This document shows positions 1 to 64,000 of a stretch of DNA of 64,000 nt, in pieces. Source of the DNA: Candidatus Kapaibacterium sp. (GTDB lineage: Bacteria; Bacteroidota; Ignavibacteria; Kapaibacteriales; NICIL-2). The notes under the pieces were generated by a model, which made no database searches, was not told the origin of the DNA, and was given only the letters and a program-made list of their open reading frames with translations. Each line of letters begins with the position of its first letter. Within the stretch, counting starts at the first letter, position 1. The translations under genes were made by a program, and so were the position numbers. The stretch is taken from NCBI GenBank assembly GCA_046297095.1, contig JBKCNS010000005.1, positions 19,500 through 83,499 on the forward strand, written 5' to 3'.

Positions 1-2091
1 GCCGGCGATTTCGATCCCGATGCGGCTGTAGACCGCATCAATGCTGCGTTTAAAGCATACGAGCCAAAGCCGGTAAAGCCCTTTGCCGTGGCAAAAGAGG
101 ATGCCATTACCGCTCCTGTTGTGCGAGAAATTACCGGCCCGTCTGCCGAGAATGTTACCATTGCCTTCCGCTTTCCGGGTGCAGCCCATCCGGATATCAA
201 GCTGCTCACAATGTGTGATATGCTGCTCTCCAACAATTCCGCAGGTATCATTGATATTCAATTGGCGCAAAAGCAACGAGTGCTCGGCCCGAGTTGCAGC
301 CCAATGATTATGAAGGATTATTCTCTGCATCGTTTTTCGGGCGCGCCGCGTAAAGGCCAAAAGCCGGAGGAAGTGGCGTCGCTGCTTCTTGAACAAATCG
401 AAGAATTGAAAAAAGGAAACTTCACGGAATCCACCATGCGGGCTGTGATTAACGATCTGGCTATTGCTCAAATGAAGCAGATGGAGTCGAACACCAATCG
501 CGCATCGTTGATTTCGCAGACCTACATTCACGGTATGGATTGGGTGGAAACAATATCATTCATCAATGATCTTCGCGCGATTACCAAAGAGCAAATCGTT
601 GCCTTCGCCAAGAAGAATTACGGAAACAATTATGTGGTGGTGTACAAGCGCACCGGCGAAAATTCCAACACGACCAAAGTGACCAAGCCGCCTATCACGC
701 CGGTGTCGGTGAACCGCGACGCGCAGTCGGCCTTTGCGGAAAAATTACTCTCCATTCCGGTAGAGAAAATAGCGCCGCGATTTAGCGACTTCAACAACGA
801 CATCCGGCGTACCACGCTAGGCAACGGCACCGAAGTGCTATGCGTAAAAAATACCGAGAACAGCTTATACAACCTGAACATTGTGTGGGACTACGGCACC
901 AAGCACGATCGTCGTTTTGCTACGGCTCTGCAGTATCTGGACTTCATCGGTGCCGGGTCTCGGAGTGCGGAAGATATGCGCAAAGCATTGTACGAACTAG
1001 GTTGCTCCATTCGTGTGTCGGCATCTTCCGATGCCATGACCGTAGAGCTTAGCGGTACCGAAGAGAACCTGGAGCCCGCATTGAAACTGGTGGAGGAGCG
1101 TTTCCGTACTCCCGTTGCGGATACAGCAGCGCTGAAGCTTCTTGTAGACGGTATCTTAAAGCAACGCAGTAACGTGAAGAAGAACAAGACGGTAATTCTT
1201 CAGCAAGCGCTCATGAGTTACGTCACCTATGGTAAACGAAACCCCTTCACGAACATTCTCTCCGAATCTGAATTGCGCGCACTCACAGCCGGCGATCTTC
1301 TGGAGGTAATCAGCTCGCTGCATTCTCTAAAGCACTCGGTGTATTACTATGGCACGCGCTCGCCGGAGCAGCTTCGCGAAATGCTCAATGTGGTTCATGC
1401 AGACTCAAAGCCCGTACGCACATTGGCAGAGCCCGAGCCGTATCAATGGCAGGATCTTTCCACAGGCAAGGTGTTCTTTGTAGACTTCGACATGGTGCAA
1501 GCAGAAGTAATGATGCGAATTAAACTGGACGAAGAGTATTCTGTTCCCACTTCTGCCTTCGCTCGCATGTATAACGAATACAACGGTGGGCTTTCGGGAG
1601 TGGTGTTCCAAACCATACGCGAGTCTAAAGCGTTGGCCTACAGTGTGGAAGCGGGCTTTGCGTCGCCGCGCCGTCAGGGCGATCCGTATGTGTACAGCGC
1701 ATACATCGGAACACAAGCGGATAAATTGCCCGAGGCATTGGTGGCTATGCACGACGTGCTCAAAGACATTCCGAAGAACGAAGCATCGTTTGCTAATGCA
1801 AAGCAGAGCATCATGGAGAAAATCGAAGCGGAGCGCTTTACGCGATTCTCACTCTTGCAACAGTACGACAATCTTCGCCGCCTTGGTATTACTCGCGACG
1901 TGCGCGAACAGATCTACGCAGCCATACCGACGATGACGCTGGCCGACGTACAGCGCATACGAGACGAAAAAGTGGGCGCAAAGAAATTTGCATTGCTGGT
2001 GGTCGGATCCAAAAACAAGCTCGACATGAAAGCACTTTCCAATTATGGTCCGGTGCAGGAGCTCACAACCACCGAGATTTTCGGCTACTAA
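1..2091 (+). CDS. M16-family (insulinase-like) zinc peptidase, C-terminal portion; 5' end lies upstream of the window
   Basis: ORF 88..2091 stays open in the same frame back to base 1 (AGDFDPDAAVDRINAAFKAYEPKPVKPFAVAKED...). The translated sequence has the look of the non-catalytic M16 peptidase_M16_C-type halves. Confidence 0.6.
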   Translation, partial: AGDFDPDAAVDRINAAFKAYEPKPVKPFAVAKEDAITAPVVREITGPSAENVTIAFRFPGAAHPDIKLLTMCDMLLSNNSAGIIDIQLAQKQRVLGPSCSPMIMKDYSLHRFSGAPRKGQKPEEVASLLLEQIEELKKGNFTESTMRAVINDLAIAQMKQMESNTNRASLISQTYIHGMDWVETISFINDLRAITKEQIVAFAKKNYGNNYVVVYKRTGENSNTTKVTKPPITPVSVNRDAQSAFAEKLLSIPVEKIAPRFSDFNNDIRRTTLGNGTEVLCVKNTENSLYNLNIVWDYGTKHDRRFATALQYLDFIGAGSRSAEDMRKALYELGCSIRVSASSDAMTVELSGTEENLEPALKLVEERFRTPVADTAALKLLVDGILKQRSNVKKNKTVILQQALMSYVTYGKRNPFTNILSESELRALTAGDLLEVISSLHSLKHSVYYYGTRSPEQLREMLNVVHADSKPVRTLAEPEPYQWQDLSTGKVFFVDFDMVQAEVMMRIKLDEEYSVPTSAFARMYNEYNGGLSGVVFQTIRESKALAYSVEAGFASPRRQGDPYVYSAYIGTQADKLPEALVAMHDVLKDIPKNEASFANAKQSIMEKIEAERFTRFSLLQQYDNLRRLGITRDVREQIYAAIPTMTLADVQRIRDEKVGAKKFALLVVGSKNKLDMKALSNYGPVQELTTTEIFGY

Positions 2092-2106
2092 CGAATCGCT
2101 ATTCCC

Positions 2107-3393
2107 ATGAACACCTTGAACACCATGAACATAGTCTCGGCCGGTGACGCGGTTCGGTGTATAGAATCGGGTCATCGGGTATATATTCATTCTGTTGCGG
2201 CTGCGCCGCAAGATCTTATCGAAGCGATGACTCTTCGAGCCGATGAGCTGAAGAACGTAGACATCGTGCATTTGCACACAGAAGGCCGGGCGCCGTATGC
2301 ACGTGCCGAGTTTGCCGACAGCTTCAACGTTCATGTGTTGTTTACCGGGCCGAACATGCGCGACGCGGTGAGCTCCGGCCGGGCCGATTACATCCCGGTG
2401 TTTCTCTCTGAGGTGCCACTGCTGTTTCGTCGCGGCGTGCTCCCTATCGATGTGGCGCTGGTACAGGTGACGCCTCCGGACGCGCATGGATACTGCTCTC
2501 TGGGCGTTTCTGTGGATGCCACTATTGCGGCAGTTCAAACCGCGCGATTTGTGGTGGCGCAGATCAATCCCAATATGCCCAGGTCTTTAGGCGATGGGAA
2601 TATTCATGTGTCGCGATTTCATGCGGTGTGTGAATCTGCAACGCCGATCATCACAGCATCGTATGCACAGCCCTCGGAGGTAGAAGTTCAGGTGGGGCGC
2701 AATGTGGCCGCGCTGGTCCAAGATGGTGCCACCTTGCAGCTTGGAATAGGCAGTATTCCTAATGCCGTGCTTGCGGAGTTGATGCATCACAAGAATCTGG
2801 GAATTCACTCGGAGATGTTCTCCGATGGCGTACTCGATCTGGTGGAGCGCGGCGTTATTACCAATAGTCTGAAAAAGAAACATCCCTTCAAAACCGTCGC
2901 GGGATTTGTGATGGGATCGCGCCGCTTGTATGATTACATCCACGACAATCCCGGCGTGCTTCTTCTGGACATCGCCTACGTGAACAATCCACGGGTGATA
3001 GAACAGAACCCGCGAGTCACAGCCATCAACAGTGCTATCGAGGTGGATATTACCGGTCAGGTATGTGCCGATTCTATCGGCTCCCGTATTTACTCCGGAG
3101 TGGGCGGGCAAATGGATTTTATGAGAGCTGCTGCACTGTGTGACGATGGCAAGCCAATCATTGCGTTGCCCTCGGTTACATCGCGAGGTGAGTCCAGAAT
3201 TGTTTGCCACTTAAAGCCCGGCGCCGGTGTGGTCACAACGCGCGCGCATGTGCATTGGGTGGTAACCGAGTATGGAGCGGTAAATCTTTATGGAAAAAAT
3301 CTTCGTGAGCGCGCGCATCTGCTCATGAGTATAGCGCATCCTGATCACCGCGAGGAATTAGAGCGGCAGGTGCACGATACCTTCCATTATTGA
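2107..3393 (+). CDS. acetyl-CoA hydrolase/transferase family protein (4-hydroxybutyrate/succinyl-CoA:acetate CoA-transferase-like)
   Basis: 428 aa, ATG at 2107. Global similarity to Cat2/ScpC-type CoA-transferases (…GPNMRDAVSSGRADYIPVFLSEVP…, …GGQMDF… near the C terminus). Confidence 0.8.
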   Translation: MNTLNTMNIVSAGDAVRCIESGHRVYIHSVAAAPQDLIEAMTLRADELKNVDIVHLHTEGRAPYARAEFADSFNVHVLFTGPNMRDAVSSGRADYIPVFLSEVPLLFRRGVLPIDVALVQVTPPDAHGYCSLGVSVDATIAAVQTARFVVAQINPNMPRSLGDGNIHVSRFHAVCESATPIITASYAQPSEVEVQVGRNVAALVQDGATLQLGIGSIPNAVLAELMHHKNLGIHSEMFSDGVLDLVERGVITNSLKKKHPFKTVAGFVMGSRRLYDYIHDNPGVLLLDIAYVNNPRVIEQNPRVTAINSAIEVDITGQVCADSIGSRIYSGVGGQMDFMRAAALCDDGKPIIALPSVTSRGESRIVCHLKPGAGVVTTRAHVHWVVTEYGAVNLYGKNLRERAHLLMSIAHPDHREELERQVHDTFHY

Positions 3394-3944
3394 GGTATAG
3401 CCATTGGTACGTACGAATCCTTGGGCGATACTTTTATGTGCCCAAGTTTTTCAAGCACCTCTATCACTTCTTTTTCCTTTCGCGTGCCAAGAAGCAAGGC
3501 CGCGCCCGATGTTCGTACTATTTGAATTCCGGAAGTTCCCCAAATGCTCAAGGCATTTCCTCGCCTCCAAAATCCGGTGCGATAGCCCCATCCGCCGTAC
3601 TCCGCAATTGGGCGATAGGTGCGTACACACAGAGTGCGCATCTCGTGAAAAGCAATGAAGGTGAAGTTCCGCTGAATGGGCGAGAACCTATAACGTATTC
3701 CTTCCTCCGTGATCTCCGTTTGCAGGCGCGTTGCCGAAAAAAACGATCCCAAACCTATCAGCATCAGGCATAGCATGATGAGCACGCCGGTGGGTGCCGG
3801 TTTGTCGCCGAATGGAGCATGATAGAACTCTTGCTGTACCACTCCGTACGCGAACAGCAGAGCGAAGGAGAAAAAAACAAGGCGAACGAGAACAGGGCTA
3901 AAGGTCTGCGATTCGCTGAAGAGCGGAGTAGGCGCGGAGCTCAT
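3387..3944 (-). CDS. hypothetical small membrane protein (two predicted TM helices)
   Basis: ORF 3387..4013 trimmed to the ATG at 3944 (cat at 3942-3944 checked). Hydrophobic stretches LVRLVFFSFALLFAYGVV and VLIMLCLMLIGLGSFF. No recognisable catalytic motif. Confidence 0.4.
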   Translation of the reverse strand: MSSAPTPLFSESQTFSPVLVRLVFFSFALLFAYGVVQQEFYHAPFGDKPAPTGVLIMLCLMLIGLGSFFSATRLQTEITEEGIRYRFSPIQRNFTFIAFHEMRTLCVRTYRPIAEYGGWGYRTGFWRRGNALSIWGTSGIQIVRTSGAALLLGTRKEKEVIEVLEKLGHIKVSPKDSYVPMAIPQ

Positions 3945-4038
3945 ACGTGAAGAACATTGGTGAGTAGGCATCTCAAAAAAAAATGAGGAGACAAGCGCGG
4001 CCTGTCTCCTCACAAACTACAGCTGCACCGCTACCTTC

Positions 4039-5055
4039 CTATTTGAACTGGAAGGTAGAAATACACTTCTTGAAGATGGGCAAATACACTGCTTCTTCTG
4101 TTTTGTTCCATGTTACAAACACGCGATAGAGCTTGCCGTCTTTCACGCACAAGTAGGCATAGCGACCAATTCCGGGAGCCGGGCTATAGCTGAACATATA
4201 TGCCTTTACCGAGCCCAAAGTGGTTGAGCTTTGCGAAGCACCGGCAAACTGCGCTTTGTTCTCTGCAGCAATCTTGTCCAGGTTGGTTTGCTTTGATGCA
4301 TCAAGAATGTCCACGCGAATGGTACAGTCTAAACGGCTTCCTAAGTACTCGCTGCCGCCAATTGCACCAGCTGCCTTCACACCCTTAGCACGGAAGTTGT
4401 CGGGAATGCTGATACTGTATCCGGAGCCCGGAGCCGTGATAAAGTTCGACGACGGTGGCTCGGGAGCAGCTTGCACGGTATCGGGCTTCGTGTCCGGAAG
4501 CTTTGCAGGGCCGGCACATACGAAGGTAGAAAGTATCTCGTCGATTTGCGGCTTGTACGCATCGTAGGTGCTTCCGAATGCAGCAATCTCCAAGGTGGTA
4601 AGAACGGTGTCTTTGAGTGAATACAACTTGATGCCCTTCAGCTTGCCGTCTTCCGCATCGGCAGAGTAGCTCAGCTTTATTGCAGGCGCGCCGCCCAGAG
4701 TAGTGTTCTCCTGAGGGGCATAGGCGGAGTTATCGAAAATCTTGTCTTCGTTGATGTACTGATCCAGCGGCTGGTCTTTAAGATGAATCACGTGCACATC
4801 GATCTTCGCGCCCGAAGGGCCTTCGCGAAACTCTACAAAGCGGGATTCCACTTCTGCACTCGACAACGCCACGAAGCGCTCGCCCGGTGTTTTCTTTATG
4901 GTCCAATTCTTTGGATACCGAAGCGAGAACGATGTAGTAGCATCGGTATACGTCTCCAAGCCGTCAATCTTCACCGGCTCTGCTTTTTTCTCTTCGCAAC
5001 CCGTGCTGATTACCAAGGCGGCACAACACAGGAGCAATACTGAACGCAAGAACAT
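4039..5055 (-). CDS. hypothetical lipoprotein
   Basis: ATG at 5055 gives MFLRSVLLLCCAALVISTGC, a signal peptide plus lipobox Cys. No known domain recognised. Confidence 0.5.
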   Translation of the reverse strand: MFLRSVLLLCCAALVISTGCEEKKAEPVKIDGLETYTDATTSFSLRYPKNWTIKKTPGERFVALSSAEVESRFVEFREGPSGAKIDVHVIHLKDQPLDQYINEDKIFDNSAYAPQENTTLGGAPAIKLSYSADAEDGKLKGIKLYSLKDTVLTTLEIAAFGSTYDAYKPQIDEILSTFVCAGPAKLPDTKPDTVQAAPEPPSSNFITAPGSGYSISIPDNFRAKGVKAAGAIGGSEYLGSRLDCTIRVDILDASKQTNLDKIAAENKAQFAGASQSSTTLGSVKAYMFSYSPAPGIGRYAYLCVKDGKLYRVFVTWNKTEEAVYLPIFKKCISTFQFK

Positions 5056-5401
5056 AACAACTCCAAAAAAACGATTGATACAATTCACACTCAAGCTGCA
5101 TGAAGTTCAGACCGGCAATGCTGTTGTGCACAAAGCCGGAAGTAGCATTGGCCGCGAACACTTGTTGATACCGATTCGATTTTTCACGCCGCGAAAACTA
5201 CCAAAAAAGCAAGGAACCTTATCCATAAAAATCGGCAACATCAAGCCTATGCCGATAGAGGTTGAATGGCCGCACACGCGGTTGCGGTACGCTTCAAAGA
5301 GCTGTGCCGGTGAGTAAGTTTAGCCGGTACTTTTTGCACGGGACTCTCTCTGCCTTGCCTATCTTGCAAGTCACCAATCTTCCGCATACTACCGCATCTC
5401 T

Positions 5402-6709
5402 ATGAATATTACCGAGCACCTGTGCCGCGAACTTTCTCAAGCCACTCTGGAAGTGGTTTCGCAGGGACGTTTTGCCAACAGTGTGGTGCAGAAGAAGTTC
5501 AAGGCCAACGCCCATTGGGATTCGGAAGAGAAGTCGTTCTTTGCGGAGTCGTTGTATTTCATTGTGCGTAATGCGCGGCGTTTGTGCGTGGCACTATCGA
5601 TAAGCGCCTGCGATACTGCATCCGAAGCGTTGAAGCTTGTGCATGCAACTCTCGTGCTGCACTCGCTATATGTGCCGCGTGGCATTCTTTCTGCGCATCG
5701 CCTGGAAGCCGCATTGGTGCACAAGCGTTGGGCAGATGCCGGTACCACCAGAGCTGTGGCCTATTCCTATCCGGACTGGCTGGATGAGTTGGGCGCCCGG
5801 CAATTCGGCGCGTCGTGGGACTCCATGGTTCATGCCTTGCATGCAGAGCCCAAAGTGGTGCTTAGGGCAAACTCTTTGAAAGTGACCAGAGAAGAGTTAG
5901 AGAGAAAGCTTCGTGCGCGCGAGATATCCTGCTCGTCGTCGGCACTCAGCCCTACGGCTACAGTGCTGGAGAATCACTACAATGTGTTTACACTGCCGGA
6001 ATTTCGCGATGGTTTATTCGAAGTTCAGGATGCCGGCTCGCAGTGTATTGCTCCGTTCTTGATGGCGGAACCGGGCATGAGGGTAATAGATGCCTGCGCC
6101 GGCAGCGGCGGCAAGTCTCTGCACTTAGCCGCGCTCATGAACAACAAGGGGCGCTTGATTGCTATGGACACGGAAGAGTGGAAGCTGACGGCTCTGGCGC
6201 AGCGGGCTCGAAGGGCGGGCGTGAGTATTATCGAAACACGGACCATCACCTCTACCAAAGTGGTGAAGCGTCAGCATGGTAGCGCCGATCGCGTACTGCT
6301 CGATGTGCCCTGTTCCGGTTTGGGAGTGCTGCGCAGAAATCCGGATACCAAGTGGCATATCACGGCGGCGGATATTGATCGCTTTGTTACTATTCAACGG
6401 GATATTCTGCGTCAATATGCGCCCATGACTGCGCCGGGCGGAGCCTTGGTGTATGCTACCTGCAGTATACTTCCGGCCGAGAGCGAAGATCAAGTGCGGT
6501 GGTTCCTGGCACAATCGCCGGAATGGACACTGGAAGATGAGCGCCGAGTGGAGCCGGGCAAACATGACGCCGATGGTTTTTACATGGCTCGCCTTCGGCG
6601 AGCAAAGGCAGATAAAGAAGTTAAAGTAGTTAAAGCAGACAAAGCAGGTAAAGTAGCCAACGCAGATGCTGCCGTTGACACACAGCAAAACGTTGAAATC
6701 GAAGAATAG
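5402..6709 (+). CDS. rsmB: RsmB/Sun (NOP2) family SAM-dependent rRNA cytosine-C5 methyltransferase with Lys/Asp-rich C-terminal tail
   Basis: Motifs [36 protein letters not shown] and YATCSI are diagnostic of RsmB/RsmF-type m5C methyltransferases. The C terminus carries [16 protein letters not shown] repeats. Confidence 0.7.
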
Positions 6710-6722
6710 CACGGATGGTATA

Positions 6723-7832
6723 ATGATCAACGAGATTCCAAACAACGCCGAGAATGCCGAGCATTCTTCTATACGTCTAACGCAATACAGTCACGGTGCG
6801 GGCTGCGGCTGCAAGCTGTCTCCTGCAGTGCTCGATCGTATTCTGCACACGAATGAAGCCGGAGCCGAATACCCGCGCTTGATTGTGGGGAACTCTACGC
6901 GCGATGATGCTGCCGTGTACGATTTGGGTGACGGTCGCGGACTCATTAGCACCACGGATTTTTTCATGCCCATTGTGGATGACCCCTACGACTTCGGCCG
7001 CATTGCCTCGGCCAATGCCATCAGCGATGTGTACGCAATGGGTGGAACTCCCGTGATGGCCATTGCTATTCTTGGATGGACCGTTGATAAACTGGCGCCG
7101 GAGATTGCATCGCAGGTGATTCGCGGAAGCCGCGCTGTGTGTGCCGAAGCGGGCATACCATTGGCAGGAGGTCATAGCATTGACTCGCCGGAACCCATTT
7201 TTGGTTTGGCGGTGAACGGGCTGGTGGATCTTTCTCGACTGAAGCAAAACTCCACAGCCACAGAGGGTTCTCGGCTGTACCTTACCAAAGGGCTGGGTGT
7301 GGGAATTCTTACCACCGCAGAAAAAAATGGTACGCTGAAGCCCGAGCATTATGGAGTAGCTACTGCTTCTATGACTCGCATCAACAGTATCGGTGCTGCC
7401 TTAGCTCAAATAGACGGCGTTACGGCCATGACGGATGTAACGGGCTTCGGGTTGCTTGGCCACTTGCTGGAAATGTGTACCGGTAGCGGCGTGAGCGCAG
7501 AGATTTCCTTCGAGTCGTTGCCGCGTATCGCCCAATTGGACGATTACATTTCGGCTCGATGCACGCCGGGCGGAACAAAAAGAAATTGGTTGAGTTACGG
7601 CTCGGGGTTGAATATGTCGCAGACCTTGAGTTTGGCTGAGCAATTCGATGAGCATTACTCAACCCTGGCACTGCTCTGCGATCCGCAAACCAGTGGCGGC
7701 TTGCTTGTGGCGGTACAAGAGGAATCCGCTGCTGCTGTAGAAGAATGCTTGCACGCCCACGGACTAGGTGCCTTTGCGCAGCCGGTAGGGCGCATTATTC
7801 GCAAAGATCACGCGCCGGTGCGTGTGCTCTAG
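6723..7832 (+). CDS. selD: selenide, water dikinase (selenophosphate synthetase), Cys-type
   Basis: [19 protein letters not shown]…DDAAVYDL…[21 protein letters not shown]…[14 protein letters not shown] is near-identical in pattern to E. coli SelD. The ATG at 6723 was verified. The active-site residue is Cys (GCGCK), not Sec. Confidence 0.9.
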
Positions 7833-7940
7833 ATGGCGGGAAAAATCTCTGCGTGAGGCAGTCCTCGTATTCGCGGCTACCTCGCTATTTTTGTGCCTTG
7901 CGAACGATAATTTTCGACACCAGAATCTCTCGGAGTACCA

Positions 7941-9026
7941 ATGAATATCGGCGTCCTGACGGAGTTACAATCCAACGAGCATCGTGTTGCTCTTACACCT
8001 GATGCAGTAAAGCAACTGAAGGCCAAGGGCTTTGCCGTAAATGTTCAAGCCGGAGCCGGACTTGCGGCCGCATACGACGACGATGCCTACACCGGCGCGG
8101 GAGCTACGATACTTCCGGGCGCAAAAGATGTCTGCGCACAAAGCGATGTGATTTGCAAAGTGCAAGCACCCACCACCGATGAAGTGGCCACCATGAAGAG
8201 CGACAGTACATTGATCTGTACCATGAATGCATGGAAGAATGCCGATGTGATTGCCGCACTCAAAGCAAAGAATATTACCTCGTTCGCTCTTGAATTGATT
8301 CCGCGTATCAGCCGTGCTCAGAGCATGGACATTCTCTCGTCCATGGCTTCGGTAGCGGGCTACAAGGCAGTGCTCACAGCGGCTAATCATAGCGGTCGAT
8401 TCTTCCCCATGTTGGTAACGGCTGCCGGAACACTTGCACCTACCAAGTGTTTGGTAATCGGTGCGGGAGTTGCGGGCTTGCAGGCAATTGCAACTGCTCG
8501 CCGTCTTGGCGCCATCGTTGAAGCATTCGATGTTCGCCCTGCAGTGCGCGAACAGGTCTTGAGCTTGGGTGCGAAGTTCGTTGATATCGATTTGGGAGAA
8601 CAGGATACGGAAACCAGCGGCGGCTATGCCAAAGAATTGAGCGAAGCAGCCAAGAAGAAACAGCAAGAAGGATTGGCAAAGCATATTGCTCAATCGGATG
8701 TGGTAATCACAACCGCAGCAATTCCCGGCAAGCCCGCTCCGAAGATTATTTCGGACGAGATGATTGCTATGATGAAGAATGGATCGGTAATTGTGGACCT
8801 TGCGGCGGAAACGGGTGGAAATACCTTCCAGACTAAGCCCGGTGAGACCGTTGTTACGGGCAACGGCGTCCATATTATCGGACCTGTGAACGTGCCGGCA
8901 AGCATGCCCTTCCACGCTTCACAGATGTACGCAAAGAATCTTGTGAACCTAATGATGCTCTTTGTAACCAAAGAAGGCATTAAGGTGCACAAGGACGACG
9001 AGATACTCAGCGCTTGCTGTGTGTAA
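7941..9026 (+). CDS. pntA: NAD(P) transhydrogenase alpha subunit, dI (NAD(H)-binding) part only (PntAA-like)
   Basis: MNIGVLTELQSNEHRVALTP…PRISRAQSMDILSSMASVAGY…GAGVAGLQAIATARRLGAIVEAFDVRP…TTAAIPGKPAPKIISDEMI…SVIVDLAAETGGN matches PntA dI far better than alanine dehydrogenase. The protein ends after about 361 aa, i.e. with no membrane dII segment. Confidence 0.75.
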   Translation: MNIGVLTELQSNEHRVALTPDAVKQLKAKGFAVNVQAGAGLAAAYDDDAYTGAGATILPGAKDVCAQSDVICKVQAPTTDEVATMKSDSTLICTMNAWKNADVIAALKAKNITSFALELIPRISRAQSMDILSSMASVAGYKAVLTAANHSGRFFPMLVTAAGTLAPTKCLVIGAGVAGLQAIATARRLGAIVEAFDVRPAVREQVLSLGAKFVDIDLGEQDTETSGGYAKELSEAAKKKQQEGLAKHIAQSDVVITTAAIPGKPAPKIISDEMIAMMKNGSVIVDLAAETGGNTFQTKPGETVVTGNGVHIIGPVNVPASMPFHASQMYAKNLVNLMMLFVTKEGIKVHKDDEILSACCV

Positions 9027-9160
9027 AACTATGTGTTGCCTGCATCGAATGCAGGTGCTATAATCGCGACCTTTTTTTCGTGAGGCGGGGACAAAGTTGA
9101 AGGGTTGGAAGGTTGTTTTACTAAGAAACTACTTCTGTACACTTTCAAACGAGGATTGTC

Positions 9161-10462
9161 ATGGCAACCAAGAAGAAGCCAGTGACCAAAAAGACATCGG
9201 TGAAATCGGCGGCAAAATCGTCGAGCAAAAAAACATCAACCGCTTCAGCGAAGAAGGTCAAAAAAGCAGTGGCAAAATCGAAGGCTGTAAAGCCGGCGGT
9301 TAAGAAAGCTGCGAAAAAAGTGGCCCCAAAGGCAACCAAGAACGTAGCCAAGAAGGTTACGAAGAAGAGCACCGCTGCAGCGACGTCCAAACGTGCCACA
9401 CCAAGCACGGCTAAGAGCAAAGTAAAGGTGAAGGTTAAGAGTAATGTCAAGACCGCCACCAAAGCTCAGGGCAAAAAGACGACAGCGAAAGCGGTGATAA
9501 AGAAATCACCGTTGCGGTCTGCAAAGTCCGCAGCTACAACACCAAAGAAGGGACTGATGAGTACAGCAGCAAAGAAGACGGCGGCGAAGAAAGCGGCGCC
9601 CAAAAAAGTTCAGGCAAAGAAAGTTGCACCCAAGAAAGTTGCACCTAAAAAAGTTGAAGCAAAGAAGGTTGTTGCCAAGAAGCCGGTAGCGGTAAAAGCA
9701 GCAAAGGCAGCTCCGGCAAAGAAGGTGGTAGCAAAAGAAGTGGTGAAAGCAGCACCGGCAAAAGTTCCGGCTAAAGCGCCCGAGACCAAAGTGGTGGCAA
9801 TACCCGCGCCTTCTAAAGGTGCACCTGCCAAGGCAATTGTGTTGTCTCGAGGCAATGGCCCCGTGCGCAGCCGTTCGCGCAAGCCCAGCGAGCGCGCTAC
9901 ACCGAAGCTGGAGCCGCGCGTAAAGAAAGACACATCGAAGAACGAAGCGATGTTCGAGCGCACCCAGTCTGCGCCTACCATCAGCGCTCCGAAGATTACC
10001 GAGTTTCTTTCTACGCCCTCGTACACAACTCCCGAGCCGGTAAAGCCGAAGCCGAACGTTCGTTATTCGGATAAGGATTTGAAAGTGTTTCGCGCGCTGA
10101 TCGAAAGCGAAAAGGAAAAAACGCTGGACGAGCTGCGCATGCTGAAAGAGCGCCTGGAAGATCTTACGAACTATGAAGCCTCAGAAGAGACAGCAGTGTA
10201 TTCCATGCACATGGCTGAGCAAGGATCGGAAGCAGTGGAGCGCGAAAAGACCTACGCTCAGATTCAGCGCACCACCGATTATCTGCGTAAGCTGGACGAA
10301 GCAATGATTCGTATCGAGGAGAAAACGTACGGCATCTGCCGTCAGTGCGGAATCCTTATTGCTCGCGAGCGCTTAATGGCAGTGCCGATCACGACTCTGT
10401 CTGCATCGTGGAAGCTGCGTCAGCAGTGCCCCACAGACGGCATCGACAAAGTGGGTCGGTAA
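9161..10462 (+). CDS. histone-H1-like Lys/Ala-rich protein fused to a C-terminal DksA/TraR-type coiled-coil plus degenerate zinc-finger domain
   Basis: The first ~230 aa are KKAAKKVAPK-type low complexity, encoded by 15-nt tandem repeats around 9600-9670. The last ~110 aa (LKVFRALIESEKEKTLDELRMLKERLEDL…YGICRQCGILIARERLMAVPITTL…C) resemble the DksA/TraR fold, but only 3 of the 4 Cys are present. Confidence 0.7.
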   Translation: MATKKKPVTKKTSVKSAAKSSSKKTSTASAKKVKKAVAKSKAVKPAVKKAAKKVAPKATKNVAKKVTKKSTAAATSKRATPSTAKSKVKVKVKSNVKTATKAQGKKTTAKAVIKKSPLRSAKSAATTPKKGLMSTAAKKTAAKKAAPKKVQAKKVAPKKVAPKKVEAKKVVAKKPVAVKAAKAAPAKKVVAKEVVKAAPAKVPAKAPETKVVAIPAPSKGAPAKAIVLSRGNGPVRSRSRKPSERATPKLEPRVKKDTSKNEAMFERTQSAPTISAPKITEFLSTPSYTTPEPVKPKPNVRYSDKDLKVFRALIESEKEKTLDELRMLKERLEDLTNYEASEETAVYSMHMAEQGSEAVEREKTYAQIQRTTDYLRKLDEAMIRIEEKTYGICRQCGILIARERLMAVPITTLSASWKLRQQCPTDGIDKVGR

Positions 10463-10520
10463 TTGGCTGAATCGACAACGTGCGTCGGTAACAGGCTGAA
10501 TCGACAAAGTGGGTCGGTAA
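10442..10520. repeat. 3 tandem copies of a ~29-bp unit (atcgacaaagtgggtcggtaa plus an 8-nt spacer)
   Basis: Direct reading: copies at 10442-10462, 10471-10491 and 10500-10520. The first copy carries the stop codon of the upstream gene. Confidence 0.8.
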
Positions 10521-10740
10521 CCGACTTCATTGTCACACTTCGAAGAATTCAAACCGACATTCAGACATTCAATAAGCAAGCCTCGTCACCATGTGATGGG
10601 GCTTGTGTGTTTTAGGGGAGATGTGGGGCCAAGAGGCTGCGCACATTTACGCTGCGCGGGGTATTTTGCGGCACCGCAGCAGCACTATAGTTGCGGTGAG
10701 GGAAGCGGATACGGAACGATCTCAATTTGGGAGAACAACA

Positions 10741-11265
10741 ATGGCAATAGCAGGCGCATTTCATTTGCAATCGTGGATTGATGAGCACAGGGATTTGTTG
10801 AAACCCCCGGTGGGCAATCAGTGCATCTACGAGAACACAGATTTTATCGTAATGATTGTAGGCGGCCCGAACTCGCGAAAGGATTATCACTTCAACGAAG
10901 GCGAAGAGCTGTTCTACCAGCTCGAAGGAGATGTGGTGGTAAAAATCATCGACGAAGGCAAGCCCCGCGATATTCATATTCGTCAGGGCGATATGTTTTT
11001 GTTGCCGCCTCGCACTCCGCACTCGCCGCAGCGCGGAGCCAATACGGTAGGCTTCGTAATTGAACGCAAGCGCGAGACTAAAGAGATGGACGGCTTCCAG
11101 TGGTACTGCGAGAATTGCGGAGACAAACTCTACGAAGAGTTCGAATACGTTACAGACATTGTAAAGCAATTGCCGCCAATCTTTGAGCGCTTTTACGGTA
11201 ACCCGGATCACTGTACATGCAAGAAGTGCGGCACGGTGATGGAAGCCCCCAAGAAGCTTGTATAA
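10741..11265 (+). CDS. 3-hydroxyanthranilate 3,4-dioxygenase (cupin)
   Basis: ATG verified at 10741. The 175-aa product has a cupin core (YHFNEGEELFYQLEGDVVV…IRQGDMFLLPPRTPHSPQR) and a C-terminal rubredoxin-like CENCG…CTCKKCG pair, typical of HAAO/NbaC. Confidence 0.85.
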   Translation: MAIAGAFHLQSWIDEHRDLLKPPVGNQCIYENTDFIVMIVGGPNSRKDYHFNEGEELFYQLEGDVVVKIIDEGKPRDIHIRQGDMFLLPPRTPHSPQRGANTVGFVIERKRETKEMDGFQWYCENCGDKLYEEFEYVTDIVKQLPPIFERFYGNPDHCTCKKCGTVMEAPKKLV

Positions 11266-11433
11266 GCAGATAAAGTGTGTAGTGTGGCTGTCATGATAAT
11301 CGCATCTGTTGAATAGTTATGTGCATGAGCGAAGATTAGAAACAGGATGAATACTCACGACTCGCACAAACAATCACTAACTCCACGAACCACGTATTCA
11401 AGCGCTTTGTAGCACCCTACGTTAAATGCATCC

Positions 11434-12444
11434 ATGAAGATTGATATTCACGCACACCTTATGCCCCAAACCTGGCCCTCGCTGAAGGACAAGTATGGCT
11501 ATGGTGGTTTTATTGCGTTGGATCATCACGTTCCCGATGCAGCTCGCATGATGCGGGACGACGGTGTGTTCTTTAGAGAGGTGCAGCGCAACTGCTGGGA
11601 TGCCGAGTGGGTGCTCCGCGACATGGACGAGCACCACGTGGATGTGAGCGTGCTGTATACCGTTCCGGTGCTGTTCTCGTACTTCGCTCAGCCGGCGCAT
11701 GGCCATGAGTGGTCACGGTTTTTGAACGATCATCTTGCCGATGTGGTAGCCCGCCATCCCAAACGTTTTGTGGCGATGGGCACCGTGCCCATGCAGGATG
11801 TAGATCGCGCAATCGAAGAAATGACTCGCTGTGTGCAGGAGCTGGGCATGCCAGGATTGCAAATAGGGTCTAATATCAACGGCATGAATCTGGACGATCC
11901 CGCGTTGTTTCCTTTTTATGCCGAAGCAGAGCGATTGGGCTGCAGACTAGTGATACACCCGTGGGAAATGCTCGGAGGCGATCGCTTAACGAAGTACTTT
12001 TCCCCTTGGCTTGTGGGCATGCCTGCAGAAACCACGCTTGCGCTTACGTCCATGATATTCGGCGGAGTGTTCGACCGCTTCCCCAAACTTCGTGTGTTGT
12101 TTACTCATGCAGGAGGGTCGTTCTTGTTTACTCTTGGGCGAATCTCTCATGGCTGGCATGCGCGGCCGGATCTGTGCAACGTTCACGGCATCAGCGATCC
12201 CAGAACCTACACAAATCGTTTTTGGGTAGACGGCATAACGCACGACCTCCGTGCTTTGCAATACGTATTGGATGTAATGGGCGACACTCGCGTATGCTAT
12301 GGCACAGACTATCCCTTTCCGCTTGGCGATCTTGAGCACGGGCGATTTATCGAGGAATCATCGTTGGATAAAGCTACCATCGACCGCCTGCTCTGCGATA
12401 ATGCACTTGAGTTCTTAGGAATGGACAAACAGAGGTTTCTGTAA
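11434..12444 (+). CDS. 2-amino-3-carboxymuconate-6-semialdehyde decarboxylase (ACMSD; amidohydrolase-2 family)
   Basis: MKIDIHAHLMPQTWP…FGYGG…NCWD…MPGLQIGSNING…LVIHPW…WLVGMPAETT…THAGGSFLFTLGRISHGW…GTDYPFPLGDLE aligns along the whole length with ACMSD/NbaD. Confidence 0.85.
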   Translation: MKIDIHAHLMPQTWPSLKDKYGYGGFIALDHHVPDAARMMRDDGVFFREVQRNCWDAEWVLRDMDEHHVDVSVLYTVPVLFSYFAQPAHGHEWSRFLNDHLADVVARHPKRFVAMGTVPMQDVDRAIEEMTRCVQELGMPGLQIGSNINGMNLDDPALFPFYAEAERLGCRLVIHPWEMLGGDRLTKYFSPWLVGMPAETTLALTSMIFGGVFDRFPKLRVLFTHAGGSFLFTLGRISHGWHARPDLCNVHGISDPRTYTNRFWVDGITHDLRALQYVLDVMGDTRVCYGTDYPFPLGDLEHGRFIEESSLDKATIDRLLCDNALEFLGMDKQRFL

Positions 12445-12478
12445 TTGCTGTACAAGCGTTGTGCCGCCGGCCGCGTGG

Positions 12479-15400
12479 TTACTCATCCAGCGCGGCGTCC
12501 ACATCTTGAATTGATGATGCCACATGTGCTGTGCCGTTGCGCATTTCTATTATCATATCAGCGTCGGCAATGGTGTGTAAGCGATGCGCAATGATGAGCA
12601 TGGTCACATCGCGAAACTCGGATCGCAAGGTTTGCTGTATCACCGCATCGGTTTGTATGTCCACACTGGCAGTTGCTTCATCCAGCACAATAATCGAGGC
12701 GCGAGTAAGCAGTGCCCGCGCAAGGCAAAGAAGCTGCCGCTGACCCTGCGAAAAATTCAAACCACTTTCCTGTACCTGCGCCATCAGGCCGCCGAGCGCA
12801 CGAACCGGCTCGGCCATGCGTACGCGCTGTAACACAGACCAAATGTCGTCGTCGGAATATTCTTCGAAGCGATCTAAGTTCTCTCTGATACTTCCCATGA
12901 ACAGCATGGGGTCCTGTGGAATAATCGCCATGGCTCTACGTAAGCGCTCGTAGGGAATGGTTGCGATGTCGATGCCGTCGATGTGCACAGTGCCTGTGGA
13001 GGGCGACACAAAACGCAGTAACGTTTGGAACAATGTGGTCTTGCCGCTTCCCGTCCGGCCAACGATTCCCACGCGAGAACCACCGGGAATAGTAAATGAA
13101 ACATCCTGCAATATCAGCGGCAGCTCCGGTGCGTAGCGGGCAGAGACCGAGCTGAATACAACCTGGCCACGTAGTGGCCAGGAAACAGTTTCAGGAAGGG
13201 GAAGGTCCGATTGCACAACCGGCTCCGGCTCCAGGCGGCCGTAGGTACGCAGGCGTTCGTACGACGTCATTCGCGATTCTACTTCGCTGAACGAGCGCAC
13301 ACACCAATTCAGATAGCCCCAGAACGTCATCGAGTAGGTGATAATCATACCCGCCAGCCCTGCACCGATGCGGCCTTCAGAGCATAGCACAACTACCGAC
13401 GTAGTCGTGGCAAGGGCAATCACGCCGCTAAGCAAGGGCGCGCGGGTAGAGAACCATCGATTTAAAAGAATGGAGCCCCAATTCATGCGCTGAAAAAACT
13501 CCAGCTTCTCCACGAACGACGCCGTGAAGTCTGCTTCCTGTTTGTACGCACGAATCACCGGCAGTCCCAGCAAGGTTTCCTTGAAGTGGGCATAGCGCGG
13601 AGAGCGCGAAATGCTTGTAAGGCGCTTGGCTTCTCGCGCAGAGCGGCGATAGTCACGTTGCAGTTTGTAGAACACCGCCATTGCGGGCACGGCAGCCAGC
13701 ACCACAACCGGCGCTACCGTCAGTATGAGCAGCAAGGTTCCCACCATCATCGAGAACGAGCGTGCTGCACTTTCGAAGTTCCAGCTTAGCTCGTCGTCCA
13801 CACCGGCCAGATCGTGCGCAAAGCGATTCAGGATGCGGCCCATAGGTGTGGTGTCAAAGAAACGAATGGGAGCTCGGATCACGGCTTGGAGCGTTGCATT
13901 GTGAATCTCGCGGCCGGCCATTGTGGCACGCATCATCCATATCAGGCGTTCCCCAAAGTTGGCGGCTAAAATCAATCCGCCCAGTAGAGCGTAACCGGCC
14001 AGAGCGGCCTGCGGATGCTGCAGCCAGTCCGGCATGATTCCCGGTATACCTTGGTATTCAGTCCACCAAGCAAGCCACGCGCTTTGCATCATGGGGAGTA
14101 CTACCACCATCATGCAGCTGAGTACCAACAGCGAATACACCACAGCGGGCTTGCCGTTGTTTGCGGATCCAAGTTGCTTCACATAGTCGAAGAACAATTC
14201 GGCTTTCATGGATCCTATAGCGCGGTCTTCGTCTTCCATGAACTTGCCGTTGTTTTGATCGTCGTTCTTGCGCTGCTGCGGAGCACTTGCCGCGGGAGCT
14301 TCGGGAGCGCTTGCCTCTGCCGATGTATGCTCGGCATAGAACTCACTAAATGGGGCACATGTTTGCAAGAGCGATTCCAGCGTACCTTGGCCTGCAATTC
14401 GCCCCTCGTGAAGAAACACTACATGATCGAAGCGGCCCAAGTGCGTAAGCCTGTGAGTTGCCACCACTCGGGTTACGGTATTCCAATGACCAAAAATCAG
14501 ATCGTCTGCCAGCGCTTGTTCCGTGTGCACATCTACAGCTGCCAGAGGATCGTCGAGCAGCACAATACCGGCTTGTTTCATCACGGCTCTGGCACAGCAC
14601 ACACGCATTTTCTGACCACCGGACAGATTCACTCCGCGCTCGCCAATCTCCGTGTCCATTCCGGAGGGCAATGCAGCGATGTCCGCTTCCAACGAACTCA
14701 TTGCCAGTGCTGTGCGGAGCAGGTTGATAGTGTCGTCGTTGTCTTCGCGGCCGAAACAAATATTATCCTGTAATGTGGCGTTGCGTATGTAGGGTTCTTG
14801 AGAAACGTAGGCAATGCGAGATCGCTGAATATCATCATCGGTAGAAAGCTCTATACTGCCACCGGTCAGTGAGGTTTCTTTGAGCAGCGAAAGCAACAGC
14901 GTGGACTTGCCTGCTCCTACGGCACCCACCAGGGCTACACTGCTTCCCGGAGGAATTTCCAGGTTGATGTCCTGCAACGCTTGTACCGGTGCGCCCTGCG
15001 GGGAATCGGGCTTCGCCGAATACACCACGGAGAGGTTCTTTATCGAAATGCCACCGGGAGTATTGTCCTGCCGTTCCGGACGAGTATCGGGAGTATGAAC
15101 CGGGCTGCTGAAAAACGAATGCAGACGCTGTGCCGCCACGCGCGCATGCGCATAGTTCTTGATGAAGTGCGGCAGTGCACCAATGGGGCCTTCCAGCTGC
15201 ATGAAAATGAGCAAGCAGGGAAAAATCAATGCCGGTGTCAGAACACCGCCCATGGCAGTGTACGTGCCAAAGCCTGCAAAGGCCACCACGGTAGAGGTGC
15301 TAAGAAACAGCATGGTGCTGAGTGCCTCGGCGCGAATCAACTTCGAGAATGCGCTTAGCTCTTGAGTTCGAATGGAATCGACCGAGCGAACAATGCTCTT

Positions 15401-16201
15401 CTCCCAGGCAAAGTACTTGATCACACGAATGCCGCTGAGTATCTGAGACATCAACGTTACTCTGGCATCGCGATGTTTCCAGAGTTCGGTGTCGTACCGA
15501 GAAAATCTGCGAGCTGCCAGGCGAGTAAGAGGGCCCATGCACACAAGCGTGGCCAAAGCAGCAAGTGTAGCCGGACCGAGTAGCACATAGAGCAGCGCCA
15601 GCGATGCACTTACATGAATACACGACTGTAAAATTTCCGGCAGGAAGAACGACACTTCTGCCATGCCCTCGCTATCGCTGGCCATGTGGTTTACCACATC
15701 TCCGGTATGCATGCTCATCTGCGAACTGCGTGTTAGGCGCAGCGCATGACGAAACACGCGCATGTTCAAACCATTCGATACGCGTCCCCATGTTTTGAGT
15801 GCGTTGTAATAGTAATGCTGAACAAGTACGCCGTCTACCATAACTACGGCCGAGAGCGCGATCGCTCCGCTCAGTGCCGGCACAAGATTCTGTGGTTGCG
15901 TCTGAAGAGTAGTAAGATTTCCCAGCACCTCGCGAAGCAATACCGGACCTGCAAGCACAAAGGGTAAGCGGCCTATATCAAATGCAAGAGCTCGCTTTGC
16001 GCTGGCACCCGCGGCAAAGAATGCCTTTGCCACAAAGGTGTTGGGATTGGCGGTGGGTATGGAGACAAATGCATCCTCTACGTCTGTAGGGCGCAAGTCT
16101 TCTTCTATGGGTGGCATGTCGGCGGCCATGAGCGCACGTGTCCTGCCCACTGCAATGAGCGGCGACACATAGCTGAAAAGAAGTTTGCTAAGCCAATTCA
16201 T
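12479..16201 (-). CDS. full-length ABC exporter with (TMD-NBD)x2 architecture, ABCC/MRP-like
   Basis: 1240 aa from the ATG at 16201 (the ORF-track start at 16237 is TTG). There are two Walker A motifs (GAVGAGKST, GRTGSGKTT), two signature motifs (LSGGQKMRV, FSQGQRQLL) and two Walker B motifs (LLDDPLAAVD, VLDEATASVD). The N terminus (LSKLLFSYVSPLIAVGRTRAL) resembles the ABCC TMD1 start. Confidence 0.85.
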   Translation of the reverse strand: MNWLSKLLFSYVSPLIAVGRTRALMAADMPPIEEDLRPTDVEDAFVSIPTANPNTFVAKAFFAAGASAKRALAFDIGRLPFVLAGPVLLREVLGNLTTLQTQPQNLVPALSGAIALSAVVMVDGVLVQHYYYNALKTWGRVSNGLNMRVFRHALRLTRSSQMSMHTGDVVNHMASDSEGMAEVSFFLPEILQSCIHVSASLALLYVLLGPATLAALATLVCMGPLTRLAARRFSRYDTELWKHRDARVTLMSQILSGIRVIKYFAWEKSIVRSVDSIRTQELSAFSKLIRAEALSTMLFLSTSTVVAFAGFGTYTAMGGVLTPALIFPCLLIFMQLEGPIGALPHFIKNYAHARVAAQRLHSFFSSPVHTPDTRPERQDNTPGGISIKNLSVVYSAKPDSPQGAPVQALQDINLEIPPGSSVALVGAVGAGKSTLLLSLLKETSLTGGSIELSTDDDIQRSRIAYVSQEPYIRNATLQDNICFGREDNDDTINLLRTALAMSSLEADIAALPSGMDTEIGERGVNLSGGQKMRVCCARAVMKQAGIVLLDDPLAAVDVHTEQALADDLIFGHWNTVTRVVATHRLTHLGRFDHVVFLHEGRIAGQGTLESLLQTCAPFSEFYAEHTSAEASAPEAPAASAPQQRKNDDQNNGKFMEDEDRAIGSMKAELFFDYVKQLGSANNGKPAVVYSLLVLSCMMVVVLPMMQSAWLAWWTEYQGIPGIMPDWLQHPQAALAGYALLGGLILAANFGERLIWMMRATMAGREIHNATLQAVIRAPIRFFDTTPMGRILNRFAHDLAGVDDELSWNFESAARSFSMMVGTLLLILTVAPVVVLAAVPAMAVFYKLQRDYRRSAREAKRLTSISRSPRYAHFKETLLGLPVIRAYKQEADFTASFVEKLEFFQRMNWGSILLNRWFSTRAPLLSGVIALATTTSVVVLCSEGRIGAGLAGMIITYSMTFWGYLNWCVRSFSEVESRMTSYERLRTYGRLEPEPVVQSDLPLPETVSWPLRGQVVFSSVSARYAPELPLILQDVSFTIPGGSRVGIVGRTGSGKTTLFQTLLRFVSPSTGTVHIDGIDIATIPYERLRRAMAIIPQDPMLFMGSIRENLDRFEEYSDDDIWSVLQRVRMAEPVRALGGLMAQVQESGLNFSQGQRQLLCLARALLTRASIIVLDEATASVDIQTDAVIQQTLRSEFRDVTMLIIAHRLHTIADADMIIEMRNGTAHVASSIQDVDAALDE

Positions 16202-16242
16202 GAGAGCTGCATCTGAACCAAAAAAGCGATCACCCAAAGGTG

Positions 16243-16626
16243 CTACGAAGCGGAGGAGGTTTCGATCACAACCACAGCCATGGCCATGGTGCTTGTGTGA
16301 GAGAGTGTAACATGAATGGCAAAGTGCCCGTAGCGCTCGTGCAGCAGTCCGCTAAGGTCTGCAACGGGTTGGCCGCTCGGCATATTCTTTACGCCGCATT
16401 CTTTGAACTGAAAGCCCTGCGTGATGCCCGTACCTATGGCTTTGCTGAATGCTTCCTTAAAGGCGAATCGCGCAGCGAAATGCACGGCTTCGGTGCCATG
16501 AAATCGACGGCAATACTCCTGCTCGGTGGCAGTGAAAATGCGTTGCACAAATCTCTCGCCGTATTGCTCAATGGAGTGAGCTATACGCGCCACGTCCACA
16601 AGGTCTGAACCTATGCCTATAATCAT
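16243..16626 (-). CDS. acpS: holo-[acyl-carrier-protein] synthase (4'-phosphopantetheinyl transferase)
   Basis: MIIGIGSDLVDVARI…QRIFTATEQEY… has the canonical AcpS N terminus. 127 aa, 4-bp overlap with pyrE. Confidence 0.85.
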   Translation of the reverse strand: MIIGIGSDLVDVARIAHSIEQYGERFVQRIFTATEQEYCRRFHGTEAVHFAARFAFKEAFSKAIGTGITQGFQFKECGVKNMPSGQPVADLSGLLHERYGHFAIHVTLSHTSTMAMAVVVIETSSAS

Positions 16627-17156
16627 GCGGCAGCTCCGGCGGTTTTGAGTTCCGTCATGGTGAATAGCGGAGTAAGAGGAACGTCGATAGCAGACAGCGC
16701 AGCCGGCCCGCCGGACTCGCGATCAATCACACACACCGCGCCCAGAATATTCGCGCCATGATCGCGTAAATCTTTAGACGACAACACCACCTGACCGCCG
16801 CTGGTGATCACATCTTCAACGATCAAGATATTCTTGCCCTTGATATCACTGCCTTCGGCAATCTTACACGTGCCGTACTCTTTAGCCTTTTTGCGAACAA
16901 ATGCAGCCGGGATGCCCGTGTGCAACGACAACGCCGTGGCAAGCGGCACACCACCAAGCTCCAAGCCGCACAGCACCTGCGTTTCCGCCGGTATCAGGGG
17001 CGCAAGGTGTTCGGCAATCACTTTGAGTAATTCGGGGCGCGCTTCAAACAGGTATTTGTCGAAGTACTCGTTGCTGTGTGCGCCGGAACGCAACAGGAAG
17101 TGACCCGTGATATGAGCGGTGTTGTAAATTGCTGCGGCTAGTTCGTGTCGTGTCAT
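16623..17156 (-). CDS. pyrE: orotate phosphoribosyltransferase
   Basis: PRTase type I motif ILIVEDVITSGG. Length 177 aa with PyrE-like N terminus. ATG verified at 17156. Confidence 0.9.
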   Translation of the reverse strand: MTRHELAAAIYNTAHITGHFLLRSGAHSNEYFDKYLFEARPELLKVIAEHLAPLIPAETQVLCGLELGGVPLATALSLHTGIPAAFVRKKAKEYGTCKIAEGSDIKGKNILIVEDVITSGGQVVLSSKDLRDHGANILGAVCVIDRESGGPAALSAIDVPLTPLFTMTELKTAGAAA

Positions 17157-17249
17157 GAGCGTGCAGGCCTGAATGCCGGCTATTATACCGAGGCGTTGAA
17201 AAGAAAAACAAAATTAGAGGATTTTGTGCATAGAGGTCCGGATTTCATC

Positions 17250-18020
17250 ATGCAAACACAAGAGCAACGCGATGCCGTTGTTCTGGAGCACATACGCGCG
17301 AATGCAGTGGTTTCCACCGAGCTGAAGGTGAGCGGAGCAGAAAACATGCGCCGCGACGAAGCCAATGCGCAACTGTTGGTGCAGCAGCCCGAGCCCGTAG
17401 TGTATGTGCGACTCTACTCTTGGGATCCGTGGTGCGTGTCTCTGGGAGCTCATCAACGCGAGGATGACATAGACCATGAGCGCCGCAAAGACATGGGTTT
17501 TGATTGCGTGCGCCGCGCCACCGGCGGCCGCGCCGTATTTCACGCAGACGAGCTTACCTATTCCATTGTGATGGTACTGCCACACGGCACGGGCATGCAT
17601 GATGTGTACAGAGTGAGCCACTTTGTATTGCGCGATGCCCTGCACGCCATCGGAGCCACCGATGTGAGTTTTCAAAAAACCCAACCGGACTTTGCCGCGC
17701 GATATCGCACCGAAGGAGATAGCGTTTCTTGTTTCACCAGCGCTGCGCGATCCGAACTTCTTTGGAACGACAAGAAAGTGGTAGGCAGTGCACAGCGTGT
17801 GTATGGCAACGTGCTTCTGCAACACGGGTCCATCTTGCTGTCGCCGGCTCATGTCCGGCTGGTGGATTGTTTGCGAATGCCGGACGAGCGTTCGCGTGAG
17901 CGACTTCGTTCCTCGCTGCTTCGCCACAGCGTAAGTCTACACGAGATTCTGGGGCATAGTGTTAGCGTGCAGGCCTGTGCCGAAGCGGTCTCCGCGGCTT
18001 TTTCGCATAGCGTTGATTGA
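17250..18020 (+). CDS. lipoate-protein ligase / octanoyltransferase family protein (BPL_LplA_LipB domain)
   Basis: ATG at 17250 verified. …WDPWCVSLGAHQ…GFDCVRRATGGRAVFHADELTYSIV…KKVVGSAQRV… matches the LplA/LipM catalytic module. At 257 aa it is shorter than LplA. Confidence 0.7.
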   Translation: MQTQEQRDAVVLEHIRANAVVSTELKVSGAENMRRDEANAQLLVQQPEPVVYVRLYSWDPWCVSLGAHQREDDIDHERRKDMGFDCVRRATGGRAVFHADELTYSIVMVLPHGTGMHDVYRVSHFVLRDALHAIGATDVSFQKTQPDFAARYRTEGDSVSCFTSAARSELLWNDKKVVGSAQRVYGNVLLQHGSILLSPAHVRLVDCLRMPDERSRERLRSSLLRHSVSLHEILGHSVSVQACAEAVSAAFSHSVD

Positions 18021-18061
18021 GGATTGAAGGAGAAGAAGTAGAATTAGAACCTTGTCTTAAC

Positions 18062-18103
18062 AAAAAAGCCCACAGATTTCTCTGTGGGCTTTGTGTTTTG
18101 TTT
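18062..18103 (+). terminator. candidate rho-independent terminator (8-bp stem gcccacag/ctgtgggc, 6-nt loop, T-rich tail)
   Basis: aaaaaagcccacagatttctctgtgggctttgtgttttgttt lies directly after the stop of the + strand ligase gene. Confidence 0.55.
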
Positions 18104-18169
18104 GTACCGATTGTCCGTACCGATTGTCCGTACCGAGTACGTGACCGGCTTCAACGCCAGTCTCCTTCT

Positions 18170-18985
18170 TTACTTCTTCTTCGGAGGCGCAGCAGGCACA
18201 GCATTGGGATTGGGCAATTCGATCTTGCCGTTCTTTGCTTTGCTGGGATCGATTTGAATAACCGAGGGATCAACCACTCCGGCTTCATCCTTCACCTGAC
18301 CATATGCGCTGATCTCAAAGGGAGGAAAATCCGGATCAGCAGTTTCCACAACGACGTTTGCGCTCCAGTATCCGCGATCTTTACCATAATACGTTCCGTG
18401 AATGACCAATGAGTCTCCGGCCGCAATGGTTACCGGACCTTTTTGATCGATCTTCAAACCTTTGGTGGCGAGCAGTCGCTCCACCTTGAGCGGCTTGGTA
18501 TCGTTGTTCTTCATGGCGACGGAAAACTTCGACGTCTCGCCAACTTTGATCTCCGGGAAATTGAATGTTTGCGGTGTGAGCGTAATGGGGCGGAAAAGAT
18601 TAGCCTTCAAATACAACAATCGCCCGGTTTTGGAGGGGTCGTCGTTAGTGAAGATGGTCATGGTTTTAGTCAGATCGCCTGATGCAAGAGCGGCGTTTAA
18701 TCCCACGTGAATAACAGACGTTTTACCCGGCTTGATGGGGTCCGTGGAGTATTTCGGAGTAGTGCAACCGCAGCCTACCTTGATGGTGTCAATGATCAGG
18801 TCTTTGTTGCCGGTGTTCTTAATAGTAAGGTTTGTGTCGAGCGTAACCATTTTCAGGGGATTGTCCTTAACAACCATACGGCCCCAATCAACAGTCTCGC
18901 CGCCCACAATCTCCATTTTCGGTTGTGCCACTGCGGTGCCTACCGCCACCAACAAGCACATAAGAAGTATAATGTTTGAACGCAT
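18170..18985 (-). CDS. secreted DUF1573 domain protein (two tandem DUF1573-like modules)
   Basis: Signal peptide MRSNIILLMCLLVAVGTAVA. The GCGCTTP motif and a repeated beta-sandwich module are characteristic of DUF1573. Confidence 0.65.
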   Translation of the reverse strand: MRSNIILLMCLLVAVGTAVAQPKMEIVGGETVDWGRMVVKDNPLKMVTLDTNLTIKNTGNKDLIIDTIKVGCGCTTPKYSTDPIKPGKTSVIHVGLNAALASGDLTKTMTIFTNDDPSKTGRLLYLKANLFRPITLTPQTFNFPEIKVGETSKFSVAMKNNDTKPLKVERLLATKGLKIDQKGPVTIAAGDSLVIHGTYYGKDRGYWSANVVVETADPDFPPFEISAYGQVKDEAGVVDPSVIQIDPSKAKNGKIELPNPNAVPAAPPKKK

Positions 18986-19023
18986 TTTGATACAGTAAAA
19001 AGATGAAACGAAAAAAGTCGTTG

Positions 19024-19836
19024 TTACGGGGTGTGCTGTGCGGTGCGATGACTCGAGGAATCAATGCGCGCCGAAACCTCGCACACGGCGTTGCTTGCAA
19101 TATGATGAACCATTTCGGCCTGTACCGGATTAATAGCTTGGTTGTGACCAATGCTCTCCAGCACAAACTCGATATCCGTAATCAGTTTCTGAACTTCAGG
19201 GTTGTTGCCCGCTCTTGCTCGAAGAGCCGTAGCTTCCAACAATAACTGCTTCGCTATCTGACGATTCGGCAATTGAGCCTGTATGGGCGGGCACTTTTCG
19301 CACGCCACTTCTTCATCTACAGAGGTTGCCAGATAAATCTGCGAGCGTCGCAGGAAGTCGCGGATCTGGGGATTGGATGCAACCGCAGTTGCGGACAGAT
19401 TCTCTCCGTCTGTAACCATTGCACCGCCGGCACTTGCTCCGCCGGGCATCAACTGCACATTGCTTCCAATCAACATACCGATGAAAACAAAAGCAAGGCC
19501 GCCGGCAAGGGTAAATCCAATGCGCTGGGGCGTGGCAAAAATATCACGGATGCTCTGCCACCAACTCGTTTTTACTTCGGTGCGCGGGGCGCGCTCGTCG
19601 GCAATCACGGTGGCCGTCAGGATGTTGCGCTCCAACCGCTCGAGTATGCGAGCGTCTATATCCTCTGCCGCAGCATTAGCAAGGCGGGAGAGATTTAGAT
19701 TACACGCCTCTGCTGCTGCAGAAATCGTGGGATCCGCAGATTGCTCTACGCGCAAGGCATCACTCCGGTCTGAAGGTAACTCGCCGTAGTAATCGAGTAT
19801 TATGTCCTGCGCACGTTCTGTATCAATTTTATTCAT
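19024..19836 (-). CDS. putative anti-sigma factor / membrane protein co-transcribed with the ECF sigma factor
   Basis: Begins 85 bp downstream of the sigma gene on the same strand. One TM helix (IGFTLAGGLAFVFIGMLIG) separates a cytoplasmic N domain from a periplasmic C domain. No zinc anti-sigma motif. ATG at 19836 preferred over TTG at 19839. Confidence 0.4.
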   Translation of the reverse strand: MNKIDTERAQDIILDYYGELPSDRSDALRVEQSADPTISAAAEACNLNLSRLANAAAEDIDARILERLERNILTATVIADERAPRTEVKTSWWQSIRDIFATPQRIGFTLAGGLAFVFIGMLIGSNVQLMPGGASAGGAMVTDGENLSATAVASNPQIRDFLRRSQIYLATSVDEEVACEKCPPIQAQLPNRQIAKQLLLEATALRARAGNNPEVQKLITDIEFVLESIGHNQAINPVQAEMVHHIASNAVCEVSARIDSSSHRTAQHTP

Positions 19837-19924
19837 CAAAACTCCGTTGTGAAGAGCGTATGTTCAGTGTTACAATGTGGTGGTGTTGCTGTGGTTGTGG
19901 CAATTGCAACTGCTACAGCAACTG

Positions 19925-20518
19925 CTACTTATCCTGCCGGTAAAACTCAAGCATCTTTTGAAGATTCTGAATTGCTCTGAACAACAGAACTTTTACCGTG
20001 CCTTCGGTGTTACCCATCTGCTCCGCAATCTCTTTTAAGGGAAGATCGTGGTAGTGCCGCAACACAAACACGGTGCGCTGCGACGGGCTTAATTTCTTCA
20101 ACGCTTCCTGGATGTGCTCGTCTATCACTTTTTGCGACAGCAGCCGTTCAGGATCCGTTACCTCGTAGGTGATGCCGCCTGTATTGTGCAGTTCATCATC
20201 ATACTCCGCGCTGGTCTTGGATACCTCGTATTGCCGAGAGCGCGTTGTATTAATAAACGCGTTCATCGTAACCCGGTATATCCATGTACTCAGCTTGGAA
20301 TCGCCCCTAAAGGTATTCATTGCGCGGTACACGCGAATAAACACTTCTTGGGTCAGGTCTTCGGCAGCATCGTGATCCTGCGTCAAATCCTTGGCCAACA
20401 TGTACACCCGCTTTGTGAAGGTTCTCACGATGTCGTTGAAGACGCCGGGATCCTTCGCAAGAATTCTGTCGACAAGCTCCTTGTCGTTATCTACCGAACC
20501 AAAGCTGCGTGACGACAT
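19925..20518 (-). CDS. ECF-subfamily RNA polymerase sigma-70 factor
   Basis: Region 2 (DLTQEVFIRVYRAMNTF) and region 4 (DLPLKEIAEQMGNTEGTVKVLLFRA) signatures. 197 aa. Confidence 0.85.
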   Translation of the reverse strand: MSSRSFGSVDNDKELVDRILAKDPGVFNDIVRTFTKRVYMLAKDLTQDHDAAEDLTQEVFIRVYRAMNTFRGDSKLSTWIYRVTMNAFINTTRSRQYEVSKTSAEYDDELHNTGGITYEVTDPERLLSQKVIDEHIQEALKKLSPSQRTVFVLRHYHDLPLKEIAEQMGNTEGTVKVLLFRAIQNLQKMLEFYRQDK

Positions 20519-20733
20519 AAGCGATTAAAGGTGATGGTATAGACAGCCGTTTGCGGCGAAACGTTGACGGGAAAATACGTCAATTGCTAAAAAGGGCGCT
20601 GTTGTACCCAAGGAAAAGGCCGCGAATGGTCGTAAATGGCAGCGTGGGCCGACTCGGCTGATTCCAAACACGAATTCAAAACACCAATTTCAAAACACAT
20701 GTTCAAAACACATGTTCAAACCACATTTCCAAA

Positions 20734-22164
20734 CTACCAGCTGAAGGTGGTTGCGAAGGGTTGGGCCGTATTGATGTTTACTACATACAGACCGGAAGGC
20801 AGAGAGAGGGGAATGTTCCCATTCTCCTGTATGCGTATGCGCACAAGCTCTTTGCCGGTCACATTGCTGATCACAACTTCAGCGTCGGTTGTGGCGGGTA
20901 GGCCGAGAATACTCAGCATGGAAGATGCTCTGTCTGCTCGAACGCGGATGCACTGCGCATCGTCTGTGGGGCAGGTACGATCGTCGCTGTTTGTGGCGGT
21001 GGTTTGATACAAAGGAAAAATGCGGCCGTCGGCAGTTGCGCCAAGCACCTGCGTCATTTCCACCGGGCACGATGCGCTCTCGAAAACAAGATAGCCTGCC
21101 ACGCCGGGGCGAATGCTGTTCTGACCTTGTTCGCTGCCGAATACAAGCAAAAGGGAGCCGTCGTCGCACCGCATGTATCCCGGAAAAACGCCGGGCAAAG
21201 ATTCCGCCGGCTCGAAGCCTATCACTCGCGCCGATGCATCCATAAGGCGCGCGCTAAGTGCCACACCAAGAAGATTCTCTGCTGCTTGTATGCGCACGGG
21301 CACACGCTGAAGCTCGGCAGGATACACGCTGCGCTTGGCAGATTGAATGCTGCTGTTCGATTGCGTCTTCGAATGTGTTTTTCCGAAGTTGATTTGCACT
21401 ACAAGATTGTCGCTAAGCGTAACGTCGCCGCTGCCGTCGCAATCTGCGTAGGTGGCCTGCGCGCTATCCCATACCAGAGCAGCTTGCGGAAGCCACAAGG
21501 TGCTTGCCGGTTCACGTTTGTAACCGCGCACGTTGCTTGTTCCCGAACCCTGTTTTAGAAAAGCACCCACGGTGGTGGCATCGCGCGAATCCACTATGCC
21601 GTTGTTATCCGCATCGCCGGGATGTACCTGCACAAAGCCATGCACAGTTGCCGTATAGGGAACGGAGTTCAGCTTGACTATTGTTCCACCGCTGTCGGTA
21701 ACAACCGCCTGTGGGTATACAAAGGAGAAGCTTATGGTGGAGTCGTTCGGAGCGTCGGGCAGTACCACAAAATCAAGATGAATCACCACGGGGTTGGTGA
21801 AGGCAGAGTCGGTAGCGCCCATTCCGGATAACGCGCCAACATGCACGCTTCCATTGCCCAGGGAGTCGGAAAGGTCGTAAACAAACACACCCTTCTTACC
21901 AAGATCGCGGGTTTTCCAGTGAGAAAACACTACATGCTTGGCATTGGTAAAGCGTAATTCGAAACTGACGGAGGTGCAATTGGCAATACTGTCTACCACA
22001 ACGTCCACGCCAAAGGATTGCGTGGCGGTAACAAATCCGGCTCGGCCGGCTTCAACGTCGGAGCGCACCAGGCGAATGGTCTGAGCATGGGCCGATCCGC
22101 CCATGAGCGCCGCAATAGCACATAAGATCAGGGTTCGTAGCGATGATGCAATTCGTTCTTCCAT
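20734..22164 (-). CDS. secreted protein with two dockerin-type Ca-binding repeats and a T9SS C-terminal sorting domain
   Basis: ATG at 22164 gives signal peptide MEERIASSLRTLILCAIAALMGGSAHA. DADNNGIVDSRDATTVGAFL and DCDGSGDVTLSDNLVVQINF are dockerin type-I repeats. The C terminus …VISNVTGKELVRIRIQENGNIPLSLPSGLYVVNINTAQPF is Por_Secre_tail-like. Confidence 0.6.
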   Translation of the reverse strand: MEERIASSLRTLILCAIAALMGGSAHAQTIRLVRSDVEAGRAGFVTATQSFGVDVVVDSIANCTSVSFELRFTNAKHVVFSHWKTRDLGKKGVFVYDLSDSLGNGSVHVGALSGMGATDSAFTNPVVIHLDFVVLPDAPNDSTISFSFVYPQAVVTDSGGTIVKLNSVPYTATVHGFVQVHPGDADNNGIVDSRDATTVGAFLKQGSGTSNVRGYKREPASTLWLPQAALVWDSAQATYADCDGSGDVTLSDNLVVQINFGKTHSKTQSNSSIQSAKRSVYPAELQRVPVRIQAAENLLGVALSARLMDASARVIGFEPAESLPGVFPGYMRCDDGSLLLVFGSEQGQNSIRPGVAGYLVFESASCPVEMTQVLGATADGRIFPLYQTTATNSDDRTCPTDDAQCIRVRADRASSMLSILGLPATTDAEVVISNVTGKELVRIRIQENGNIPLSLPSGLYVVNINTAQPFATTFSW

Positions 22165-22290
22165 GAATGCGGTCCTCGTCGTGAGATGTCTCTTCGTGGG
22201 ATGTACTTTCCCTGCTGAATATGGTGCAAAGCGCGTGCCAAGGCCCGCCAAGGCCTGCCAAGTACCGCCAAATACCGCCGGGAACAGGAA

Positions 22291-23010
22291 CTACGGCTGT
22301 TCCTCCGTAGCTGCTGCAGATTCGGATGCAGTTTCAGATGCAACTTCCGGCTCTGCATCATCCGTTTGCGCTTCCACCAAAGCGTGCGAGGCAAGTTTCC
22401 CCTCGGCAACAAGCTCATCGCGCGCAACATCCAGAATGCCATTGATAAACACGCTGCTTTTTTCCGTTGAATACACCTTCGAAAGCTCAATGGCTTCGTT
22501 GATGGTGATTCTTGGAACAATGTCCGCAAAAGTCATCATTTCGGTGATGGCCATGCGAAGCAGCAAACGATCTATAAGTGCGATACGCTCAAGATCCCAG
22601 TTCTGTGCCAGGCGCTCGATACGCTCATCCAAACTTTTAGCATTGGCAACAGTGGTGAAGAACAGGGTGCGAGCAAAATTGATATCCTTGTCGCGCCAGG
22701 TAATGGGCGTGTCGGATTCCATCTCCTCTACTTCGTCGGTACGTAGCGGACGCCCATGCTGCTGCTCTTCGCCCTCTCCAACGTTGAATTCTCGGTAGAA
22801 GATGTGCTTAAACATGTGCTCCGTATCAACTGATTGTGCAATTGATTGTGCCTGAGCACTTTGGTCGCTATCGGCACTCTGCCCCGTCATCGACTCGTAT
22901 GCACTGAGGATTTGTACCACTTTCTCTCTGGCCAGCCTTCGCGTACCATCGATACTGCGTGTGCGGCTCAGAGGAAACTCCTCCGGTTGCGGTGTCGCCC
23001 TTTTCTTCAT
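22291..23010 (-). CDS. nusB: transcription antitermination factor NusB (with acidic C-terminal extension)
   Basis: RRLAREKVVQILSAYE…RLAQNWDLERIALIDRLLLRMAITEM…AIELSKVY… is the NusB fold signature. ATG verified at 23010. Confidence 0.8.
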   Translation of the reverse strand: MKKRATPQPEEFPLSRTRSIDGTRRLAREKVVQILSAYESMTGQSADSDQSAQAQSIAQSVDTEHMFKHIFYREFNVGEGEEQQHGRPLRTDEVEEMESDTPITWRDKDINFARTLFFTTVANAKSLDERIERLAQNWDLERIALIDRLLLRMAITEMMTFADIVPRITINEAIELSKVYSTEKSSVFINGILDVARDELVAEGKLASHALVEAQTDDAEPEVASETASESAAATEEQP

Positions 23011-23114
23011 ATTTCAAGCCTGTCTGCGCACTCGTGCGTTGTAGTTCTCTTGTTGTAAAAACTGTCTGCTCTGAATCCTCAACCTACAAACCAATATCAG
23101 GGCATGTACCAATC

Positions 23115-24200
23115 TTAGTTCCCGCCACGAATATTCGGCACTCCCGTGAAATTGCCGTGAATGTGACGCACCTTGGCAATACGCTCTTCAGCAATGCGAT
23201 TGGATGCATCCACCGTAAGGATGTTTTCTGTTTTGGCAGTGGCGAAGATCTTCACGAGCGTGTCGTAAATACCTTCCACTTTGCGCGTTACTTGATCCAC
23301 CGACCAATTCTCGATTTCCGAAGAAACGTTGATAAGGCCGCCGGCATTGATTACATAATCGGGCGCATAGAGAATGCCTTTTTGCTTCAACGCTTCCCCA
23401 TGTACGCGTTCGTTTTTCAATTGATTGTTTGCTCCGCCGGCTACCACCGAGCAACGAAGCTGGCCAATGGTGTCGTCGTTGATCACCGCGCCAAGTGCGT
23501 TGGGCGAGAGAATATCGCAGTCGAATCCATATACTTCATCCGGCGTGATGTACTCGGCGCCTGCTTCAGCGCACAATGCGCGTGCTTTGTCCTCAAAAAT
23601 GTCGGTAACAAAAACCTTGGCGCCGTCTTTGACCAGGTGATGCGTAAGGTGACGAGCCACATTGCCGGCACCCTGCACCACTACACGCTTTCCGGCCAGT
23701 GAGTCGCTGCCGTACTGCGCGTGTGCTGCAGCTTTAACACCGCAGAATACACCAAGAGCAGTAAAGGGCGACGGGTCGCCGCTTCCGCCATGACCACCCA
23801 CACCGGTTACGAAGCGGGTTTCCATGCGGATGTATTCCATGTCCTGAACCGATGTGCCCACGTCTTCGGCGGTGATATATCGTCCGCCAAGGGTGTTCAC
23901 AAAGCGGCCATAGGCTCGGAACAATGCTTCAGACTTATCTGTGCGCGAATCGCCAAGGATAACGGCTTTGCCACCGCCCAGGTTCAGACCTGCAACAGCA
24001 GCTTTGTATGTCATGCCGCGCGACAAGCGCAAAGCATCGGTGATTGCTTCGGCATCGCTTGCATACTTCCACATACGGGTACCGCCCAAGGCCGGACCGA
24101 GAGTTGTATCGTGAATTCCAATGATAGCGCGGAGACCGCTGCGGGGGTCGGAGCAGAACACTACTTGCTCATGACCATAAGATTCAAGATCCTGAAACAT
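23115..24200 (-). CDS. Glu/Leu/Phe/Val dehydrogenase family (leucine-dehydrogenase-like)
   Basis: ATG at 24200. GGGKAVI lysine-loop motif and NAD-binding GAGNVA. 361 aa is typical of LeuDH/PheDH. Confidence 0.8.
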   Translation of the reverse strand: MFQDLESYGHEQVVFCSDPRSGLRAIIGIHDTTLGPALGGTRMWKYASDAEAITDALRLSRGMTYKAAVAGLNLGGGKAVILGDSRTDKSEALFRAYGRFVNTLGGRYITAEDVGTSVQDMEYIRMETRFVTGVGGHGGSGDPSPFTALGVFCGVKAAAHAQYGSDSLAGKRVVVQGAGNVARHLTHHLVKDGAKVFVTDIFEDKARALCAEAGAEYITPDEVYGFDCDILSPNALGAVINDDTIGQLRCSVVAGGANNQLKNERVHGEALKQKGILYAPDYVINAGGLINVSSEIENWSVDQVTRKVEGIYDTLVKIFATAKTENILTVDASNRIAEERIAKVRHIHGNFTGVPNIRGGN

Positions 24201-24609
24201 GACGTTGCACAGATATTGGTGATGAATTGTGCTAAGAGCGCTACAGACTACCCCTGCATAGCACACGGCATGCAGCGGAAGTCATCCTTGATCTTAACAT
24301 TGAATCCGGTTGAGCGTACGTACCCTGAGTAAATGCTCCCGCCGGAGGAACGGTGCGCAAAGATACACGGAATTCCGGTTTTGCCGGCGGCACGGAAAGC
24401 AGTGCTGAAAGCAGTATGAAATGCGGTGCTAAAGGTGGGGATTATGCATGCTCGAATGCACAGGCGGAATTTCGTTGGTGGGCATGTGGCGCAGGGCTAT
24501 TTTCCTGACGACCTAACACAACGGGCGGTAATGGCCATACGGCCGCTGCGTATGTTGTGAACGATGAGAATATCAATTCCACGATGTTGCACTCGAGAGG
24601 AGTTTCCTT

Positions 24610-27600
24610 GTGAGTCCGGCGCGCTTGTATAAACATCTCGGGGTAGCGTTGAAAAACATCTTCGCCCGCGTATGGGTTGTGGCTGCAGTTCTGCTGTATA
24701 TAGCAACTGCCGCCGAGGTATGCGCGCAGCAAACCACCAAAGGTCGTGAGTTTGTTGTCTCGTTTTTGCCGAACATCCACAACTACGGACCGGCCTCCGA
24801 CGATAGTCTGTATATCTATGTGGTAGCGGATGTTCCCACAACGGGAACCATACAGTACAGTAATGGCTCGGTAACACTTTCCCGAAGTTTTTCCATACCA
24901 AACCCTGCTGTTATTTACACGTTCGCTCTGCAATGGACCGGCTACGAGTTGCGCGGATTCAACCAGAGCTTAGCCTTCGATAATGTAAACGACAACGAGA
25001 CCCCTATTCGCAGGAGTTTCCTGATAACGACCTCTGCAGATGTGGCAGTATATGCCATGAATCAAGCATCCACAACAAGTGATGCCGCAATGCTCTATCC
25101 CGTTCCCGCATTGGGTAAGGAGTATGTGTTGCTTAGTTACAAAGCCGATGGTGTGACAGATAATACCGGCCCCACGCTTAGCTATACGCCATCGGAGTTT
25201 TGTGTTGTGGCTACGCAAGACAACACTATTGTTAATGTCATACCCTCTGCACCGTCGCAAGTGAGCGGACTTGGCACAAAGTCCGTAGTGTTGCAGCGCG
25301 GAGAAGCATGGCTGTGTCAAACCGCATTCTCGACCTTCCAGCTCAATCATGATTTCTCCGGTACACGCGTTATCTCCAGTGCACCTGTGGCAGTGTTTAG
25401 CGGTCATCAACGAGCGTTGATACCGGTGGAGCAGCGCGGTAATCTTCAATCCCGCGATCATCTGTTTGAGCAGATGCCGCCCACATCGGTGTGGGGACGC
25501 TCCTACATTCTTACGCCGCTGGCTCAGCCGCCGGGATCGTCGGTCGTGACGGGTGTAAACGATTTATACCGCGTGGTGGCAGCCGAAGACTACACCGTGG
25601 TGCGATTGAACAATGTTGTGATCGCCACGCTGAATCGTGGCCAAGTGTACGAAGCGCCATTAACATCGCCGGGATTAATCACAGCGTCTGCCAAAGTATG
25701 CGTGGCTCTGTATAAACGCTCGCACTCGGTTGGGATGTCATTGCAAAACGGCGATCCCTTCATGCTCATTGTGCCACCGCGAGCTCAGTATTTGAAGCAG
25801 TATCGATTTACCAACTGCCAAGCCACCGGCGATTATGTTTCTCAGTTTATTACCGTAATTACCGCACAGAGCAATGCCTCGAGCATTACCCTGGATGGTC
25901 GTCCGCTGAATGCTACGTGGAAAGAGATTCCCAATACCTGTTATGTGTATGCGAATATCTCTTCCACCGATGGCGCTCACACGCTTTCCAGCCCCAAACT
26001 TATTGGACTGTATGTGTATGGCTACGGTGCGGCTATTTCGTATGGCTATGTAGGCGGTATGGCATTCGTCCCCGATGTGGGCGATGATAATGTTAGTGCC
26101 GGTCCTGATCGCAGTATTTGTATAGGAGACACAACTCAGATCAGTATTACGGGCAAGGCTGTGCGCCGCATCTGGAGCGGCGTTCAGGGCGGACAAAAAC
26201 CTCCGTGTGACAGTTGCGACAGCTTTAGCGTAGCTCCCACGCAAAACACCACCTATATCCTTAGCGCAGAGGATTCGCTGGGCTGTAGTATCCTGGATAG
26301 TGTAACGGTTGCGGTATATCAATTGCCATCTGTCGAGGCATCACCCGATACGGTGATTTGTACCGATTCACCTTTTGTCATCAGGGCCGACGGTTCCTTC
26401 ACCGATGTGCAATGGTCTCCGCCCATTGGCGTGCAGTGCCCTACGTGTGCGGTTACCACGGTGATTCCCACTCGAGATATCACCTATACCGTCACGGCTC
26501 ATAATGGTCCATCTGCGCGGTGTATTGCTACCGACTCCATACGCATTCGCTACGCGAAGGGCATTGCCAATGCGTTTCCAAAGCCGGTTACTGTATGCCG
26601 CGGAGACAGCGTGCGAATCAAAATTCCATACTCAGGTAATGTGCGATGGTCTCCGGCCACATCCTTGAGCTGTGCTACCTGCACCGATGTTGTGATCAAG
26701 CCACAACGCTCTCAGCGTTACACCATCGTGGGTGATTCGGCATCCTGCAGTACGCAAGCCACATTGGATATTGTGGTGGCAGACCCGCCTGTGCTGCGTG
26801 CGCCTGCCGACACAACCATATGCGCCGGCACGCCGCTCTTTGTAACTATACAAACCAATGCATCGCTTCTTGGTTGGCAACCCACCACCTATTTGCCCGG
26901 TACAAGTTTGCGCGTGCTGACCTTCACGCCCGACTCTTCCATCAGATATGTGCTTCGTGCCGAAAGCTCTGCAGGATGTGTGACCCTTGATACATTTTCC
27001 GTAACGGTACTTCCTGTACCCCGCATCAGCACACGTTTTGCAGACACGGTGGTGTGCCGGGGCGCTGTTGTGGATTTGTCGGCTACCATTACCGGTGCCG
27101 ATACCATTGAATGGACTCCGCCTACGGGCCTGAGCTGCACCGATTGCGCTTCTCCCCGGTTGATTGCATCAGACACCACCGCATACACCGTGCGCGCTCG
27201 CGCAAAGGGAGGCTGTACGGCCACCGCTATAGTGCGCGTTCAAACACGTCCCTCACCGCAGATTTCTTTGATGGCCGATACTGTGCGTGTGTGTAAAGGC
27301 GAGCGAGCAATGCTGGCGGCACGAAGCAGCAGCGGAAGTCTTCGTTGGGATCCCTCGGCAGGCGTAGAGTGTGCGGATTGCGATACCACCTATGTGATTG
27401 CCGTTGAATCGCGCGGCATTGTTGTATCATCGTCGAATTCTATTGGATGCACCACTCTCGATACCATGTGGCTTGCCGTGTTGCCTACACCTGTTCCGGT
27501 AGTAACTGTAGATAACGACACCTTGTGTGAGTCCTACGGAGTGGCGCGCATTCAGGTGCAGAGCGGCCTGCAGGGCGGTGTGCAAGGCGAGAAGTATTCG

Positions 27601-28800
27601 TGGCAACCATCTGACGGGCTGTCGTGCGCGGATTGCCCCAATCCCACAGCCAGACCTAGTGCCACCACAACCTACACTGTTACCATTCGCACGGCAGACG
27701 GCTGCAGTGCCTCAAAGCAGGTACCTATTGTAGTGGTGCCGTGTGCGCGCCGGCTTCGTATCACCGATGTGGATGCAGGAGCGGTGGTGGCATGCAATAC
27801 ACAAGACACATCCGTAGAAATAATCAACGAAGGCGAAACCGACATACGCATAGATTCGGTGGTGGTGCTTAGCACCGACGGCCTTGTTGCAGTGGTATCG
27901 GATTCTGTTGTGCGTGGAGCTATTATTCAGCCGGGCGCTCGCGTTCGCGTAGCGCTCCGGCTGATTCCTCAACGGTGGGGAAGCATAGGTGTACAACTCG
28001 GCGCGTTTGCCAACAGTGGAATGAATGGTGCTGATTCCATACATCGTGTGAACGTGCTTCTTCAAGCGCAAAGGCGCGACCTGATTTTGTCGGTTCTTCC
28101 TGCCAGCGTCACCGAAGGCGGTACCTTCGAGCTACCCGTATCATTTCGATCTGCATCGTGGAACGAAGTACCGGTGCGGGCTGCAGGCCTACGGCTTCGC
28201 TATGATAGATCGTGGATGTCGTTTACCGATACAGCTTCTCTTGGCACGGAGAGAAGCAATGCCGGATGGACGCTGCGCGCGGGATCGCAGATAGCCGACG
28301 GCAACGATGCCCTTGTGCAATTCGAGCTGAAGGGCGGCACGCCACTGCAGAGCAACGAGATTGTGCTGCGCCCTCGGTTTCGCGTGTTGCTTTCGTCAGT
28401 GGCCTCGTTCAGACCGCGCATCGACAGTGCGTGGTTTTTCGAACAGGAAGTATGCCTGCGTCCCGTGTTCGAGGACGCGGAGGTATTACCCTTTGGCTGT
28501 GTGCGGGAACTTCGCCGTGTAGATGTTTCCAATACCACCTTCGCACTGCGCGGAGTACGGCCGCTGCCGGTGCATGGCGATGAGTTTACTGTGGAGTATA
28601 GTGTGGCGTTTGCCACATCGGTACACATTGAACTCTATGATGCGTATGGCAAGTCTCTCACGCTGCTTCAGCAGGCGGATCATCCGTCAGGAAATTTTTC
28701 GCTTCGTGTTGATGCGCGGCAATTGGCTGCAGGTTTGTATCAATGCGTGTATACTGCTGCGGGCGTGGTATCTGCGATGCCGGTAGTAGTGATTCGGTGA
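24610..28800 (+). CDS. giant secreted T9SS cargo protein: IgGFc-binding-like N-terminal domain, about seven Cys-containing ~78-aa Ig/SprB-like repeats, T9SS C-terminal sorting domain
   Basis: 1396 aa. The track start at 24610 is GTG (true start uncertain). The repeats share the pattern C.G…W.P…LSC..C..P…P…TTY.V…GC…D.V.V.V. The C terminus SVHIELYDAYGKSLTLLQ…GNFSLRVDARQLAAGLYQCVYTAAG… is Por_Secre_tail-like. Confidence 0.75.
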   Translation: MSPARLYKHLGVALKNIFARVWVVAAVLLYIATAAEVCAQQTTKGREFVVSFLPNIHNYGPASDDSLYIYVVADVPTTGTIQYSNGSVTLSRSFSIPNPAVIYTFALQWTGYELRGFNQSLAFDNVNDNETPIRRSFLITTSADVAVYAMNQASTTSDAAMLYPVPALGKEYVLLSYKADGVTDNTGPTLSYTPSEFCVVATQDNTIVNVIPSAPSQVSGLGTKSVVLQRGEAWLCQTAFSTFQLNHDFSGTRVISSAPVAVFSGHQRALIPVEQRGNLQSRDHLFEQMPPTSVWGRSYILTPLAQPPGSSVVTGVNDLYRVVAAEDYTVVRLNNVVIATLNRGQVYEAPLTSPGLITASAKVCVALYKRSHSVGMSLQNGDPFMLIVPPRAQYLKQYRFTNCQATGDYVSQFITVITAQSNASSITLDGRPLNATWKEIPNTCYVYANISSTDGAHTLSSPKLIGLYVYGYGAAISYGYVGGMAFVPDVGDDNVSAGPDRSICIGDTTQISITGKAVRRIWSGVQGGQKPPCDSCDSFSVAPTQNTTYILSAEDSLGCSILDSVTVAVYQLPSVEASPDTVICTDSPFVIRADGSFTDVQWSPPIGVQCPTCAVTTVIPTRDITYTVTAHNGPSARCIATDSIRIRYAKGIANAFPKPVTVCRGDSVRIKIPYSGNVRWSPATSLSCATCTDVVIKPQRSQRYTIVGDSASCSTQATLDIVVADPPVLRAPADTTICAGTPLFVTIQTNASLLGWQPTTYLPGTSLRVLTFTPDSSIRYVLRAESSAGCVTLDTFSVTVLPVPRISTRFADTVVCRGAVVDLSATITGADTIEWTPPTGLSCTDCASPRLIASDTTAYTVRARAKGGCTATAIVRVQTRPSPQISLMADTVRVCKGERAMLAARSSSGSLRWDPSAGVECADCDTTYVIAVESRGIVVSSSNSIGCTTLDTMWLAVLPTPVPVVTVDNDTLCESYGVARIQVQSGLQGGVQGEKYSWQPSDGLSCADCPNPTARPSATTTYTVTIRTADGCSASKQVPIVVVPCARRLRITDVDAGAVVACNTQDTSVEIINEGETDIRIDSVVVLSTDGLVAVVSDSVVRGAIIQPGARVRVALRLIPQRWGSIGVQLGAFANSGMNGADSIHRVNVLLQAQRRDLILSVLPASVTEGGTFELPVSFRSASWNEVPVRAAGLRLRYDRSWMSFTDTASLGTERSNAGWTLRAGSQIADGNDALVQFELKGGTPLQSNEIVLRPRFRVLLSSVASFRPRIDSAWFFEQEVCLRPVFEDAEVLPFGCVRELRRVDVSNTTFALRGVRPLPVHGDEFTVEYSVAFATSVHIELYDAYGKSLTLLQQADHPSGNFSLRVDARQLAAGLYQCVYTAAGVVSAMPVVVIR

Positions 28801-28881
28801 TTGAATGGTTGGATGATCGAATGATCGAATGATTCACTAATTCACTGATACGCCAAAAGCCGGTGGCTCTTCTGCCCGCGC

Positions 28882-30525
28882 CTAATGGATAATCTGTGTT
28901 GCTCTGCCCGAGGCATATTTCTGTGCGATCTCGTCTACCAGAGTAGGATCATTGCCGGTATCCATCGTGCCGGTGCGCACCAGTGAATTGCTACCACTGT
29001 TGGCTAACTCCATAAAGGCCTCAAGCACACGCGGAGCATAGCGCCGCTTCTGATTGCGAAACATGGCTAGCGCTTGAGACTGACGGTAATCAATAGCAAT
29101 ACCTACATTGGATATGTCTCGCATCTTCGATGGCGCGGTCATTTGAGTAGCATTCGGCAATCGATACACGCGATTGTGATATTCGTCGGCAATGCGAATG
29201 ATCATTGCTTCAAGAACAATTTGCGGGCCTTCTAATTTTTCCGGAAAGCCGGAGCCGTCGTAATGTTCATGATGCTGAATGACAATCTTGCTGATGTATT
29301 CCATTCCTTCGATGGCAGCAAGCATCGCACTACCGCGCTCCACGTGCGAGTTATACATCAACTTGTCGGACATAGAGAGCATATCCGGTGTGAACGACAA
29401 AATGCGTTCGTCCATACCTGCTTTGCCGCAGTCGTGAAGCAAAGCAGCAAGGCGCACATTCTCTGTTTGTTCTTCAGACAGTGCCATTACCTTGGCTATT
29501 GCTACGGAGATGTCTGCAACAGCATGTGCATGGTTGTTAATGTGAAACCTATACATCTCGGGTAGCGACCCGGAGAGCATGCGCACCAGCGCCCGTAGCG
29601 GTGCCGGTGTGTTGATCGACCAATCCGCACGTGCATTTACCGGAGCAGTACTGATGCCAGCCTGCGCAAAGTCTTCTGCCGCGGCGTCTGCAATCTTTAC
29701 TGTTGAACTGCTTGACTCAGTCGAATCACCGGCATCAGTGACCGTTCCATCACCGGGCATGGGAAGCAGTTCAGTTGAATGCGCCAGCTCATACTCGGGT
29801 GTTGAGTCTTCGGAGCTTGGTTCATCCTGGGGTGCCAGGCCTAACATTTCTTCCATTGCTTCCACGGCGCGCGCAGACGGTGTGAGCTTTGGCGGCTCTA
29901 CAGCAGTAGAGATTGTAGGCCGCGGCTGAATGATGCGCTGCGGTCCTTTGCTTTCGTCGGTGGAGTTGCCTTCAGAGCTCTTTGATGCATCGTCGTTCTT
30001 CTTTTCGTCGATATCCGATCCGCGACGAATGGGTGTGGTATTGCGATTGGGAAAGAGCAAGGCCTGCAGCGATGTGGTGGAGCGCTGCAAAGGAATAAAC
30101 TGCTCGATTAGTAAACGCAATTGATAATGAATGTCGGTTGCAGGTCTGGGAAGTTTCACAAATCTGTGCACAGCTGTTTGCTCATTGAACAGATCGATTT
30201 CCTTTGCTGTTACAAGCTTGCTGAACACCACACGAATGGCTTCGGTGCTCAAGTATTTTACCTGAGTAAAAAACTCCAATCCGCTTTTCTTTCCGTAGCG
30301 CACATCGCCTATGATCAGGTGCGGGCGATAACCGTTCTTGATAAGCGTAAGTGCATTCTCCGGGTTCGATAGAATCTTCAATGTGAAAATTTTTCCGAAT
30401 TCACTTTCGAACCAGGTAACAAAAGAATGATCTTGGTGCACCAGCAATACCGTGAGCGGCCGCATGGGCTTGTCGATCTTCGTTTGCTCGGAGATCATCG
30501 GTTGATGAATACTGTACTTTGCCAT
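28882..30525 (-). CDS. response regulator with receiver domain and HD-GYP c-di-GMP phosphodiesterase domain
   Basis: ATG at 30525 verified. The N-terminal REC domain (…LLVHQDHSF…IIGDVRYGKKSGLEF…) is followed by a long Ser/Asp/Glu-rich linker. The C terminus carries HD…HHEHYDGSGFP (HD-GYP signature). Confidence 0.8.
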   Translation of the reverse strand: MAKYSIHQPMISEQTKIDKPMRPLTVLLVHQDHSFVTWFESEFGKIFTLKILSNPENALTLIKNGYRPHLIIGDVRYGKKSGLEFFTQVKYLSTEAIRVVFSKLVTAKEIDLFNEQTAVHRFVKLPRPATDIHYQLRLLIEQFIPLQRSTTSLQALLFPNRNTTPIRRGSDIDEKKNDDASKSSEGNSTDESKGPQRIIQPRPTISTAVEPPKLTPSARAVEAMEEMLGLAPQDEPSSEDSTPEYELAHSTELLPMPGDGTVTDAGDSTESSSSTVKIADAAAEDFAQAGISTAPVNARADWSINTPAPLRALVRMLSGSLPEMYRFHINNHAHAVADISVAIAKVMALSEEQTENVRLAALLHDCGKAGMDERILSFTPDMLSMSDKLMYNSHVERGSAMLAAIEGMEYISKIVIQHHEHYDGSGFPEKLEGPQIVLEAMIIRIADEYHNRVYRLPNATQMTAPSKMRDISNVGIAIDYRQSQALAMFRNQKRRYAPRVLEAFMELANSGSNSLVRTGTMDTGNDPTLVDEIAQKYASGRATQIIH

Positions 30526-30670
30526 GAGCTGAGTCTCTTCCTGTTGGGACGGCGGCACTTCCACCGCGCAGCGTTTATGGTGGAACGGTGCAGTTGGTTT
30601 ACCGAAGGAGTATCGTCGATTCAGGCTCTTTCTTTAAGCTTAGGGCTATTCGTGGCAGAGCGCGCAACCG

Positions 30671-32419
30671 TTATTGCGCAAATCGGCGCAGTGTGGCTTG
30701 CCAGTGTTCATTGTCCAGATCGTTACCCACAACTTCTATTTCCATTTTTTCGTTGAGCAGAATACGCCAGGGATAGCCCACGTATTCAAGTAGGGTTTTA
30801 GCATCCCGGTCTTCCTCGGGAATCACTCTGGCGGATTGCACCAGCACAACCTTTCCTCGCTCTTCTTTAATGCCGGGGAGTTCATTTCCTGCCCATAGGC
30901 TAATCACACGAATAGGCTTAGTGGCCATGGCTTTTACACCCGCAACCAGTTTCTTAAAGCCCTCGTCGCAGATGCCGCAATGGTCAGTGCGAATGTCGAT
31001 AAGTGTGATCATTCCCGCTAGCGTTTCCGAGCTTACTGCTTGGGCGGATCCCTGCATCATGAGCGACATCTTCGGAAAAGTTTTTCCGGTTTGAATGGCG
31101 CGGTCGGGATTGAGATACAGCTTCGCTGCCACCGAAAGCGGATGCAACGGATATTGTTTTGTGAGAAGCTTATAAAGCTCGCGCTGCCTGGAGGTGATAC
31201 CGGCCACCTGCGCTTGAATACACTCGGCGTAAGCAATAGGAACCACCACATTTTCTGCGGTATTCGTAGCCAGTACATCGTTGATGTATTGTTCCTTGCT
31301 ATCACGTTGGCGCGCATTCAGTGCGGCGTACATCGCCTGCGGATCTATAGCCCAAATAGATGACCACGCCGGAATTACTCGCAGTGCGCGCTCCATGAGA
31401 GCCTTGTCTTTGATTCCCTCGGGCAAACTCTCGGACAAGCCCAAATACGCCAAATACAACAAGCGTTCCGTGAGTGTGTCGCCCACTGTGCGAATCTGTT
31501 CTTTAAGCCGTTGTTCGTGGACATTCACGCCCATGCGGTTACGAAACGATGATATGTCGAAGCTTGCATTGGTGCCGCCGTTGCGGGTGTTGGCCACAAG
31601 AGCCGCTTCCATCTCGCGAGTGTAGCGCTCTTGGCGTTCCAGTACCTCGATAGCCGTAGTGATAAACGATTGCATAGCGGCGTTCCCGGCAGTAAGCGAT
31701 ACGCTGCCCGTGCGCTGCGGCACCGACGATGCATCGAACACAAGTTCTGTTTGCGTGCCGCGCGGCTCGATGCGAGCTGCGGCGCGGCCTTCCTGCACGC
31801 CATAGCCATCGGCGCTCATGCTGCACACGCGCACCGGGCGCATCCACGAGGAGTCTCCGTACACCAGCACTTGCCACGTGGCACCGCGCTCGGCGCCGGC
31901 AATCTTGGTGCGATACACTCCGTTCTTTACTTCCATGCGCCGGGCGCCGGCCACGGAGTAGCCATTGAAGCTGCCCATGGCGCACACGCTATCGATGCGG
32001 CGGGGCAACTGTGTGGGTGCCAGCGTTACACGAATTTCTTCTGTGCGTGGTACATCGCAGATAAAGGGGAAACTCACGGGCTCGTGATGCAGGCCCCCGA
32101 TGCGTATTCTGTACACACCATTCTTGGGAATCTCTACGGCGAACGATCCGGTTGCTGCTGCCGCAATTACCGTATCTGCACCGGGCGAGCCATAGCGAAA
32201 CACTTCCACAAAAGCATAGGGAACAGGCGCGCCATTGCTTCCGCTAATGCGTCCGCTTAGCACTGAGCTATCTGCCATTAGGCTTGGCGATACAACTACA
32301 ATGATGGCGATTACTGCCGTCCACAGGGCCGATACAGATGCCATGCGGGCGCGCAGCGCCACGCATGTGGTAAAAAAATCTCTCGAAGTGCGTCGAATGC
32401 TCTGCTGATGATTCATCAT
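30671..32419 (-). CDS. hypothetical exported protein with carboxypeptidase-regulatory-like N domain and C-terminal thioredoxin/redoxin-like CxxC domain
   Basis: Start uncertain: ATG candidates at 32419, 32416 and 32344. Signal/TM segment ALWTAVIAIIVVVSPSLMA. SGRISGSNGAPVPYAFVEV is a CarbopepD_reg-like beta-sandwich. The C terminus …IDIRTDHCGICDEGF… is a redoxin-like CxxC. Confidence 0.45.
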   Translation of the reverse strand: MMNHQQSIRRTSRDFFTTCVALRARMASVSALWTAVIAIIVVVSPSLMADSSVLSGRISGSNGAPVPYAFVEVFRYGSPGADTVIAAAATGSFAVEIPKNGVYRIRIGGLHHEPVSFPFICDVPRTEEIRVTLAPTQLPRRIDSVCAMGSFNGYSVAGARRMEVKNGVYRTKIAGAERGATWQVLVYGDSSWMRPVRVCSMSADGYGVQEGRAAARIEPRGTQTELVFDASSVPQRTGSVSLTAGNAAMQSFITTAIEVLERQERYTREMEAALVANTRNGGTNASFDISSFRNRMGVNVHEQRLKEQIRTVGDTLTERLLYLAYLGLSESLPEGIKDKALMERALRVIPAWSSIWAIDPQAMYAALNARQRDSKEQYINDVLATNTAENVVVPIAYAECIQAQVAGITSRQRELYKLLTKQYPLHPLSVAAKLYLNPDRAIQTGKTFPKMSLMMQGSAQAVSSETLAGMITLIDIRTDHCGICDEGFKKLVAGVKAMATKPIRVISLWAGNELPGIKEERGKVVLVQSARVIPEEDRDAKTLLEYVGYPWRILLNEKMEIEVVGNDLDNEHWQATLRRFAQ

Positions 32420-32475
32420 TGCTTCCTTAATATTTCGGTGCAGGGTGATTAGCGGTGGTGATGTTTGCTGCAAAA

Positions 32476-33606
32476 CTACGCGGAGCGAAGTTCTTGCATG
32501 ATGTGGCTAAGGGCATCAACGGCCTCGAGCACATCGTGAGTAGTAGTGGTGCGGCATACAGAGAAGCGCACTGCCGCGCGCGACTCCGCTGTTTCTCTGC
32601 CCATGGCCAGCAATACATGCGATGGCTGCATGGTGCCGCTCACGCAGGCAGAGCCATTGCTGCAGGCAATGCCGCGCAGATCCAGTAGTTGCAGTATAGC
32701 ATCGCCGTCCAGCTGCGCTGCATCGGTAAAGGATACGTTCAGAATGTGGGGCGCAGCATGCACGGGCGTGTTCCAGCGAATCTGCGGAATGCGTTCCTGT
32801 ATGCCGCTGCGCATCAATGCTACGAGCTCGCGGCAATGCGCAGTGGTCTGCTCGGCATCGCGCAGAGCAATGCGAACCGCATGCTGAAAGCCCACGATCA
32901 AGGGAAGCGATTCGGTGCCGGCGCGCCGGTTACGTTCCTGCCCACCGCCATGCTGATGCGCTTTGAAGTCTATGCCTTTGCGAATAAACAAACCGCCTAT
33001 ACCCTGCGGGCCGTGAATCTTATGCGCAGACACACTCACAAAGTCCACGCCCAGTGCGGCAACGTCCAGTGGGATTTTCGTAAACGACTGCACTGCATCG
33101 GTGTGAAACAACGCGTCCGGTACCATGCCTCGAAGAGAGGCGAGTTCGAACACGTAGCCGGTTTCGTTGTTCACATGCATCACGGACACGAGCGTGCGTG
33201 GAGCGTTGCATTCGGCCAATTCATGAGTGTGAATATTGCCCAGAGTATCCACGCCTATACTGCGCACCGATATGCCACGGCGAGCGCAATCCTCGGCCGG
33301 CTCGAGCACCGCGTGATGCTCCACGCTGCTGCATGCAATGCGATCTGCCAGCGCGGATTCTCCCGTGCAACTCTTTATCACGGTATTGTTCGACTCAGTG
33401 CCGCCGCCGGTGAAGATAAACTCCGCAGGATGGGCGTTCATGGCAGCGGCGATCTCCTCGCGCGCCTGCTCCACAGCCACTCGGGCTTGCCTGCCATAGA
33501 GATGCGCAGAGGATGCATTACCAAAACGGTCGCGTAGCCAAGGCATCATGGCTTCCAGTACTTCGGGATGAAGCTGTGTAGTAGCTGAATTGTCCAGGTA
33601 AATCAT
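32476..33606 (-). CDS. cysteine desulfurase (IscS/NifS family, class V aminotransferase)
   Basis: ATG at 33606 verified: MIYLDNSATTQ… PLP-lysine region SVSAHKIHGPQGIGGLFIRKG and active-site-loop Cys in …SNGSACVSG…. Confidence 0.85.
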   Translation of the reverse strand: MIYLDNSATTQLHPEVLEAMMPWLRDRFGNASSAHLYGRQARVAVEQAREEIAAAMNAHPAEFIFTGGGTESNNTVIKSCTGESALADRIACSSVEHHAVLEPAEDCARRGISVRSIGVDTLGNIHTHELAECNAPRTLVSVMHVNNETGYVFELASLRGMVPDALFHTDAVQSFTKIPLDVAALGVDFVSVSAHKIHGPQGIGGLFIRKGIDFKAHQHGGGQERNRRAGTESLPLIVGFQHAVRIALRDAEQTTAHCRELVALMRSGIQERIPQIRWNTPVHAAPHILNVSFTDAAQLDGDAILQLLDLRGIACSNGSACVSGTMQPSHVLLAMGRETAESRAAVRFSVCRTTTTHDVLEAVDALSHIMQELRSA

Positions 33607-33674
33607 GTGCAATAATAGGTACAATTTCACGGACCTTTTTTGGGGCAGATGTTTGGGTGAGTGCGGGGCTGTAT

Positions 33675-34427
33675 CTAGTTGTGATTGTTGATCGCACCGC
33701 TTTGTGATTCTCTTCGTGAATCTCTTTGTGAATCTCTTTGTGAGTCTGTACCCGACTTCAGCAACTTCCCCTGCTTCACCACTTGTACATGCGGCGCAAT
33801 CTTCTTGAATAAACGCGGGCCTATGCCGCGCACCTTGCGCAGCTCGCTTACAGAGCGAAACCTCTTGCGCGATCTATAGTCCACAATTCTTTGGGCAAGA
33901 GTGGGCCCTATGCCCGGCAGCAAACACAAGCTGTCTGCCGATGTCACATTCACATCCATGGGCCGGGCAGGGGGTTGCTTCTTCTTCGAATATCCGGCGC
34001 GGCCGCCAAATGCTCCGGGCCTAGATGCAGCGCGGCCTGCAGCACCTTCCTGCGGCGGTAAGGCAAACAAAATGCTGTCTCGCACAGCGGCAGCGCTGTC
34101 TATGCGGCGCTGAATCTCGGCCCGCAGGGCGTAGCCAAATGGATCCGCGGGCGATTCCACAATACGCATCACCACCGTGAACGTGCAGTATGCCAGCACA
34201 AAGCCCGCTACAATCAATTCGCTGCGGCTGATTTGCAACCATTCAAGGGCAAGAGCCTGTAGTTTTTTCCCGGAATCTTTCGGAAGGGAATGTGTGGGTA
34301 GCGATCGCAGCCACAGCATCGCTTTGCGTGCGGTGCTGCGCATGCGTGTGCTATTAAGCCCTCTCCCACTCTTACTCTTACTTTCACTCTTACTTCCGGC
34401 CCTCTTTGTTTTCCAATGCGTAGCCAT
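33675..34427 (-). CDS. ComEA-family helix-hairpin-helix DNA-binding protein
   Basis: ATG at 34427 (34445 is TTG). Membrane anchor followed by C-terminal tandem HhH (VNVTSADSLCLLPGIGPTLAQRIVDYR…RFRSVSELRKVRGIGPRLFKKI). Confidence 0.7.
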   Translation of the reverse strand: MATHWKTKRAGSKSESKSKSGRGLNSTRMRSTARKAMLWLRSLPTHSLPKDSGKKLQALALEWLQISRSELIVAGFVLAYCTFTVVMRIVESPADPFGYALRAEIQRRIDSAAAVRDSILFALPPQEGAAGRAASRPGAFGGRAGYSKKKQPPARPMDVNVTSADSLCLLPGIGPTLAQRIVDYRSRKRFRSVSELRKVRGIGPRLFKKIAPHVQVVKQGKLLKSGTDSQRDSQRDSRRESQSGAINNHN

Positions 34428-34497
34428 GTCGATTGCTCTGCTCAATAGGTGGTAAATACCTTAAGGCTTCGCGCACTGCAATGCGTGAAGTGATGAA

Positions 34498-34598
34498 TGA
34501 GCGGGAGAGCGTGATTATGCGCCGAAGCGCTTGAGCGGGAGAGCGTGATTATGCGCCGAAGCGCTTAAGCGGGAGTAAGAGGCTGAGCGGGAGAGCAG
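34498..34598. repeat. two perfect tandem copies of a 34-bp unit (tgagcgggagagcgtgattatgcgccgaagcgct) plus degenerate partial copies
   Basis: Direct reading: 34498-34531 and 34532-34565 are identical. gagcgggag recurs again at 34568 and 34584. Confidence 0.85.
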
Positions 34599-34644
34599 TT
34601 ACTATGCCATGGAAACCGGTGTACCAAACGAGTACCGGTTTATC

Positions 34645-35346
34645 TTAGGTATCAAGTTCGTGTTCGGATTCTCCGTCTGCTTCGCTCTCGTTGTCGTCTT
34701 CCGTGCGGGGTGGCAGAATAGACAGTATGGGCAGAAGGCTGGAAAAAGCATCACGCAGAGCGTCGATGGTAGAATCGTTGTGCAGCACAAAGTCCGCACG
34801 CTTGGCTTTTTCGGTAGACGACATCTGCTCGCTCATGCGCGCGCGAATGTCGGCAGCGCTTAAACCACTGCGCTCTTGAACTCGGCGCACGCGGGAATCT
34901 TCGGCGGCATCCACCACAATGACATAATCGAAGGCCGCTTCCAGGCCAACCTCGTAGAGCAAAGCCGATTCTATAAACACACGCTCTATGCCTTCGGCTT
35001 CGGCGCTGCGAATTTGCTCTTCGTGCCGTTGCAACACCGCCGGGTGAACAATGCGGTTCAGCATACCCAGGCGAGCATGATGCTCGGCTGTGGGGCCAAA
35101 CACCAAGGCGGAGAGGGCAGAGCGGTCTAAGCGGTTTTGTTCATCAAAAATGGCGTTTCCAAAGGTGTCGCGCAGACGTTTCTGCATCTCGGGGTCCGAA
35201 TTTATGAGCATTCGCGCTGTTTCGTCCGACGAGAATACCACATGGCCGGCCTCTTTGAGCCAAGCCGCTATGGTGGATTTTCCGCTGCCCATGGCGCCGG
35301 TGATGCCTATCACCACTATGGGTGTGTCTGCCGATGTGTTGTTCAT
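34645..35346 (-). CDS. coaE: dephospho-CoA kinase
   Basis: ATG at 35346 verified. P-loop GITGAMGSGKST and the CoaE lid region. 233 aa including an acidic C tail. Confidence 0.85.
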   Translation of the reverse strand: MNNTSADTPIVVIGITGAMGSGKSTIAAWLKEAGHVVFSSDETARMLINSDPEMQKRLRDTFGNAIFDEQNRLDRSALSALVFGPTAEHHARLGMLNRIVHPAVLQRHEEQIRSAEAEGIERVFIESALLYEVGLEAAFDYVIVVDAAEDSRVRRVQERSGLSAADIRARMSEQMSSTEKAKRADFVLHNDSTIDALRDAFSSLLPILSILPPRTEDDNESEADGESEHELDT

Positions 35347-35541
35347 GCCGCAAACTAAAAAAATAGACGGACCTATTGCCCACACCGCTCTTAGCCCTAT
35401 CTTTGCAGTCTCTTTTACGCGGCGCGGATCATTATGACAATGCTGTGTAGGGGAGAAAGCGACTGTCCTGGGTTTTGTTGCAGGCGCAAAAGCAACAAAA
35501 GCAGCAAAAGCAGCAAAAGCAGTAAGAGAAATACAAGCAAA

Positions 35542-35613
35542 GGTCCCATCGACTAATGGTTAGGTCACCACCCTTTCAAGGTGGCAGTACGGGTTCGAAT
35601 CCCGTTGGGATCA
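35542..35613 (+). tRNA. tRNA-Glu (anticodon TTC), 72 nt, CCA not encoded
   Basis: Hand fold: acceptor ggtccca/tgggatc (one G-U pair), D-arm gac…gtc, anticodon stem ccacc/ggtgg with loop cTTTCaa, T-arm acggg-ttcgaat-cccgt, discriminator a. Confidence 0.8.
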
Positions 35614-35614
35614 C

Positions 35615-35660
35615 AAAAAAGCCGGCTCTGAACTACTTCAGAACCGGCTTTTTCATTTTC
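35615..35660. terminator. candidate bidirectional intrinsic terminator (12-bp stem with one mismatch, flanked by an A-run and a T-run)
   Basis: aaaaaa-gccggctctgaa-ctac-ttcagaaccggc-tttttcattttc sits between the tRNA-Glu 3' end and the 3' end of the converging giant gene. Confidence 0.55.
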
Positions 35661-35727
35661 ATACAGCGTTCTTCGAATCCCCCTCCGCCTCCTCGCCAAC
35701 TTCCTCAACCGTCCATCACACACTTCC

Positions 35728-38700
35728 TTACTCAATCACGACCATTCGCCGCACAATGCCTATATCGGTTGTGACGCGCAGAGCGTAAATGCCCGGGGGT
35801 ATGTTTGGCACCGGCAGTGAGTATACGCCGGCGGCAGCTACCGGAACCTTCGATGCAATTACTTCGCCGGGAATGGTGAAGAGTGCCAGTTCGCGCACCG
35901 GCACATCGCTTCGAAGATCTATGTGCTCATGCGCAGGATGCGGCGCAACCATCATACCATCGTTGTTGAGCTGAATCAGGTACATCGAATTGCCGCACAC
36001 AGAGCGAACACGCAGGGGCATGGATTGGGTTTCGATGCGAACGCAGGTGGTGTCCAGATCGCTCACAATGTTTCGAATGCTGATGAGGTCCTCCGAGTAG
36101 TCGCTCACGCAAATGCGGCCGCCCACGCGGCCAAGCACCAGGGGCGTGCTGCCAATAGTGCCGGCAGTACGCAAAGTGTGTATAGCTTCTGTAGAGGTGT
36201 AGGTGGCTTGAGGACTATACCACAGAGCTTTACCGATGTGTATCTCGCATTGCAATGAACGTATGTCAACGTCCGGCGTGGATACTCCCACCAATCGCAC
36301 TTCCACGCTATCCCACACACTCACGCTGTCCGGCGCTTCTACACGAAGCAGCAGTCGTGGTGCGGGAGCGATGCTAATAGTTTGTGTAGCAACGGCAACG
36401 CAGCCGTTGGTGTCTTGCGCGGTGAGTGTATATCGCGTTGTGATACCGGGGCGCAATGTAGCGCGCACTGTTGATGCCACGACTGTGCCCGCAGGATCCG
36501 TCCATACGGCAGACCTCAAGGGAATGGACCACTGCGCATTCAGGTCGGCATCGTGATTCTCGCATACCGTGGTATCTGTGGTTACCAGTTGCTGCTCCGT
36601 AAATACCTGAACTCTCACGGTGTCGTCGGTTTCGTAGCCGCCGTAACGAGACACAATACGGTATGCAGCGGGAGCATTGACCACCACGCGAAGGGAATCC
36701 GATGAGCTCAAAGATTGATTGGCTGAGGAATACCATTCGTAGGTGTATCCAGTTTGCAGATTACGTACACGGAGCACAGCAGCAGAGCCACGACACACAA
36801 TGGTATCGGCGCCGGCATCTACGGCTACCATGCGCAAACCGATCACGCGTACGGTATCGCGACCTTCGCATCCGCCGCGCTTTCCATGAAGTACGTATAG
36901 CACGGTATCGGCAGCAGTAACCTGCGCCGTGTCGGTGTCGGAAATGCGATTGCCGTTGATGTCCGACCACTCATAGCTTACCGATGGATCGGGCGCAAGA
37001 GCCCGCAGCGTGATTACTGTGCCGGCCAGCGCCTTGGCCACCGCTGCAGCTTGCACGGGTAGTCGTGAATCAACAATAATAGAAACCGAATCTTGAGAAG
37101 TGCATCCTTGAGCGGTGGCTGCTTGTACTATTATCTGCATGCTGCTCAGTGCAGTGGTGCGAAGCAGAGAGCCGCTTCCAAGCACGGTCCCGCTTGCGCT
37201 GCGCCACTCGTACTGCATTGTTGAATCCGGGTTCGCAACACGAAGTTCAACCTGGCTTTGCGGACACACGGTGGTATCTCCTGTTGCTTTTACCGGCTGA
37301 ATATCATACACATCCACCGTCATGGTTGCGGTGTCGCGGCATGTGGCCGTGCGGAAATCTCCGCTCCATGTCATTACCGTGTAGGTGGTGCGTTGTGTGG
37401 GTGTGCACTTTGGTGTGGCGCTGGAGGAATCGTCAAGCCCGGTAAGTGGCGACCACGCGTATTTGGCACCGCCGCCCGCACGCAGGAACAGAGAGCTTCC
37501 GCGGCAGGTGAGCGTATCGGGAGAAAGCTGCAGCTCTAAGGCAGTAAGCACGCGCACGCGAATAGTTTTTTGTAATTCACAGCCATAGGCATTGCGCACG
37601 GTACAGGTGTAGTCGGTGGTTGTCGTTGGCGATGCAATGGGCGATCGCGACGTAGGATTCGTCAGCGATGATGCGGGAGACCAGCTGAAGCTAAGGCCCG
37701 TGGTGTCTAGGGCAACGGTGCCGGTAATGGTAACAGGAAGTTCCACGGAACCGCCTTGACAAATGATGGGCGAGTCGGGAAGAATGAAGAGTGGTTTGTT
37801 GGCGACGCGAACAGTAACGCGCGCCGTATCAACGCATGAACCTTCATACACAGCCACTGCATACGTAGTGGTGGCGGTAGGACGCGCTGTGACAACGGCA
37901 GAGTCTTTTCTGTTGAGAGTAGTTGAAGGCGACCACACGAACACGCCTCCGCCGGAGGCCCGCAAGATTGCCGGTGAGCCATTACACACAGTAGTATCGG
38001 CCGTTACCGAGGCTTTGGCCGTAAGTACATACACCTGCACGGAGTCTTCAATCCAGCATCCGTCGGCATTGAATCCGCGTACATAGTAGGTGGTATTCTT
38101 GTCCGGTTTTGCGCGCACCGACGCGCCGGCGGAATCGCTCAGCGTTTGGGCCGGTCGCCACACATAGCGCACACCACCGGTGGCCGAGAGCACTACGCCG
38201 TTGTCGTTACTGCATCGGTATAAAGATTTCGGCGTGGCAGTAATTACCGGATAAGTAGTCACGGTAATTGTTTTTTCGAAGGTCACGGTGTCGCCACCGG
38301 AATACACTACATACATGCGCACCGTAAACGCACCATTCTTGGCAAAGCGATGAGTTACCACCTGACCCGCGGTGAAGGGCGCGCCCATGTCGTCGAAGTA
38401 CCACACGATGCTGTTGAGCGGACACGTGGCAAAGGGCGATATCGTGCCCTCGAACTGATACTCACCGCAACCGGGCTTGGTTACAACTTTAAATGTGTCC
38501 GGATGCACGGTGCGGAGAATGCTGATGCCCGGGCAATAGCAATCGCAAATGTTTCCGCGGAAGGCGCCGGCACTAACGGGGAAGTCGTCCTTGGAAGTGC
38601 TGGTCATAGATGCGGTTACGATTTTATAATTGCACGAGTTGGCATCTATCAACGCCAGCGACGTGCCGCCCTCGCTACCGTTGCCGCCCAAATACGTTCC

Positions 38701-40011
38701 GTATCGCACGGCGGTGCCATCGGAACCCAATACCGTAATAACTTTATCCAGCGAGGTACTTGTGGGTTTTATTGCGTTCGGAGTAACCGGTATTGATGCT
38801 CCCGCTGCCATCATTGCCGAGAGTATCACGGCATCTCCGCCAATACGTGCCTTCACGCCATGAGGCTTGAGGTTCGATCCAATGAGAGTTGCAAAGGCAA
38901 CAGCAGACAAATCAGGAGCGATGGATATAATAAAGCCACCATTCACATCGCCGCGCTGAAGGCTGGCGGTGGCAGGAAAATCTGAAGACGAGGTACGACC
39001 CACAATCAACACACGCTGTGTGGAAGCGCTGAACGAGAGTGAACTAAGATCGTCGTAATTGCTGCCGCCAATCAAGTAGCTGCCCACGGGCGTCGGCGTT
39101 GAGCCATCATTCCATACCATAAACACGCCGTCGCCCGTGGCATCCGGCTGGCGGTTGCGAGCAAGGGGAAAGGTGGGCGAGTTCGATCGAGCAGAGATGT
39201 ACACCTTGCCGTTGTTGTAGGTGATTCCCCGTGCATCGTCGTTGTTGGTACCGCCTATGTAGGTGGAATACTGAATAGTGCCGGTGTTGTCCAGCTTTGT
39301 GAGGCATAGGTCGATATTGCCGGCAAGCGTGGATTGATAGGCATTCGATGTGCAGTAATAATTGCGTGAGGTTGAGCTTACCACCCAAGCTTCATCGTTT
39401 GGTGTGCACACGATATTTCCGAAGGCGCGAAGATTACCGGTGATACTAACCTCGTCGTCGGTGTAATACGGTGCAGAGTTGTAGCCGCGGGCATAAACGC
39501 GGCAGTACACCAGGCGTGAGCCGGTAGAGTTCAGGCGCGCCACAAAGTTCACATTGGATCCGTCCAGGTACGCTTGGTCCGAGCCATTTGTGATGGGGAA
39601 TGTCGTGGAGGATGTCACGCCGCAGATCACCACATCACCGGAAGGAGTGACCGCTATGGAAGAGCCTACTTGATCGTTGCTGCCTCCAATGAAGGTTCCC
39701 CAGATGAGCGTCGTCAGCGTAGAATTATACTTGGCCACATACACATTGCATCCGCCAATGCGCGTTGGCTGATACGTGCCGGGTGTTGTCTCTCCGGCAA
39801 TGCCATAACCAACCACATACACATTGCCGGCGTTATCAGTTACCATGTCCTTAATGCAGCACTGCGTAGAATTGGCAGCAGTGCCCAGGCCTGCACGCGT
39901 ACCCTTGAAAAACTCAAGATAGTCGTATGGCTGCGCGCAAAGAGAAAACCCGCACGCGGGCATAAGCCATAGCATGCAAAGTTTGAGTACCAAGATTCGA
40001 AGATGTGTCAT
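35728..40011 (-). CDS. giant secreted T9SS cargo protein: SBBP/beta-propeller-like N-terminal repeats, PKD domain, multiple Cys-containing Ig/SprB-like repeats, T9SS C-terminal sorting domain
   Basis: ATG at 40011 gives signal peptide MTHLRILVLKLCMLWLMPACGFSLCA. N-terminal GNVYVVGYG…/GDVVICGVT… repeats. PKD-like VWYFDDMGAPFTAGQVVTHRFAKNGAFTV. Repeat family shared with 24610..28800. C terminus GVYSLPVPNIPPGIYALRVTTDIGIVRRMVVIE. Confidence 0.75.
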   Translation of the reverse strand: MTHLRILVLKLCMLWLMPACGFSLCAQPYDYLEFFKGTRAGLGTAANSTQCCIKDMVTDNAGNVYVVGYGIAGETTPGTYQPTRIGGCNVYVAKYNSTLTTLIWGTFIGGSNDQVGSSIAVTPSGDVVICGVTSSTTFPITNGSDQAYLDGSNVNFVARLNSTGSRLVYCRVYARGYNSAPYYTDDEVSITGNLRAFGNIVCTPNDEAWVVSSTSRNYYCTSNAYQSTLAGNIDLCLTKLDNTGTIQYSTYIGGTNNDDARGITYNNGKVYISARSNSPTFPLARNRQPDATGDGVFMVWNDGSTPTPVGSYLIGGSNYDDLSSLSFSASTQRVLIVGRTSSSDFPATASLQRGDVNGGFIISIAPDLSAVAFATLIGSNLKPHGVKARIGGDAVILSAMMAAGASIPVTPNAIKPTSTSLDKVITVLGSDGTAVRYGTYLGGNGSEGGTSLALIDANSCNYKIVTASMTSTSKDDFPVSAGAFRGNICDCYCPGISILRTVHPDTFKVVTKPGCGEYQFEGTISPFATCPLNSIVWYFDDMGAPFTAGQVVTHRFAKNGAFTVRMYVVYSGGDTVTFEKTITVTTYPVITATPKSLYRCSNDNGVVLSATGGVRYVWRPAQTLSDSAGASVRAKPDKNTTYYVRGFNADGCWIEDSVQVYVLTAKASVTADTTVCNGSPAILRASGGGVFVWSPSTTLNRKDSAVVTARPTATTTYAVAVYEGSCVDTARVTVRVANKPLFILPDSPIICQGGSVELPVTITGTVALDTTGLSFSWSPASSLTNPTSRSPIASPTTTTDYTCTVRNAYGCELQKTIRVRVLTALELQLSPDTLTCRGSSLFLRAGGGAKYAWSPLTGLDDSSSATPKCTPTQRTTYTVMTWSGDFRTATCRDTATMTVDVYDIQPVKATGDTTVCPQSQVELRVANPDSTMQYEWRSASGTVLGSGSLLRTTALSSMQIIVQAATAQGCTSQDSVSIIVDSRLPVQAAAVAKALAGTVITLRALAPDPSVSYEWSDINGNRISDTDTAQVTAADTVLYVLHGKRGGCEGRDTVRVIGLRMVAVDAGADTIVCRGSAAVLRVRNLQTGYTYEWYSSANQSLSSSDSLRVVVNAPAAYRIVSRYGGYETDDTVRVQVFTEQQLVTTDTTVCENHDADLNAQWSIPLRSAVWTDPAGTVVASTVRATLRPGITTRYTLTAQDTNGCVAVATQTISIAPAPRLLLRVEAPDSVSVWDSVEVRLVGVSTPDVDIRSLQCEIHIGKALWYSPQATYTSTEAIHTLRTAGTIGSTPLVLGRVGGRICVSDYSEDLISIRNIVSDLDTTCVRIETQSMPLRVRSVCGNSMYLIQLNNDGMMVAPHPAHEHIDLRSDVPVRELALFTIPGEVIASKVPVAAAGVYSLPVPNIPPGIYALRVTTDIGIVRRMVVIE

Positions 40012-40193
40012 TCCCGCCAATCAGATATGATGACGAGCAAAATAGCCACCGGCCGAGGTTTATGCGCAGGTGCGGGGCGGAGCAGAGTGGAGCAGAGTAG
40101 AGCAGACTGAAGCAAATACCTGCCATGCGTGAGCACTGAAGATCAGTTTGCATTAGCTACTCATGAACTACTGACTCACTTCTCGATCACAAA

Positions 40194-40901
40194 CTACTTG
40201 AGCTGCTTGGCGATTCCGGCCTTATCCAGGAATCCCACGTGCTGCCACGTACGTACACCGTTTTTGTAGAGCATCAGCACGGGAAGCGCATCAATGCCAA
40301 GCTCGCGGCAAAGGTTCGGGTGCTCGTCGGCATCAATGCGAACCAGCTTCATGCTTGATGCACGTTCTTTTGCCAGCTCTTCCAGAAAGGGCTTCATTTT
40401 CTTACACGGTCCGCACCACTCGGCATACACATCCACGAGTACCATGGGGCCGGAGGTGACCAGAGCCGTGTATTCTATCATGCTCATGCCCTTTGCTTCC
40501 GCACTTGCACCGGAGGATTCCGGCAGTCCGGCTGCACGCCATTTCATCATGCCGCCTTCCAGTTCTACCACGTTGGTATAGCCGCGTGAGCGAAGACTGC
40601 GCGCTGCAGCGGCACTGCGCGAGCCCGCCAGACAATAGACGTAGAGCGGTGTGGAAGGTTTCCAAGATGATGTGTTCTTCTCAAACTCGCTTCCGTTCCA
40701 ATCCACGTTCACGGCGTTCTTTAGATGGCCGCCCTGAAACTCGCCCGGAGTGCGAACATCTAAAACCACCGCGCCCGGAGTGGTGCGAAGTTTCTCTGCG
40801 AATTCTTTTGCCGGCAATGATGTTGTGGAGCCGGATTGGCCGTTGCAGGATGCAAGCCATAGAAAGCTCAAAAACAGAGAGAGTTTGAGAGAGGAGATCA
40901 T
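40194..40901 (-). CDS. exported rhodanese-domain sulfurtransferase fused to a thioredoxin domain (lipoprotein)
   Basis: Signal/lipobox MISSLKLSLFLSFLWLASC. The rhodanese active loop CLAGSRS matches CxxGxR[SA]. The C-terminal thioredoxin has WCGPC. Confidence 0.75.
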   Translation of the reverse strand: MISSLKLSLFLSFLWLASCNGQSGSTTSLPAKEFAEKLRTTPGAVVLDVRTPGEFQGGHLKNAVNVDWNGSEFEKNTSSWKPSTPLYVYCLAGSRSAAAARSLRSRGYTNVVELEGGMMKWRAAGLPESSGASAEAKGMSMIEYTALVTSGPMVLVDVYAEWCGPCKKMKPFLEELAKERASSMKLVRIDADEHPNLCRELGIDALPVLMLYKNGVRTWQHVGFLDKAGIAKQLK

Positions 40902-40902
40902 A

Positions 40903-41205
40903 TCAGGAAATGTGTTGTTGAAGAGTACTAAGTAAATCGCGGTGTGTCATCACTCCGCTGCCACGCCAAACTACTTCGCCGTTCTTAAATAGAATTAAGG
41001 TGGGAACAGATCGCACGGCGAATTGCGCCGCCACCCGCGGATTAGCATCCACATCAATCTTGATGATGGTGACAGCATCGCCAATGCTCTTCTTCACGTC
41101 TTTGAGAATTGGAGCAAGTGTTTGGCACGGACCGCACCAAGCGGCAGTGAAATCAATAAGCGTGGGTGTGGCATTATTGACTAATTCGGAGAGAGCAGGT
41201 TTCAT
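40903..41205 (-). CDS. trxA: thioredoxin
   Basis: ATG at 41205 verified. 100 aa with WCGPC and a canonical Trx fold sequence. It lies 1 bp upstream of the rhodanese-Trx gene. Confidence 0.85.
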   Translation of the reverse strand: MKPALSELVNNATPTLIDFTAAWCGPCQTLAPILKDVKKSIGDAVTIIKIDVDANPRVAAQFAVRSVPTLILFKNGEVVWRGSGVMTHRDLLSTLQQHIS

Positions 41206-41364
41206 GGTGGTGTAGTGACAAAAACTCAACGATGACGAAACGCAAAAGCAGACAAACATTCATGGTTCACCCGCTATTTTGGCCTCAGCTCTAAGCATGC
41301 TCAAACGAACACGCAAATGCAAATGCACAATGCAAAGCGTGCACATCAAACATCGAAGAATAGT

Positions 41365-44300
41365 ATGAAAAAGATCAGCCCTTCATCTTTGCAAATTCTC
41401 CTCTCCTTGGTTCTGCTTTGTGCAGCATTTGTCGTCGTGCCGCACGGTAGCAGTGGCAGAGGAGGTGAAGGATTTGAGGAAGATCACAATGCACGACGAG
41501 AATGGGAGAGAATTCGTTTATGCGATCCGGCCACAGGCCGCATTCCGCTTGGTATGCGAGCTCGCGAACTTGCGTTTGCATCCACACTGCCAAGCAGAGA
41601 GTCGATGCTTCCTAAAGGTGCGAACAGCCCGCTTGCCAATACCTTCAGCTCGTCGGGACCCGCTAATATTGGCGGCCGCACGCGCGCGCTGGCTATTGAT
41701 GTCACCAACGAACAGACCATTCTTGCCGGTGGTGTGTCCGGCGGCATATGGAAATCCGTTGATGGCGGCGCTTCATGGCGCGCCGTAACGGCACCCACAC
41801 AAATGGTGGATGTAACCTGCATAACGCAAGACACCAGAAAAGGCAAAGTGAAAATCTGGTATGCCGGCACGGGAGAGTTGTGGGGCGGTTCGTCCGAGCT
41901 TAAGGGCACGGGCGTGTATAAGTCCACCGACAACGGCGAAACCTGGACATCGCTGAGCGCAACATTCAACTCCACTCCCGAGTCGTGGGATCATCCCTTC
42001 GAGTTTGTGTGGCGTCTGGTGGTTGATCACACAACTACATCGCAGGATATCGTCTATGCGGCCACAGCTCTGGGAGCAATTCAACGCAGTACGAATGGCG
42101 GCCAAAGCTGGACGCCGGTGCTCGGTGCCTTTGCTAACGGCTATAGTTATTTCAGCGAAGTGGCTATCACTCCATCCGGCGTACTCTATGCAGCGATGTC
42201 GCAGCAAACTTCGTCCGGTGGCAGCTCTGTAGTAAAGGGAATGTATCGCTCTGTGGATGGCGTGAAATGGACGAACATTTCGCCGAGTTTTCTTCCGGCA
42301 GTCTTTGGCCGCATAGCCATAGGCATTTCGCCTTCCAAACAGAATGAAGTATTCTTTGTTGCCAACACTCCCAATTCAGGATTTAAGCAAGTGGATTTTC
42401 GTGGGCGTGAGGACTGGAGCTCGCTGTGGAAATACACCTACACCTCCGGCGACGGCGCCGGCACCGGTGGCTCATGGGATAATCTGTCCGATAATCTTCC
42501 GCGATGTGGCGGCATATTCGGTGATTTTCAATCCCAAGGCTCGTACGATTTATACATACGCGTACATCCCACGAATCCGGATGTTGTGTATGTGGGCGGC
42601 ACCAACATGTACCGCAGCGACGATGGTTTTAGAACTTCAACATGCAATTGGATAGGCGGCTATGGTCCGGGCTCCGGTTTTCCTTTTTATACTATGTATC
42701 CCAACAATCATCCCGATCAGCATGAGTGTGTAATGTATCCGAGCAATCCCGATCGATTGCTCTGCGCAAACGACGGCGGGATCTTCCGCACAGAGAATGC
42801 GCGTGCGGCTTCTGTGACGTGGACATCGCTGAACAACGGATATCTTACCACACAGTTCTATACCTGCGCGTTGCAAAAGCACGACAGCTCGAACAAGGTG
42901 GCAGGCGGCCTGCAGGACAACGGCACGGTGTTCACAACGAACGTAAAAGTACCCTTGCCATGGACATCGCCGGGTTTGGGCGACGGCTCGTATTGCGCCT
43001 TTACTCGGGAAGGCACCGTGATTATGTCCAGACAGCAGGGAGTGGTGGGGCGGTTTGAAGTAGACTCCGCCGGCAACGCACAGCGTTTTGCCCGTATCGA
43101 TCCAAAGGGAACGGTGCGAGACAGTTTCCTGTTTATCAATCCCTTCGTGATGGACCCCGCTGACACCAAGCGGATGTATATGCCCTATCGCCGCGTGATC
43201 TATCGCTGCTCCGATATCACCATCACACCATGGGGCTCGTGGGACACAGCTCCCACAGCCACGGAAGGTTGGGATGTCATGCCGTTGAACTATTCATCCA
43301 AAGTGATAAGTAGCTGCGCTGTGAGCACAGCGCCTGCAGACCGCTTGTATTATGGCACGCAAGACGGCTACATCTATCGCGTTGATAATGCGCGCGCTGC
43401 ACAGCCGAGTGCTAAAGACATCACAGGTACGGGGTTCCCGCGCGGTAATATCGAGTGCATTGCCGTGAACCCGCGCAACGCCGATTCGGTGCTGGTTGTG
43501 TTCAGTAATTATGGAGTACAGAGTTTGTTCTTTACCGACAATGGTGGCACAACATGGAAAGCCGCGGGCGGTAATCTTGAAGGTGCGTTAAATGGTGTAG
43601 GCAACGGACCCTCGTGCCGCTGGGCCACGTGGACATTCGTTGACGGCAGAGTAATGATCTACGTTGGTACCAGCGTTGGCTTGTATAGCACCGCCTTTCT
43701 CAATGGCTCTGCCACAGTGTGGATGCAGGAAGGTGCATCGAGCATAGGGCGTGCAGTAGTTACCATGATGGACTATCGCGAAAGAGACAACTTGATGATT
43801 GTTGCCACGCACGGCAACGGTATGTACACGGGCACTCTGCGCGATGTGCCTGCGCCGCCGCCATCACCGGAGCTAAGCACTCCCAAAGACGGTACCCGTG
43901 GCGTGCTCACCTCCGAGTATCTTGTGTGGAAGGCATCAGCCGGTGCTGTAGTGTACAATGCGCAGATATCCACCGACTCCTTATTCACATCGATATTCTC
44001 GAGCACCGATGGTCTGCGCGATTTGCAAGTGAAGGCAGACAATCTTGAACAGGGGCATCGCACCTATTACTGGCGAGTGCGCGCCGCAGGTTCCGGCGGA
44101 TACAGCGCGTACTCAGCGCCCTTCCGCTTTGTTACAGCCGTGGAGCCGCCGCTGCAGATATCGCCGGCCGCGGGCTCGCAAGGAAATCCCGTAGATCTGA
44201 TGCTCGTGTGGTCGCGCGTACCGAGCGCGGCCTCGTATCGTTTGCAGGTATCCACCAGCTTTGCCTTTGCCTCTCCCGTTGTGGATACGGTAATCACCGA

Positions 44301-44697
44301 CACCACGTTTGCAGTAAGCGCGTTGCTGACTTCGAAGCGGTACTACTGGCGAGTACAGTCAATTGATGCCGATGGTGCCGGTGTGTACGTATCACGAAAC
44401 TTTACGACGGGTGGATCTACCGGCGTAAATGAAAGTGATAGCGATAGTCTAAGCGTATGGCCGATTCCTGCCGGCGATCACCTGCGAATTCGCGCGCAGA
44501 ACCTGAGTGAAGCATCGCCTGTATGCGAGGTGTACGACCTTAGCGGCCGGCGCGTTGCCACACTGCGAACTACGCGAATGCCGTCCGGTCAGGCAGAGTG
44601 GAACTGGATGTGCGGTGATGTTGCTCGCGGGTTGTATCGCATTACGGTGCACACCTCGCGGGGCGTCGTACAAACAACAGTTGTGCTGCAGCCATAG
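41365..44697 (+). CDS. secreted BNR/Asp-box repeat (sortilin/Vps10- or xyloglucanase-like beta-propeller) protein with FN3-like modules and T9SS C-terminal sorting domain
   Basis: ATG at 41365 verified, signal MKKISPSSLQILLSLVLLCAAFVVVP. Asp-box motifs STDNGETWTSL, STNGGQSWTPV, SVDGVKWTNI, TDNGGTTWKAAGG. C terminus VYDLSGRRVATL…GLYRITVHTSRGVVQTTVVL. Confidence 0.7.
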   Translation: MKKISPSSLQILLSLVLLCAAFVVVPHGSSGRGGEGFEEDHNARREWERIRLCDPATGRIPLGMRARELAFASTLPSRESMLPKGANSPLANTFSSSGPANIGGRTRALAIDVTNEQTILAGGVSGGIWKSVDGGASWRAVTAPTQMVDVTCITQDTRKGKVKIWYAGTGELWGGSSELKGTGVYKSTDNGETWTSLSATFNSTPESWDHPFEFVWRLVVDHTTTSQDIVYAATALGAIQRSTNGGQSWTPVLGAFANGYSYFSEVAITPSGVLYAAMSQQTSSGGSSVVKGMYRSVDGVKWTNISPSFLPAVFGRIAIGISPSKQNEVFFVANTPNSGFKQVDFRGREDWSSLWKYTYTSGDGAGTGGSWDNLSDNLPRCGGIFGDFQSQGSYDLYIRVHPTNPDVVYVGGTNMYRSDDGFRTSTCNWIGGYGPGSGFPFYTMYPNNHPDQHECVMYPSNPDRLLCANDGGIFRTENARAASVTWTSLNNGYLTTQFYTCALQKHDSSNKVAGGLQDNGTVFTTNVKVPLPWTSPGLGDGSYCAFTREGTVIMSRQQGVVGRFEVDSAGNAQRFARIDPKGTVRDSFLFINPFVMDPADTKRMYMPYRRVIYRCSDITITPWGSWDTAPTATEGWDVMPLNYSSKVISSCAVSTAPADRLYYGTQDGYIYRVDNARAAQPSAKDITGTGFPRGNIECIAVNPRNADSVLVVFSNYGVQSLFFTDNGGTTWKAAGGNLEGALNGVGNGPSCRWATWTFVDGRVMIYVGTSVGLYSTAFLNGSATVWMQEGASSIGRAVVTMMDYRERDNLMIVATHGNGMYTGTLRDVPAPPPSPELSTPKDGTRGVLTSEYLVWKASAGAVVYNAQISTDSLFTSIFSSTDGLRDLQVKADNLEQGHRTYYWRVRAAGSGGYSAYSAPFRFVTAVEPPLQISPAAGSQGNPVDLMLVWSRVPSAASYRLQVSTSFAFASPVVDTVITDTTFAVSALLTSKRYYWRVQSIDADGAGVYVSRNFTTGGSTGVNESDSDSLSVWPIPAGDHLRIRAQNLSEASPVCEVYDLSGRRVATLRTTRMPSGQAEWNWMCGDVARGLYRITVHTSRGVVQTTVVLQP

Positions 44698-44785
44698 TAG
44701 TGGAGCGCTATGCAGCGCAATTCACTGCATTGCAGTGTATGCTATACACTGCAGAGCAACCACGAACAGCAGCTACCGGAGTGTT

Positions 44786-46102
44786 ATGAAATCTGCTTGT
44801 GTGCGCATGAAGCAATCATGGCCACTCAAGCTTAGTGCTACCTATGATTCACAGAAAGTGTATTCCATGAATGATGATGTTGTTTACGGTGCGTCGCTTC
44901 GCTCGCTCTGGGATTTAGAGCCCAACATGACCTTCCTGAACAATGCGTCGTTTGGTGCCACACCGCGAGTGGTGATGCAGGCGCAAAGCGAATGGCGCGC
45001 AAGGATGGAATGCCAGCCGGTGGAATTTGTGATGCGCACTCAGGGTGCGGCCATGCGCGCTGCTGCCGAACCCATGGCATCGTTCCTTGGAGCCGATGCT
45101 CAAGACTTTGTGTTTGTCGATAACGCAAGCACCGGCGTGAGCACCGTGGTGCATTCCTTGCTTTCCATTCTCAAGCCCGGCGATGAGCTGCTTACTACCT
45201 CGCATGTATACAATGCGGTTCGGCAGACGATGAAACACGTATGCGCGCTTAGCGGTGCGGTGTACAAGGAAGCGCACGTACCGTTCCCGTTGCAATCGGG
45301 AAGCCAGGTGCGGGAATGCATGCTCAATGCCATCACTCCGCGTACACGATTTGTGATCGTGGATCACATCACTTCGCCTACAGGCTGCATTTTTCCTGTG
45401 CAGGATATTATTGCCGACTGTAAGGAGCGCGGCATACTTGTGATGATCGATGGTGCCCATGCGCCGGGAATGGTGCCCTTACACCTCGATGAACTCGGCG
45501 CCGATTGGTACACAGGGAATTTTCACAAGTGGATGTATGCTCCCAAAGGCAGTGCCTTCTTGTGGACGCGCCGGGACAGACAAGCCATGACGCATCCCTT
45601 AGTGCCCTCGCACGGCTATGGCCAAGGATACACAGCCGAGTTTGATTTTATAGGCACCAAAGATTGGTCGCCCTATTACTGCGCCGTGGACGGCCTGCAC
45701 TTCTTCGAAAAAATGGGCGCGCAGAAGGCAGTGGCATACAATACATCGCTCAATCTTTACGCGCGCGAAGCGCTGATGAAGGTGATTCCACAACCTGCTC
45801 CCTGCCCGGAATCGATGCTGGGTTTCCTTGCGGCTGTGGTTTTGCCCATAGAACTTCCGCAGAGTGCAGCAAGTGATGCGTTGGATCAGCCCACCGCCGA
45901 GCACACTGCTGCGCTCATGAATCTCAGCTTGAAGCTCCACGATCGTTTGTGGGACGAGCACCGAATTGAAGTTCCCGTGATGGCTTTTGGTTCGCGCATA
46001 CTGCTGCGCACGGCATCGCATGTGTTCAATGAACAACAGCAATACGATTTTTTGGCATCCATACTTCCATCTCTGATAGCCGATGCGCAAGCTCACGCAT
46101 AG
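44786..46102 (+). CDS. class V aminotransferase (isopenicillin-N-epimerase / cysteine-desulfurase-like)
   Basis: The track start at 44507 overlaps the previous gene. The first ATG after its stop is 44786; 44867 (MNDDVVY) is also possible. PLP-fold regions GDELLTTSHVYNAV… and FHKWMYAPKGSAFLW (putative PLP-Lys). Confidence 0.7.
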   Translation: MKSACVRMKQSWPLKLSATYDSQKVYSMNDDVVYGASLRSLWDLEPNMTFLNNASFGATPRVVMQAQSEWRARMECQPVEFVMRTQGAAMRAAAEPMASFLGADAQDFVFVDNASTGVSTVVHSLLSILKPGDELLTTSHVYNAVRQTMKHVCALSGAVYKEAHVPFPLQSGSQVRECMLNAITPRTRFVIVDHITSPTGCIFPVQDIIADCKERGILVMIDGAHAPGMVPLHLDELGADWYTGNFHKWMYAPKGSAFLWTRRDRQAMTHPLVPSHGYGQGYTAEFDFIGTKDWSPYYCAVDGLHFFEKMGAQKAVAYNTSLNLYAREALMKVIPQPAPCPESMLGFLAAVVLPIELPQSAASDALDQPTAEHTAALMNLSLKLHDRLWDEHRIEVPVMAFGSRILLRTASHVFNEQQQYDFLASILPSLIADAQAHA

Positions 46103-46637
46103 TCAAATTGTTGATCAACGGCTCACCGTAGAGACGGCCCAAGAGGTGCCGCGATTCCCCGTGTACGTGTGTGCTACGAATATTCGCAGCCTGTATAATA
46201 TTGGGTCGCTGTTCAGAACCTGCGATGCAGCCCGCGTGCAGGAGCTGATACTCTGCGGCTTCACGCCGCACCCGCCTCGTGTAGAGATTACCAAAACCGC
46301 ACTTGGTGCTGTAGATACCGTGCCATGGCGCTATGAGCCGGATGCTTGCAGCGCGCTTCGCGACTTGCGTAGCAAGGGAGTAAAGATCATCGCGGTGGAG
46401 CTTACGGAAAACGCCCTGGCCTATACGGAGCTCACAGCTGCTCACATGCCATGCTGCTTAGTGTTGGGTAATGAGCTCACGGGAATTGCCGACGACGTGC
46501 TTGCAGAGTGCGACGATGCGGTAATGATTCCCATGCACGGTGTAAAGCACTCGCTCAACGTCTCGGTGGCAGCCGGCATTGTGATATTCGAAGCAATACG
46601 CGTGGCTAGTGCTTTGCCACTCCGCCATCCACATTGA
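46083..46637 (+). CDS. SpoU/TrmH-family RNA 2'-O-methyltransferase
   Basis: SPOUT motifs …GSLFRTCDAA…, LVLGNELTGI and …IPMHGVKHSLNVSVAAGIVIFE. Confidence 0.75.
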   Translation: MRKLTHSQIVDQRLTVETAQEVPRFPVYVCATNIRSLYNIGSLFRTCDAARVQELILCGFTPHPPRVEITKTALGAVDTVPWRYEPDACSALRDLRSKGVKIIAVELTENALAYTELTAAHMPCCLVLGNELTGIADDVLAECDDAVMIPMHGVKHSLNVSVAAGIVIFEAIRVASALPLRHPH

Positions 46638-47370
46638 TCGTTTGCCCGGTGATAATACCGGATGCAGGCAGCGCAAGAAAGGCAACAACATTTGCAATGT
46701 CGTGCGGCTCGTCGGAGCGGTGAACGCTTTGCGTGGGAATAATGTGTTCGAGTAGCGAGCGCGATAGCTCGGTGTCCGTGCGGCGTTGTGTAGCGGTAAG
46801 CCCCACCGTAATGGTGTTCACGGTGATGCCATACTTGCCAACCTCCGATGCCAACGAGCGGGTGAATCCTATCATTCCCATCTTCGCTGTGGCGTAGTGC
46901 GTCAGGTATGGAGTGCCCAGCCACACTATGTCTGAAGACAACGTGATGATGCGTCCGAACTGTGCTTGTTTCATGATAGGCACCACGGCATGCGCGGTAA
47001 GGAACAGCGAATTCAAACTCACATCCAGCATTCGTTTCCACTGATCAAAACGCAGAAGCTCGAAGGGCTCCTCTTCGTACAGACCTACATTGTGCACAAG
47101 AATATCGATGCGCCCGAAGTCCCGCAGCACATCGCTTACAATGCGCTGCACATCCTCCGGTGAGCTTAGATCGCCGCGGTAGGCACGTACATTGGGCGTA
47201 ATGGCCAGCACTGCGTTCACGGTATCCTGTGCGTCGGCGATATCGGCAATAGCAATAAGCGCGCCCTCTTCGGCAAGGCGCTCACAAAAAGCGCGACCAT
47301 TGCCGGTGGCTGCTCCCGTAACCAGGGCCACTTTATCTTTTAACCCGCGTTCGTATGTGTGCAGTTGCAT
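46606..47370 (-). CDS. SDR-family NAD(P)-dependent oxidoreductase
   Basis: TGAATGNG Rossmann motif, catalytic YxxxK (YATAKMG). 254 aa. Confidence 0.8.
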   Translation of the reverse strand: MQLHTYERGLKDKVALVTGAATGNGRAFCERLAEEGALIAIADIADAQDTVNAVLAITPNVRAYRGDLSSPEDVQRIVSDVLRDFGRIDILVHNVGLYEEEPFELLRFDQWKRMLDVSLNSLFLTAHAVVPIMKQAQFGRIITLSSDIVWLGTPYLTHYATAKMGMIGFTRSLASEVGKYGITVNTITVGLTATQRRTDTELSRSLLEHIIPTQSVHRSDEPHDIANVVAFLALPASGIITGQTINVDGGVAKH

Positions 47371-47422
47371 AAACTCTACGTGGATACGTGGTGATGGAGA
47401 ACTCTTCCTCTAGCGGTACTTC

Positions 47423-48529
47423 TTACTCTGCTTCTTCATCAGGTTGATGCTGATCATCATCTGCGCCATGCTCTTGTGAATCTGACTCTGCGTCGGCGTC
47501 TACGTCTACATGATCAGAGTCGTCGTGAGCATCGTGAGCGTCGGGCTGCAGCTCTTGAGCGGTTATCACCGTGCCGGGCATGGGAATTTCGTCTTCATGG
47601 CGACCTTCTTCGCGCATGCGTTCATGCTCTATGATTTTTTGCTCGTTGTCTACCATCGATTGAATCTTCGAGAGCAATTCGCCCGACGTTGTTTTTACCG
47701 AGATGTCCAGTCCGCCGGCAAGCTCTGCGGCTTTGGTTTGGAACAGCTCGTCGAGTTCGCGAAGCTTGGGTAGATCTTTAGTGGAATGCAATCCGAACAT
47801 GCGCAGAAAATCGTCGGTGGTGCCATAAAGCAACGGCTTGCCCGGCGCATCGGAGCGGCCCGCAAGCGTGACTAAATTTTTCTCGACCAACGAGTTGATC
47901 ACCTCGTTGGAGTTTATACCGCGAATTGCCTCGATCTCCGGTTTAGAAATGGGCTGCTTGTAGGCAATGATGGACAATGCCTCGAGCGCAGCTTGAGATA
48001 ATCTGCGGCGCGTACGGGATTTAACCAGACGCGATACTACCTCGCCGAACTCCGATGTGGTAGCAAACTGATAGCCGCCGGCAATGCGCACCACCCGATA
48101 CGGACGCTCCGATACAGTGAGCGTATCGTTGATCTCGTCCACCAACTCCGCCACCAGTGCTGCCAGTTCCGAGGGTTCGATAGGATACTTTTTCTTCGAA
48201 GCTTTGCCCGAGGTCTTGGGCGCTTCAGCGGGTGCTTCAGCGGCTTCATCAGCTGCGCCTTCGGAAGCATGTGCCTCCGCATCGAGTACGGATGCAGACT
48301 CTGCATTCGGTTGCGGAGTTTCTTGAGTTTCCGACTGTTCCGGTGTGTTCGAATTGTCCGAATTATCCGGAGCTTCATTCTCGGTATCAGAATGCAAGCC
48401 GTCTTCCAGCACCAGCACCTTGAACATAGTCTTGTTGGTGAGCGGTTCGTCGCTGGCAAAAATCAATGCCTCCAAGGTGGAGCGCTGCGACTCGCGAGAA
48501 AGCGTCAAAAAGAAAGGTAGTGTGCGCAT
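47423..48529 (-). CDS. scpB: segregation and condensation protein B with long acidic low-complexity C-terminal tail
   Basis: EALIFASDEPLT and winged-helix pair typical of ScpB. The last ~120 aa are Asp/Glu/Ala/His-rich. Confidence 0.8.
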   Translation of the reverse strand: MRTLPFFLTLSRESQRSTLEALIFASDEPLTNKTMFKVLVLEDGLHSDTENEAPDNSDNSNTPEQSETQETPQPNAESASVLDAEAHASEGAADEAAEAPAEAPKTSGKASKKKYPIEPSELAALVAELVDEINDTLTVSERPYRVVRIAGGYQFATTSEFGEVVSRLVKSRTRRRLSQAALEALSIIAYKQPISKPEIEAIRGINSNEVINSLVEKNLVTLAGRSDAPGKPLLYGTTDDFLRMFGLHSTKDLPKLRELDELFQTKAAELAGGLDISVKTTSGELLSKIQSMVDNEQKIIEHERMREEGRHEDEIPMPGTVITAQELQPDAHDAHDDSDHVDVDADAESDSQEHGADDDQHQPDEEAE

Positions 48530-48564
48530 AACAAAAAGTGAAATTCAAGTTCGGGGTTTGGGAA

Positions 48565-49440
48565 TTACGATTGTTGGTCGTTGCTGTTGTTTCCCTCAGG
48601 AGCAGGCAGTGCGCGCTCTTCAGGGGTATTCAATGATTCCGGCTCATCGTCGTGCAGAACTTCGTCTAAGGTTTTGGTTTCGATCATGTCTTCGAAGGGT
48701 ACGATCTCGATATCGTCGAAGTTGTCGTTCTGACGAATCGAAATGATTTGGTTCTTCGACATTTCCAGAATGGCAAGGAATGTTACCACGATGAAGATGC
48801 GCGGACGATCGTGAATAAACTGCATGAAGCTGATCTTGCGGCTGGATCGCAGGTGCATGAGTACGTGTTCGGTTTGCTCCTCGATGGTTACCGAGTACAA
48901 CTGCACGGTGTGCAGAATCTCTTTTTCGGGTTTGCGCTCCAGCGCTTTCTTGAAGGCAGCCAGAAGATCGAACAGGGTAGCGTTTTTATACACCTCGTCT
49001 TCGGAGTCGCGCTCGTCGGCATCGAACATTTGGCGGTAAAACACATACCGCTGCGCTTCTTCGCGCTCCGAAAATTCGCGGCTTACTTCTTTGTACTGTG
49101 AGTATTGAAGCAGCTGCTGCACAAGTTCCGCGCGAGGGTCTTCGCCGGGCACTTCTTCGCCGCGCTCGTCAACTTCTTTGGGTAACAGCATGCGCACCTT
49201 GATCTGCATCAGGGACGAAGCCATCACCAAAAACTCGCCCGCAAGTTCAAGGTCGAACAGTTGCATCAGCCGTATGTACTCCAGGAACTCCCGTGTGATT
49301 TTACCGATGGGAATATCATAGATGTCCAGCTCGTCTCTCTTGATAAAAAACAAGAGCAGATCTAAAGGACCTTCGAAGTTCGGCAGGCGAACCGTGTATG
49401 TATCAAGCCGTGACTGCCTGGTATTGATATCCGTTGTCAT
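48565..49440 (-). CDS. scpA: segregation and condensation protein A
   Basis: FEGPLDLLLFFIKRDELDIYDIPIGKIT is the ScpA N terminus. 291 aa, immediately upstream of scpB. Confidence 0.8.
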   Translation of the reverse strand: MTTDINTRQSRLDTYTVRLPNFEGPLDLLLFFIKRDELDIYDIPIGKITREFLEYIRLMQLFDLELAGEFLVMASSLMQIKVRMLLPKEVDERGEEVPGEDPRAELVQQLLQYSQYKEVSREFSEREEAQRYVFYRQMFDADERDSEDEVYKNATLFDLLAAFKKALERKPEKEILHTVQLYSVTIEEQTEHVLMHLRSSRKISFMQFIHDRPRIFIVVTFLAILEMSKNQIISIRQNDNFDDIEIVPFEDMIETKTLDEVLHDDEPESLNTPEERALPAPEGNNSNDQQS

Positions 49441-49501
49441 TCGTGTTTGCGATTGCGTATCGTAGTGTGATTCTCTGTATCATTCTCATTATCATTCGCG
49501 C

Positions 49502-50599
49502 CTAATCCACCACCACGCGTGGTACACGTGAGGTGATCATCGATGTTACTTCGTAGGGAATGGTGTGGAGCTTGTCGGCAATCTCTCTCGCGGAAATATT
49601 CTGCGAAGCTTGGTTGCCAATCAGCACCACTTCATCACCTAATTTTACTTCTTCGTCGCCGGCATCAATCATGCATTCGTCCATGCAGATGGCACCCACA
49701 ATGGGAAATCGTTTTCCGTGCAGAAGGCATTCCGCCTTGCCTGTGAGCATTCGCGAGTAGCCGTCGCCGTAGCCTATAGGAATAGTGGCAATGGTTGTGT
49801 CGCGATCGGTAACAAACTTTCTGCCATAGCTTACCGATTCACCGGCCGATATTCTGCGCAGCGCATTTACTCTAGTCTTCAGGGTAAGTGCGGGCTGCAG
49901 CAACGACTCTCTTACCGATGCCGGTGCAATGCCGTACAGCGAAAGGCCAACGCGAATCAAGTTGAAATGAGCGCGCGGATGGCGGAACAACGCTCCGCTG
50001 TTCCCCGCATGAACATAGCTAAAGCTAAAACCTGCATGCGCCAGCTCGGCCAACGTGGTATTGAACACCTCAAGCTGCTTTTCGGTGAAGGTGGTGTCGG
50101 TGTCGTCGCTGGACGCAAAGTGCGTACACACACCAATCACGGACACATTCTTCAGCGTAGAGCATTCTTTCATAAACTCCACGGCATCACGGGGTTCAAT
50201 GCCGTCTCGGCGCATACCGGTGTCGATATACAAATGCGCCTTCATCACCTTGTTGAATCGGCGTGCTTCGGCGTCGAAGTCTCGGAGTATGTCCATGGAG
50301 CAGGCCACAAGCTGCAAGTCTCTCTCGCAAAAATGCTGGGCATCGTAAATATCCGGCGGCATCATCACCACTATTGGTTTGGTGATGCCGTAGGAGCGCA
50401 GCGCAACACCTTCGCTCATCACGGCCACGCCAAAAAAATCCACGGCAGGTTCAATCACATGCGCCACTTCAATCATTCCATGACCATACGCATTGGCCTT
50501 TACCATTGCCATTACTTGGGCAGTGGGCGCAGTGCGGCGAATCTCGGAGAGATTGTGCAGCAGGGCGGAGCGGCGTACTTCGGCAACGGTTGAACGCAA
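49502..50599 (-). CDS. alr: alanine racemase
   Basis: PLP-Lys motif VKANAYGHG. The track ORF extends to 50740 (TTG) with a 47-aa non-homologous N extension. TTG at 50599 (MRSTVAEVRRSALLHNL…) gives a 366-aa Alr-length product. Start is uncertain. Confidence 0.8.
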   Translation of the reverse strand: MRSTVAEVRRSALLHNLSEIRRTAPTAQVMAMVKANAYGHGMIEVAHVIEPAVDFFGVAVMSEGVALRSYGITKPIVVMMPPDIYDAQHFCERDLQLVACSMDILRDFDAEARRFNKVMKAHLYIDTGMRRDGIEPRDAVEFMKECSTLKNVSVIGVCTHFASSDDTDTTFTEKQLEVFNTTLAELAHAGFSFSYVHAGNSGALFRHPRAHFNLIRVGLSLYGIAPASVRESLLQPALTLKTRVNALRRISAGESVSYGRKFVTDRDTTIATIPIGYGDGYSRMLTGKAECLLHGKRFPIVGAICMDECMIDAGDEEVKLGDEVVLIGNQASQNISAREIADKLHTIPYEVTSMITSRVPRVVVD

Positions 50600-50814
50600 G
50601 GGATAAATCGCAAAGAGTGATACACAATGTACCGCACCCGCAAGGCCGCAGGGCGGACAGTGGATACGATAACTGCAAGGGAGTGGGCAAAGATACGGAT
50701 GAATGCGATTGTCGTATTTTTCCCGCACTGAAAGGGGCAAAAAAGCTCGAATCCGCTTTTATTTGTCATTCTTTCCATGATTCACCGTCTGTTTCACCAA
50801 GTCCCGGCACACAC

Positions 50815-52281
50815 ATGATCGACTCCCATTGCCATATCGATACCTCGGCATTCGACGCGGATCGCGCAGATGTTTTGGAGCGCGCATGGCAGGCCGGAGT
50901 GCAGGCATTGGTGATTCCGTCCATCGAGCCGGCAGGATTCGATGCGCTGCAGGAACTGGTGGATAGCGATGAGCGTATTTATCGCGGCATTGGTATTCAT
51001 CCGCACAACACAGCTTCGGTGAGCGCGCACGATATGTCGCGAGTGGAAAAGGGAGTGGAACAAACCCGCGTGGTGGCCATTGGCGAGATTGGTTTGGACT
51101 ACTATTATGATTTTTCGCCGCGGGAAGTTCAGCAGGATATTTTTCGTAGGCAGCTGCGCATTGCCAAGCAATGCTCGCTGCCGGTGATCGTCCACAACCG
51201 CGACTCCGATGCAGACATTATCCGTATCTTAAGCGAGGAGCAAGACGGCACGCTTAGAGGTGTGTTGCATTGCTTTTCTAGCGGTCTTGATGTGCTGCAG
51301 CAAGCGATGGATGTTGGGTTTCACGTATCCTTTACCGGTAATGTCACCTTCAAAAAATCCACGTTGCAAGAAGTAGTACAAGCGGTCCCGCACCACAGAT
51401 TTATGATAGAAACGGATTCACCCTATATCACTCCCGAGCCGCATCGGGGCAAGCGAAACGAGCCGTCCTTTGTTCGGTTCGTTGCACAGAAGATTGCAGA
51501 GATACGTTCACAAACCACGGAAGAGGTTATTGCCATGACATCAGCCACGGCACGCACATTGTTTCGATTAACCACGGTACTGGTATTGCTAAGCACCGCA
51601 ATGTTTGCGCAAACAGATGCCGACGAGCCGGATACCACCGAGATAGACGAGTTCTATCACCCCTACGCCAAAACCTTGGGCTTTGGACCGGTGTTCGCAA
51701 CGAATACCATTGTGGAAGCCCAAACAGACAGTGCTACTACCACGTCGTTTTCCTACGAGGGTGTGTTTTCCTACGGCGGTGCAATCAGCTACATGTTCAG
51801 CGATCGTTTTATAGCGCAGGCAGCGTATGTGTATTCAAATAACACAAAGGTTGTGCGCGGTCCGAACAATCCCTTAGGACAACAATATCCGGACAAGCAC
51901 CAAACGCTGGAGTTAGGCGCGAAGTACTTGTGGAATCCCTACAGCAGAGTAGTGTTTTATCTGATGGGCGGCGGCTGCTTGATTCGCAGTGATTACGATG
52001 GTGGCGACGGAGTTCGCGACGACTCGCTGTCTCAAGGCAGCTTAGAGCCTGTGTTTGGCCGAACAAAAACCGTGAGCGGCGTATGCGTAGGCCTGGGTTT
52101 GTTTGCCCACATCAAAACGCCTATTGGTTTGATTGTTCCCGGCGGCGAGTGGCGCATAGATTTCTTCCTTGCTTCCGAAGATCGTCTTCTCTACAAAGGT
52201 CCGAACAAACGTGTGGAAGCTAACGTTTCAACCTTTTTCTCGTTGCCGCGATTTACATTAATGTGGTACCCGAAGCTGTAA
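50815..52281 (+). CDS. tatD: TatD-family metal-dependent hydrolase (first ~252 aa) continuing in-frame into a ~235-aa domain with a signal-peptide-like segment and beta-strand-rich, OM-beta-barrel-like sequence
   Basis: ATG at 50815 verified (MIDSHCHID…). The TatD body ends …ATARTLFRL. With no stop, the frame continues TTVLVLLSTAMFAQTD… to 52281. An internal in-frame ATG at 51535 (MTSATARTLFRLTTVLVLLSTAMFA|QTD) reads as a textbook Sec signal peptide with a GGAAGAGG motif 8 nt upstream. Confidence 0.7.
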   Translation: MIDSHCHIDTSAFDADRADVLERAWQAGVQALVIPSIEPAGFDALQELVDSDERIYRGIGIHPHNTASVSAHDMSRVEKGVEQTRVVAIGEIGLDYYYDFSPREVQQDIFRRQLRIAKQCSLPVIVHNRDSDADIIRILSEEQDGTLRGVLHCFSSGLDVLQQAMDVGFHVSFTGNVTFKKSTLQEVVQAVPHHRFMIETDSPYITPEPHRGKRNEPSFVRFVAQKIAEIRSQTTEEVIAMTSATARTLFRLTTVLVLLSTAMFAQTDADEPDTTEIDEFYHPYAKTLGFGPVFATNTIVEAQTDSATTTSFSYEGVFSYGGAISYMFSDRFIAQAAYVYSNNTKVVRGPNNPLGQQYPDKHQTLELGAKYLWNPYSRVVFYLMGGGCLIRSDYDGGDGVRDDSLSQGSLEPVFGRTKTVSGVCVGLGLFAHIKTPIGLIVPGGEWRIDFFLASEDRLLYKGPNKRVEANVSTFFSLPRFTLMWYPKL

Positions 52282-52347
52282 TTAACGTTGTAAGTCAGGC
52301 TGTAACTCACGTTGTAACTCAGGTCTTCATCGAAGCAACTCGTCTCC

Positions 52348-52968
52348 ATGCACACTATACTTTCTCATCCTCTTGTTAGCACGGCGATGTCTGTGCTGCG
52401 GGACAAGCACACGACGGCGGCAGCATTTCGCGAAGCGCTGGAACGGCTGGCATTTCACTTGTGCCTTGCGTGTACAACGGAACTATCTCTGCGCAGCTAC
52501 GAACTCTCCACTCCTTTGGAACAAACCACCGGCTATGCCCTGCAGGGCGGTGTGGTGGTGGTGCCGGTGTTGCGTTCGGGACTTACTCTGCTCCATGCGT
52601 TCACGCAGTGCATACCCGAAGCAACCATTGGGTATGTGGGCTTGAAGCGCGACGAAACAACACTTGTTCCTAAAGAATACTACTGCAATGTTCCTCCGCT
52701 GGATGAGAACACAACGGTAATAATACTGGATCCCATGCTTGCCACCGGCGGAAGCATGTGTGCTGCCATAGCCGATCTTAAAAAGCGCGGAGCCACGCAG
52801 ATCATTGCGGCTGTTGTGTTGGCCGCTCCCGAAGGCATAGCGGAAGTGGAGCGCGAACATCCCGATGTGCGCATTGTATGCGCAGCTATGGATCGCGCAC
52901 TTAATTCTCACGGGTATATCGTTCCGGGATTAGGCGACGCCGGCGACCGTGCTCACGGCACCGTGTAG
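52348..52968 (+). CDS. upp: uracil phosphoribosyltransferase
   Basis: VIILDPMLATGGS PRTase motif and Upp-length (206 aa) global similarity. Confidence 0.9.
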   Translation: MHTILSHPLVSTAMSVLRDKHTTAAAFREALERLAFHLCLACTTELSLRSYELSTPLEQTTGYALQGGVVVVPVLRSGLTLLHAFTQCIPEATIGYVGLKRDETTLVPKEYYCNVPPLDENTTVIILDPMLATGGSMCAAIADLKKRGATQIIAAVVLAAPEGIAEVEREHPDVRIVCAAMDRALNSHGYIVPGLGDAGDRAHGTV

Positions 52969-52982
52969 TATCCCACGAACCA

Positions 52983-53843
52983 ATGGCATTTCTACTTGTC
53001 TTTCAACAACTCATCGCATCAAGTACCCACTTGTTTGCCAAGCATGTTGTTGAGACCTTGCATCCCGCTGTGGTGGTGCTGTACCGAGGAGGTTTTTCCA
53101 TATTGGCCTATGCAAGCTGGATGCTCTTGCGCAGGCAACCCTTCTTCCGTATCGAGCGCAGCGACTGGCCCATGCTCCTGATGCTCGGCATCATCAACAT
53201 CCCCATGAACCAACTTATGTTCGTATGGGGTTTGCGCTACACCACTCCTGCAGACGCTTCACTTGCATACGCGCTGTCTCCGGCTTTTGTGCTCGTGATT
53301 ACGCGCGTGCTGGGGCACGAGGTGCTTACGAGAGCTAAAGTGTACGGAATAATTTGCGCACTGGCAGGTACATGCATTGTACTGCTGGAAAAGGGTCTGA
53401 GCTTTCGCTCGGAACATTTAATGGGCAACGTGATAGAGTTGTGCGCGAGTATGTCGTGGGCATTCTTTACCGTGTTTGGCCGGCGCATGTCCATAAAGCT
53501 CGGGGCCGTGTACGCAACAGGATTGTCGATGCTGATCGGAACCATCGTGTATCTGCCATTGTACGCAGCTCTGCCTGTAGCTCATGTACCACCCTCGGTG
53601 CTTAGCGCCGACCAATGGGGAGGCCTGTTGTATTTAGGAGTAGTTACCTCGGGCTTTGGCTTTGGATTGTGGTACTACTTGCTCACAAAAATGGAAGCAA
53701 GTAAAGTTGCGGTGTTCAACAATCTCCAGCCGGTGTTTACTACCGTTATGAGTTTTGTGCTGATGGGTATTGTGCCTACGCCTTTCTTCGTGGTAGGCGG
53801 ATGCGTAGTGCTGCTGGGGGTATTCCTTACGCAGCGCGGATAG
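52983..53843 (+). CDS. DMT-superfamily (EamA-like) transporter
   Basis: 10 predicted TM helices in two EamA-like halves. 286 aa. Confidence 0.8.
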   Translation: MAFLLVFQQLIASSTHLFAKHVVETLHPAVVVLYRGGFSILAYASWMLLRRQPFFRIERSDWPMLLMLGIINIPMNQLMFVWGLRYTTPADASLAYALSPAFVLVITRVLGHEVLTRAKVYGIICALAGTCIVLLEKGLSFRSEHLMGNVIELCASMSWAFFTVFGRRMSIKLGAVYATGLSMLIGTIVYLPLYAALPVAHVPPSVLSADQWGGLLYLGVVTSGFGFGLWYYLLTKMEASKVAVFNNLQPVFTTVMSFVLMGIVPTPFFVVGGCVVLLGVFLTQRG

Positions 53844-53949
53844 CGCTTCCGTGCAGTGTTGCGCGCCGTGCCGGTGGCTTCTGTGCGGTTATTGTGATTC
53901 TTCTCTGCTGTAGATTTTTTTTTTGATCATTGATCTTACTGTTCACCTC

Positions 53950-54609
53950 ATGATTACACCTGCCACACTGAGATTCCTTAAAGACATTAAGGCTAACAAC
54001 AACAAGGAATGGTTCGATGTGAACCGAGGGGTATACGAGAAGGATGTAAAGAAGCCGTTTCGCGTCATGGTGTCTGCACTCATCGAAAAGATCTGCACAG
54101 TAGATTCCTTCTACTACTGCACAGCCGAGCAGGCAGTATTTCGCATCAACAGGGATGTTCGATTCAGCAAGAACAAGGAGCCGTACAAGACCAATCTGGC
54201 TGCGGCCATAGGTCCCGGAGGTCGCCGTGGATCACCAAGCTTTTATCTGCATCTGGAGCACGACAAACTTCTGCTCGGCGGCGGTGCGTATGCTGTAGAG
54301 CCGGAGCATATAGCGCAGATACGGCGGTATTTGCAGCATCATCCCGATGAGCTGCCAAGTGCGGTGGCACACAAGGAATTCGCAGCAAGGTATGGCGATG
54401 TGCTGGGCGAGCAGAACAAAGTGGTGCCTGCCGAGTTTCGCGATGCAGCGCACTCCACACCCTATCTGCGGAATAAGCAGTGGTACTTCATGGCAGAGAT
54501 TCCAAGCAAGAAGCTTGTTGCAGCAGACGACCAAGTGCTGATGCTCTTTGATGCCTTTCTGGCAGCACGCTCTGTAAACTCTGTGCTGCGGCGGGCGTTG
54601 GGCGTGTAG
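53950..54609 (+). CDS. DUF2461 (TIGR02453) family conserved hypothetical protein
   Basis: ATG at 53950 verified. …NNKEWFDVNRGVYEKDVKKPF… and …FRINRDVRFSKNKEPYKTNLAA… are characteristic of this family. Confidence 0.6.
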   Translation: MITPATLRFLKDIKANNNKEWFDVNRGVYEKDVKKPFRVMVSALIEKICTVDSFYYCTAEQAVFRINRDVRFSKNKEPYKTNLAAAIGPGGRRGSPSFYLHLEHDKLLLGGGAYAVEPEHIAQIRRYLQHHPDELPSAVAHKEFAARYGDVLGEQNKVVPAEFRDAAHSTPYLRNKQWYFMAEIPSKKLVAADDQVLMLFDAFLAARSVNSVLRRALGV

Positions 54610-54616
54610 TGATATC

Positions 54617-55840
54617 TTATGGTACGAGACTGCAGCGTGCAATGATATCGTTTACGGGAAGTGCAGCGCTTACTTCGCGCTGCCATGCCACAACTCGCAC
54701 TAAGAGCAGTTGTGTACCTAAACGGCATGCAGTCCACGAGGTGCGAATATTATCGCTGCGGCGAAACACCGAGTAACTACGCTCGTACGCTTCCAGATGC
54801 TGCAGCATCGCCGGCCTGCGGTCCAGAATGTCCTGTGCTGCTGCCGGCTGAGCGCGATCAAAAATGCGTGAGCACGTTTGTATCCAAGCCGCCGAATCGA
54901 GAACAGGGATATCGGTAACAAAAAACTCACACTGAAATGTCGGTGTTTGCACAACGAGTACCGAGCATTCTTGACGTATACTGTCTGCGGATGCACGTTG
55001 CGATGCAGGCAATTGCTTGAAGTCGTTTACCGGAACAGGAAAGGGTATCCTCTTTGCAAACACTTTGCTCCATGCTGCAGGGAACTCACACTGCACCTGC
55101 GTTCCCTCGATGCGGCGTGTGGTGTAGTCCGAGCTTGCAAGAGTGATATGCATTCCATACGCCACCGAAAGAAACAGTTGGCGCATGATTGTTTTGGAAT
55201 CGCGGCCCATCCACTCGGAGCCACGCATGATAATGCCATACACCTTGCCGCCGCAGCGCGCGGTAATGATCTCTGTAAAAAGCGTATCGGCAATTTTACC
55301 GTTGCCTTTTGCAGTGGGACGCTTAAGCGTAAGTGTAGTAGCCGGAAGTCCGCACAGCGTGTACTCACCTAGTGTTACGCGCAGAAGATCATCAGCCGAA
55401 GCGCCGTTCTCGGCCGCTTCCGTGCGCACTTGATCAAGCACTCTGGATTGCATCTCTTCCGCGGAGGGAAACGAACTGCCTGCAGCAAACACCACCGCAT
55501 ACGAGCCATACGGACCGCGCAAACACAGTGCATTGGCTGTGTCGTTTACAGCAAACTCGCCACCTTCACTGCGCGAGAACACAGAATCGGCATCACGTAG
55601 CTCGGGGTACAGAGGGTCTTTGCGCAACAGATCGGAGGTTGTGTATTCCCGGGCTCCATAGCGCCCCTGATAACAGGTAAATGCATTGGCAACACGCAGA
55701 GAAAAACCATGCGCGGCAGAAGAATACACACGCGATCCTTCGGCATGCAACCCAACACTACACAGGTTCAATACCGGAGCAAGCATAAGTATCATGCCTG
55801 TAACAATCAAAGCCGGAAGCCGGGGAGTATTCTTGCTCAT
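54617..55840 (-). CDS. hypothetical exported protein
   Basis: ATG at 55840 gives MSKNTPRLPALIVTGMILMLAPVLNLCSVGLHA (signal peptide). No domain recognised. Confidence 0.4.
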   Translation of the reverse strand: MSKNTPRLPALIVTGMILMLAPVLNLCSVGLHAEGSRVYSSAAHGFSLRVANAFTCYQGRYGAREYTTSDLLRKDPLYPELRDADSVFSRSEGGEFAVNDTANALCLRGPYGSYAVVFAAGSSFPSAEEMQSRVLDQVRTEAAENGASADDLLRVTLGEYTLCGLPATTLTLKRPTAKGNGKIADTLFTEIITARCGGKVYGIIMRGSEWMGRDSKTIMRQLFLSVAYGMHITLASSDYTTRRIEGTQVQCEFPAAWSKVFAKRIPFPVPVNDFKQLPASQRASADSIRQECSVLVVQTPTFQCEFFVTDIPVLDSAAWIQTCSRIFDRAQPAAAQDILDRRPAMLQHLEAYERSYSVFRRSDNIRTSWTACRLGTQLLLVRVVAWQREVSAALPVNDIIARCSLVP

Positions 55841-55957
55841 GCGATGTGTTTGTACGAATAAATGTAATCCATGTATGCAGCGGAATGTGTGGATCTGCGG
55901 ATTATGAGGATTATGCGCAATCACCATTACCTACTTCACTGATGAATTGACAGCAAA

Positions 55958-57580
55958 CTATTTCACGAGAAACTCAATGCGTCTGTTTACTTCGCTGTAC
56001 GGATTCACCGCATCGATAGGACGCTGTGTGCCATATCCGGCCACGCTCAATCGTTTTTTTGCGATGCCTCTGTATACCAAGTAATCCATCACCGATTTGG
56101 CGCGACGTTTAGATAAGTCCACGGCTAAATCCTCGCGTTGCACGGCGCTGCGACTTTTGGACGCATAGCCCTGAATCTCTACATTCAGCTCGGGGTTGTT
56201 TGCAAGCAGCGTATAGGCGGAATCCAAAGCTGCGCGTGAAGCAGGCAGTACATCGGCTTGATTATTGGCAAAGGTGATGCCAGCAAAAACAATTCGTGTG
56301 GACTTCGGCGCGGCTTGCGGCGACGTGGATGGTGAGTTGGATTTCACTGCACTACTTGTGTCTGAGCCTGAATCGGCGGATATATCTGCTTCTTTATCTG
56401 AGGGTGACTCTCGATCCGTACTATCGCTCTGCAGAGTATCTATGGCATTCTCGCTTGGTTGTGCGGGCTTGTTGATTGGTTGTTCCGTGCGAGTTGCGGC
56501 AGTATTTGCGCCTGCATTTGCGGCCACATCATCGGCGGCATCCAGCGGATTTGTATGCGCAAGAAAAATCTCCACGCCATCGGCTGTACCGCCGGCATCG
56601 GAGTCCCGCTCGTTAGGATTGGTGCGGTATCTCAGCACTTCATCGCCATCGCTGACGGTATCGCCATCGGTGTCGGTACGCAGTGCATCGGTGCGATACT
56701 TCAACACTTCGTCGCCATCACGCAGTCCGTCGCCGTCGGTATCGGCGCGCAGGGGATCGGTCATCGTGGATGAGCGTTCAAGATCGTCGGACAAACCATC
56801 GCCATCAGTGTCCTTCGCCGCAGTAGAAGCAGAAGAAGAAGATGATGATGATGCAGATGCAGTAGGTGGTTGCTCGCGAGGTGCCACGCTCTGCGTTGCA
56901 GAGGGTTCGTCGTTGAGCAGGTATGACAAACTTATCAGCCCACTCATCCAGCCATCGTGCTTACCGTCACGAAGAGGATGAAGATCGTCGTTCCAGGCAG
57001 GGCAGGCAGTTAGGCTAAACTCCAGATGCGTGCGACCGCTAAGCGCCAGGCGTAATCCCACGCCTATGGGATTATACCACGAGGACGATCCTGCAGAGTC
57101 TGCTACAACTCCGTCGCGTACGCCGTTTGGATTGTCGTTTACTATCTGCCTCCATGCGCTTCGCTGAAGCACCTGAGAGTCGTAGGAATAATTCTGGTAC
57201 CCAAGGCCGGCAAACACAAAAGGACGAGCCTTCGAGCCGGGTTTTGCAAAGCTCCAACGCAAGCGCAGATCTATAGGCACGGACGAAGTGCTGAAGTCGG
57301 AGGATCTTTCGCGGTTTACACTGGAATAGTTGAACACTCCGGCCCCGAATTCAAAGGCCACGCGAGAGGTAAAAGCATGAAGTATGCTCATGCGCGCGCC
57401 AAGGTTTACAGCGCGCTCAGCTTGCGGTGTCTCTGCCACCGACAATGTAGGCCCAACGCCAATAAGTGCATATGTTTCACCCTCGGTTTGCGCAGTAGTG
57501 TTGGCAGGAAATACAGCCATCACCATCAGGCACCAAAGAGCCACCGCATATGCCGATTCACAAGGACGAATGATATTCAT
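55958..57580 (-). CDS. OmpA-family outer-membrane protein with thrombospondin type-3 Ca-binding repeats
   Basis: N-terminal beta-barrel-like region. TSP3 repeats DTDGDGLSDDLE / DTDGDGLRDGDE / DTDGDTVSDGDE. C-terminal OmpA peptidoglycan-binding domain (…NVEIQGYASKSRSAVQ…LSKRRAKSVMDYLV…). Confidence 0.8.
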   Translation of the reverse strand: MNIIRPCESAYAVALWCLMVMAVFPANTTAQTEGETYALIGVGPTLSVAETPQAERAVNLGARMSILHAFTSRVAFEFGAGVFNYSSVNRERSSDFSTSSVPIDLRLRWSFAKPGSKARPFVFAGLGYQNYSYDSQVLQRSAWRQIVNDNPNGVRDGVVADSAGSSSWYNPIGVGLRLALSGRTHLEFSLTACPAWNDDLHPLRDGKHDGWMSGLISLSYLLNDEPSATQSVAPREQPPTASASSSSSSSASTAAKDTDGDGLSDDLERSSTMTDPLRADTDGDGLRDGDEVLKYRTDALRTDTDGDTVSDGDEVLRYRTNPNERDSDAGGTADGVEIFLAHTNPLDAADDVAANAGANTAATRTEQPINKPAQPSENAIDTLQSDSTDRESPSDKEADISADSGSDTSSAVKSNSPSTSPQAAPKSTRIVFAGITFANNQADVLPASRAALDSAYTLLANNPELNVEIQGYASKSRSAVQREDLAVDLSKRRAKSVMDYLVYRGIAKKRLSVAGYGTQRPIDAVNPYSEVNRRIEFLVK

Positions 57581-57620
57581 ATCATACCTACCAATTCAAT
57601 GTTACGCAGACGCCAATGCC

Positions 57621-57702
57621 CACTTCACTGCCCACTTCATTGCACACTTCGTTGCACACTTCGTTGCGTAAATGCTTGCTCAAACCCATGCTCAAACACA
57701 TG
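57621..57702. repeat. tandem 12-bp repeats: cacttc[a/g]ttgc[a/c/g] x4 followed by ctcaaac[c/a]catg x2
   Basis: Direct reading of the spacer between the OmpA-family gene start and the ctaA 3' end. Confidence 0.8.
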
Positions 57703-57742
57703 CCCTGCGCTCACGGCGCTCAATATACCGCCGGCATGTCAC

Positions 57743-58720
57743 CTAGGCGTTAGCCGGCAAAGCGTTTGCGCGTATAGCCCGTACGCGAAGGATGAGCATC
57801 ACATTTGTTCCTAAAAGCAAGGAGCTGAGCACCAGGTGAACCGGTTGCGCAGCTATGGGTATCCCAAAATATGCCATGATGATGCCGCTGATAATTTCCA
57901 GCGCTAACAACACCACAACAACAATCTGCCACGTGATAATGCGAGCGTTGTGGCCTGCCCCGCGATAGAGCAGGAGCATCATGCGCGCAAACACAAGAAG
58001 CACAAGGATAGAGAACGATCGGTGTACATAGAACGGAAGACCAACAGTAGTTAGCCACGATTCGCGTCCTGCATTCATCATGCTCTTTGCCACAGTGTCT
58101 ACCAGGCCGCGCACCTGCGTGCCCATGATCACTTGCGCAAAGAGAATTGCCGTTGCGCCATACAACCACCCAAGAATGGGTGCGGGATGGTGTAGGTACT
58201 CATCGCTCCATTGCTGACGATATGCCCGAACCAGCGCGTACACCAGAGCAAACACTACGAACAGCGCTCCAACATAATGCACGGTAACAAGCGTAGCACG
58301 AAGGTCGTGCTCAACAACTTTTGCGCCCAACCAACCTTCGAATAATACAAACACCAGTGCTGCGAGCGATGCAAGGGTAACGCGGCGATCGTGAGACCAC
58401 CACCGCAGAGACGCGACGAAGGTTGCAAAAATGAAAATGCCGATAAGCACGCCGAGTAATCTGTTCAAGTATTCCGTCCAGGTATGCACCACGTTGAAAT
58501 CGGCAATCTCTTTGCCTTGCACAGCCCAACGGGTTTTGTAATCGGCAGGCAACTCGCTCACCGACGTTGGGGGAATGATGCGCCCGAAGCATGTAGGCCA
58601 ATCGGGACAGCCCATGCCCGACCCCGTAACGCGAACAATACTACCAACAGCAATGAGCAAAAAAACAGCTATGATAGTGAGCTTGGCAAGCCGACGAAAA
58701 AGTGATGATTGATCGATCAT
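57743..58720 (-). CDS. ctaA: COX15/CtaA-family heme A synthase
   Basis: ATG at 58720 verified. GCPDWPTC motif near the first TM pair. Multi-TM protein with conserved His-containing helices. Confidence 0.75.
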   Translation of the reverse strand: MIDQSSLFRRLAKLTIIAVFLLIAVGSIVRVTGSGMGCPDWPTCFGRIIPPTSVSELPADYKTRWAVQGKEIADFNVVHTWTEYLNRLLGVLIGIFIFATFVASLRWWSHDRRVTLASLAALVFVLFEGWLGAKVVEHDLRATLVTVHYVGALFVVFALVYALVRAYRQQWSDEYLHHPAPILGWLYGATAILFAQVIMGTQVRGLVDTVAKSMMNAGRESWLTTVGLPFYVHRSFSILVLLVFARMMLLLYRGAGHNARIITWQIVVVVLLALEIISGIIMAYFGIPIAAQPVHLVLSSLLLGTNVMLILRVRAIRANALPANA

Positions 58721-58929
58721 ACCTACGCAATGGGTGGTGGTGGAATGGCACCTGTGTGCTGCGGCAAAAATACCTTGTTCGCGGGTTGTGCAGGGCATGC
58801 TCGCACGTAAAGCACAGAATGATACTACTATGAAAACTTGGCCATGATCAAGGTTTGGTAATGGTCCACGTGTATCTTTGCCAAACGGATGCAACAATCT
58901 TTTTATCAACAGTAACGCGTGGTGTACCT

Positions 58930-60162
58930 ATGAACAAGGTTGTGGTAAAAAATCCTGTAGTGGAGCTTGACGGCGACGAAATGACGCGTATCATTTGGAA
59001 GTTTATCAAGGACAAACTCATCCTCCCGTATTTGGATGTGGATATTCGATACTTCGATTTGGGGATTGAGCATCGCGACGCAACGGGCGACAAAGTAACC
59101 GTTGAAAGTGCCGAAGCAATCTTGGAACATCACGTGGGAATCAAGTGCGCCACCATTACGCCCGATGAAGCACGCGTGAAGGAGTTTAACCTGAAGCAAA
59201 TGTGGAAGTCGCCCAATGGTACTATCCGAAATATCTTGGATGGTACGGTGTTCCGCGAGCCCATTGTGTGCAGCAATATTCCGCGCTTGGTGCCTAATTG
59301 GACAGCGCCCATTTGTATAGGTCGTCACGCATTCGGTGATCAATACCGTGCTACCGATTTTGTTACAAAGGGAGCCGGTACGTTGAAGATTACCTACACG
59401 CCGGACGACGGCTCGCCCGCTCAGGAATACGAGGTGTATAAATTCAAAGGCGATGGTGTGGCGCTTGCCATGTATAACACCGACGAGTCCATTCGCGGCT
59501 TTGCTCGCGCATGCTGCAACCAAGCACTGAACAAAGGTTGGGACTTATACCTCAGCACCAAGAACACCATTCTGAAAAAGTACGATGGCCGCTTCAAGGA
59601 TATTTTCCAGGAAGTGTTCGAAACGGAATTCATCGATCGATTCACCGCCAAAGGCATCACCTACGAGCATCGCTTGATCGACGACATGGTGGCAAGTGCA
59701 CTGAAGTTCAACGGAAACTTTGTGTGGGCATGCAAGAATTACGACGGTGATGTTCAAAGCGATACCGTGGCGCAGGGATTCGGCTCGCTTGGGCTCATGA
59801 CCTCTGTGCTCGTAACGCCCGATGGCTCAACCATGGAAGCAGAGGCAGCTCACGGAACGGTTACACGTCACTATCGCACGCATCAAGAAGGTAAGCCCAC
59901 ATCTACCAATCCCATTGCATCCATCTTCGCATGGACACGCGGCCTGGAGTTTCGCGGTAAGCTGGACGGCAACGACGAGCTCATTCGCTTTGCTCATACG
60001 TTGGAGTCCGTGTGCGTAGATACGGTGGAGTCCGGAAAGATGACCAAAGACCTTGCTGTATGCGCCTTCGGAAGCAACGTGGAACACGGCAAACACTATC
60101 TGTACACAGAAGAGTTTCTTGATGTGCTCGATTCCACTCTGCGCAGTCGACTATCTGCTTAA
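58930..60162 (+). CDS. icd: NADP-dependent isocitrate dehydrogenase (eukaryotic IDH1/2-like type)
   Basis: ATG at 58930 verified. [17 protein letters not shown]…[10 protein letters not shown]…NGTIRN… along the full length. Confidence 0.9.
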
Positions 60163-60193
60163 AGAGTAATGATCATCACTTCATGTGATGACA

Positions 60194-61060
60194 CTATACC
60201 CTCTTGGAATACACGCATACGATGTGCGAGCATTTGTTAATGAGTGAGTTAGCGATTGCGTCAACAACTCGCCATAGAGCATAAGGCAGAAAGCGCAGCA
60301 GCACATAGGTGCGTAAGTGCAGTAGGGCCTTGTTGCCGAAGATCTCGTAGCTCATGGATGTAGATGGCGAAAGCTGTTGCATCGTATGCTCGGTAAACGA
60401 GTGCAGATGCGCGTGCAATGGAGTGACGTTGTTGCAATGAATGCACAGCACAAACTTTCTGCGCTCGTTGTATGGCGTGGAGATTATACACCTTCCACCC
60501 GGCTTCAGCACTCGCAGTAGTTCTTTGAGAAAGGCGGCGGGGTCGGGAACGTGCTCAATTACCTCGGACGATACAACGCAATCGAAGGTGCCATCGGCAA
60601 AGGGCAAGGCGAAGGCATCGGCTACAACGGCGCAGTGATTGTTGTTTGGAATGGCTTGAAGAGCCTTTCGCGGGTTGGTGATTGAAACATCGAGCGAGCA
60701 GACCAGCGACGACTGTACGCTTAGAGCTCTTGCCACCCAAGCGCGCCCGCACCCTACATCCAGTACTGATGCGGTGTTGGGGGGAACTTGGCGTAAAACG
60801 GTTTGGCGTAAGCGATGCTCGTCGTGGTCGGTAGCGGCATCGCGCTCTTCGAAATAATCGAATGCTTGGGCGTCTGTTGCGTAGTGCTCGCGGTAATGGG
60901 TCGCACCATCTGTATGCGCGAGCATCACGGGAATACCATCCACAATAGCATAGCTCGAGCCATCATCAAAAATCACTGCATCATTACTCCATGATGCCGG
61001 CGATGTTCTTGTTTGCGGATCGACAAGATGACTGCGAAGAAACTCGTGAACGTGTGCCAT
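60194..61060 (-). CDS. class I SAM-dependent methyltransferase
   Basis: VLDVGCGRAWVA (motif I), …LPFADGTFDCVVSSEVIEHV… and …LKPGGRCIIS (Methyltransf_11-like). Confidence 0.7.
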   Translation of the reverse strand: MAHVHEFLRSHLVDPQTRTSPASWSNDAVIFDDGSSYAIVDGIPVMLAHTDGATHYREHYATDAQAFDYFEERDAATDHDEHRLRQTVLRQVPPNTASVLDVGCGRAWVARALSVQSSLVCSLDVSITNPRKALQAIPNNNHCAVVADAFALPFADGTFDCVVSSEVIEHVPDPAAFLKELLRVLKPGGRCIISTPYNERRKFVLCIHCNNVTPLHAHLHSFTEHTMQQLSPSTSMSYEIFGNKALLHLRTYVLLRFLPYALWRVVDAIANSLINKCSHIVCVYSKRV

Positions 61061-61098
61061 AGCGCTTTAGCGTAGATGATTTGAGCGTGTAAATACCA

Positions 61099-62127
61099 TT
61101 ACGGTAAAGGACGGCGAAGAGGATTGTGCAGACGAATATTCTCTGTAGTACATACTGCATGAATGCGCTTCACAAGTTCCTTTCGGACCTCGCCCATGCG
61201 CACGTATGAATCCACACTGCAAATGGCAACCATCTCGATATATCCGTCTTTCCACTCGCCAATGCGAATCAATGGCACAGGCTCGGCAAGGTATCCGGGA
61301 ATAGGAGCGTTTTCGGCTGTTGCCGAGTCCAGTACGTGCGTTATCAGCAACTCCACTTTGCTCAAATCCTCTTCCACACTTACTTGTACGGCAACTCTTA
61401 TTCTAAAATTTGGTGCGCCGGAAGCATATGCGGAAACAATTGCTTGCGAAAGCTTCGCATTGGGAACAATGAGCAGTGAATCGTCAAGTTTTCTGATGAG
61501 TGTGTTGCGCCAGCCGATATCTGCTACTGCGCCTTCGTTTCCATCGAACATAATCACATCCCCAACGCGAATCTGATTTGCTACCGTGATGTACATGCCG
61601 GCAAAGAGATTTGTGAGCGTCTCTTGAAGCGCAAGAGCCAAGGCCAAACCGCCCACACCAAGAGTGGCAAGCATGGCTGTGAGCTCTACACCAAAGGCGT
61701 CCAGCACTAAAGCGAGCCCAATGATGTATACAGTAATCTGAACCGTCTTCTCCAGAAGCGTTGTGGTGCTTGCACCATTGCCACGCCGTTCGGCTACTCG
61801 GTGAAGAATGCGTTTGGCTGTTCTGGCTACCATAATGGCCGCCACAAGAACACAGCATGCATGGTAAATCATCCCGATCACCGGTTGAACCGCTTCGGGA
61901 TAAACGCTATTCGGAATAAACAAGTCAACACCAATCAGAACACTAATCCAGATTATCGCAGTGCCTGCGTTTCGAGCAATAATATCTCCATCCAGAAATC
62001 CCGCCCGCTGCGCCACTCGCGCAATGATGGATTGCGAGACGAAGCGCAGTATCCATCCACTCGCAATGCTGAGCGCAACTACGAGTATCTGTCTGTTTAC
62101 CGGAAAGCCGGAGAGAAAATCATCCAT
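61099..62127 (-). CDS. mechanosensitive ion channel (MscS family)
   Basis: TM3-like helix LGVGGLALALALQETLTNLFAG, then the MscS beta-domain (…IRVGDVIMFDGNEGAVADIGWRNTLIRK…). Confidence 0.8.
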   Translation of the reverse strand: MDDFLSGFPVNRQILVVALSIASGWILRFVSQSIIARVAQRAGFLDGDIIARNAGTAIIWISVLIGVDLFIPNSVYPEAVQPVIGMIYHACCVLVAAIMVARTAKRILHRVAERRGNGASTTTLLEKTVQITVYIIGLALVLDAFGVELTAMLATLGVGGLALALALQETLTNLFAGMYITVANQIRVGDVIMFDGNEGAVADIGWRNTLIRKLDDSLLIVPNAKLSQAIVSAYASGAPNFRIRVAVQVSVEEDLSKVELLITHVLDSATAENAPIPGYLAEPVPLIRIGEWKDGYIEMVAICSVDSYVRMGEVRKELVKRIHAVCTTENIRLHNPLRRPLP

Positions 62128-62261
62128 GGGTACGGATATAGAATTGTACTCGTCGCAAATTACACCAGGGCGTGTACATCGCTGTGGTGTAGCGGGCTGA
62201 AGTGCATGCTGTATTTTGCGTCACGATACGCCTCAACTCGTCACAAATTCATCAGCAACAT

Positions 62262-63317
62262 ATGGCCACATCAACCATAGAAGAACAAGCGGTACGAGTG
62301 CTTCGTTTTCCGCTGATGGGTCTTGCAAGTGGCCTGGTGGTGATTAGTTTATTGGCCCTTGATTTCCGTATTGATACCATTCATATTGTTATCGCCATTG
62401 TGCTGTTCGCGGTAGCGCTCAGCGCTTCGTATCGCTTGGCCGATTCTCTTGCGCGCCGCTTTGCAGAGCACATTTCCTCGGCATTCGAGTTGCTTCGTCA
62501 ACAATCCGAAGCCACCTTGCAAACCGAGCGTCCATTGGAGTACTCTACGGATGTTACCGAAGCAATGGAACTGTCTGCCGTAACGCGCAGATTGGTGGAA
62601 CGCACGGCGGAAGTTCGGCAGGAAATGAAAAGACTGGAGCAGGTGCGCAGTCAATTCTTGGCGAATGTATCTCACGAGCTTCGCACACCGGTGTTTGCCA
62701 TTCAAGGATATCTTGAGACACTATTGGAAGGTGCGGAGAACGATGATAAAGTTCGCCACACATTTATAGATAAAGCACACGCGAATGCACGCCGATTGAA
62801 TGTGCTCTTGGGCGATCTCATCGACATTTCGCGCATCGAGTCCGGAGAAATGCGCATGAGTTTTCGCTTCTTCAATATTGTGGATGTGGCGCGCGAAGTA
62901 TGCTCGGCTCTCGAGGGTATGAGTACTGCGCAGAGCGTGAAGCTCAGTGTGGATGCGCCGCGAGAGGTACTTCCTGTGCTTGGTGATAAAGAGCGAATCA
63001 CACAGGTGCTATCAAACTTGGTATCGAATGCTATTCGCTACAACAAGCCGGACGGAAGCGTTGTTGTGCGCTTCGTAAGGGAAGATCAGTACATACGCAT
63101 CGAAGTGGAGGATACAGGTATAGGAATTCCCGAAGAGCATTTACCCAGACTCTTCGAGCGTTTCTATCGCATCGATTCCCATCGCTCACGCGCCACCGGC
63201 GGAAGCGGCCTTGGGCTGGCAATTGTGAAGCACATTCTGGAAGCGCACGAGACCGCGCCGGAGATTATCAGCAAAGAGAACGAAGGAACACGCATCGTGT
63301 TTCGTCTGCGGCATTAA
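62262..63317 (+). CDS. sensor histidine kinase (HisKA + HATPase_c), two N-terminal TM helices
   Basis: ATG at 62262 (the track start at 62202 is GTG). H-box FLANVSHELRTP. N/G boxes …NLVSNAIRYN…, DTGIGIPEEHLPRLFERFYR and GGSGLGLAIVK. Confidence 0.8.
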   Translation: MATSTIEEQAVRVLRFPLMGLASGLVVISLLALDFRIDTIHIVIAIVLFAVALSASYRLADSLARRFAEHISSAFELLRQQSEATLQTERPLEYSTDVTEAMELSAVTRRLVERTAEVRQEMKRLEQVRSQFLANVSHELRTPVFAIQGYLETLLEGAENDDKVRHTFIDKAHANARRLNVLLGDLIDISRIESGEMRMSFRFFNIVDVAREVCSALEGMSTAQSVKLSVDAPREVLPVLGDKERITQVLSNLVSNAIRYNKPDGSVVVRFVREDQYIRIEVEDTGIGIPEEHLPRLFERFYRIDSHRSRATGGSGLGLAIVKHILEAHETAPEIISKENEGTRIVFRLRH

Positions 63318-63362
63318 GGCTATTACAAGTAGCGATATAGAATCTACAGAAAGGAAAAGCGA

Positions 63363-64000
63363 ATGAACGGCATGATGGATACGAACATACATGGTGCATC
63401 GAATGCACTTCTCAACATGAACGGCACGGATGTACTTGCCATTGGTGCGCATCCCGATGATGTGGAAATAAGTGCCGGCGGTAGTGTGGCCAAGCTGGTG
63501 CGGGAAGGCAAGCGCGTGGTGATCGTAGACTGCACTCGCGGTGAGCAATCCACGCGAGGCACGGTGAGCGAACGTATGGCGGAAGCCTGCGAAGCTGCAG
63601 AGATTCTTGGCGTGCACAAACGCGAAGTGCTCGAGCTGCCCGACGGCTCTGTAGATACTCATCCGGATCATGTGTTGAGTGTGATTAGAATGTTTCGCAA
63701 ATACCGCCCGCGCATAGTACTCATGCCGCCCGCATTCGAGCGTCATCCTGATCACGAAGCAGTGCATCGTTTGTGCCGCAGGGCATACTTTCTGAGCGGT
63801 CTGACGAAAATTGAAACTATGGATGGCGGTGAACCGCAAAAGCCCTTCAGGCCTACCTTTATGTTTTGCTATATCCAGGCCTATCATCACGAGGCGGATT
63901 TTTTTGTGGATGTTTCGGAAACCTATCAAACCAAGCTGGACTCCATTCGTGCATTTCGTTCGCAGGTGCACATTCCCGATGCATCTTCAAGGCCCGAGCC
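63363..64000 (+). CDS. PIG-L/LmbE-family N-acetylglucosaminyl deacetylase (BshB-like), 3' end beyond window
   Basis: Hand-translated from the ATG at 63363: MNGMMDTNIHGASNALLNMNGTDVLAIGAHPDDVEISAGGS…HPDH… has the PIG-L metal-binding motifs. No stop before 64000. Confidence 0.7.
   Translation, partial: MNGMMDTNIHGASNALLNMNGTDVLAIGAHPDDVEISAGGSVAKLVREGKRVVIVDCTRGEQSTRGTVSERMAEACEAAEILGVHKREVLELPDGSVDTHPDHVLSVIRMFRKYRPRIVLMPPAFERHPDHEAVHRLCRRAYFLSGLTKIETMDGGEPQKPFRPTFMFCYIQAYHHEADFFVDVSETYQTKLDSIRAFRSQVHIPDASSRPE

Follow-up and report, generated by a model that had tools for sequence, protein, structure and literature searches.

We propose that a gene in a 64-kb window (the whole stretch of DNA analysed) from a Kapabacteria-type bacterium probably encodes a DdbA-like bipartite transcription factor, in which a DNA-binding tail would be joined to an RNA polymerase (RNAP)-binding DksA module; the proposal draws on analogy with studied proteins. 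Proteins of the DksA family are key regulators of RNA polymerase in bacteria, and to our knowledge almost all that is known about the family comes from Proteobacteria. The original prediction, a histone-H1-like domain fused to a DksA/TraR module, was correct as to the two-module architecture. Contrary to that prediction, the combination is not unusual, with a studied precedent in DdbA of Streptomyces and frequent occurrence among relatives: a basic, lysine-rich N-terminal extension of at least 80 residues is present in 65 of the 150 best 50%-identity cluster representatives, across several finger classes. Judged from these comparisons, an H1-like tail on a DksA module is a common design in this bacterial group and a moderately novel one.

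Reading frame and transcription unit

The coding sequence is complete, begins with ATG and carries GAGGA just 5' of the start (Table 1). Conservation indicates that the gene is real and that no frameshift error produced the fusion, since four further independent assemblies (L004, L006, L001 and L008) keep the continuous ORF. Their orthologues are 445, 390, 360 and 382 residues long, respectively, and all begin with MAT or MAA, with a purine-rich Shine-Dalgarno-like element 6-9 nt 5' of the start.

That the long frame is an error, produced by an assembly frameshift joining two genes (the outcome that the original prediction had named as its own refutation) or by an internal start that leaves the lysine-rich part as an untranslated leader, is highly improbable and largely refuted. 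Shorter public calls for close relatives (P0002, 249 aa; P0003, 125 aa) and a contig break within the repeat in L003 speak for it. Against it, the same frame, MAT/MAA start and Shine-Dalgarno-like element recur in independent assemblies, the indels between strains (45 and 9 nt) are multiples of three and in frame, the conserved promoter-like element precedes the long ORF instead of falling within it, and dozens of database proteins are annotated at full length with lysine-rich N-termini; the short P0002 call, moreover, accompanies a spurious antisense ORF over the lysine-rich part. In the window, the corresponding antisense ORF was rejected as a gene, as it arises from the AAG/AAA-rich sense strand; in GCA_044228685.1 the equivalent ORF is annotated as a gene and the DksA-like gene is cut to 249 aa. 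This exposes a systematic annotation error, in which gene callers either shorten such genes or place a false antisense ORF across the lysine codons, and the tail-plus-DksA architecture is consequently under-counted in databases.

A promoter is predicted from its consensus match and from conservation, with a TGnTATAATCGC-like element at a comparable distance upstream in L004, L006, L001, L009 and L012. Orthologues in L006, L001 and L008 also have a hairpin and T-run downstream, and the gene is probably a monocistronic unit. The 29-nt repeat that overlaps the stop codon gave three matches where none was expected by chance; it was found also in L004 and is absent from L006, L001 and L008. A search of the long 5' leader and the 3' repeats for structured RNA in Rfam yielded one chance-level match (HOTTIP_3, E 0.28).

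Table 1. Coordinates of the gene, its parts and its flanking elements in the window
Feature	Position	Strand	Remarks
Promoter-like site TTGCCT-17-TATAAT, extended -10 TG	9036..9064	+	10/12 consensus matches; ~100 nt 5' of the ATG; predicted
Antisense L/F-rich ORF, 105 aa	9145..9462	-	By-product of the AAG/AAA-rich sense strand
CDS	9161..10462	+	433 aa; ORF list coordinates exact
Polycationic low-complexity tail, residues 1-235	9161..9865	+	Composition like H1 C-terminal tail
Tandem 15/30/45-nt repeat array	9568..9671	+	TRF; encodes (A/V)(A/Q/E)(P/A)KK pentapeptides (KKVAPKKVAPKK...)
S/P/R/T-rich linker, residues 236-298	9866..10054	+	Low pLDDT in single-sequence model
DksA-fold module, residues 299-433	10055..10459	+	Pfam/NCBIfam matches, AF2 fold
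Antiparallel coiled coil: helix 304-344, tip loop, helix 351-386	10070..10318	+	DSSP on AF2 model
Coiled-coil tip segment AVYSMHMAEQGSE, residues 345-357	10193..10231	+	Most conserved stretch in the family
Variant finger YGIC393RQC396-x17-S414AS-W417-K418...C423-P-T-D426-G-I-D429	10328..10447	+	Alignment, 120 sequences
29-nt tandem repeat, 2.8 copies	10442..10521	+	First copy includes last 6 codons and stop codon
Terminator-like hairpin, 14 pairs, then GTGTTTT tail	10576..10606	+	Putative end of transcription unit

A polycationic tail of changing length

The first 235 residues consist of 29% K, 23% A, 13% V, 9% T, 8% S and 8% P and include three acidic residues, giving a net charge of +69 and a pI of 11.6. 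This lysine richness is far beyond chance: the best 60-residue span holds 23 lysines, where the next-best has 9 and the median across the 299 open segments of the window is 3. The tail is a mixture of K, A, V, T, S and P rather than pure KKAAKK/KKVAPKK as had been claimed, and the 15-nt tandem repeats said to encode it account for ~100 nt and not for the whole 705 nt. At 9615-9671 the 15-nt period is present in 3.8 copies with 80% matches, within overlapping 15-, 30- and 45-nt rows that begin at 9568 (TRF).

The predicted likeness to H1, Hc1 and Hc2 holds for composition and not for family membership. Pfam gave no match for residues 1-235 at E ≤ 0.01 and no linker-histone, HC1 or HC2 match for the whole protein at E ≤ 1, and NCBIfam hist_H1_lk_Burk (NF038053) reached 24.2 bits against a cut-off of 80. 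True homology to these proteins was rejected as lacking profile support, and the resemblance is, by these searches, compositional only. In a single-sequence AF2 model the tail has a pLDDT of ~40, and confidence is low throughout residues 1-300.

Tail length changes rapidly and in frame. The 98%-identical L004 has 45 nt more, exactly three units, in the KKVAP repeat and 9 nt less further on, both without disturbing the frame. Against a syntenic orthologue the tail aligns poorly, and the DksA module is 93% identical to that same orthologue. The linker is partly kept in close orthologues (IVLSRGNGPVR..., NEAMFERTQSAPTISAPKITEF, TPEPVKPKPN).

A conserved DksA fold with a variant finger

The AF2 model of the C-terminal fragment, which starts at residue 290, has a pLDDT of 84.8 and shows the elements of the DksA fold, a long antiparallel coiled coil (DSSP helices H15-55 and H62-97 in fragment numbering) and a small globular finger domain. 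The resemblance to DksA/TraR, on which the original prediction had staked its validity, is therefore upheld, with a core of ~135 residues in place of the ~110 suggested. Pfam PF01258 (zf-dskA_traR) scored 26.4 bits for the full protein and 28.3 for the C-terminal 160 residues against a gathering cut-off of 24.9, in a match that covers only profile positions 2-27 of 36 and ends before the second CxxC. Several NCBIfam DksA/YteA models match the C-terminal part, the top one being yteA (TIGR02890) at 73.2-75.7 bits, under its cut-off of 134.4, and the canonical DksA equivalogs were not reached (TIGR02420, 44.6-46.5 vs 115.5; NF033459, 43.8-46.5 vs 105; NF008045, 24.9-28 vs 289 bits). The best solved sequence relative is Chlamydia DksA (6ptg, E 2e-10).

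Thirty-five columns are invariant among 120 homologues and cluster at the tip and the finger, which supports functional constraint on the module. In the tip segment and next to it, H350, E353, Q354, G355, E357 and E360 are invariant and Y347, S348, M349, M351 and A352 nearly so; the acidic E353, E357 and E360 follow directly on the tip. The DxxDxA motif (E. coli D71, D74, A76) is absent from the tip, which reads Y347-S-M-H350-M-A352-E-Q; Chlamydia DksA has the same pattern, YSQHQADQGTD. Aligned by phmmer to E. coli DksA (1tjl), the protein shows a 10-residue insertion at the tip, and E. coli R91, K98 and K139 fall on R370, K377 and K418, all of them invariant, L95 on Y374 and R129 on V408. Canonical DksA binds in the RNAP secondary channel and works together with ppGpp; L95, K98, R129 and K139 are reportedly its site 2 residues (Ross et al. 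2016).

In the finger, C393, C396, S414, K418, C423, P424, D426, G427 and D429 do not vary in the 120 sequences. The canonical C4 arrangement, CxxC-x17-CxxC, is not present, as the second pair is replaced by S414 and W417. Based on the alignment, we regard the finger as a conserved, stable variant of this lineage that has not decayed, because the pattern CxxC-x17-S-x2-[W/Y]-x5-C-P-x-D is invariant across the aligned homologues. The term 'degenerate' was accordingly dropped for the finger, and it suits the module no better, since few parts of the protein are as well conserved; the predicted pattern CxxC...17...S...C was accurate, while the loss concerns both cysteines of the second pair and not one. 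With three invariant cysteines and invariant aspartates, the finger might hold a metal in a Cys3-Asp site or bind none; C1/C2 DksA proteins free of Zn have been described before (PMC9126822).

Tails and gene neighbourhood among relatives

Across 73 complete loci, the N-terminal extension, measured as the longest ORF from the first ATG, GTG or TTG, has a median length of 145 aa, is at least 100 aa in 39 and reaches 323 aa; seven of the 73 have almost none. Tails accompany at least five finger classes. In about half of the relatives that have one, the tail is of mixed K/E charge with a low net charge; some relatives carry canonical AT-hooks (KKRGRPKK, RGRGRPRK) in place of the lysine-rich tail, the basic motif KPKR[V/I]CKPRKK also occurs at the tail position, and in one relative (P0106) an IF2_N domain precedes the lysine-rich segment. 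Taken from sequence, the continuous ORFs and the lysine-rich extensions across relatives support a fusion that is real and selected. A scan of genome contigs found one DksA-like locus per assembly among the best 80.

Relatives lie mostly in an ileS-dksA-like-lspA-rluD arrangement, from which the sub-clade of the studied gene has moved away. Among 80 loci of the wider family, ileS is upstream in 64, lspA downstream in 59 and rluD in 46. The studied gene has selD-like and AlaDh/PNT genes upstream and 3-HAO downstream; ileS and lspA were not found in the 64-kb window, and the gene does not stand between ileS and lspA-rluD. The relatives' ileS-X-lspA-rluD order matches the arrangement in B. subtilis, ileS-ylyA-lspA-rluD. 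YlyA and YteA appeared in passing mentions only in our literature search. The chlamydial dksA adjoins lspA (PMC9126822).

Comparison with known systems

Streptomyces coelicolor DdbA (SCO2075) was described as a bifunctional nucleoid-associated DksA-like protein, in which the binding and condensation of DNA in vitro belong to the N-terminal domain and not to the C-terminal one (Aldridge et al. 2013, PMC3643593). Compared with that description, the Kapabacteria protein has the same H1-like N-terminus and DksA-like C-terminus, a tail that likewise varies in length between orthologues, and the same proposed role, a link between RNAP regulation and DNA conformation or the nucleoid. DdbA retains a C4 zinc finger and the D71/D74 equivalents, whereas both are absent from the Kapabacteria protein, in which the finger is CxxC-x17-SxxW with a distal Cys and the tip is YSMHMAEQ. 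The tails measure ~93 aa and ~235-300 aa, respectively, and DdbA belongs to Actinomycetota while the studied protein comes from the Bacteroidota/Chlorobiota group. We infer that the fusion is likely independent of DdbA, a distinction drawn from the published description rather than from a tree, because finger, tip and phylum differ and the authors found DdbA orthologues in streptomycetes only (PMC3643593).

Chlamydia trachomatis DksA (CT407, 6ptg) shares the tip signature YS.H.A[DE]QG[ST][DE] but is of the C1 type, with one Cys as opposed to three invariant ones, and neither it nor Bacillus YteA nor B. subtilis YlyA has a polycationic tail. Relative to E. coli DksA (1tjl; RNAP complexes 5vsw and 7khi) and the Zn-independent DksA2 of P. 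aeruginosa (4ijj), the Kapabacteria protein adds a 300-aa N-terminal extension; relative to the former it lacks DxxDxA and the C4 finger and has V at the R129 position. Chlamydial Hc1/Hc2, the Burkholderia H1-like proteins and AlgP have a similar K/A/P-rich repeat composition and high pI, but stand alone without a DksA module. The same logic of a folded RNAP-binding module with a disordered basic DNA-binding tail is found in myxobacterial CarD, in which a CarD_CdnL_TRCF domain carries an HMGA-like (AT-hook) or histone-H1-like tail that is stated to 'maximise activity' (PMC4374960, which cites Garcia-Heras et al. 2009 PNAS). H1-like and AT-hook tails swap between species there, as they do among relatives of the Kapabacteria protein. 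CarD differs in its unrelated Tudor-like fold, which binds RNAP beta and is not a secondary-channel coiled coil, in the C-terminal position of its tail and in requiring the partner CarG.

Proposed function and alternatives

DksA, DksA2 and YlyA serve as the analogy for the C-terminal module of ~135 aa: in the mechanism we propose, it would dock on RNA polymerase and its conserved tip YSMHMAEQGSE would insert into the secondary channel, modulating initiation. The N-terminal disordered polycation (~235-300 aa) would bind DNA non-specifically, on the analogy of the DdbA N-terminus, the H1 C-tail and the CarD tail, and would hold the factor at high concentration on the nucleoid beside RNAP, possibly also aiding DNA compaction. 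RNAP binding by the module, DNA binding by the tail, any ppGpp response and the zinc status of the finger are all points that we infer. The charge of the tail, the AT-hook substitutes in relatives and the DdbA and CarD precedents argue indirectly for DNA binding. Canonical ppGpp-synergistic activity is doubtful, because Chlamydia DksA (6ptg) failed to complement an E. coli dksA mutant (PMC9126822). The absent DxxDxA and second CxxC, the change from R129 to V408 and the low equivalog scores count against the proposal on the side of the module. The earlier suggestion that a nucleoid tail tethers RNAP regulation is reasonable and is essentially the proposal made for DdbA (PMC3643593); the claim that the combination is unusual does not stand.

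Lysine-rich tails can bind other polyanions, as AlgP reportedly does, which counts against a DNA role, and the same modules might work with a tail directed at polyphosphate granules, rRNA or ribosomes, nascent RNA or acidic membranes, or at condensate formation, in which case RNAP regulation would be linked to polyphosphate or stress status and not to the nucleoid. We consider this unlikely. It is favoured by a tail that has neither a sequence-specific DNA-binding domain nor a Pfam match, by the IF2_N domain of P0106, by the many relatives with K/E-rich polyampholyte tails, which fit a pure DNA-coating role less well, and by AlgP itself, a KPAA-repeat protein long called H1-like and reported to organise or act on polyphosphate granules (PMC9239181). 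However, several relatives have AT-hooks, which are minor-groove DNA binders, instead of the lysine-rich tail, and it is through its tail that DdbA, the one protein of this design tested by experiment, binds and condenses DNA (PMC3643593).

It is more doubtful still that the tail is a largely neutral, slippage-driven expansion, a spacer of no specific role in front of an ordinary YlyA/DksA-like factor. Its fast change in sequence and length (433, 445, 390, 360 and 382 aa in close relatives), the indels of 45 and 9 nt that separate strains 98% identical and the seven of 73 family members almost without extension speak for it. Yet positive charge and K/A/P composition are held over hundreds of residues in many lineages and finger classes, the frame is open in every relative examined, and basic motifs equivalent in function (AT-hooks, KPKR[V/I]CKPRKK) stand at that position. 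A DdbA-like factor with a DNA-binding tail is the reading we prefer.

Implications for DksA-family regulators

We put forward, tentatively, the broader idea that a conserved, ileS-linked YlyA/DksA-type factor is, as a rule, tethered by a basic, disordered tail that evolves fast and is H1-like, AT-hook or K/E-rich in type, in Kapabacteria/Ignavibacteria and in several metagenome DksA-like sub-lineages. If this is true, nucleoid or condensate tethering of secondary-channel regulators would be a general, so far undescribed strategy and not a Streptomyces curiosity, and the strength of tethering could be adjusted quickly through slippage in the 15-nt repeats. Known before from a single report, in Streptomyces, and taken to be confined to that genus, the design is common in an unrelated, mostly uncultivated group, where it is built on another subtype of DksA, which is Chlamydia/YteA-like, has a three-Cys finger and lacks DxxDxA. 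With tails that are interchangeable with AT-hooks, these proteins offer a natural comparative series for how DNA tethering alters the action of a secondary-channel factor.

A DksA-fold module behind a polycationic tail

The gene is a single ORF with an ATG start that encodes 433 amino acids, and its coordinates coincide exactly with those of the original prediction (see table). We regard it as near-certain that the product is a real bipartite protein, with a C-terminus of DksA fold and an N-terminus that is disordered and polycationic, both maintained by selection. Residues 1-235 consist of K (29%), A (23%), V (13%), T (9%), S (8%) and P (8%), among others, with only 3 acidic residues, a net charge of +69 and a pI of 11.6. 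They are followed by a linker rich in P/S/K/T/R (residues 236-300) and an ordinary mixed-charge domain with a pI of 5.6 (residues 301-433). In lysine density the protein stands far outside the rest of the window, with 23 Lys in the best 60-aa stretch, compared with 9 in the next-best open segment of the 64-kb window and a median of 3. In a single-sequence AF2 model of the full protein, pLDDT is ~40 over residues 1-300, consistent with disorder. The tail was predicted to be encoded by tandem 15-nt repeats; of its 705 nt this is true of only ~100 (the KKVAPKKVAPKK stretch), since the Tandem Repeats Finder rows within the tail are limited to 9568-9671.

The predicted likeness of the C-terminus to DksA/TraR was borne out in both sequence and modelled structure. 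The protein matches Pfam zf-dskA_traR (26.4 and 28.3 bits, above the gathering cut-off of 24.9), and scores 73-76 bits with NCBIfam yteA (TIGR02890) and 44-47 bits with dksA models, all under their curated cut-offs. The best match among PDB sequences is Chlamydia trachomatis DksA (6ptg, E 2e-10), with further matches to E. coli DksA (1tjl, 8e-6), 2kq9 and P. aeruginosa DksA2 (4ijj). Residues 290-433, modelled by AF2 from an alignment of 120 homologues (pLDDT 84.8), form helices 304-344 and 351-386, then a small C-terminal globule, and the top eight Foldseek matches are all DksA-family, led by 4ijj, 1tjl, 5vsw and 7khi. Alignment and model together indicate a genuine, well-conserved DksA-fold domain.

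Features of the DksA-like locus and its relatives (window positions unless a relative's locus is named)
Feature	Position	Strand	Remark
selD-like AIRS protein, AlaDh/PNT-family protein	6666-9026		upstream neighbours
Promoter-like site	9036-9064
Antisense ORF, 105 aa	9145-9462	-	leucine/phenylalanine-rich mirror of lysine codons
DksA-like gene	9161-10462	+
Overlapping 15/30/45-nt repeat rows	from 9568
15-nt period	9615-9671		3.8 copies
In-frame internal ATG	9950-9955	+	M264, in NEAMFERTQ
29-nt unit (ATCGACAAAGTGGGTCGGTAAC + 7 nt)	10442-10521		2.8 head-to-tail copies
14-bp hairpin + T-run	10576-10606
3-hydroxyanthranilate 3,4-dioxygenase (PF06052), Amidohydro_2 protein	10603-12444		downstream neighbours
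Antisense ORF, 107 aa	L001 5541-5864	-	spurious; annotated over K-rich part of the GCA_044228685.1 orthologue
DksA-like gene	L001 5668-6750	+	cut to 249 aa in public annotation
29-nt repeat	L004 3416-3495		few substitutions
ileS - dksA-like - lspA - rluD	L053 28-2898		relative's locus
ileS - dksA-like - lspA - rluD	L032 2254-3021		relative's locus
ileS - dksA-like - lspA - rluD	L042 4698-6080		relative's locus

A conserved variant finger

The finger reads YGIC393-RQ-C396-x17-S414-AS-W417-K418-LRQQ-C423-P-T-D426-G-I-D429. It was thought to have lost one Cys; in fact both residues of the canonical second pair are substituted, by Ser and Trp, and a non-canonical Cys lies six residues beyond the replaced pair. 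The 120 listed homologues do not keep four canonical Cys either: all their complete fingers show the C..C...S..[YW] variant, in full C..C...TTLSAS[YW]K....CP.DG.D, and C393, C396, S414, A415, K418, C423, P424, D426, G427 and D429 are invariant in their alignment. The finger is a conserved variant rather than a decayed one, and the term 'degenerate' is not borne out. Published fingers are C4 and zinc-binding, or C2/C1 and zinc-free with the motif CxxS/T-x17-C/S/TxxA (PMC9126822); the present layout, CC-S-W plus a distal C, matches none of these classes exactly. C393, C396 and C423 might, together with an Asp, bind a metal, or the finger may hold none.

Nowhere is conservation higher than at the coiled-coil tip, (I/V)YSMHMAEQGSEA. 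The tip has no DxxDxA motif and resembles the chlamydial DksA tip YSQHQADQGTD. By phmmer alignment, E. coli DksA R91, K98 and K139 correspond to the invariant R370, K377 and K418, and R129 to V408. Ross et al. reportedly found in 2016 that K98, R129 and K139 contact ppGpp at site 2. Since DksA of Chlamydia, the closest solved relative by sequence, failed to complement E. coli dksA (PMC9126822), canonical ppGpp-linked activity is not to be assumed.

Tails across relatives

A homologous-protein search returned 592 matches, named as Candidatus Kapaibacterium, Kapabacteria, Ignavibacteria, Chlorobi/Chlorobiota or Bacteroidota. In GCA_044228685.1 the syntenic orthologue (locus L001, protein P0002) is part of the gene series selD-like, AlaDh/PNT, orthologue, DUF354 (- strand), 3-HAO, glyoxalase, amidohydrolase, ABC transporter. 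Public annotation gives the orthologue 249 aa, but the frame is open to an ATG giving 360 aa, with the N-terminus MATSKNSKKK (MATKKKPVTKK in the window protein). Its core is 93% identical to ours and its tail barely alignable. ORFs re-called at three other relatives' loci (L004, 445 aa; L006, 390 aa; L008, 382 aa) all begin MAT or MAA, each with a purine-rich SD-like element 6-9 nt upstream. The anticipated repeat copy-number variation was found in L004, whose protein is 98% identical and whose gene carries three extra KKVAP units (exactly +45 nt) and has 9 nt fewer further on, a case of in-frame repeat slippage. Truncation like that of P0002 probably affects many of this family's database entries (125-250 aa), so that tail lengths in protein databases are underestimated; this systematic mis-annotation is itself of value to specialists. 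An in-frame ATG stands ahead of the conserved MFERTQSAP segment in the gene of the window and in L004, L006 and L001 (Leu in L008); a tail-less isoform initiated there is conceivable but unsupported.

We also scanned genome contigs (550 relatives), kept the best 80 of 550 loci and measured the 73 complete ones, taking as extension the part of the longest ORF ahead of the DksA core. These lengths are upper estimates, as the first ATG, GTG or TTG of the open frame was used: the median is 145 aa and the longest 323 aa, with at least 100 aa in 39 loci, at least 200 aa in 23 and fewer than 30 aa in 7. Some tails are purely basic K/A/P (net charge +49 to +99; e.g. L039, L040, L051, L055, L081) and others K/E mixed-charge (e.g. 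L023, L026, L030). Canonical AT-hooks on short tails (KKRGRPKK in L065, L078, L080; RGRGRPRK in L047) or a conserved KPKR[V/I]CKPRKK motif (L056, L058, L068, L073, L074, L077) replace or supplement the K-rich tail in other relatives, and in the homologue P0106 the K-rich segment comes after an IF2_N domain (Pfam, E 2.5e-12). MAG records titled 'uncultured Hyphomicrobiales' or 'Bradyrhizobiaceae' also bear this clade-specific gene (L017, L019, L033, L047, L049, L056, L060, L076, L077, L079, L081), mostly in the ileS-lspA context typical of Ignavibacteria/Kapabacteria; their labels are probably wrong.

Searched exhaustively with HMMER, 1.84 billion cluster representatives yielded 4164 matches. 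Of the best 150 of these, 90 extend the core by 80 aa or more; in 65 of them the extension is basic and rich in lysine (K 15% or more, net charge +15 or more), with several finger classes represented: 25/51 with the window clade's CC-S-[Y/W] finger, 20/40 of the C1 type (GICRVTGKLI..VPHATLSIEAK), 4/18 with C4, 4/10 with CC-H-C and 5/9 with CCC-Y. Given these 65 and the precedent of DdbA (Streptomyces coelicolor SCO2075), the combination is not unusual, contrary to the original claim.

Function of the tail

The N-terminal domain of DdbA binds and condenses DNA and its C-terminal domain does neither; a relA phenotype is suppressed when full-length DdbA is overexpressed but not when only its N-terminal domain is; the tail differs in length between streptomycetes, the only group in which the authors found orthologues (PMC3643593, Aldridge et al. 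2013). The window protein belongs to this known design as a new variant. Unlike the window protein, DdbA keeps a C4 finger as well as both aspartates at the tip; going by the published description, we would therefore read the window protein as a convergent version that arose independently on a different DksA subtype. A second functional analogy is myxobacterial CarD, in which an RNAP-binding domain is joined to a tail of AT-hook or H1-like type; this tail 'maximises activity' (PMC4374960).

We favour, with reasonable though not high confidence, a protein whose coiled coil would engage the RNAP secondary channel and whose tail would bind DNA non-specifically; the factor would then be locally concentrated on the nucleoid, and DNA compaction possibly aided. 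A tail that instead targets polyP or RNA, or forms condensates, is unlikely. Slightly less likely again is neutral low complexity, to be set beside the slippage and poor alignability of the tail on the one hand and its recurrence on several finger classes on the other. That the ORF is an artefact or wrongly started is very improbable, despite the shorter public annotation: a frameshift joining two genes is ruled out by the continuous ORFs of L001, L004, L006 and L008, which keep the MAT/MAA start, and by the in-frame indels. The original observation is confirmed with two overstatements; of its interpretation, the architecture stands and the role is plausible, but not the 'degenerate' module or 'unusual' combination. 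What makes the case valuable to specialists is how broadly and repeatedly the fusion occurs, together with a new three-Cys finger class.

Genomic context

Among the best 80 of 550 loci, ileS lies ahead of the gene in 64, lspA after it in 59 and rluD downstream in 46 (all Pfam-confirmed; examples, from the range L013-L083, in the table). This is the same as the B. subtilis arrangement, which we take to be ileS-ylyA-lspA-rluD. Chlamydial dksA likewise adjoins lspA (PMC9126822). From this common neighbourhood, the family would appear to be the counterpart, in the FCB group (Fibrobacteres-Chlorobi-Bacteroidetes), of the YlyA/chlamydial-DksA lineage. Neither ileS nor lspA lies near the gene in its nearest relatives (L001, L004, L006-L012) or anywhere in the 64-kb window. 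As assemblies of this sub-clade contribute no second locus to the best 80, the gene was more likely relocated than duplicated, though there may be a divergent paralogue.

The window gene looks monocistronic, judging by the promoter-like site and the hairpin with T-run. An extended -10-like element (TGnTATAATCGC / TGTTATTATCGC) lies ~100 nt upstream of the start codon, which predicts a long 5' leader; the leader (9036-9160) matches no known RNA family. TGnTATAATCGC-like elements are conserved, likewise ~100 nt from the start codon, upstream of several orthologues (L004, L006, L001, L009, L012). The neighbour order is syntenic with L001, and the neighbours have no evident functional connection with the DksA-like gene; the Amidohydro_2 protein is possibly ACMSD-like. 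The 29-nt repeat, absent from L006, L001 and L008 and without an Rfam match, is shared with L004; its first copy comprises the last six codons and stop codon of the gene, and each copy contains GGTAA.

Follow-up and report, generated by a model that had tools for sequence, protein, structure and literature searches.

The window (the whole stretch of DNA analysed, 64,000 nucleotides) is chromosomal DNA of a Kapabacteria-like bacterium from the Bacteroidota. An earlier reading made from the letters alone (the sequence-only reading) described two giant reading frames, and both are present as claimed, with 1396 aa on the + strand (A) and 1427 aa on the − strand (B). Its list of genes between them was incomplete, because a tRNA-Glu(UUC) gene and a strong terminator, both between the CoaE gene and B, had been missed. 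The region contains the following features.

24610..28800, +: gene A, 1396 aa, from open reading frame calling
25081..26022, +: head of A, IgGFc_binding, aa 158–471 (PF17517, E 8.6e-63, 212.8 bits)
26098..27741, +: stalk of A, seven tandem Ig-like repeats of ~78 aa each, aa 497–1044
27742..28530, +: spacer of A, aa 1045–1307 (weak HYDIN/VesB-Ig and cohesin matches only)
28531..28797, +: putative C-terminal sorting domain of A, diverged T9SS type-A CTD, aa 1308–1396
28882..30564, −: REC-like domain, low-complexity linker and HD-GYP domain (HD_5 E 5.3e-26; HD E 5e-14)
29128..29556, −: HD-GYP catalytic domain, aa 337–479 of the reading frame
30082..30465, −: degenerate receiver domain, aa 34–161 of the reading frame, from an orthologue profile against the PDB
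30671..32347, −: P4, exported, three domains: CarboxypepD_reg-like beta-sandwich, helical, TlpA-like thioredoxin (Pfam, AF2, Foldseek)
32476..33630, −: class I (IscS/NifS-like) cysteine desulfurase (Aminotran_5 E 4.8e-70)
33675..34445, −: ComEA-like helix-hairpin-helix protein (HHH_3 E 6.4e-16; TIGR01259 E 7.4e-13, under its cut-off)
34645..35385, −: dephospho-CoA kinase CoaE (PF01121 E 1.8e-45; TIGR00152 132.4 bits, cut-off 65.55)
35542–35614, +: tRNA-Glu(UUC) (Rfam 65.3 bits; ARAGORN)
35615..35656, both strands: bidirectional intrinsic terminator; it separates tRNA-Glu from the B stop codon
35728..40011, −: gene B, 1427 aa, from open reading frame calling (a longer start at 40020 gives 1430 aa)
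35731–36006, −: putative sorting domain of B
36355–38214, −: eight Ig_7 repeats of B
40194..40901, −: exported rhodanese and thioredoxin (WCGPC) lipoprotein (Pfam Rhodanese E 5.7e-20, Thioredoxin E 8.1e-23)

Architecture of the two giant proteins

In A, a signal peptide (aa 1–39, ending in AAEVCA before QQ, by inspection) is followed by the IgGFc_binding head, for which a sequence search for solved structures returned no homologue, and then by the stalk, the spacer and the diverged type-A tail. The spacer diverges fastest; together with the sorting domain (aa 1045–1396) it is 53% identical to the orthologue in the related locus L007, versus 80% for the head. Homologues of A (n=249) occur in Kapabacteria, Ignavibacteria and Chlorobi, and the orthologues in L003 and L004 are also called at 1396 aa. 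B is laid out as a signal peptide, an SBBP-like head, a PKD domain, the eight repeats, a spacer and a tail of the same diverged type; its Pfam matches are PKD_4, Ig_7 and a weak SBBP propeller. The two heads are thus different, as had been proposed. The description of the giants as paralogous holds for the stalk and the type of tail, but not for the heads and spacers, which are unrelated.

That the giants share one repeat family was borne out. The repeat regions of A and B are homologous (BLASTP E 8.5e-23), and an HMM built from the seven A repeats alone recovered all eight B repeats (i-E 2.8e-15 to 1.6e-5), with no match outside A and B in a six-frame translation of the window. The repeats are recognisable by profile comparison as Ig_7 (PF19081, 'Ig-like domain CHU_C associated'), a family of repeat proteins hosted by the Bacteroidota. 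B matches this model over four stretches (86.3 bits, E 1.8e-24), and the common motif is C.G...W.P...TT.Y.V...GC...D.V.V. However, the A repeats reach 24.3 bits against a cut-off of 27.3 and have an extra CxxC pair in six of seven copies, and the tails of A and B match Por_Secre_tail (type A) rather than CHU_C (type B). The AF2 model of one A repeat (aa 806–888, pLDDT 92.7) has an Ig-like fold, and its closest PDB folds are the Ig-like stalk domains of the grappling-hook protein GhpA (TMq 0.73, rmsd 2.4 Å, 24–30% identity; PDB 9flx, 9fly and 9flp). The stalk repeats belong to Ig_7 and resemble the GhpA stalk domains most.

Six A repeats have four cysteines (C...CxxC...C) and the seventh has two. 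In B, the first and last cysteines are kept and the CxxC pair is found in none of the eight copies. A cysteine-rich motif had been attributed to both giants; its first and last cysteines are indeed common, but the LSC..C pair belongs to A only. Among 381 repeats, the patterns were CCCC (324), C--C (51), CCC- (3), C--- (2) and ---C (1). The CxxC pair is retained or lost as a unit throughout, and this implies structural disulfides, probably paired C1–C4 and C2–C3. The stalks would then be rigid rods of seven or eight disulfide-stapled Ig-like repeats, which most likely keep the heads off the outer membrane for binding.

The C-termini of both proteins had been read as T9SS sorting domains. The curated cut-offs are 27 bits for PF18962 and 23 bits for TIGR04183, and neither protein reaches them: A scores 20.8–21.3 bits with PF18962 (E 3.4e-4 to 4.8e-4), and B scores 16.7 bits with PF18962 (E 8.9e-3) and 20.6 bits with TIGR04183 (E 3.2e-4). 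The relatives support the assignment, since PF18962 matched at E<=0.01 in 23 of 26 C-termini (24 A-family members, B of the window and B of L007), with a best value of 7.4e-12. Support for the sorting domain is thus found at the level of the family. No T9SS machinery gene was found in the window. A and B look like T9SS cargo, which would be exported through a Sec signal peptide and a type-A CTD and displayed at the surface.

A similar plan is known in GhpA of Aureispira, a T9SS substrate with a head, a disulfide-bearing Ig-like stalk and a CTD (bioRxiv 10.1101/2024.01.29.577165). A and B share with it the signal peptide, the N-terminal head, the tandem Ig-like stalk and the C-terminal sorting domain; their likeness to SprB is looser. 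However, they are four times shorter, with 7–8 repeats versus 52, their heads (IgGFc_binding; SBBP-like and PKD) are unrelated to that of GhpA, and their sorting domains have diverged. In A and B, nothing points to heptamer formation, predation or neighbouring PorP/PorE-like anchor genes.

The genes between A and B

The HD-GYP protein probably starts at Met14 (position 30525), giving 547 aa. Its earlier identification was confirmed, with a receiver part that is degenerate and visible to profile searches alone. Pfam REC gave only E 0.11, and a profile of the orthologues (ten clusters) matched receiver domains in the PDB (HupR1, 2jk1, E 1.6e-11; also 2rjn and 3hv2). The receiver of the window protein keeps the Asp, Ser and Lys residues but has HQ in place of the acidic pair DD; the receiver of the L010 orthologue is canonical (LLIVDDE...TDHAMPGMNG). 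The catalytic domain contains the motifs LLHDCGK and HHEHYDGSGFP, with GYP changed to GFP. Its closest solved relatives are V-cGAP3 (5z7c), PA4781 (4r8z, also GFP) and PmGH (4mcw). With these and the RpfG-type regulators it shares the order of REC and HD-GYP and the HD and HHExxDGxG(Y/F)P motifs. It differs in the acidic pair lost from receivers of the window clade, in an inserted low-complexity linker of ~160 aa, in its Bacteroidota host and in its position beside a T9SS-type cargo gene.

P4 probably starts at Met43 of a reading frame extending to 32473. Its active site is CGIC and its cis-Pro loop is GYPW. The window sequence is too diverged to match the Pfam and NCBIfam thioredoxin models, but the AF2 model (pLDDT 64) retrieved TlpA/ResA/CcmG/DsbE folds with Foldseek (4grf, E 1.6e-5; 4ka0, TMt 0.69). 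The family comprises 747 representative clusters. Eight distant members were tested: Thioredoxin_8, AhpC-TSA and Redoxin match them all, CarboxypepD_reg matches six, and one distant relative carries the name 'TlpA disulfide reductase family protein'. The CxxC (as DHCxxC), GYPW and signal peptides are conserved in 37%-identical orthologues. The previous call of a secreted CarbopepD_reg and CxxC redoxin-like protein agrees with these results. P4 has an export signal and, within a thioredoxin fold, both the CxxC and the cis-Pro loop, as do periplasmic members of the TlpA/ResA/CcmG family of the Bacteroidota with an N-terminal CarboxypepD_reg; by sequence and model it is classed as an exported, diverged TlpA-family thiol-disulfide reductase.

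Each giant gene adjoins the gene of an exported CxxC redoxin, P4 next to A and the rhodanese-thioredoxin lipoprotein (lipobox LASC before NGQ, by inspection) next to B; this counts against the reading preferred below.

The cysteine desulfurase, ComEA and CoaE calls were upheld by the Pfam matches listed above. The desulfurase, 2 bp upstream of P4, has the SAHK and SNGSAC motifs, and NifS/IscS NCBIfam models match it under their equivalog cut-offs. The tRNA-Glu gene lies on the strand opposite to the flanking genes. The adjoining terminator has a hairpin on either strand, −30.5 kcal/mol (z −7.3) with a U6 tract after it on the − strand and −22.8 kcal/mol (z −5.9) with a U5 tract after it on the + strand.

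Synteny and interpretation of the region

A block of glutamate dehydrogenase, NusB and A together with P4, NifS, ComEA, CoaE and tRNA-Glu is kept in L002, L005–L009, L011, L015 and L016, and is inherited Kapabacteria synteny. The tRNA gene, which marks its end, also lies beside CoaE in L002, L006, L007, L008, L011, L015 and L016. Past it, L002, L008, L011, L015 and L016 carry genes other than B, whose orthologues were found in L006 and L007 only (95–97% identity). B is thus a lineage-restricted addition in a variable slot beyond the conserved tRNA and terminator. The DNA of L007 is 93.8% identical to the window from B to NifS and 67–72% identical from the P4 start through A; the drop at P4 indicates that the two halves of the region have different histories. 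The HD-GYP gene is accessory: some lineages have it, between P4 and A, and others lack it.

The best explanation, with a probability of roughly 70%, is that A and B are independently transcribed T9SS-type surface proteins and that the intervening genes form no unit with both. CoaE, ComEA and the desulfurase are housekeeping genes. Since the intervening genes are mostly of this kind and are kept by ancestry, the locus is an ordinary one, with a modest lead in the accessory HD-GYP regulator that was always beside A in the contexts seen.

This lead can be extended to an unlikely alternative, in which the REC/HD-GYP protein works for A only, as a dedicated phosphodiesterase of the cyclic-dinucleotide type (substrate c-di-GMP, pGpG or 3'3'-cGAMP) that tunes production, secretion or surface behaviour of this adhesin, and all other genes are bystanders. 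The orthogroup is tail-to-tail with A orthologues, and with these only, in every context seen (the window and L002–L010, gaps 2–150 bp; 81 bp between the stop codons in the window). In L010 the pair persists with a 4-bp gap between otherwise unrelated flanks. Of 80 unrelated loci with HD-GYP genes (737 kb), not one has an A-like or P4-like neighbour. This adjacency fits a real functional pairing, which would be underrated as mere synteny. The conserved HD, HHE and DG..P motifs, recognised by inspection, and the alignment with characterised phosphodiesterases also speak for it, and a precedent exists in PorX of Porphyromonas gingivalis, a REC and PglZ phosphodiesterase that regulates the T9SS and binds pGpG (PMC9757075). 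PorX may be likened to the HD-GYP protein by analogy, as a receiver fused to a nucleotide phosphodiesterase with a tie to T9SS biology; however, its catalytic fold is PglZ (alkaline-phosphatase type) rather than HD-GYP, and its targets are the secretion machinery and the genes encoding it. Against a dedicated regulator, the convergent HD-GYP and A genes are not co-transcribed, and HD-GYP is missing without remnant from a 97%-identical strain (L001), L011, L015 and L016, where the A genes are intact. The acidic pair is lost from the window-clade receiver, and no cyclase (GGDEF), EAL gene, effector or c-di-GMP riboswitch was found in the window. The contexts amount to roughly three independent lineages, and the adjacency could be an inherited position followed by losses. 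Any regulatory role of HD-GYP is putative.

The pairing of redoxins with clients, P4 serving A and the rhodanese-thioredoxin lipoprotein serving B, is more doubtful still. Each would be a periplasmic reductase or isomerase, proof-reading ~13 (A) or ~7 (B) stalk disulfides before T9SS export. The conservation of the export signal, DHCxxC and GYPW of P4, its position beside A in all lineages that have it, the structural disulfides implied by the CxxC pairs and the lipoprotein gene, which shares the strand of B and lies 173 bp upstream, an arrangement repeated in L007, argue for it. However, the linkage of P4 to A is no tighter than that to NifS, ComEA and CoaE, and A orthologues without P4 nearby exist, that of L010 having the same four-Cys repeats by sequence. 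P4-like proteins are also common, and chance adjacency to a surface-protein gene is therefore plausible.

In contrast to the independent transcription of A and B preferred here, the sequence-only reading suggested for the 15-kb stretch a single surface-adhesion locus in which c-di-GMP turnover could tune both giants and the redoxin may manage their disulfides. This is very improbable and mostly unsupported: the repeat family is common to A and B, the stretch does contain HD-GYP and an exported redoxin of the TlpA type, and the full arrangement recurs in L007 (HD-GYP 58% identical), but the L007 match is a mosaic formed by recombination among close relatives (94% over B to NifS) and so not independent conservation, B is cut off by the opposite-strand tRNA and the strong terminator and is confined to close relatives, CoaE, ComEA and NifS stay beside A in lineages without HD-GYP or B, HD-GYP is missing from loci with intact A genes as described above, A orthologues with four-Cys repeats occur without P4 nearby, and the unit is not conserved in the comparative data. 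TlpA-family proteins, moreover, are typically reductants rather than disulfide-forming enzymes.

Sorting tails scoring below threshold are also present in two more proteins of the window.

Two Giant Proteins with Common Ig-like Repeats

Two long open reading frames, described earlier from the sequence, are present at 24610–28800 on the + strand (A, 1396 aa) and at 35728–40011 on the − strand (B, 1427 aa). By inspection of the translations, A begins with a Sec signal peptide ending ...VWVVAAVLLYIATAAEVCA/QQ, and B with the Sec signal peptide MTHLRILVLKLCMLWLMPACGFSLCA/QP. The head of A is an IgGFc_binding domain (E 8.6e-63). B has a PKD domain and Ig_7 repeats (E 1.8e-24), and its match to an SBBP propeller is weak. 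A sequence search found no solved homologue for either head.

The repeat regions of A and B align with 25–28% identity (BLASTP, E 8.5e-23). An HMM built from seven A repeats alone recovered eight B repeats and, in a six-frame translation of the window, matched nothing beyond the repeats of A and B. Therefore, the proposed repeat family common to both proteins is real and not a chance resemblance. B scores 86.3 bits against Ig_7 (PF19081; gathering score, 27.3), and A, which on its own reaches 24.3 bits and falls under this cut-off, is joined to B by the HMM and BLASTP matches.

An AF2 model of one A repeat, with 14 of the window repeats as alignment input, is an all-beta sandwich with a pLDDT of 92.7. 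Among solved structures, its best Foldseek matches are Ig-like domains from the GhpA stalk (TMq 0.73, rmsd 2.4 Å, 24–30% identity), and it also matches Rib, NCAM, and titin Ig domains. The Ig-like beta-sandwich expected for the Ig_7 repeat is thus the fold predicted by the model. GhpA is a grappling-hook protein of Aureispira secreted by the type IX secretion system (T9SS); its stalk consists of disulfide-linked Ig-like repeats, with an N-terminal hook above and a C-terminal sorting domain below (bioRxiv 10.1101/2024.01.29.577165).

The Cys-rich repeat motif that the sequence-only reading had ascribed to both proteins fits A, in which six repeats have four Cys and one has two, but not B, in which no repeat contains CxxC. 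The four Cys columns were tabulated for A, B, and 120 A homologues (381 repeats): all four positions are Cys in 324 repeats, the outer two alone in 51, the first three in 3, the first alone in 2, and the last alone in 1. The cysteines of CxxC never occur singly, which argues that they would pair with each other in an inner disulfide. This would leave the outer two as a second pair, and they are occasionally single (6/381). The CxxC pair acts as one unit across the four-Cys and two-Cys variants, and these variants may aid the modelling of Ig_7 stalks.

Both proteins had been assigned T9SS sorting tails. The C-termini of A and B fall under the curated cut-offs: A scores 20.8–21.3 bits against PF18962 (Por_Secre_tail; cut-off, 27), and B scores 16.7 bits against the same model and 20.6 bits against TIGR04183 (cut-off, 23). 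At the family level, the assignment fared better, and 23 of the 26 aligned C-termini (24 A-family members, B from the window, and B from the related locus L007) match PF18962 at E<=0.01, the best at 7.4e-12. We read the sub-threshold tails as a lineage-wide divergence of the C-terminal domain (CTD) from the Pfam seed. Because the window genes scanned against Pfam include no component of the T9SS machinery (PorK/L/M/N, Sov/SprA, or PorU/V), we infer the export of A and B by this system from their tails. Literature searches on Kapabacteria with T9SS, and on IgGFc-binding domains with T9SS, yielded nothing useful.

Sub-threshold Por_Secre_tail matches also occur at the extreme C-termini of a 1126-aa BNR/sortilin-like protein (41317–44697, +; 23.9 bits) and of a 505-aa protein without a Pfam match (20734–22251, −; 19.1 bits). 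With A and B, these make four candidate cargo proteins of T9SS type in 24 kb. In L015 and L017, PF18962 is found on the proteins that take the place of the 505-aa protein in the gene order, a correspondence of position only.

Gene Order and the Separation of B

The sequence-only reading had united A, B, and the intervening genes in one surface-adhesion locus. This interpretation is mostly not supported: a tRNA gene and a terminator isolate B, A is convergent with its neighbour, and both B and the gene of the HD-GYP protein are variably present. The anatomy of the region is confirmed with corrections. Two features separate B from CoaE:

35542–35614, + strand: tRNA-Glu(UUC), between CoaE and B, on the strand opposite to both
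35615–35656, both strands: strong bidirectional intrinsic terminator after tRNA-Glu (−30.5 kcal/mol on B's strand, z −7.3)

Because these two elements stand between CoaE and B, B is a separate transcription unit. A scan for sigma-70 promoters and simple terminators was not informative (promoter-like, 6 vs 14.4 expected; terminator-like, 21 vs 17.1 expected), and the terminator at 35615–35656 escaped it owing to one stem mismatch.

The GC content of the window is ~53%, and the composition does not break anywhere in the region. Homologues of A are named from Kapabacteria, Ignavibacteria, and Chlorobi. Across Kapabacteria, the order DUF1573, ECF sigma factor, 505-aa protein, NusB, glutamate dehydrogenase, A, P4 (the CxxC protein discussed below), cysteine desulfurase (NifS), ComEA, and CoaE is kept, with A down to 41–45% identity. 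This conserved order around A looks like inherited collinearity, which includes plainly unrelated housekeeping genes. The tRNA-Glu gene adjoins CoaE in seven of the related loci compared and borders a variable slot, which contains B in L006 and L007 only and unrelated genes in L002, L008, L011, L015, and L016. The apparent bracketing by A and B is inherited synteny plus a variable slot beside a tRNA gene, and it is a caution. The slot of L008 contains, in place of B, a class III nucleotidyl cyclase (Guanylate_cyc) gene (L008 3908–5446) and a gene for a 2421-aa VWA/beta-propeller protein.

The HD-GYP gene sits between P4 and A in the window, L002–L007, and L008/L009. It is missing in L001, where 81 bp (L001 3243–3323) correspond to 1878 bp of the window (28792–30669), and L001 is 96.5% DNA-identical to the window over ComEA–NifS–P4, upstream of this gap. 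It is also missing in L011, L015, and L016. No HD-GYP remnants were found in the A/P4 gaps of these four loci, and no flanking repeat was seen at the L001 junction. L012, L013, L014, and L017 have A orthologues with neither P4 nor HD-GYP.

L007 is 93.8% identical to the window at the DNA level over 40559–32444, which covers B, CoaE, ComEA, NifS, and the rhodanese-thioredoxin gene upstream of B, and 67–72% identical from the NifS/P4 junction (window 32444–32473) through HD-GYP and A. In L003 and L004, the breakpoint is inside the HD-GYP linker (window 29606–29786), where the identity changes from 87–88% to 97%. Chimeric assembly was rejected as an explanation because the NifS/P4 breakpoint recurs in three assemblies whose samples differ (L005, L006, and L007). 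Judged from these alignments, the identity pattern among the close relatives is a recombination mosaic, and A and B therefore do not have a single common evolutionary history.

To a host lineage that is poorly studied and known mostly from metagenome-assembled genomes, the region contributes a variant HD-GYP regulator, a predicted diverged reductase of the TlpA family, and two modular surface proteins of T9SS type; the annotation is otherwise routine. A trio at 18170–20518 (−) encodes a DUF1573/HYDIN-Ig protein, a ~270-aa unknown protein, and an ECF sigma-70 factor. The trio is kept beside the 505-aa candidate for T9SS cargo in L003, L005, L007, L008, L011, L015, and L016, and is possibly a sigma/anti-sigma surface-signalling unit.

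Redox Proteins beside A and B

The earlier domain calls for CoaE, the desulfurase, ComEA, and HD-GYP hold. CoaE is above its equivalog cut-off, and the ComEA call is based on an HhH domain. The class I desulfurase matches PF00266 (Aminotran_5, E 4.8e-70) and carries the SAHK and SNGSAC motifs of the PLP lysine and the active-site cysteine loop; its score against the NifS/IscS NCBIfam equivalogs is under the cut-off (381.6 vs 530.75), so the assignment stops at the class and does not extend to a subfamily.

The redoxin call for P4 (30671–32473, −) stands by fold and relatives and lacks a sequence-model match of its own: the window protein does not match Thioredoxin_8, AhpC-TSA, Redoxin, or any other Pfam or NCBIfam thioredoxin model even at E<=10. 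In a Bacteroidota MAG (L001), P4 is matched at 97% identity, and in Candidatus Kapaibacterium sp. (L002) at 72%. Its AF2 model, of moderate confidence (pLDDT 64), has a beta-alpha-beta thioredoxin topology around CGIC, with the CxxC at the start of helix 1 and a cis-Pro loop. Foldseek matched this model to TlpA/ResA/CcmG/DsbE proteins (4grf, 4ka0, 2b1k, and 3gl3); for the N-terminus, the matches were transthyretin-like and CarboxypepD_reg folds. The orthologues do not vary in CGIC and GYPW, and they retain the signal peptide, DHCxxC, and GYPW down to 37% identity. An exhaustive profile search gave 747 representative clusters, mostly with end-to-end matches of ~550 aa. Thioredoxin_8, AhpC-TSA, and Redoxin were matched by all of the eight distant full-length relatives tested (E 1e-9 to 1e-19), and CarboxypepD_reg by six of the eight; one relative is named TlpA disulfide reductase family protein. 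A metagenome scan with the P4 alignment gave no matches. From the model and the relatives, P4 is predicted to be a diverged TlpA-family reductase.

A lipoprotein with rhodanese and thioredoxin (WCGPC) domains and the signal LASC/NGQ is encoded at 40194–40901, on the − strand like B and 173 bp upstream of it. The idea that exported redoxins manage the disulfides of the A and B repeats gains a second coincidence from this exported protein, but proteins like P4 are common, as the number of clusters indicates, and A orthologues are found without P4.

The rhodanese-thioredoxin gene is preceded by a gene for a TrxA-like thioredoxin (40903–41259, −), and the two are possibly co-transcribed with B. 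A second class-V aminotransferase is encoded at 44507–46102 (+; Aminotran_5, E 2.6e-30; Cys/Met PLP matches). The 14 kb from 32476 to 46102 contain two desulfurase-like genes, one rhodanese, and three thioredoxin-fold proteins.

The HD-GYP Protein and Its Pairing with A

The HD-GYP protein (28882–30564, −) matches HD_5 (E 5.3e-26) and has the phosphodiesterase motifs LLHDCGK and HHEHYDGSGFP; the change from GYP to GFP is also found in the characterised PA4781. Its best solved relatives are V-cGAP3 (5z7c, cGAMP-specific), PA4781 (4r8z), and PmGH (4mcw), the latter two acting on c-di-GMP/pGpG. It is a predicted enzyme, and its relatives span cGAMP and c-di-GMP/pGpG substrates. The N-terminal 128 aa match PDB receiver domains (E 1.6e-11) with a profile that includes the L010 orthologue, whose receiver (REC) domain is canonical. 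The receiver pocket retains Asp (IIGD), Ser (VFSK), and Lys (VKLP), and the acidic pair DD is replaced by HQ in the window protein and eight orthologues, being canonical in L010 only; the complete phosphorylation pocket of an RpfG-like response regulator is therefore not present. A low-complexity linker of ~160 aa is found in the window clade only.

In every context seen, the HD-GYP orthogroup (P0001–P0010) is tail-to-tail with an A orthologue, with gaps of 2–150 bp. In L010, where neither flank is related, the two genes are still together, 4 bp apart, and they are the sole pair that outlives the loss of synteny. A metagenome scan with the HD-GYP alignment returned generic HD-GYP proteins only, 27–42% identical in the catalytic domain; they were rejected as orthologues and used as a background control. 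An A-like or P4-like neighbour occurs at 0/80 generic HD-GYP loci. The recurrence of the pair is suggestive of a functional pairing, but it spans only ~3 independent lineages, the genes are convergent, and HD-GYP is dispensable in close relatives. Rfam detected no c-di-GMP riboswitch in the window or the 5' regions of A and B. A weak Rfam match to a snoRNA model was dismissed as chance.

The Kapabacteria-specific REC/HD-GYP protein may be a dedicated cyclic-dinucleotide phosphodiesterase genetically coupled to A, the adhesin with the IgGFc_binding head. We consider this unlikely, with a probability of roughly 0.15. Signalling by c-di-GMP or cGAMP is sparse in Bacteroidota. If the coupling were true, it would tie c-di-GMP (or cGAMP) signalling directly to a T9SS-type surface protein in this phylum, and individual strains would turn the control on by gaining the regulator and off by losing it. 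A functional pair would then be a tractable case of a type IX secretion substrate under the control of cyclic dinucleotides. PorX is a REC-phosphodiesterase able to control T9SS (PMC9757075); however, its phosphodiesterase fold differs from that of the HD-GYP protein.

No significant hairpin was found between the stop codons of A and HD-GYP (z −1.2 to −1.5). In the 81-bp spacer between the two genes (28800–28882), ATTCGATC occurs twice as a short tandem motif, alongside GAATCA/TTCAATCA units related to it.
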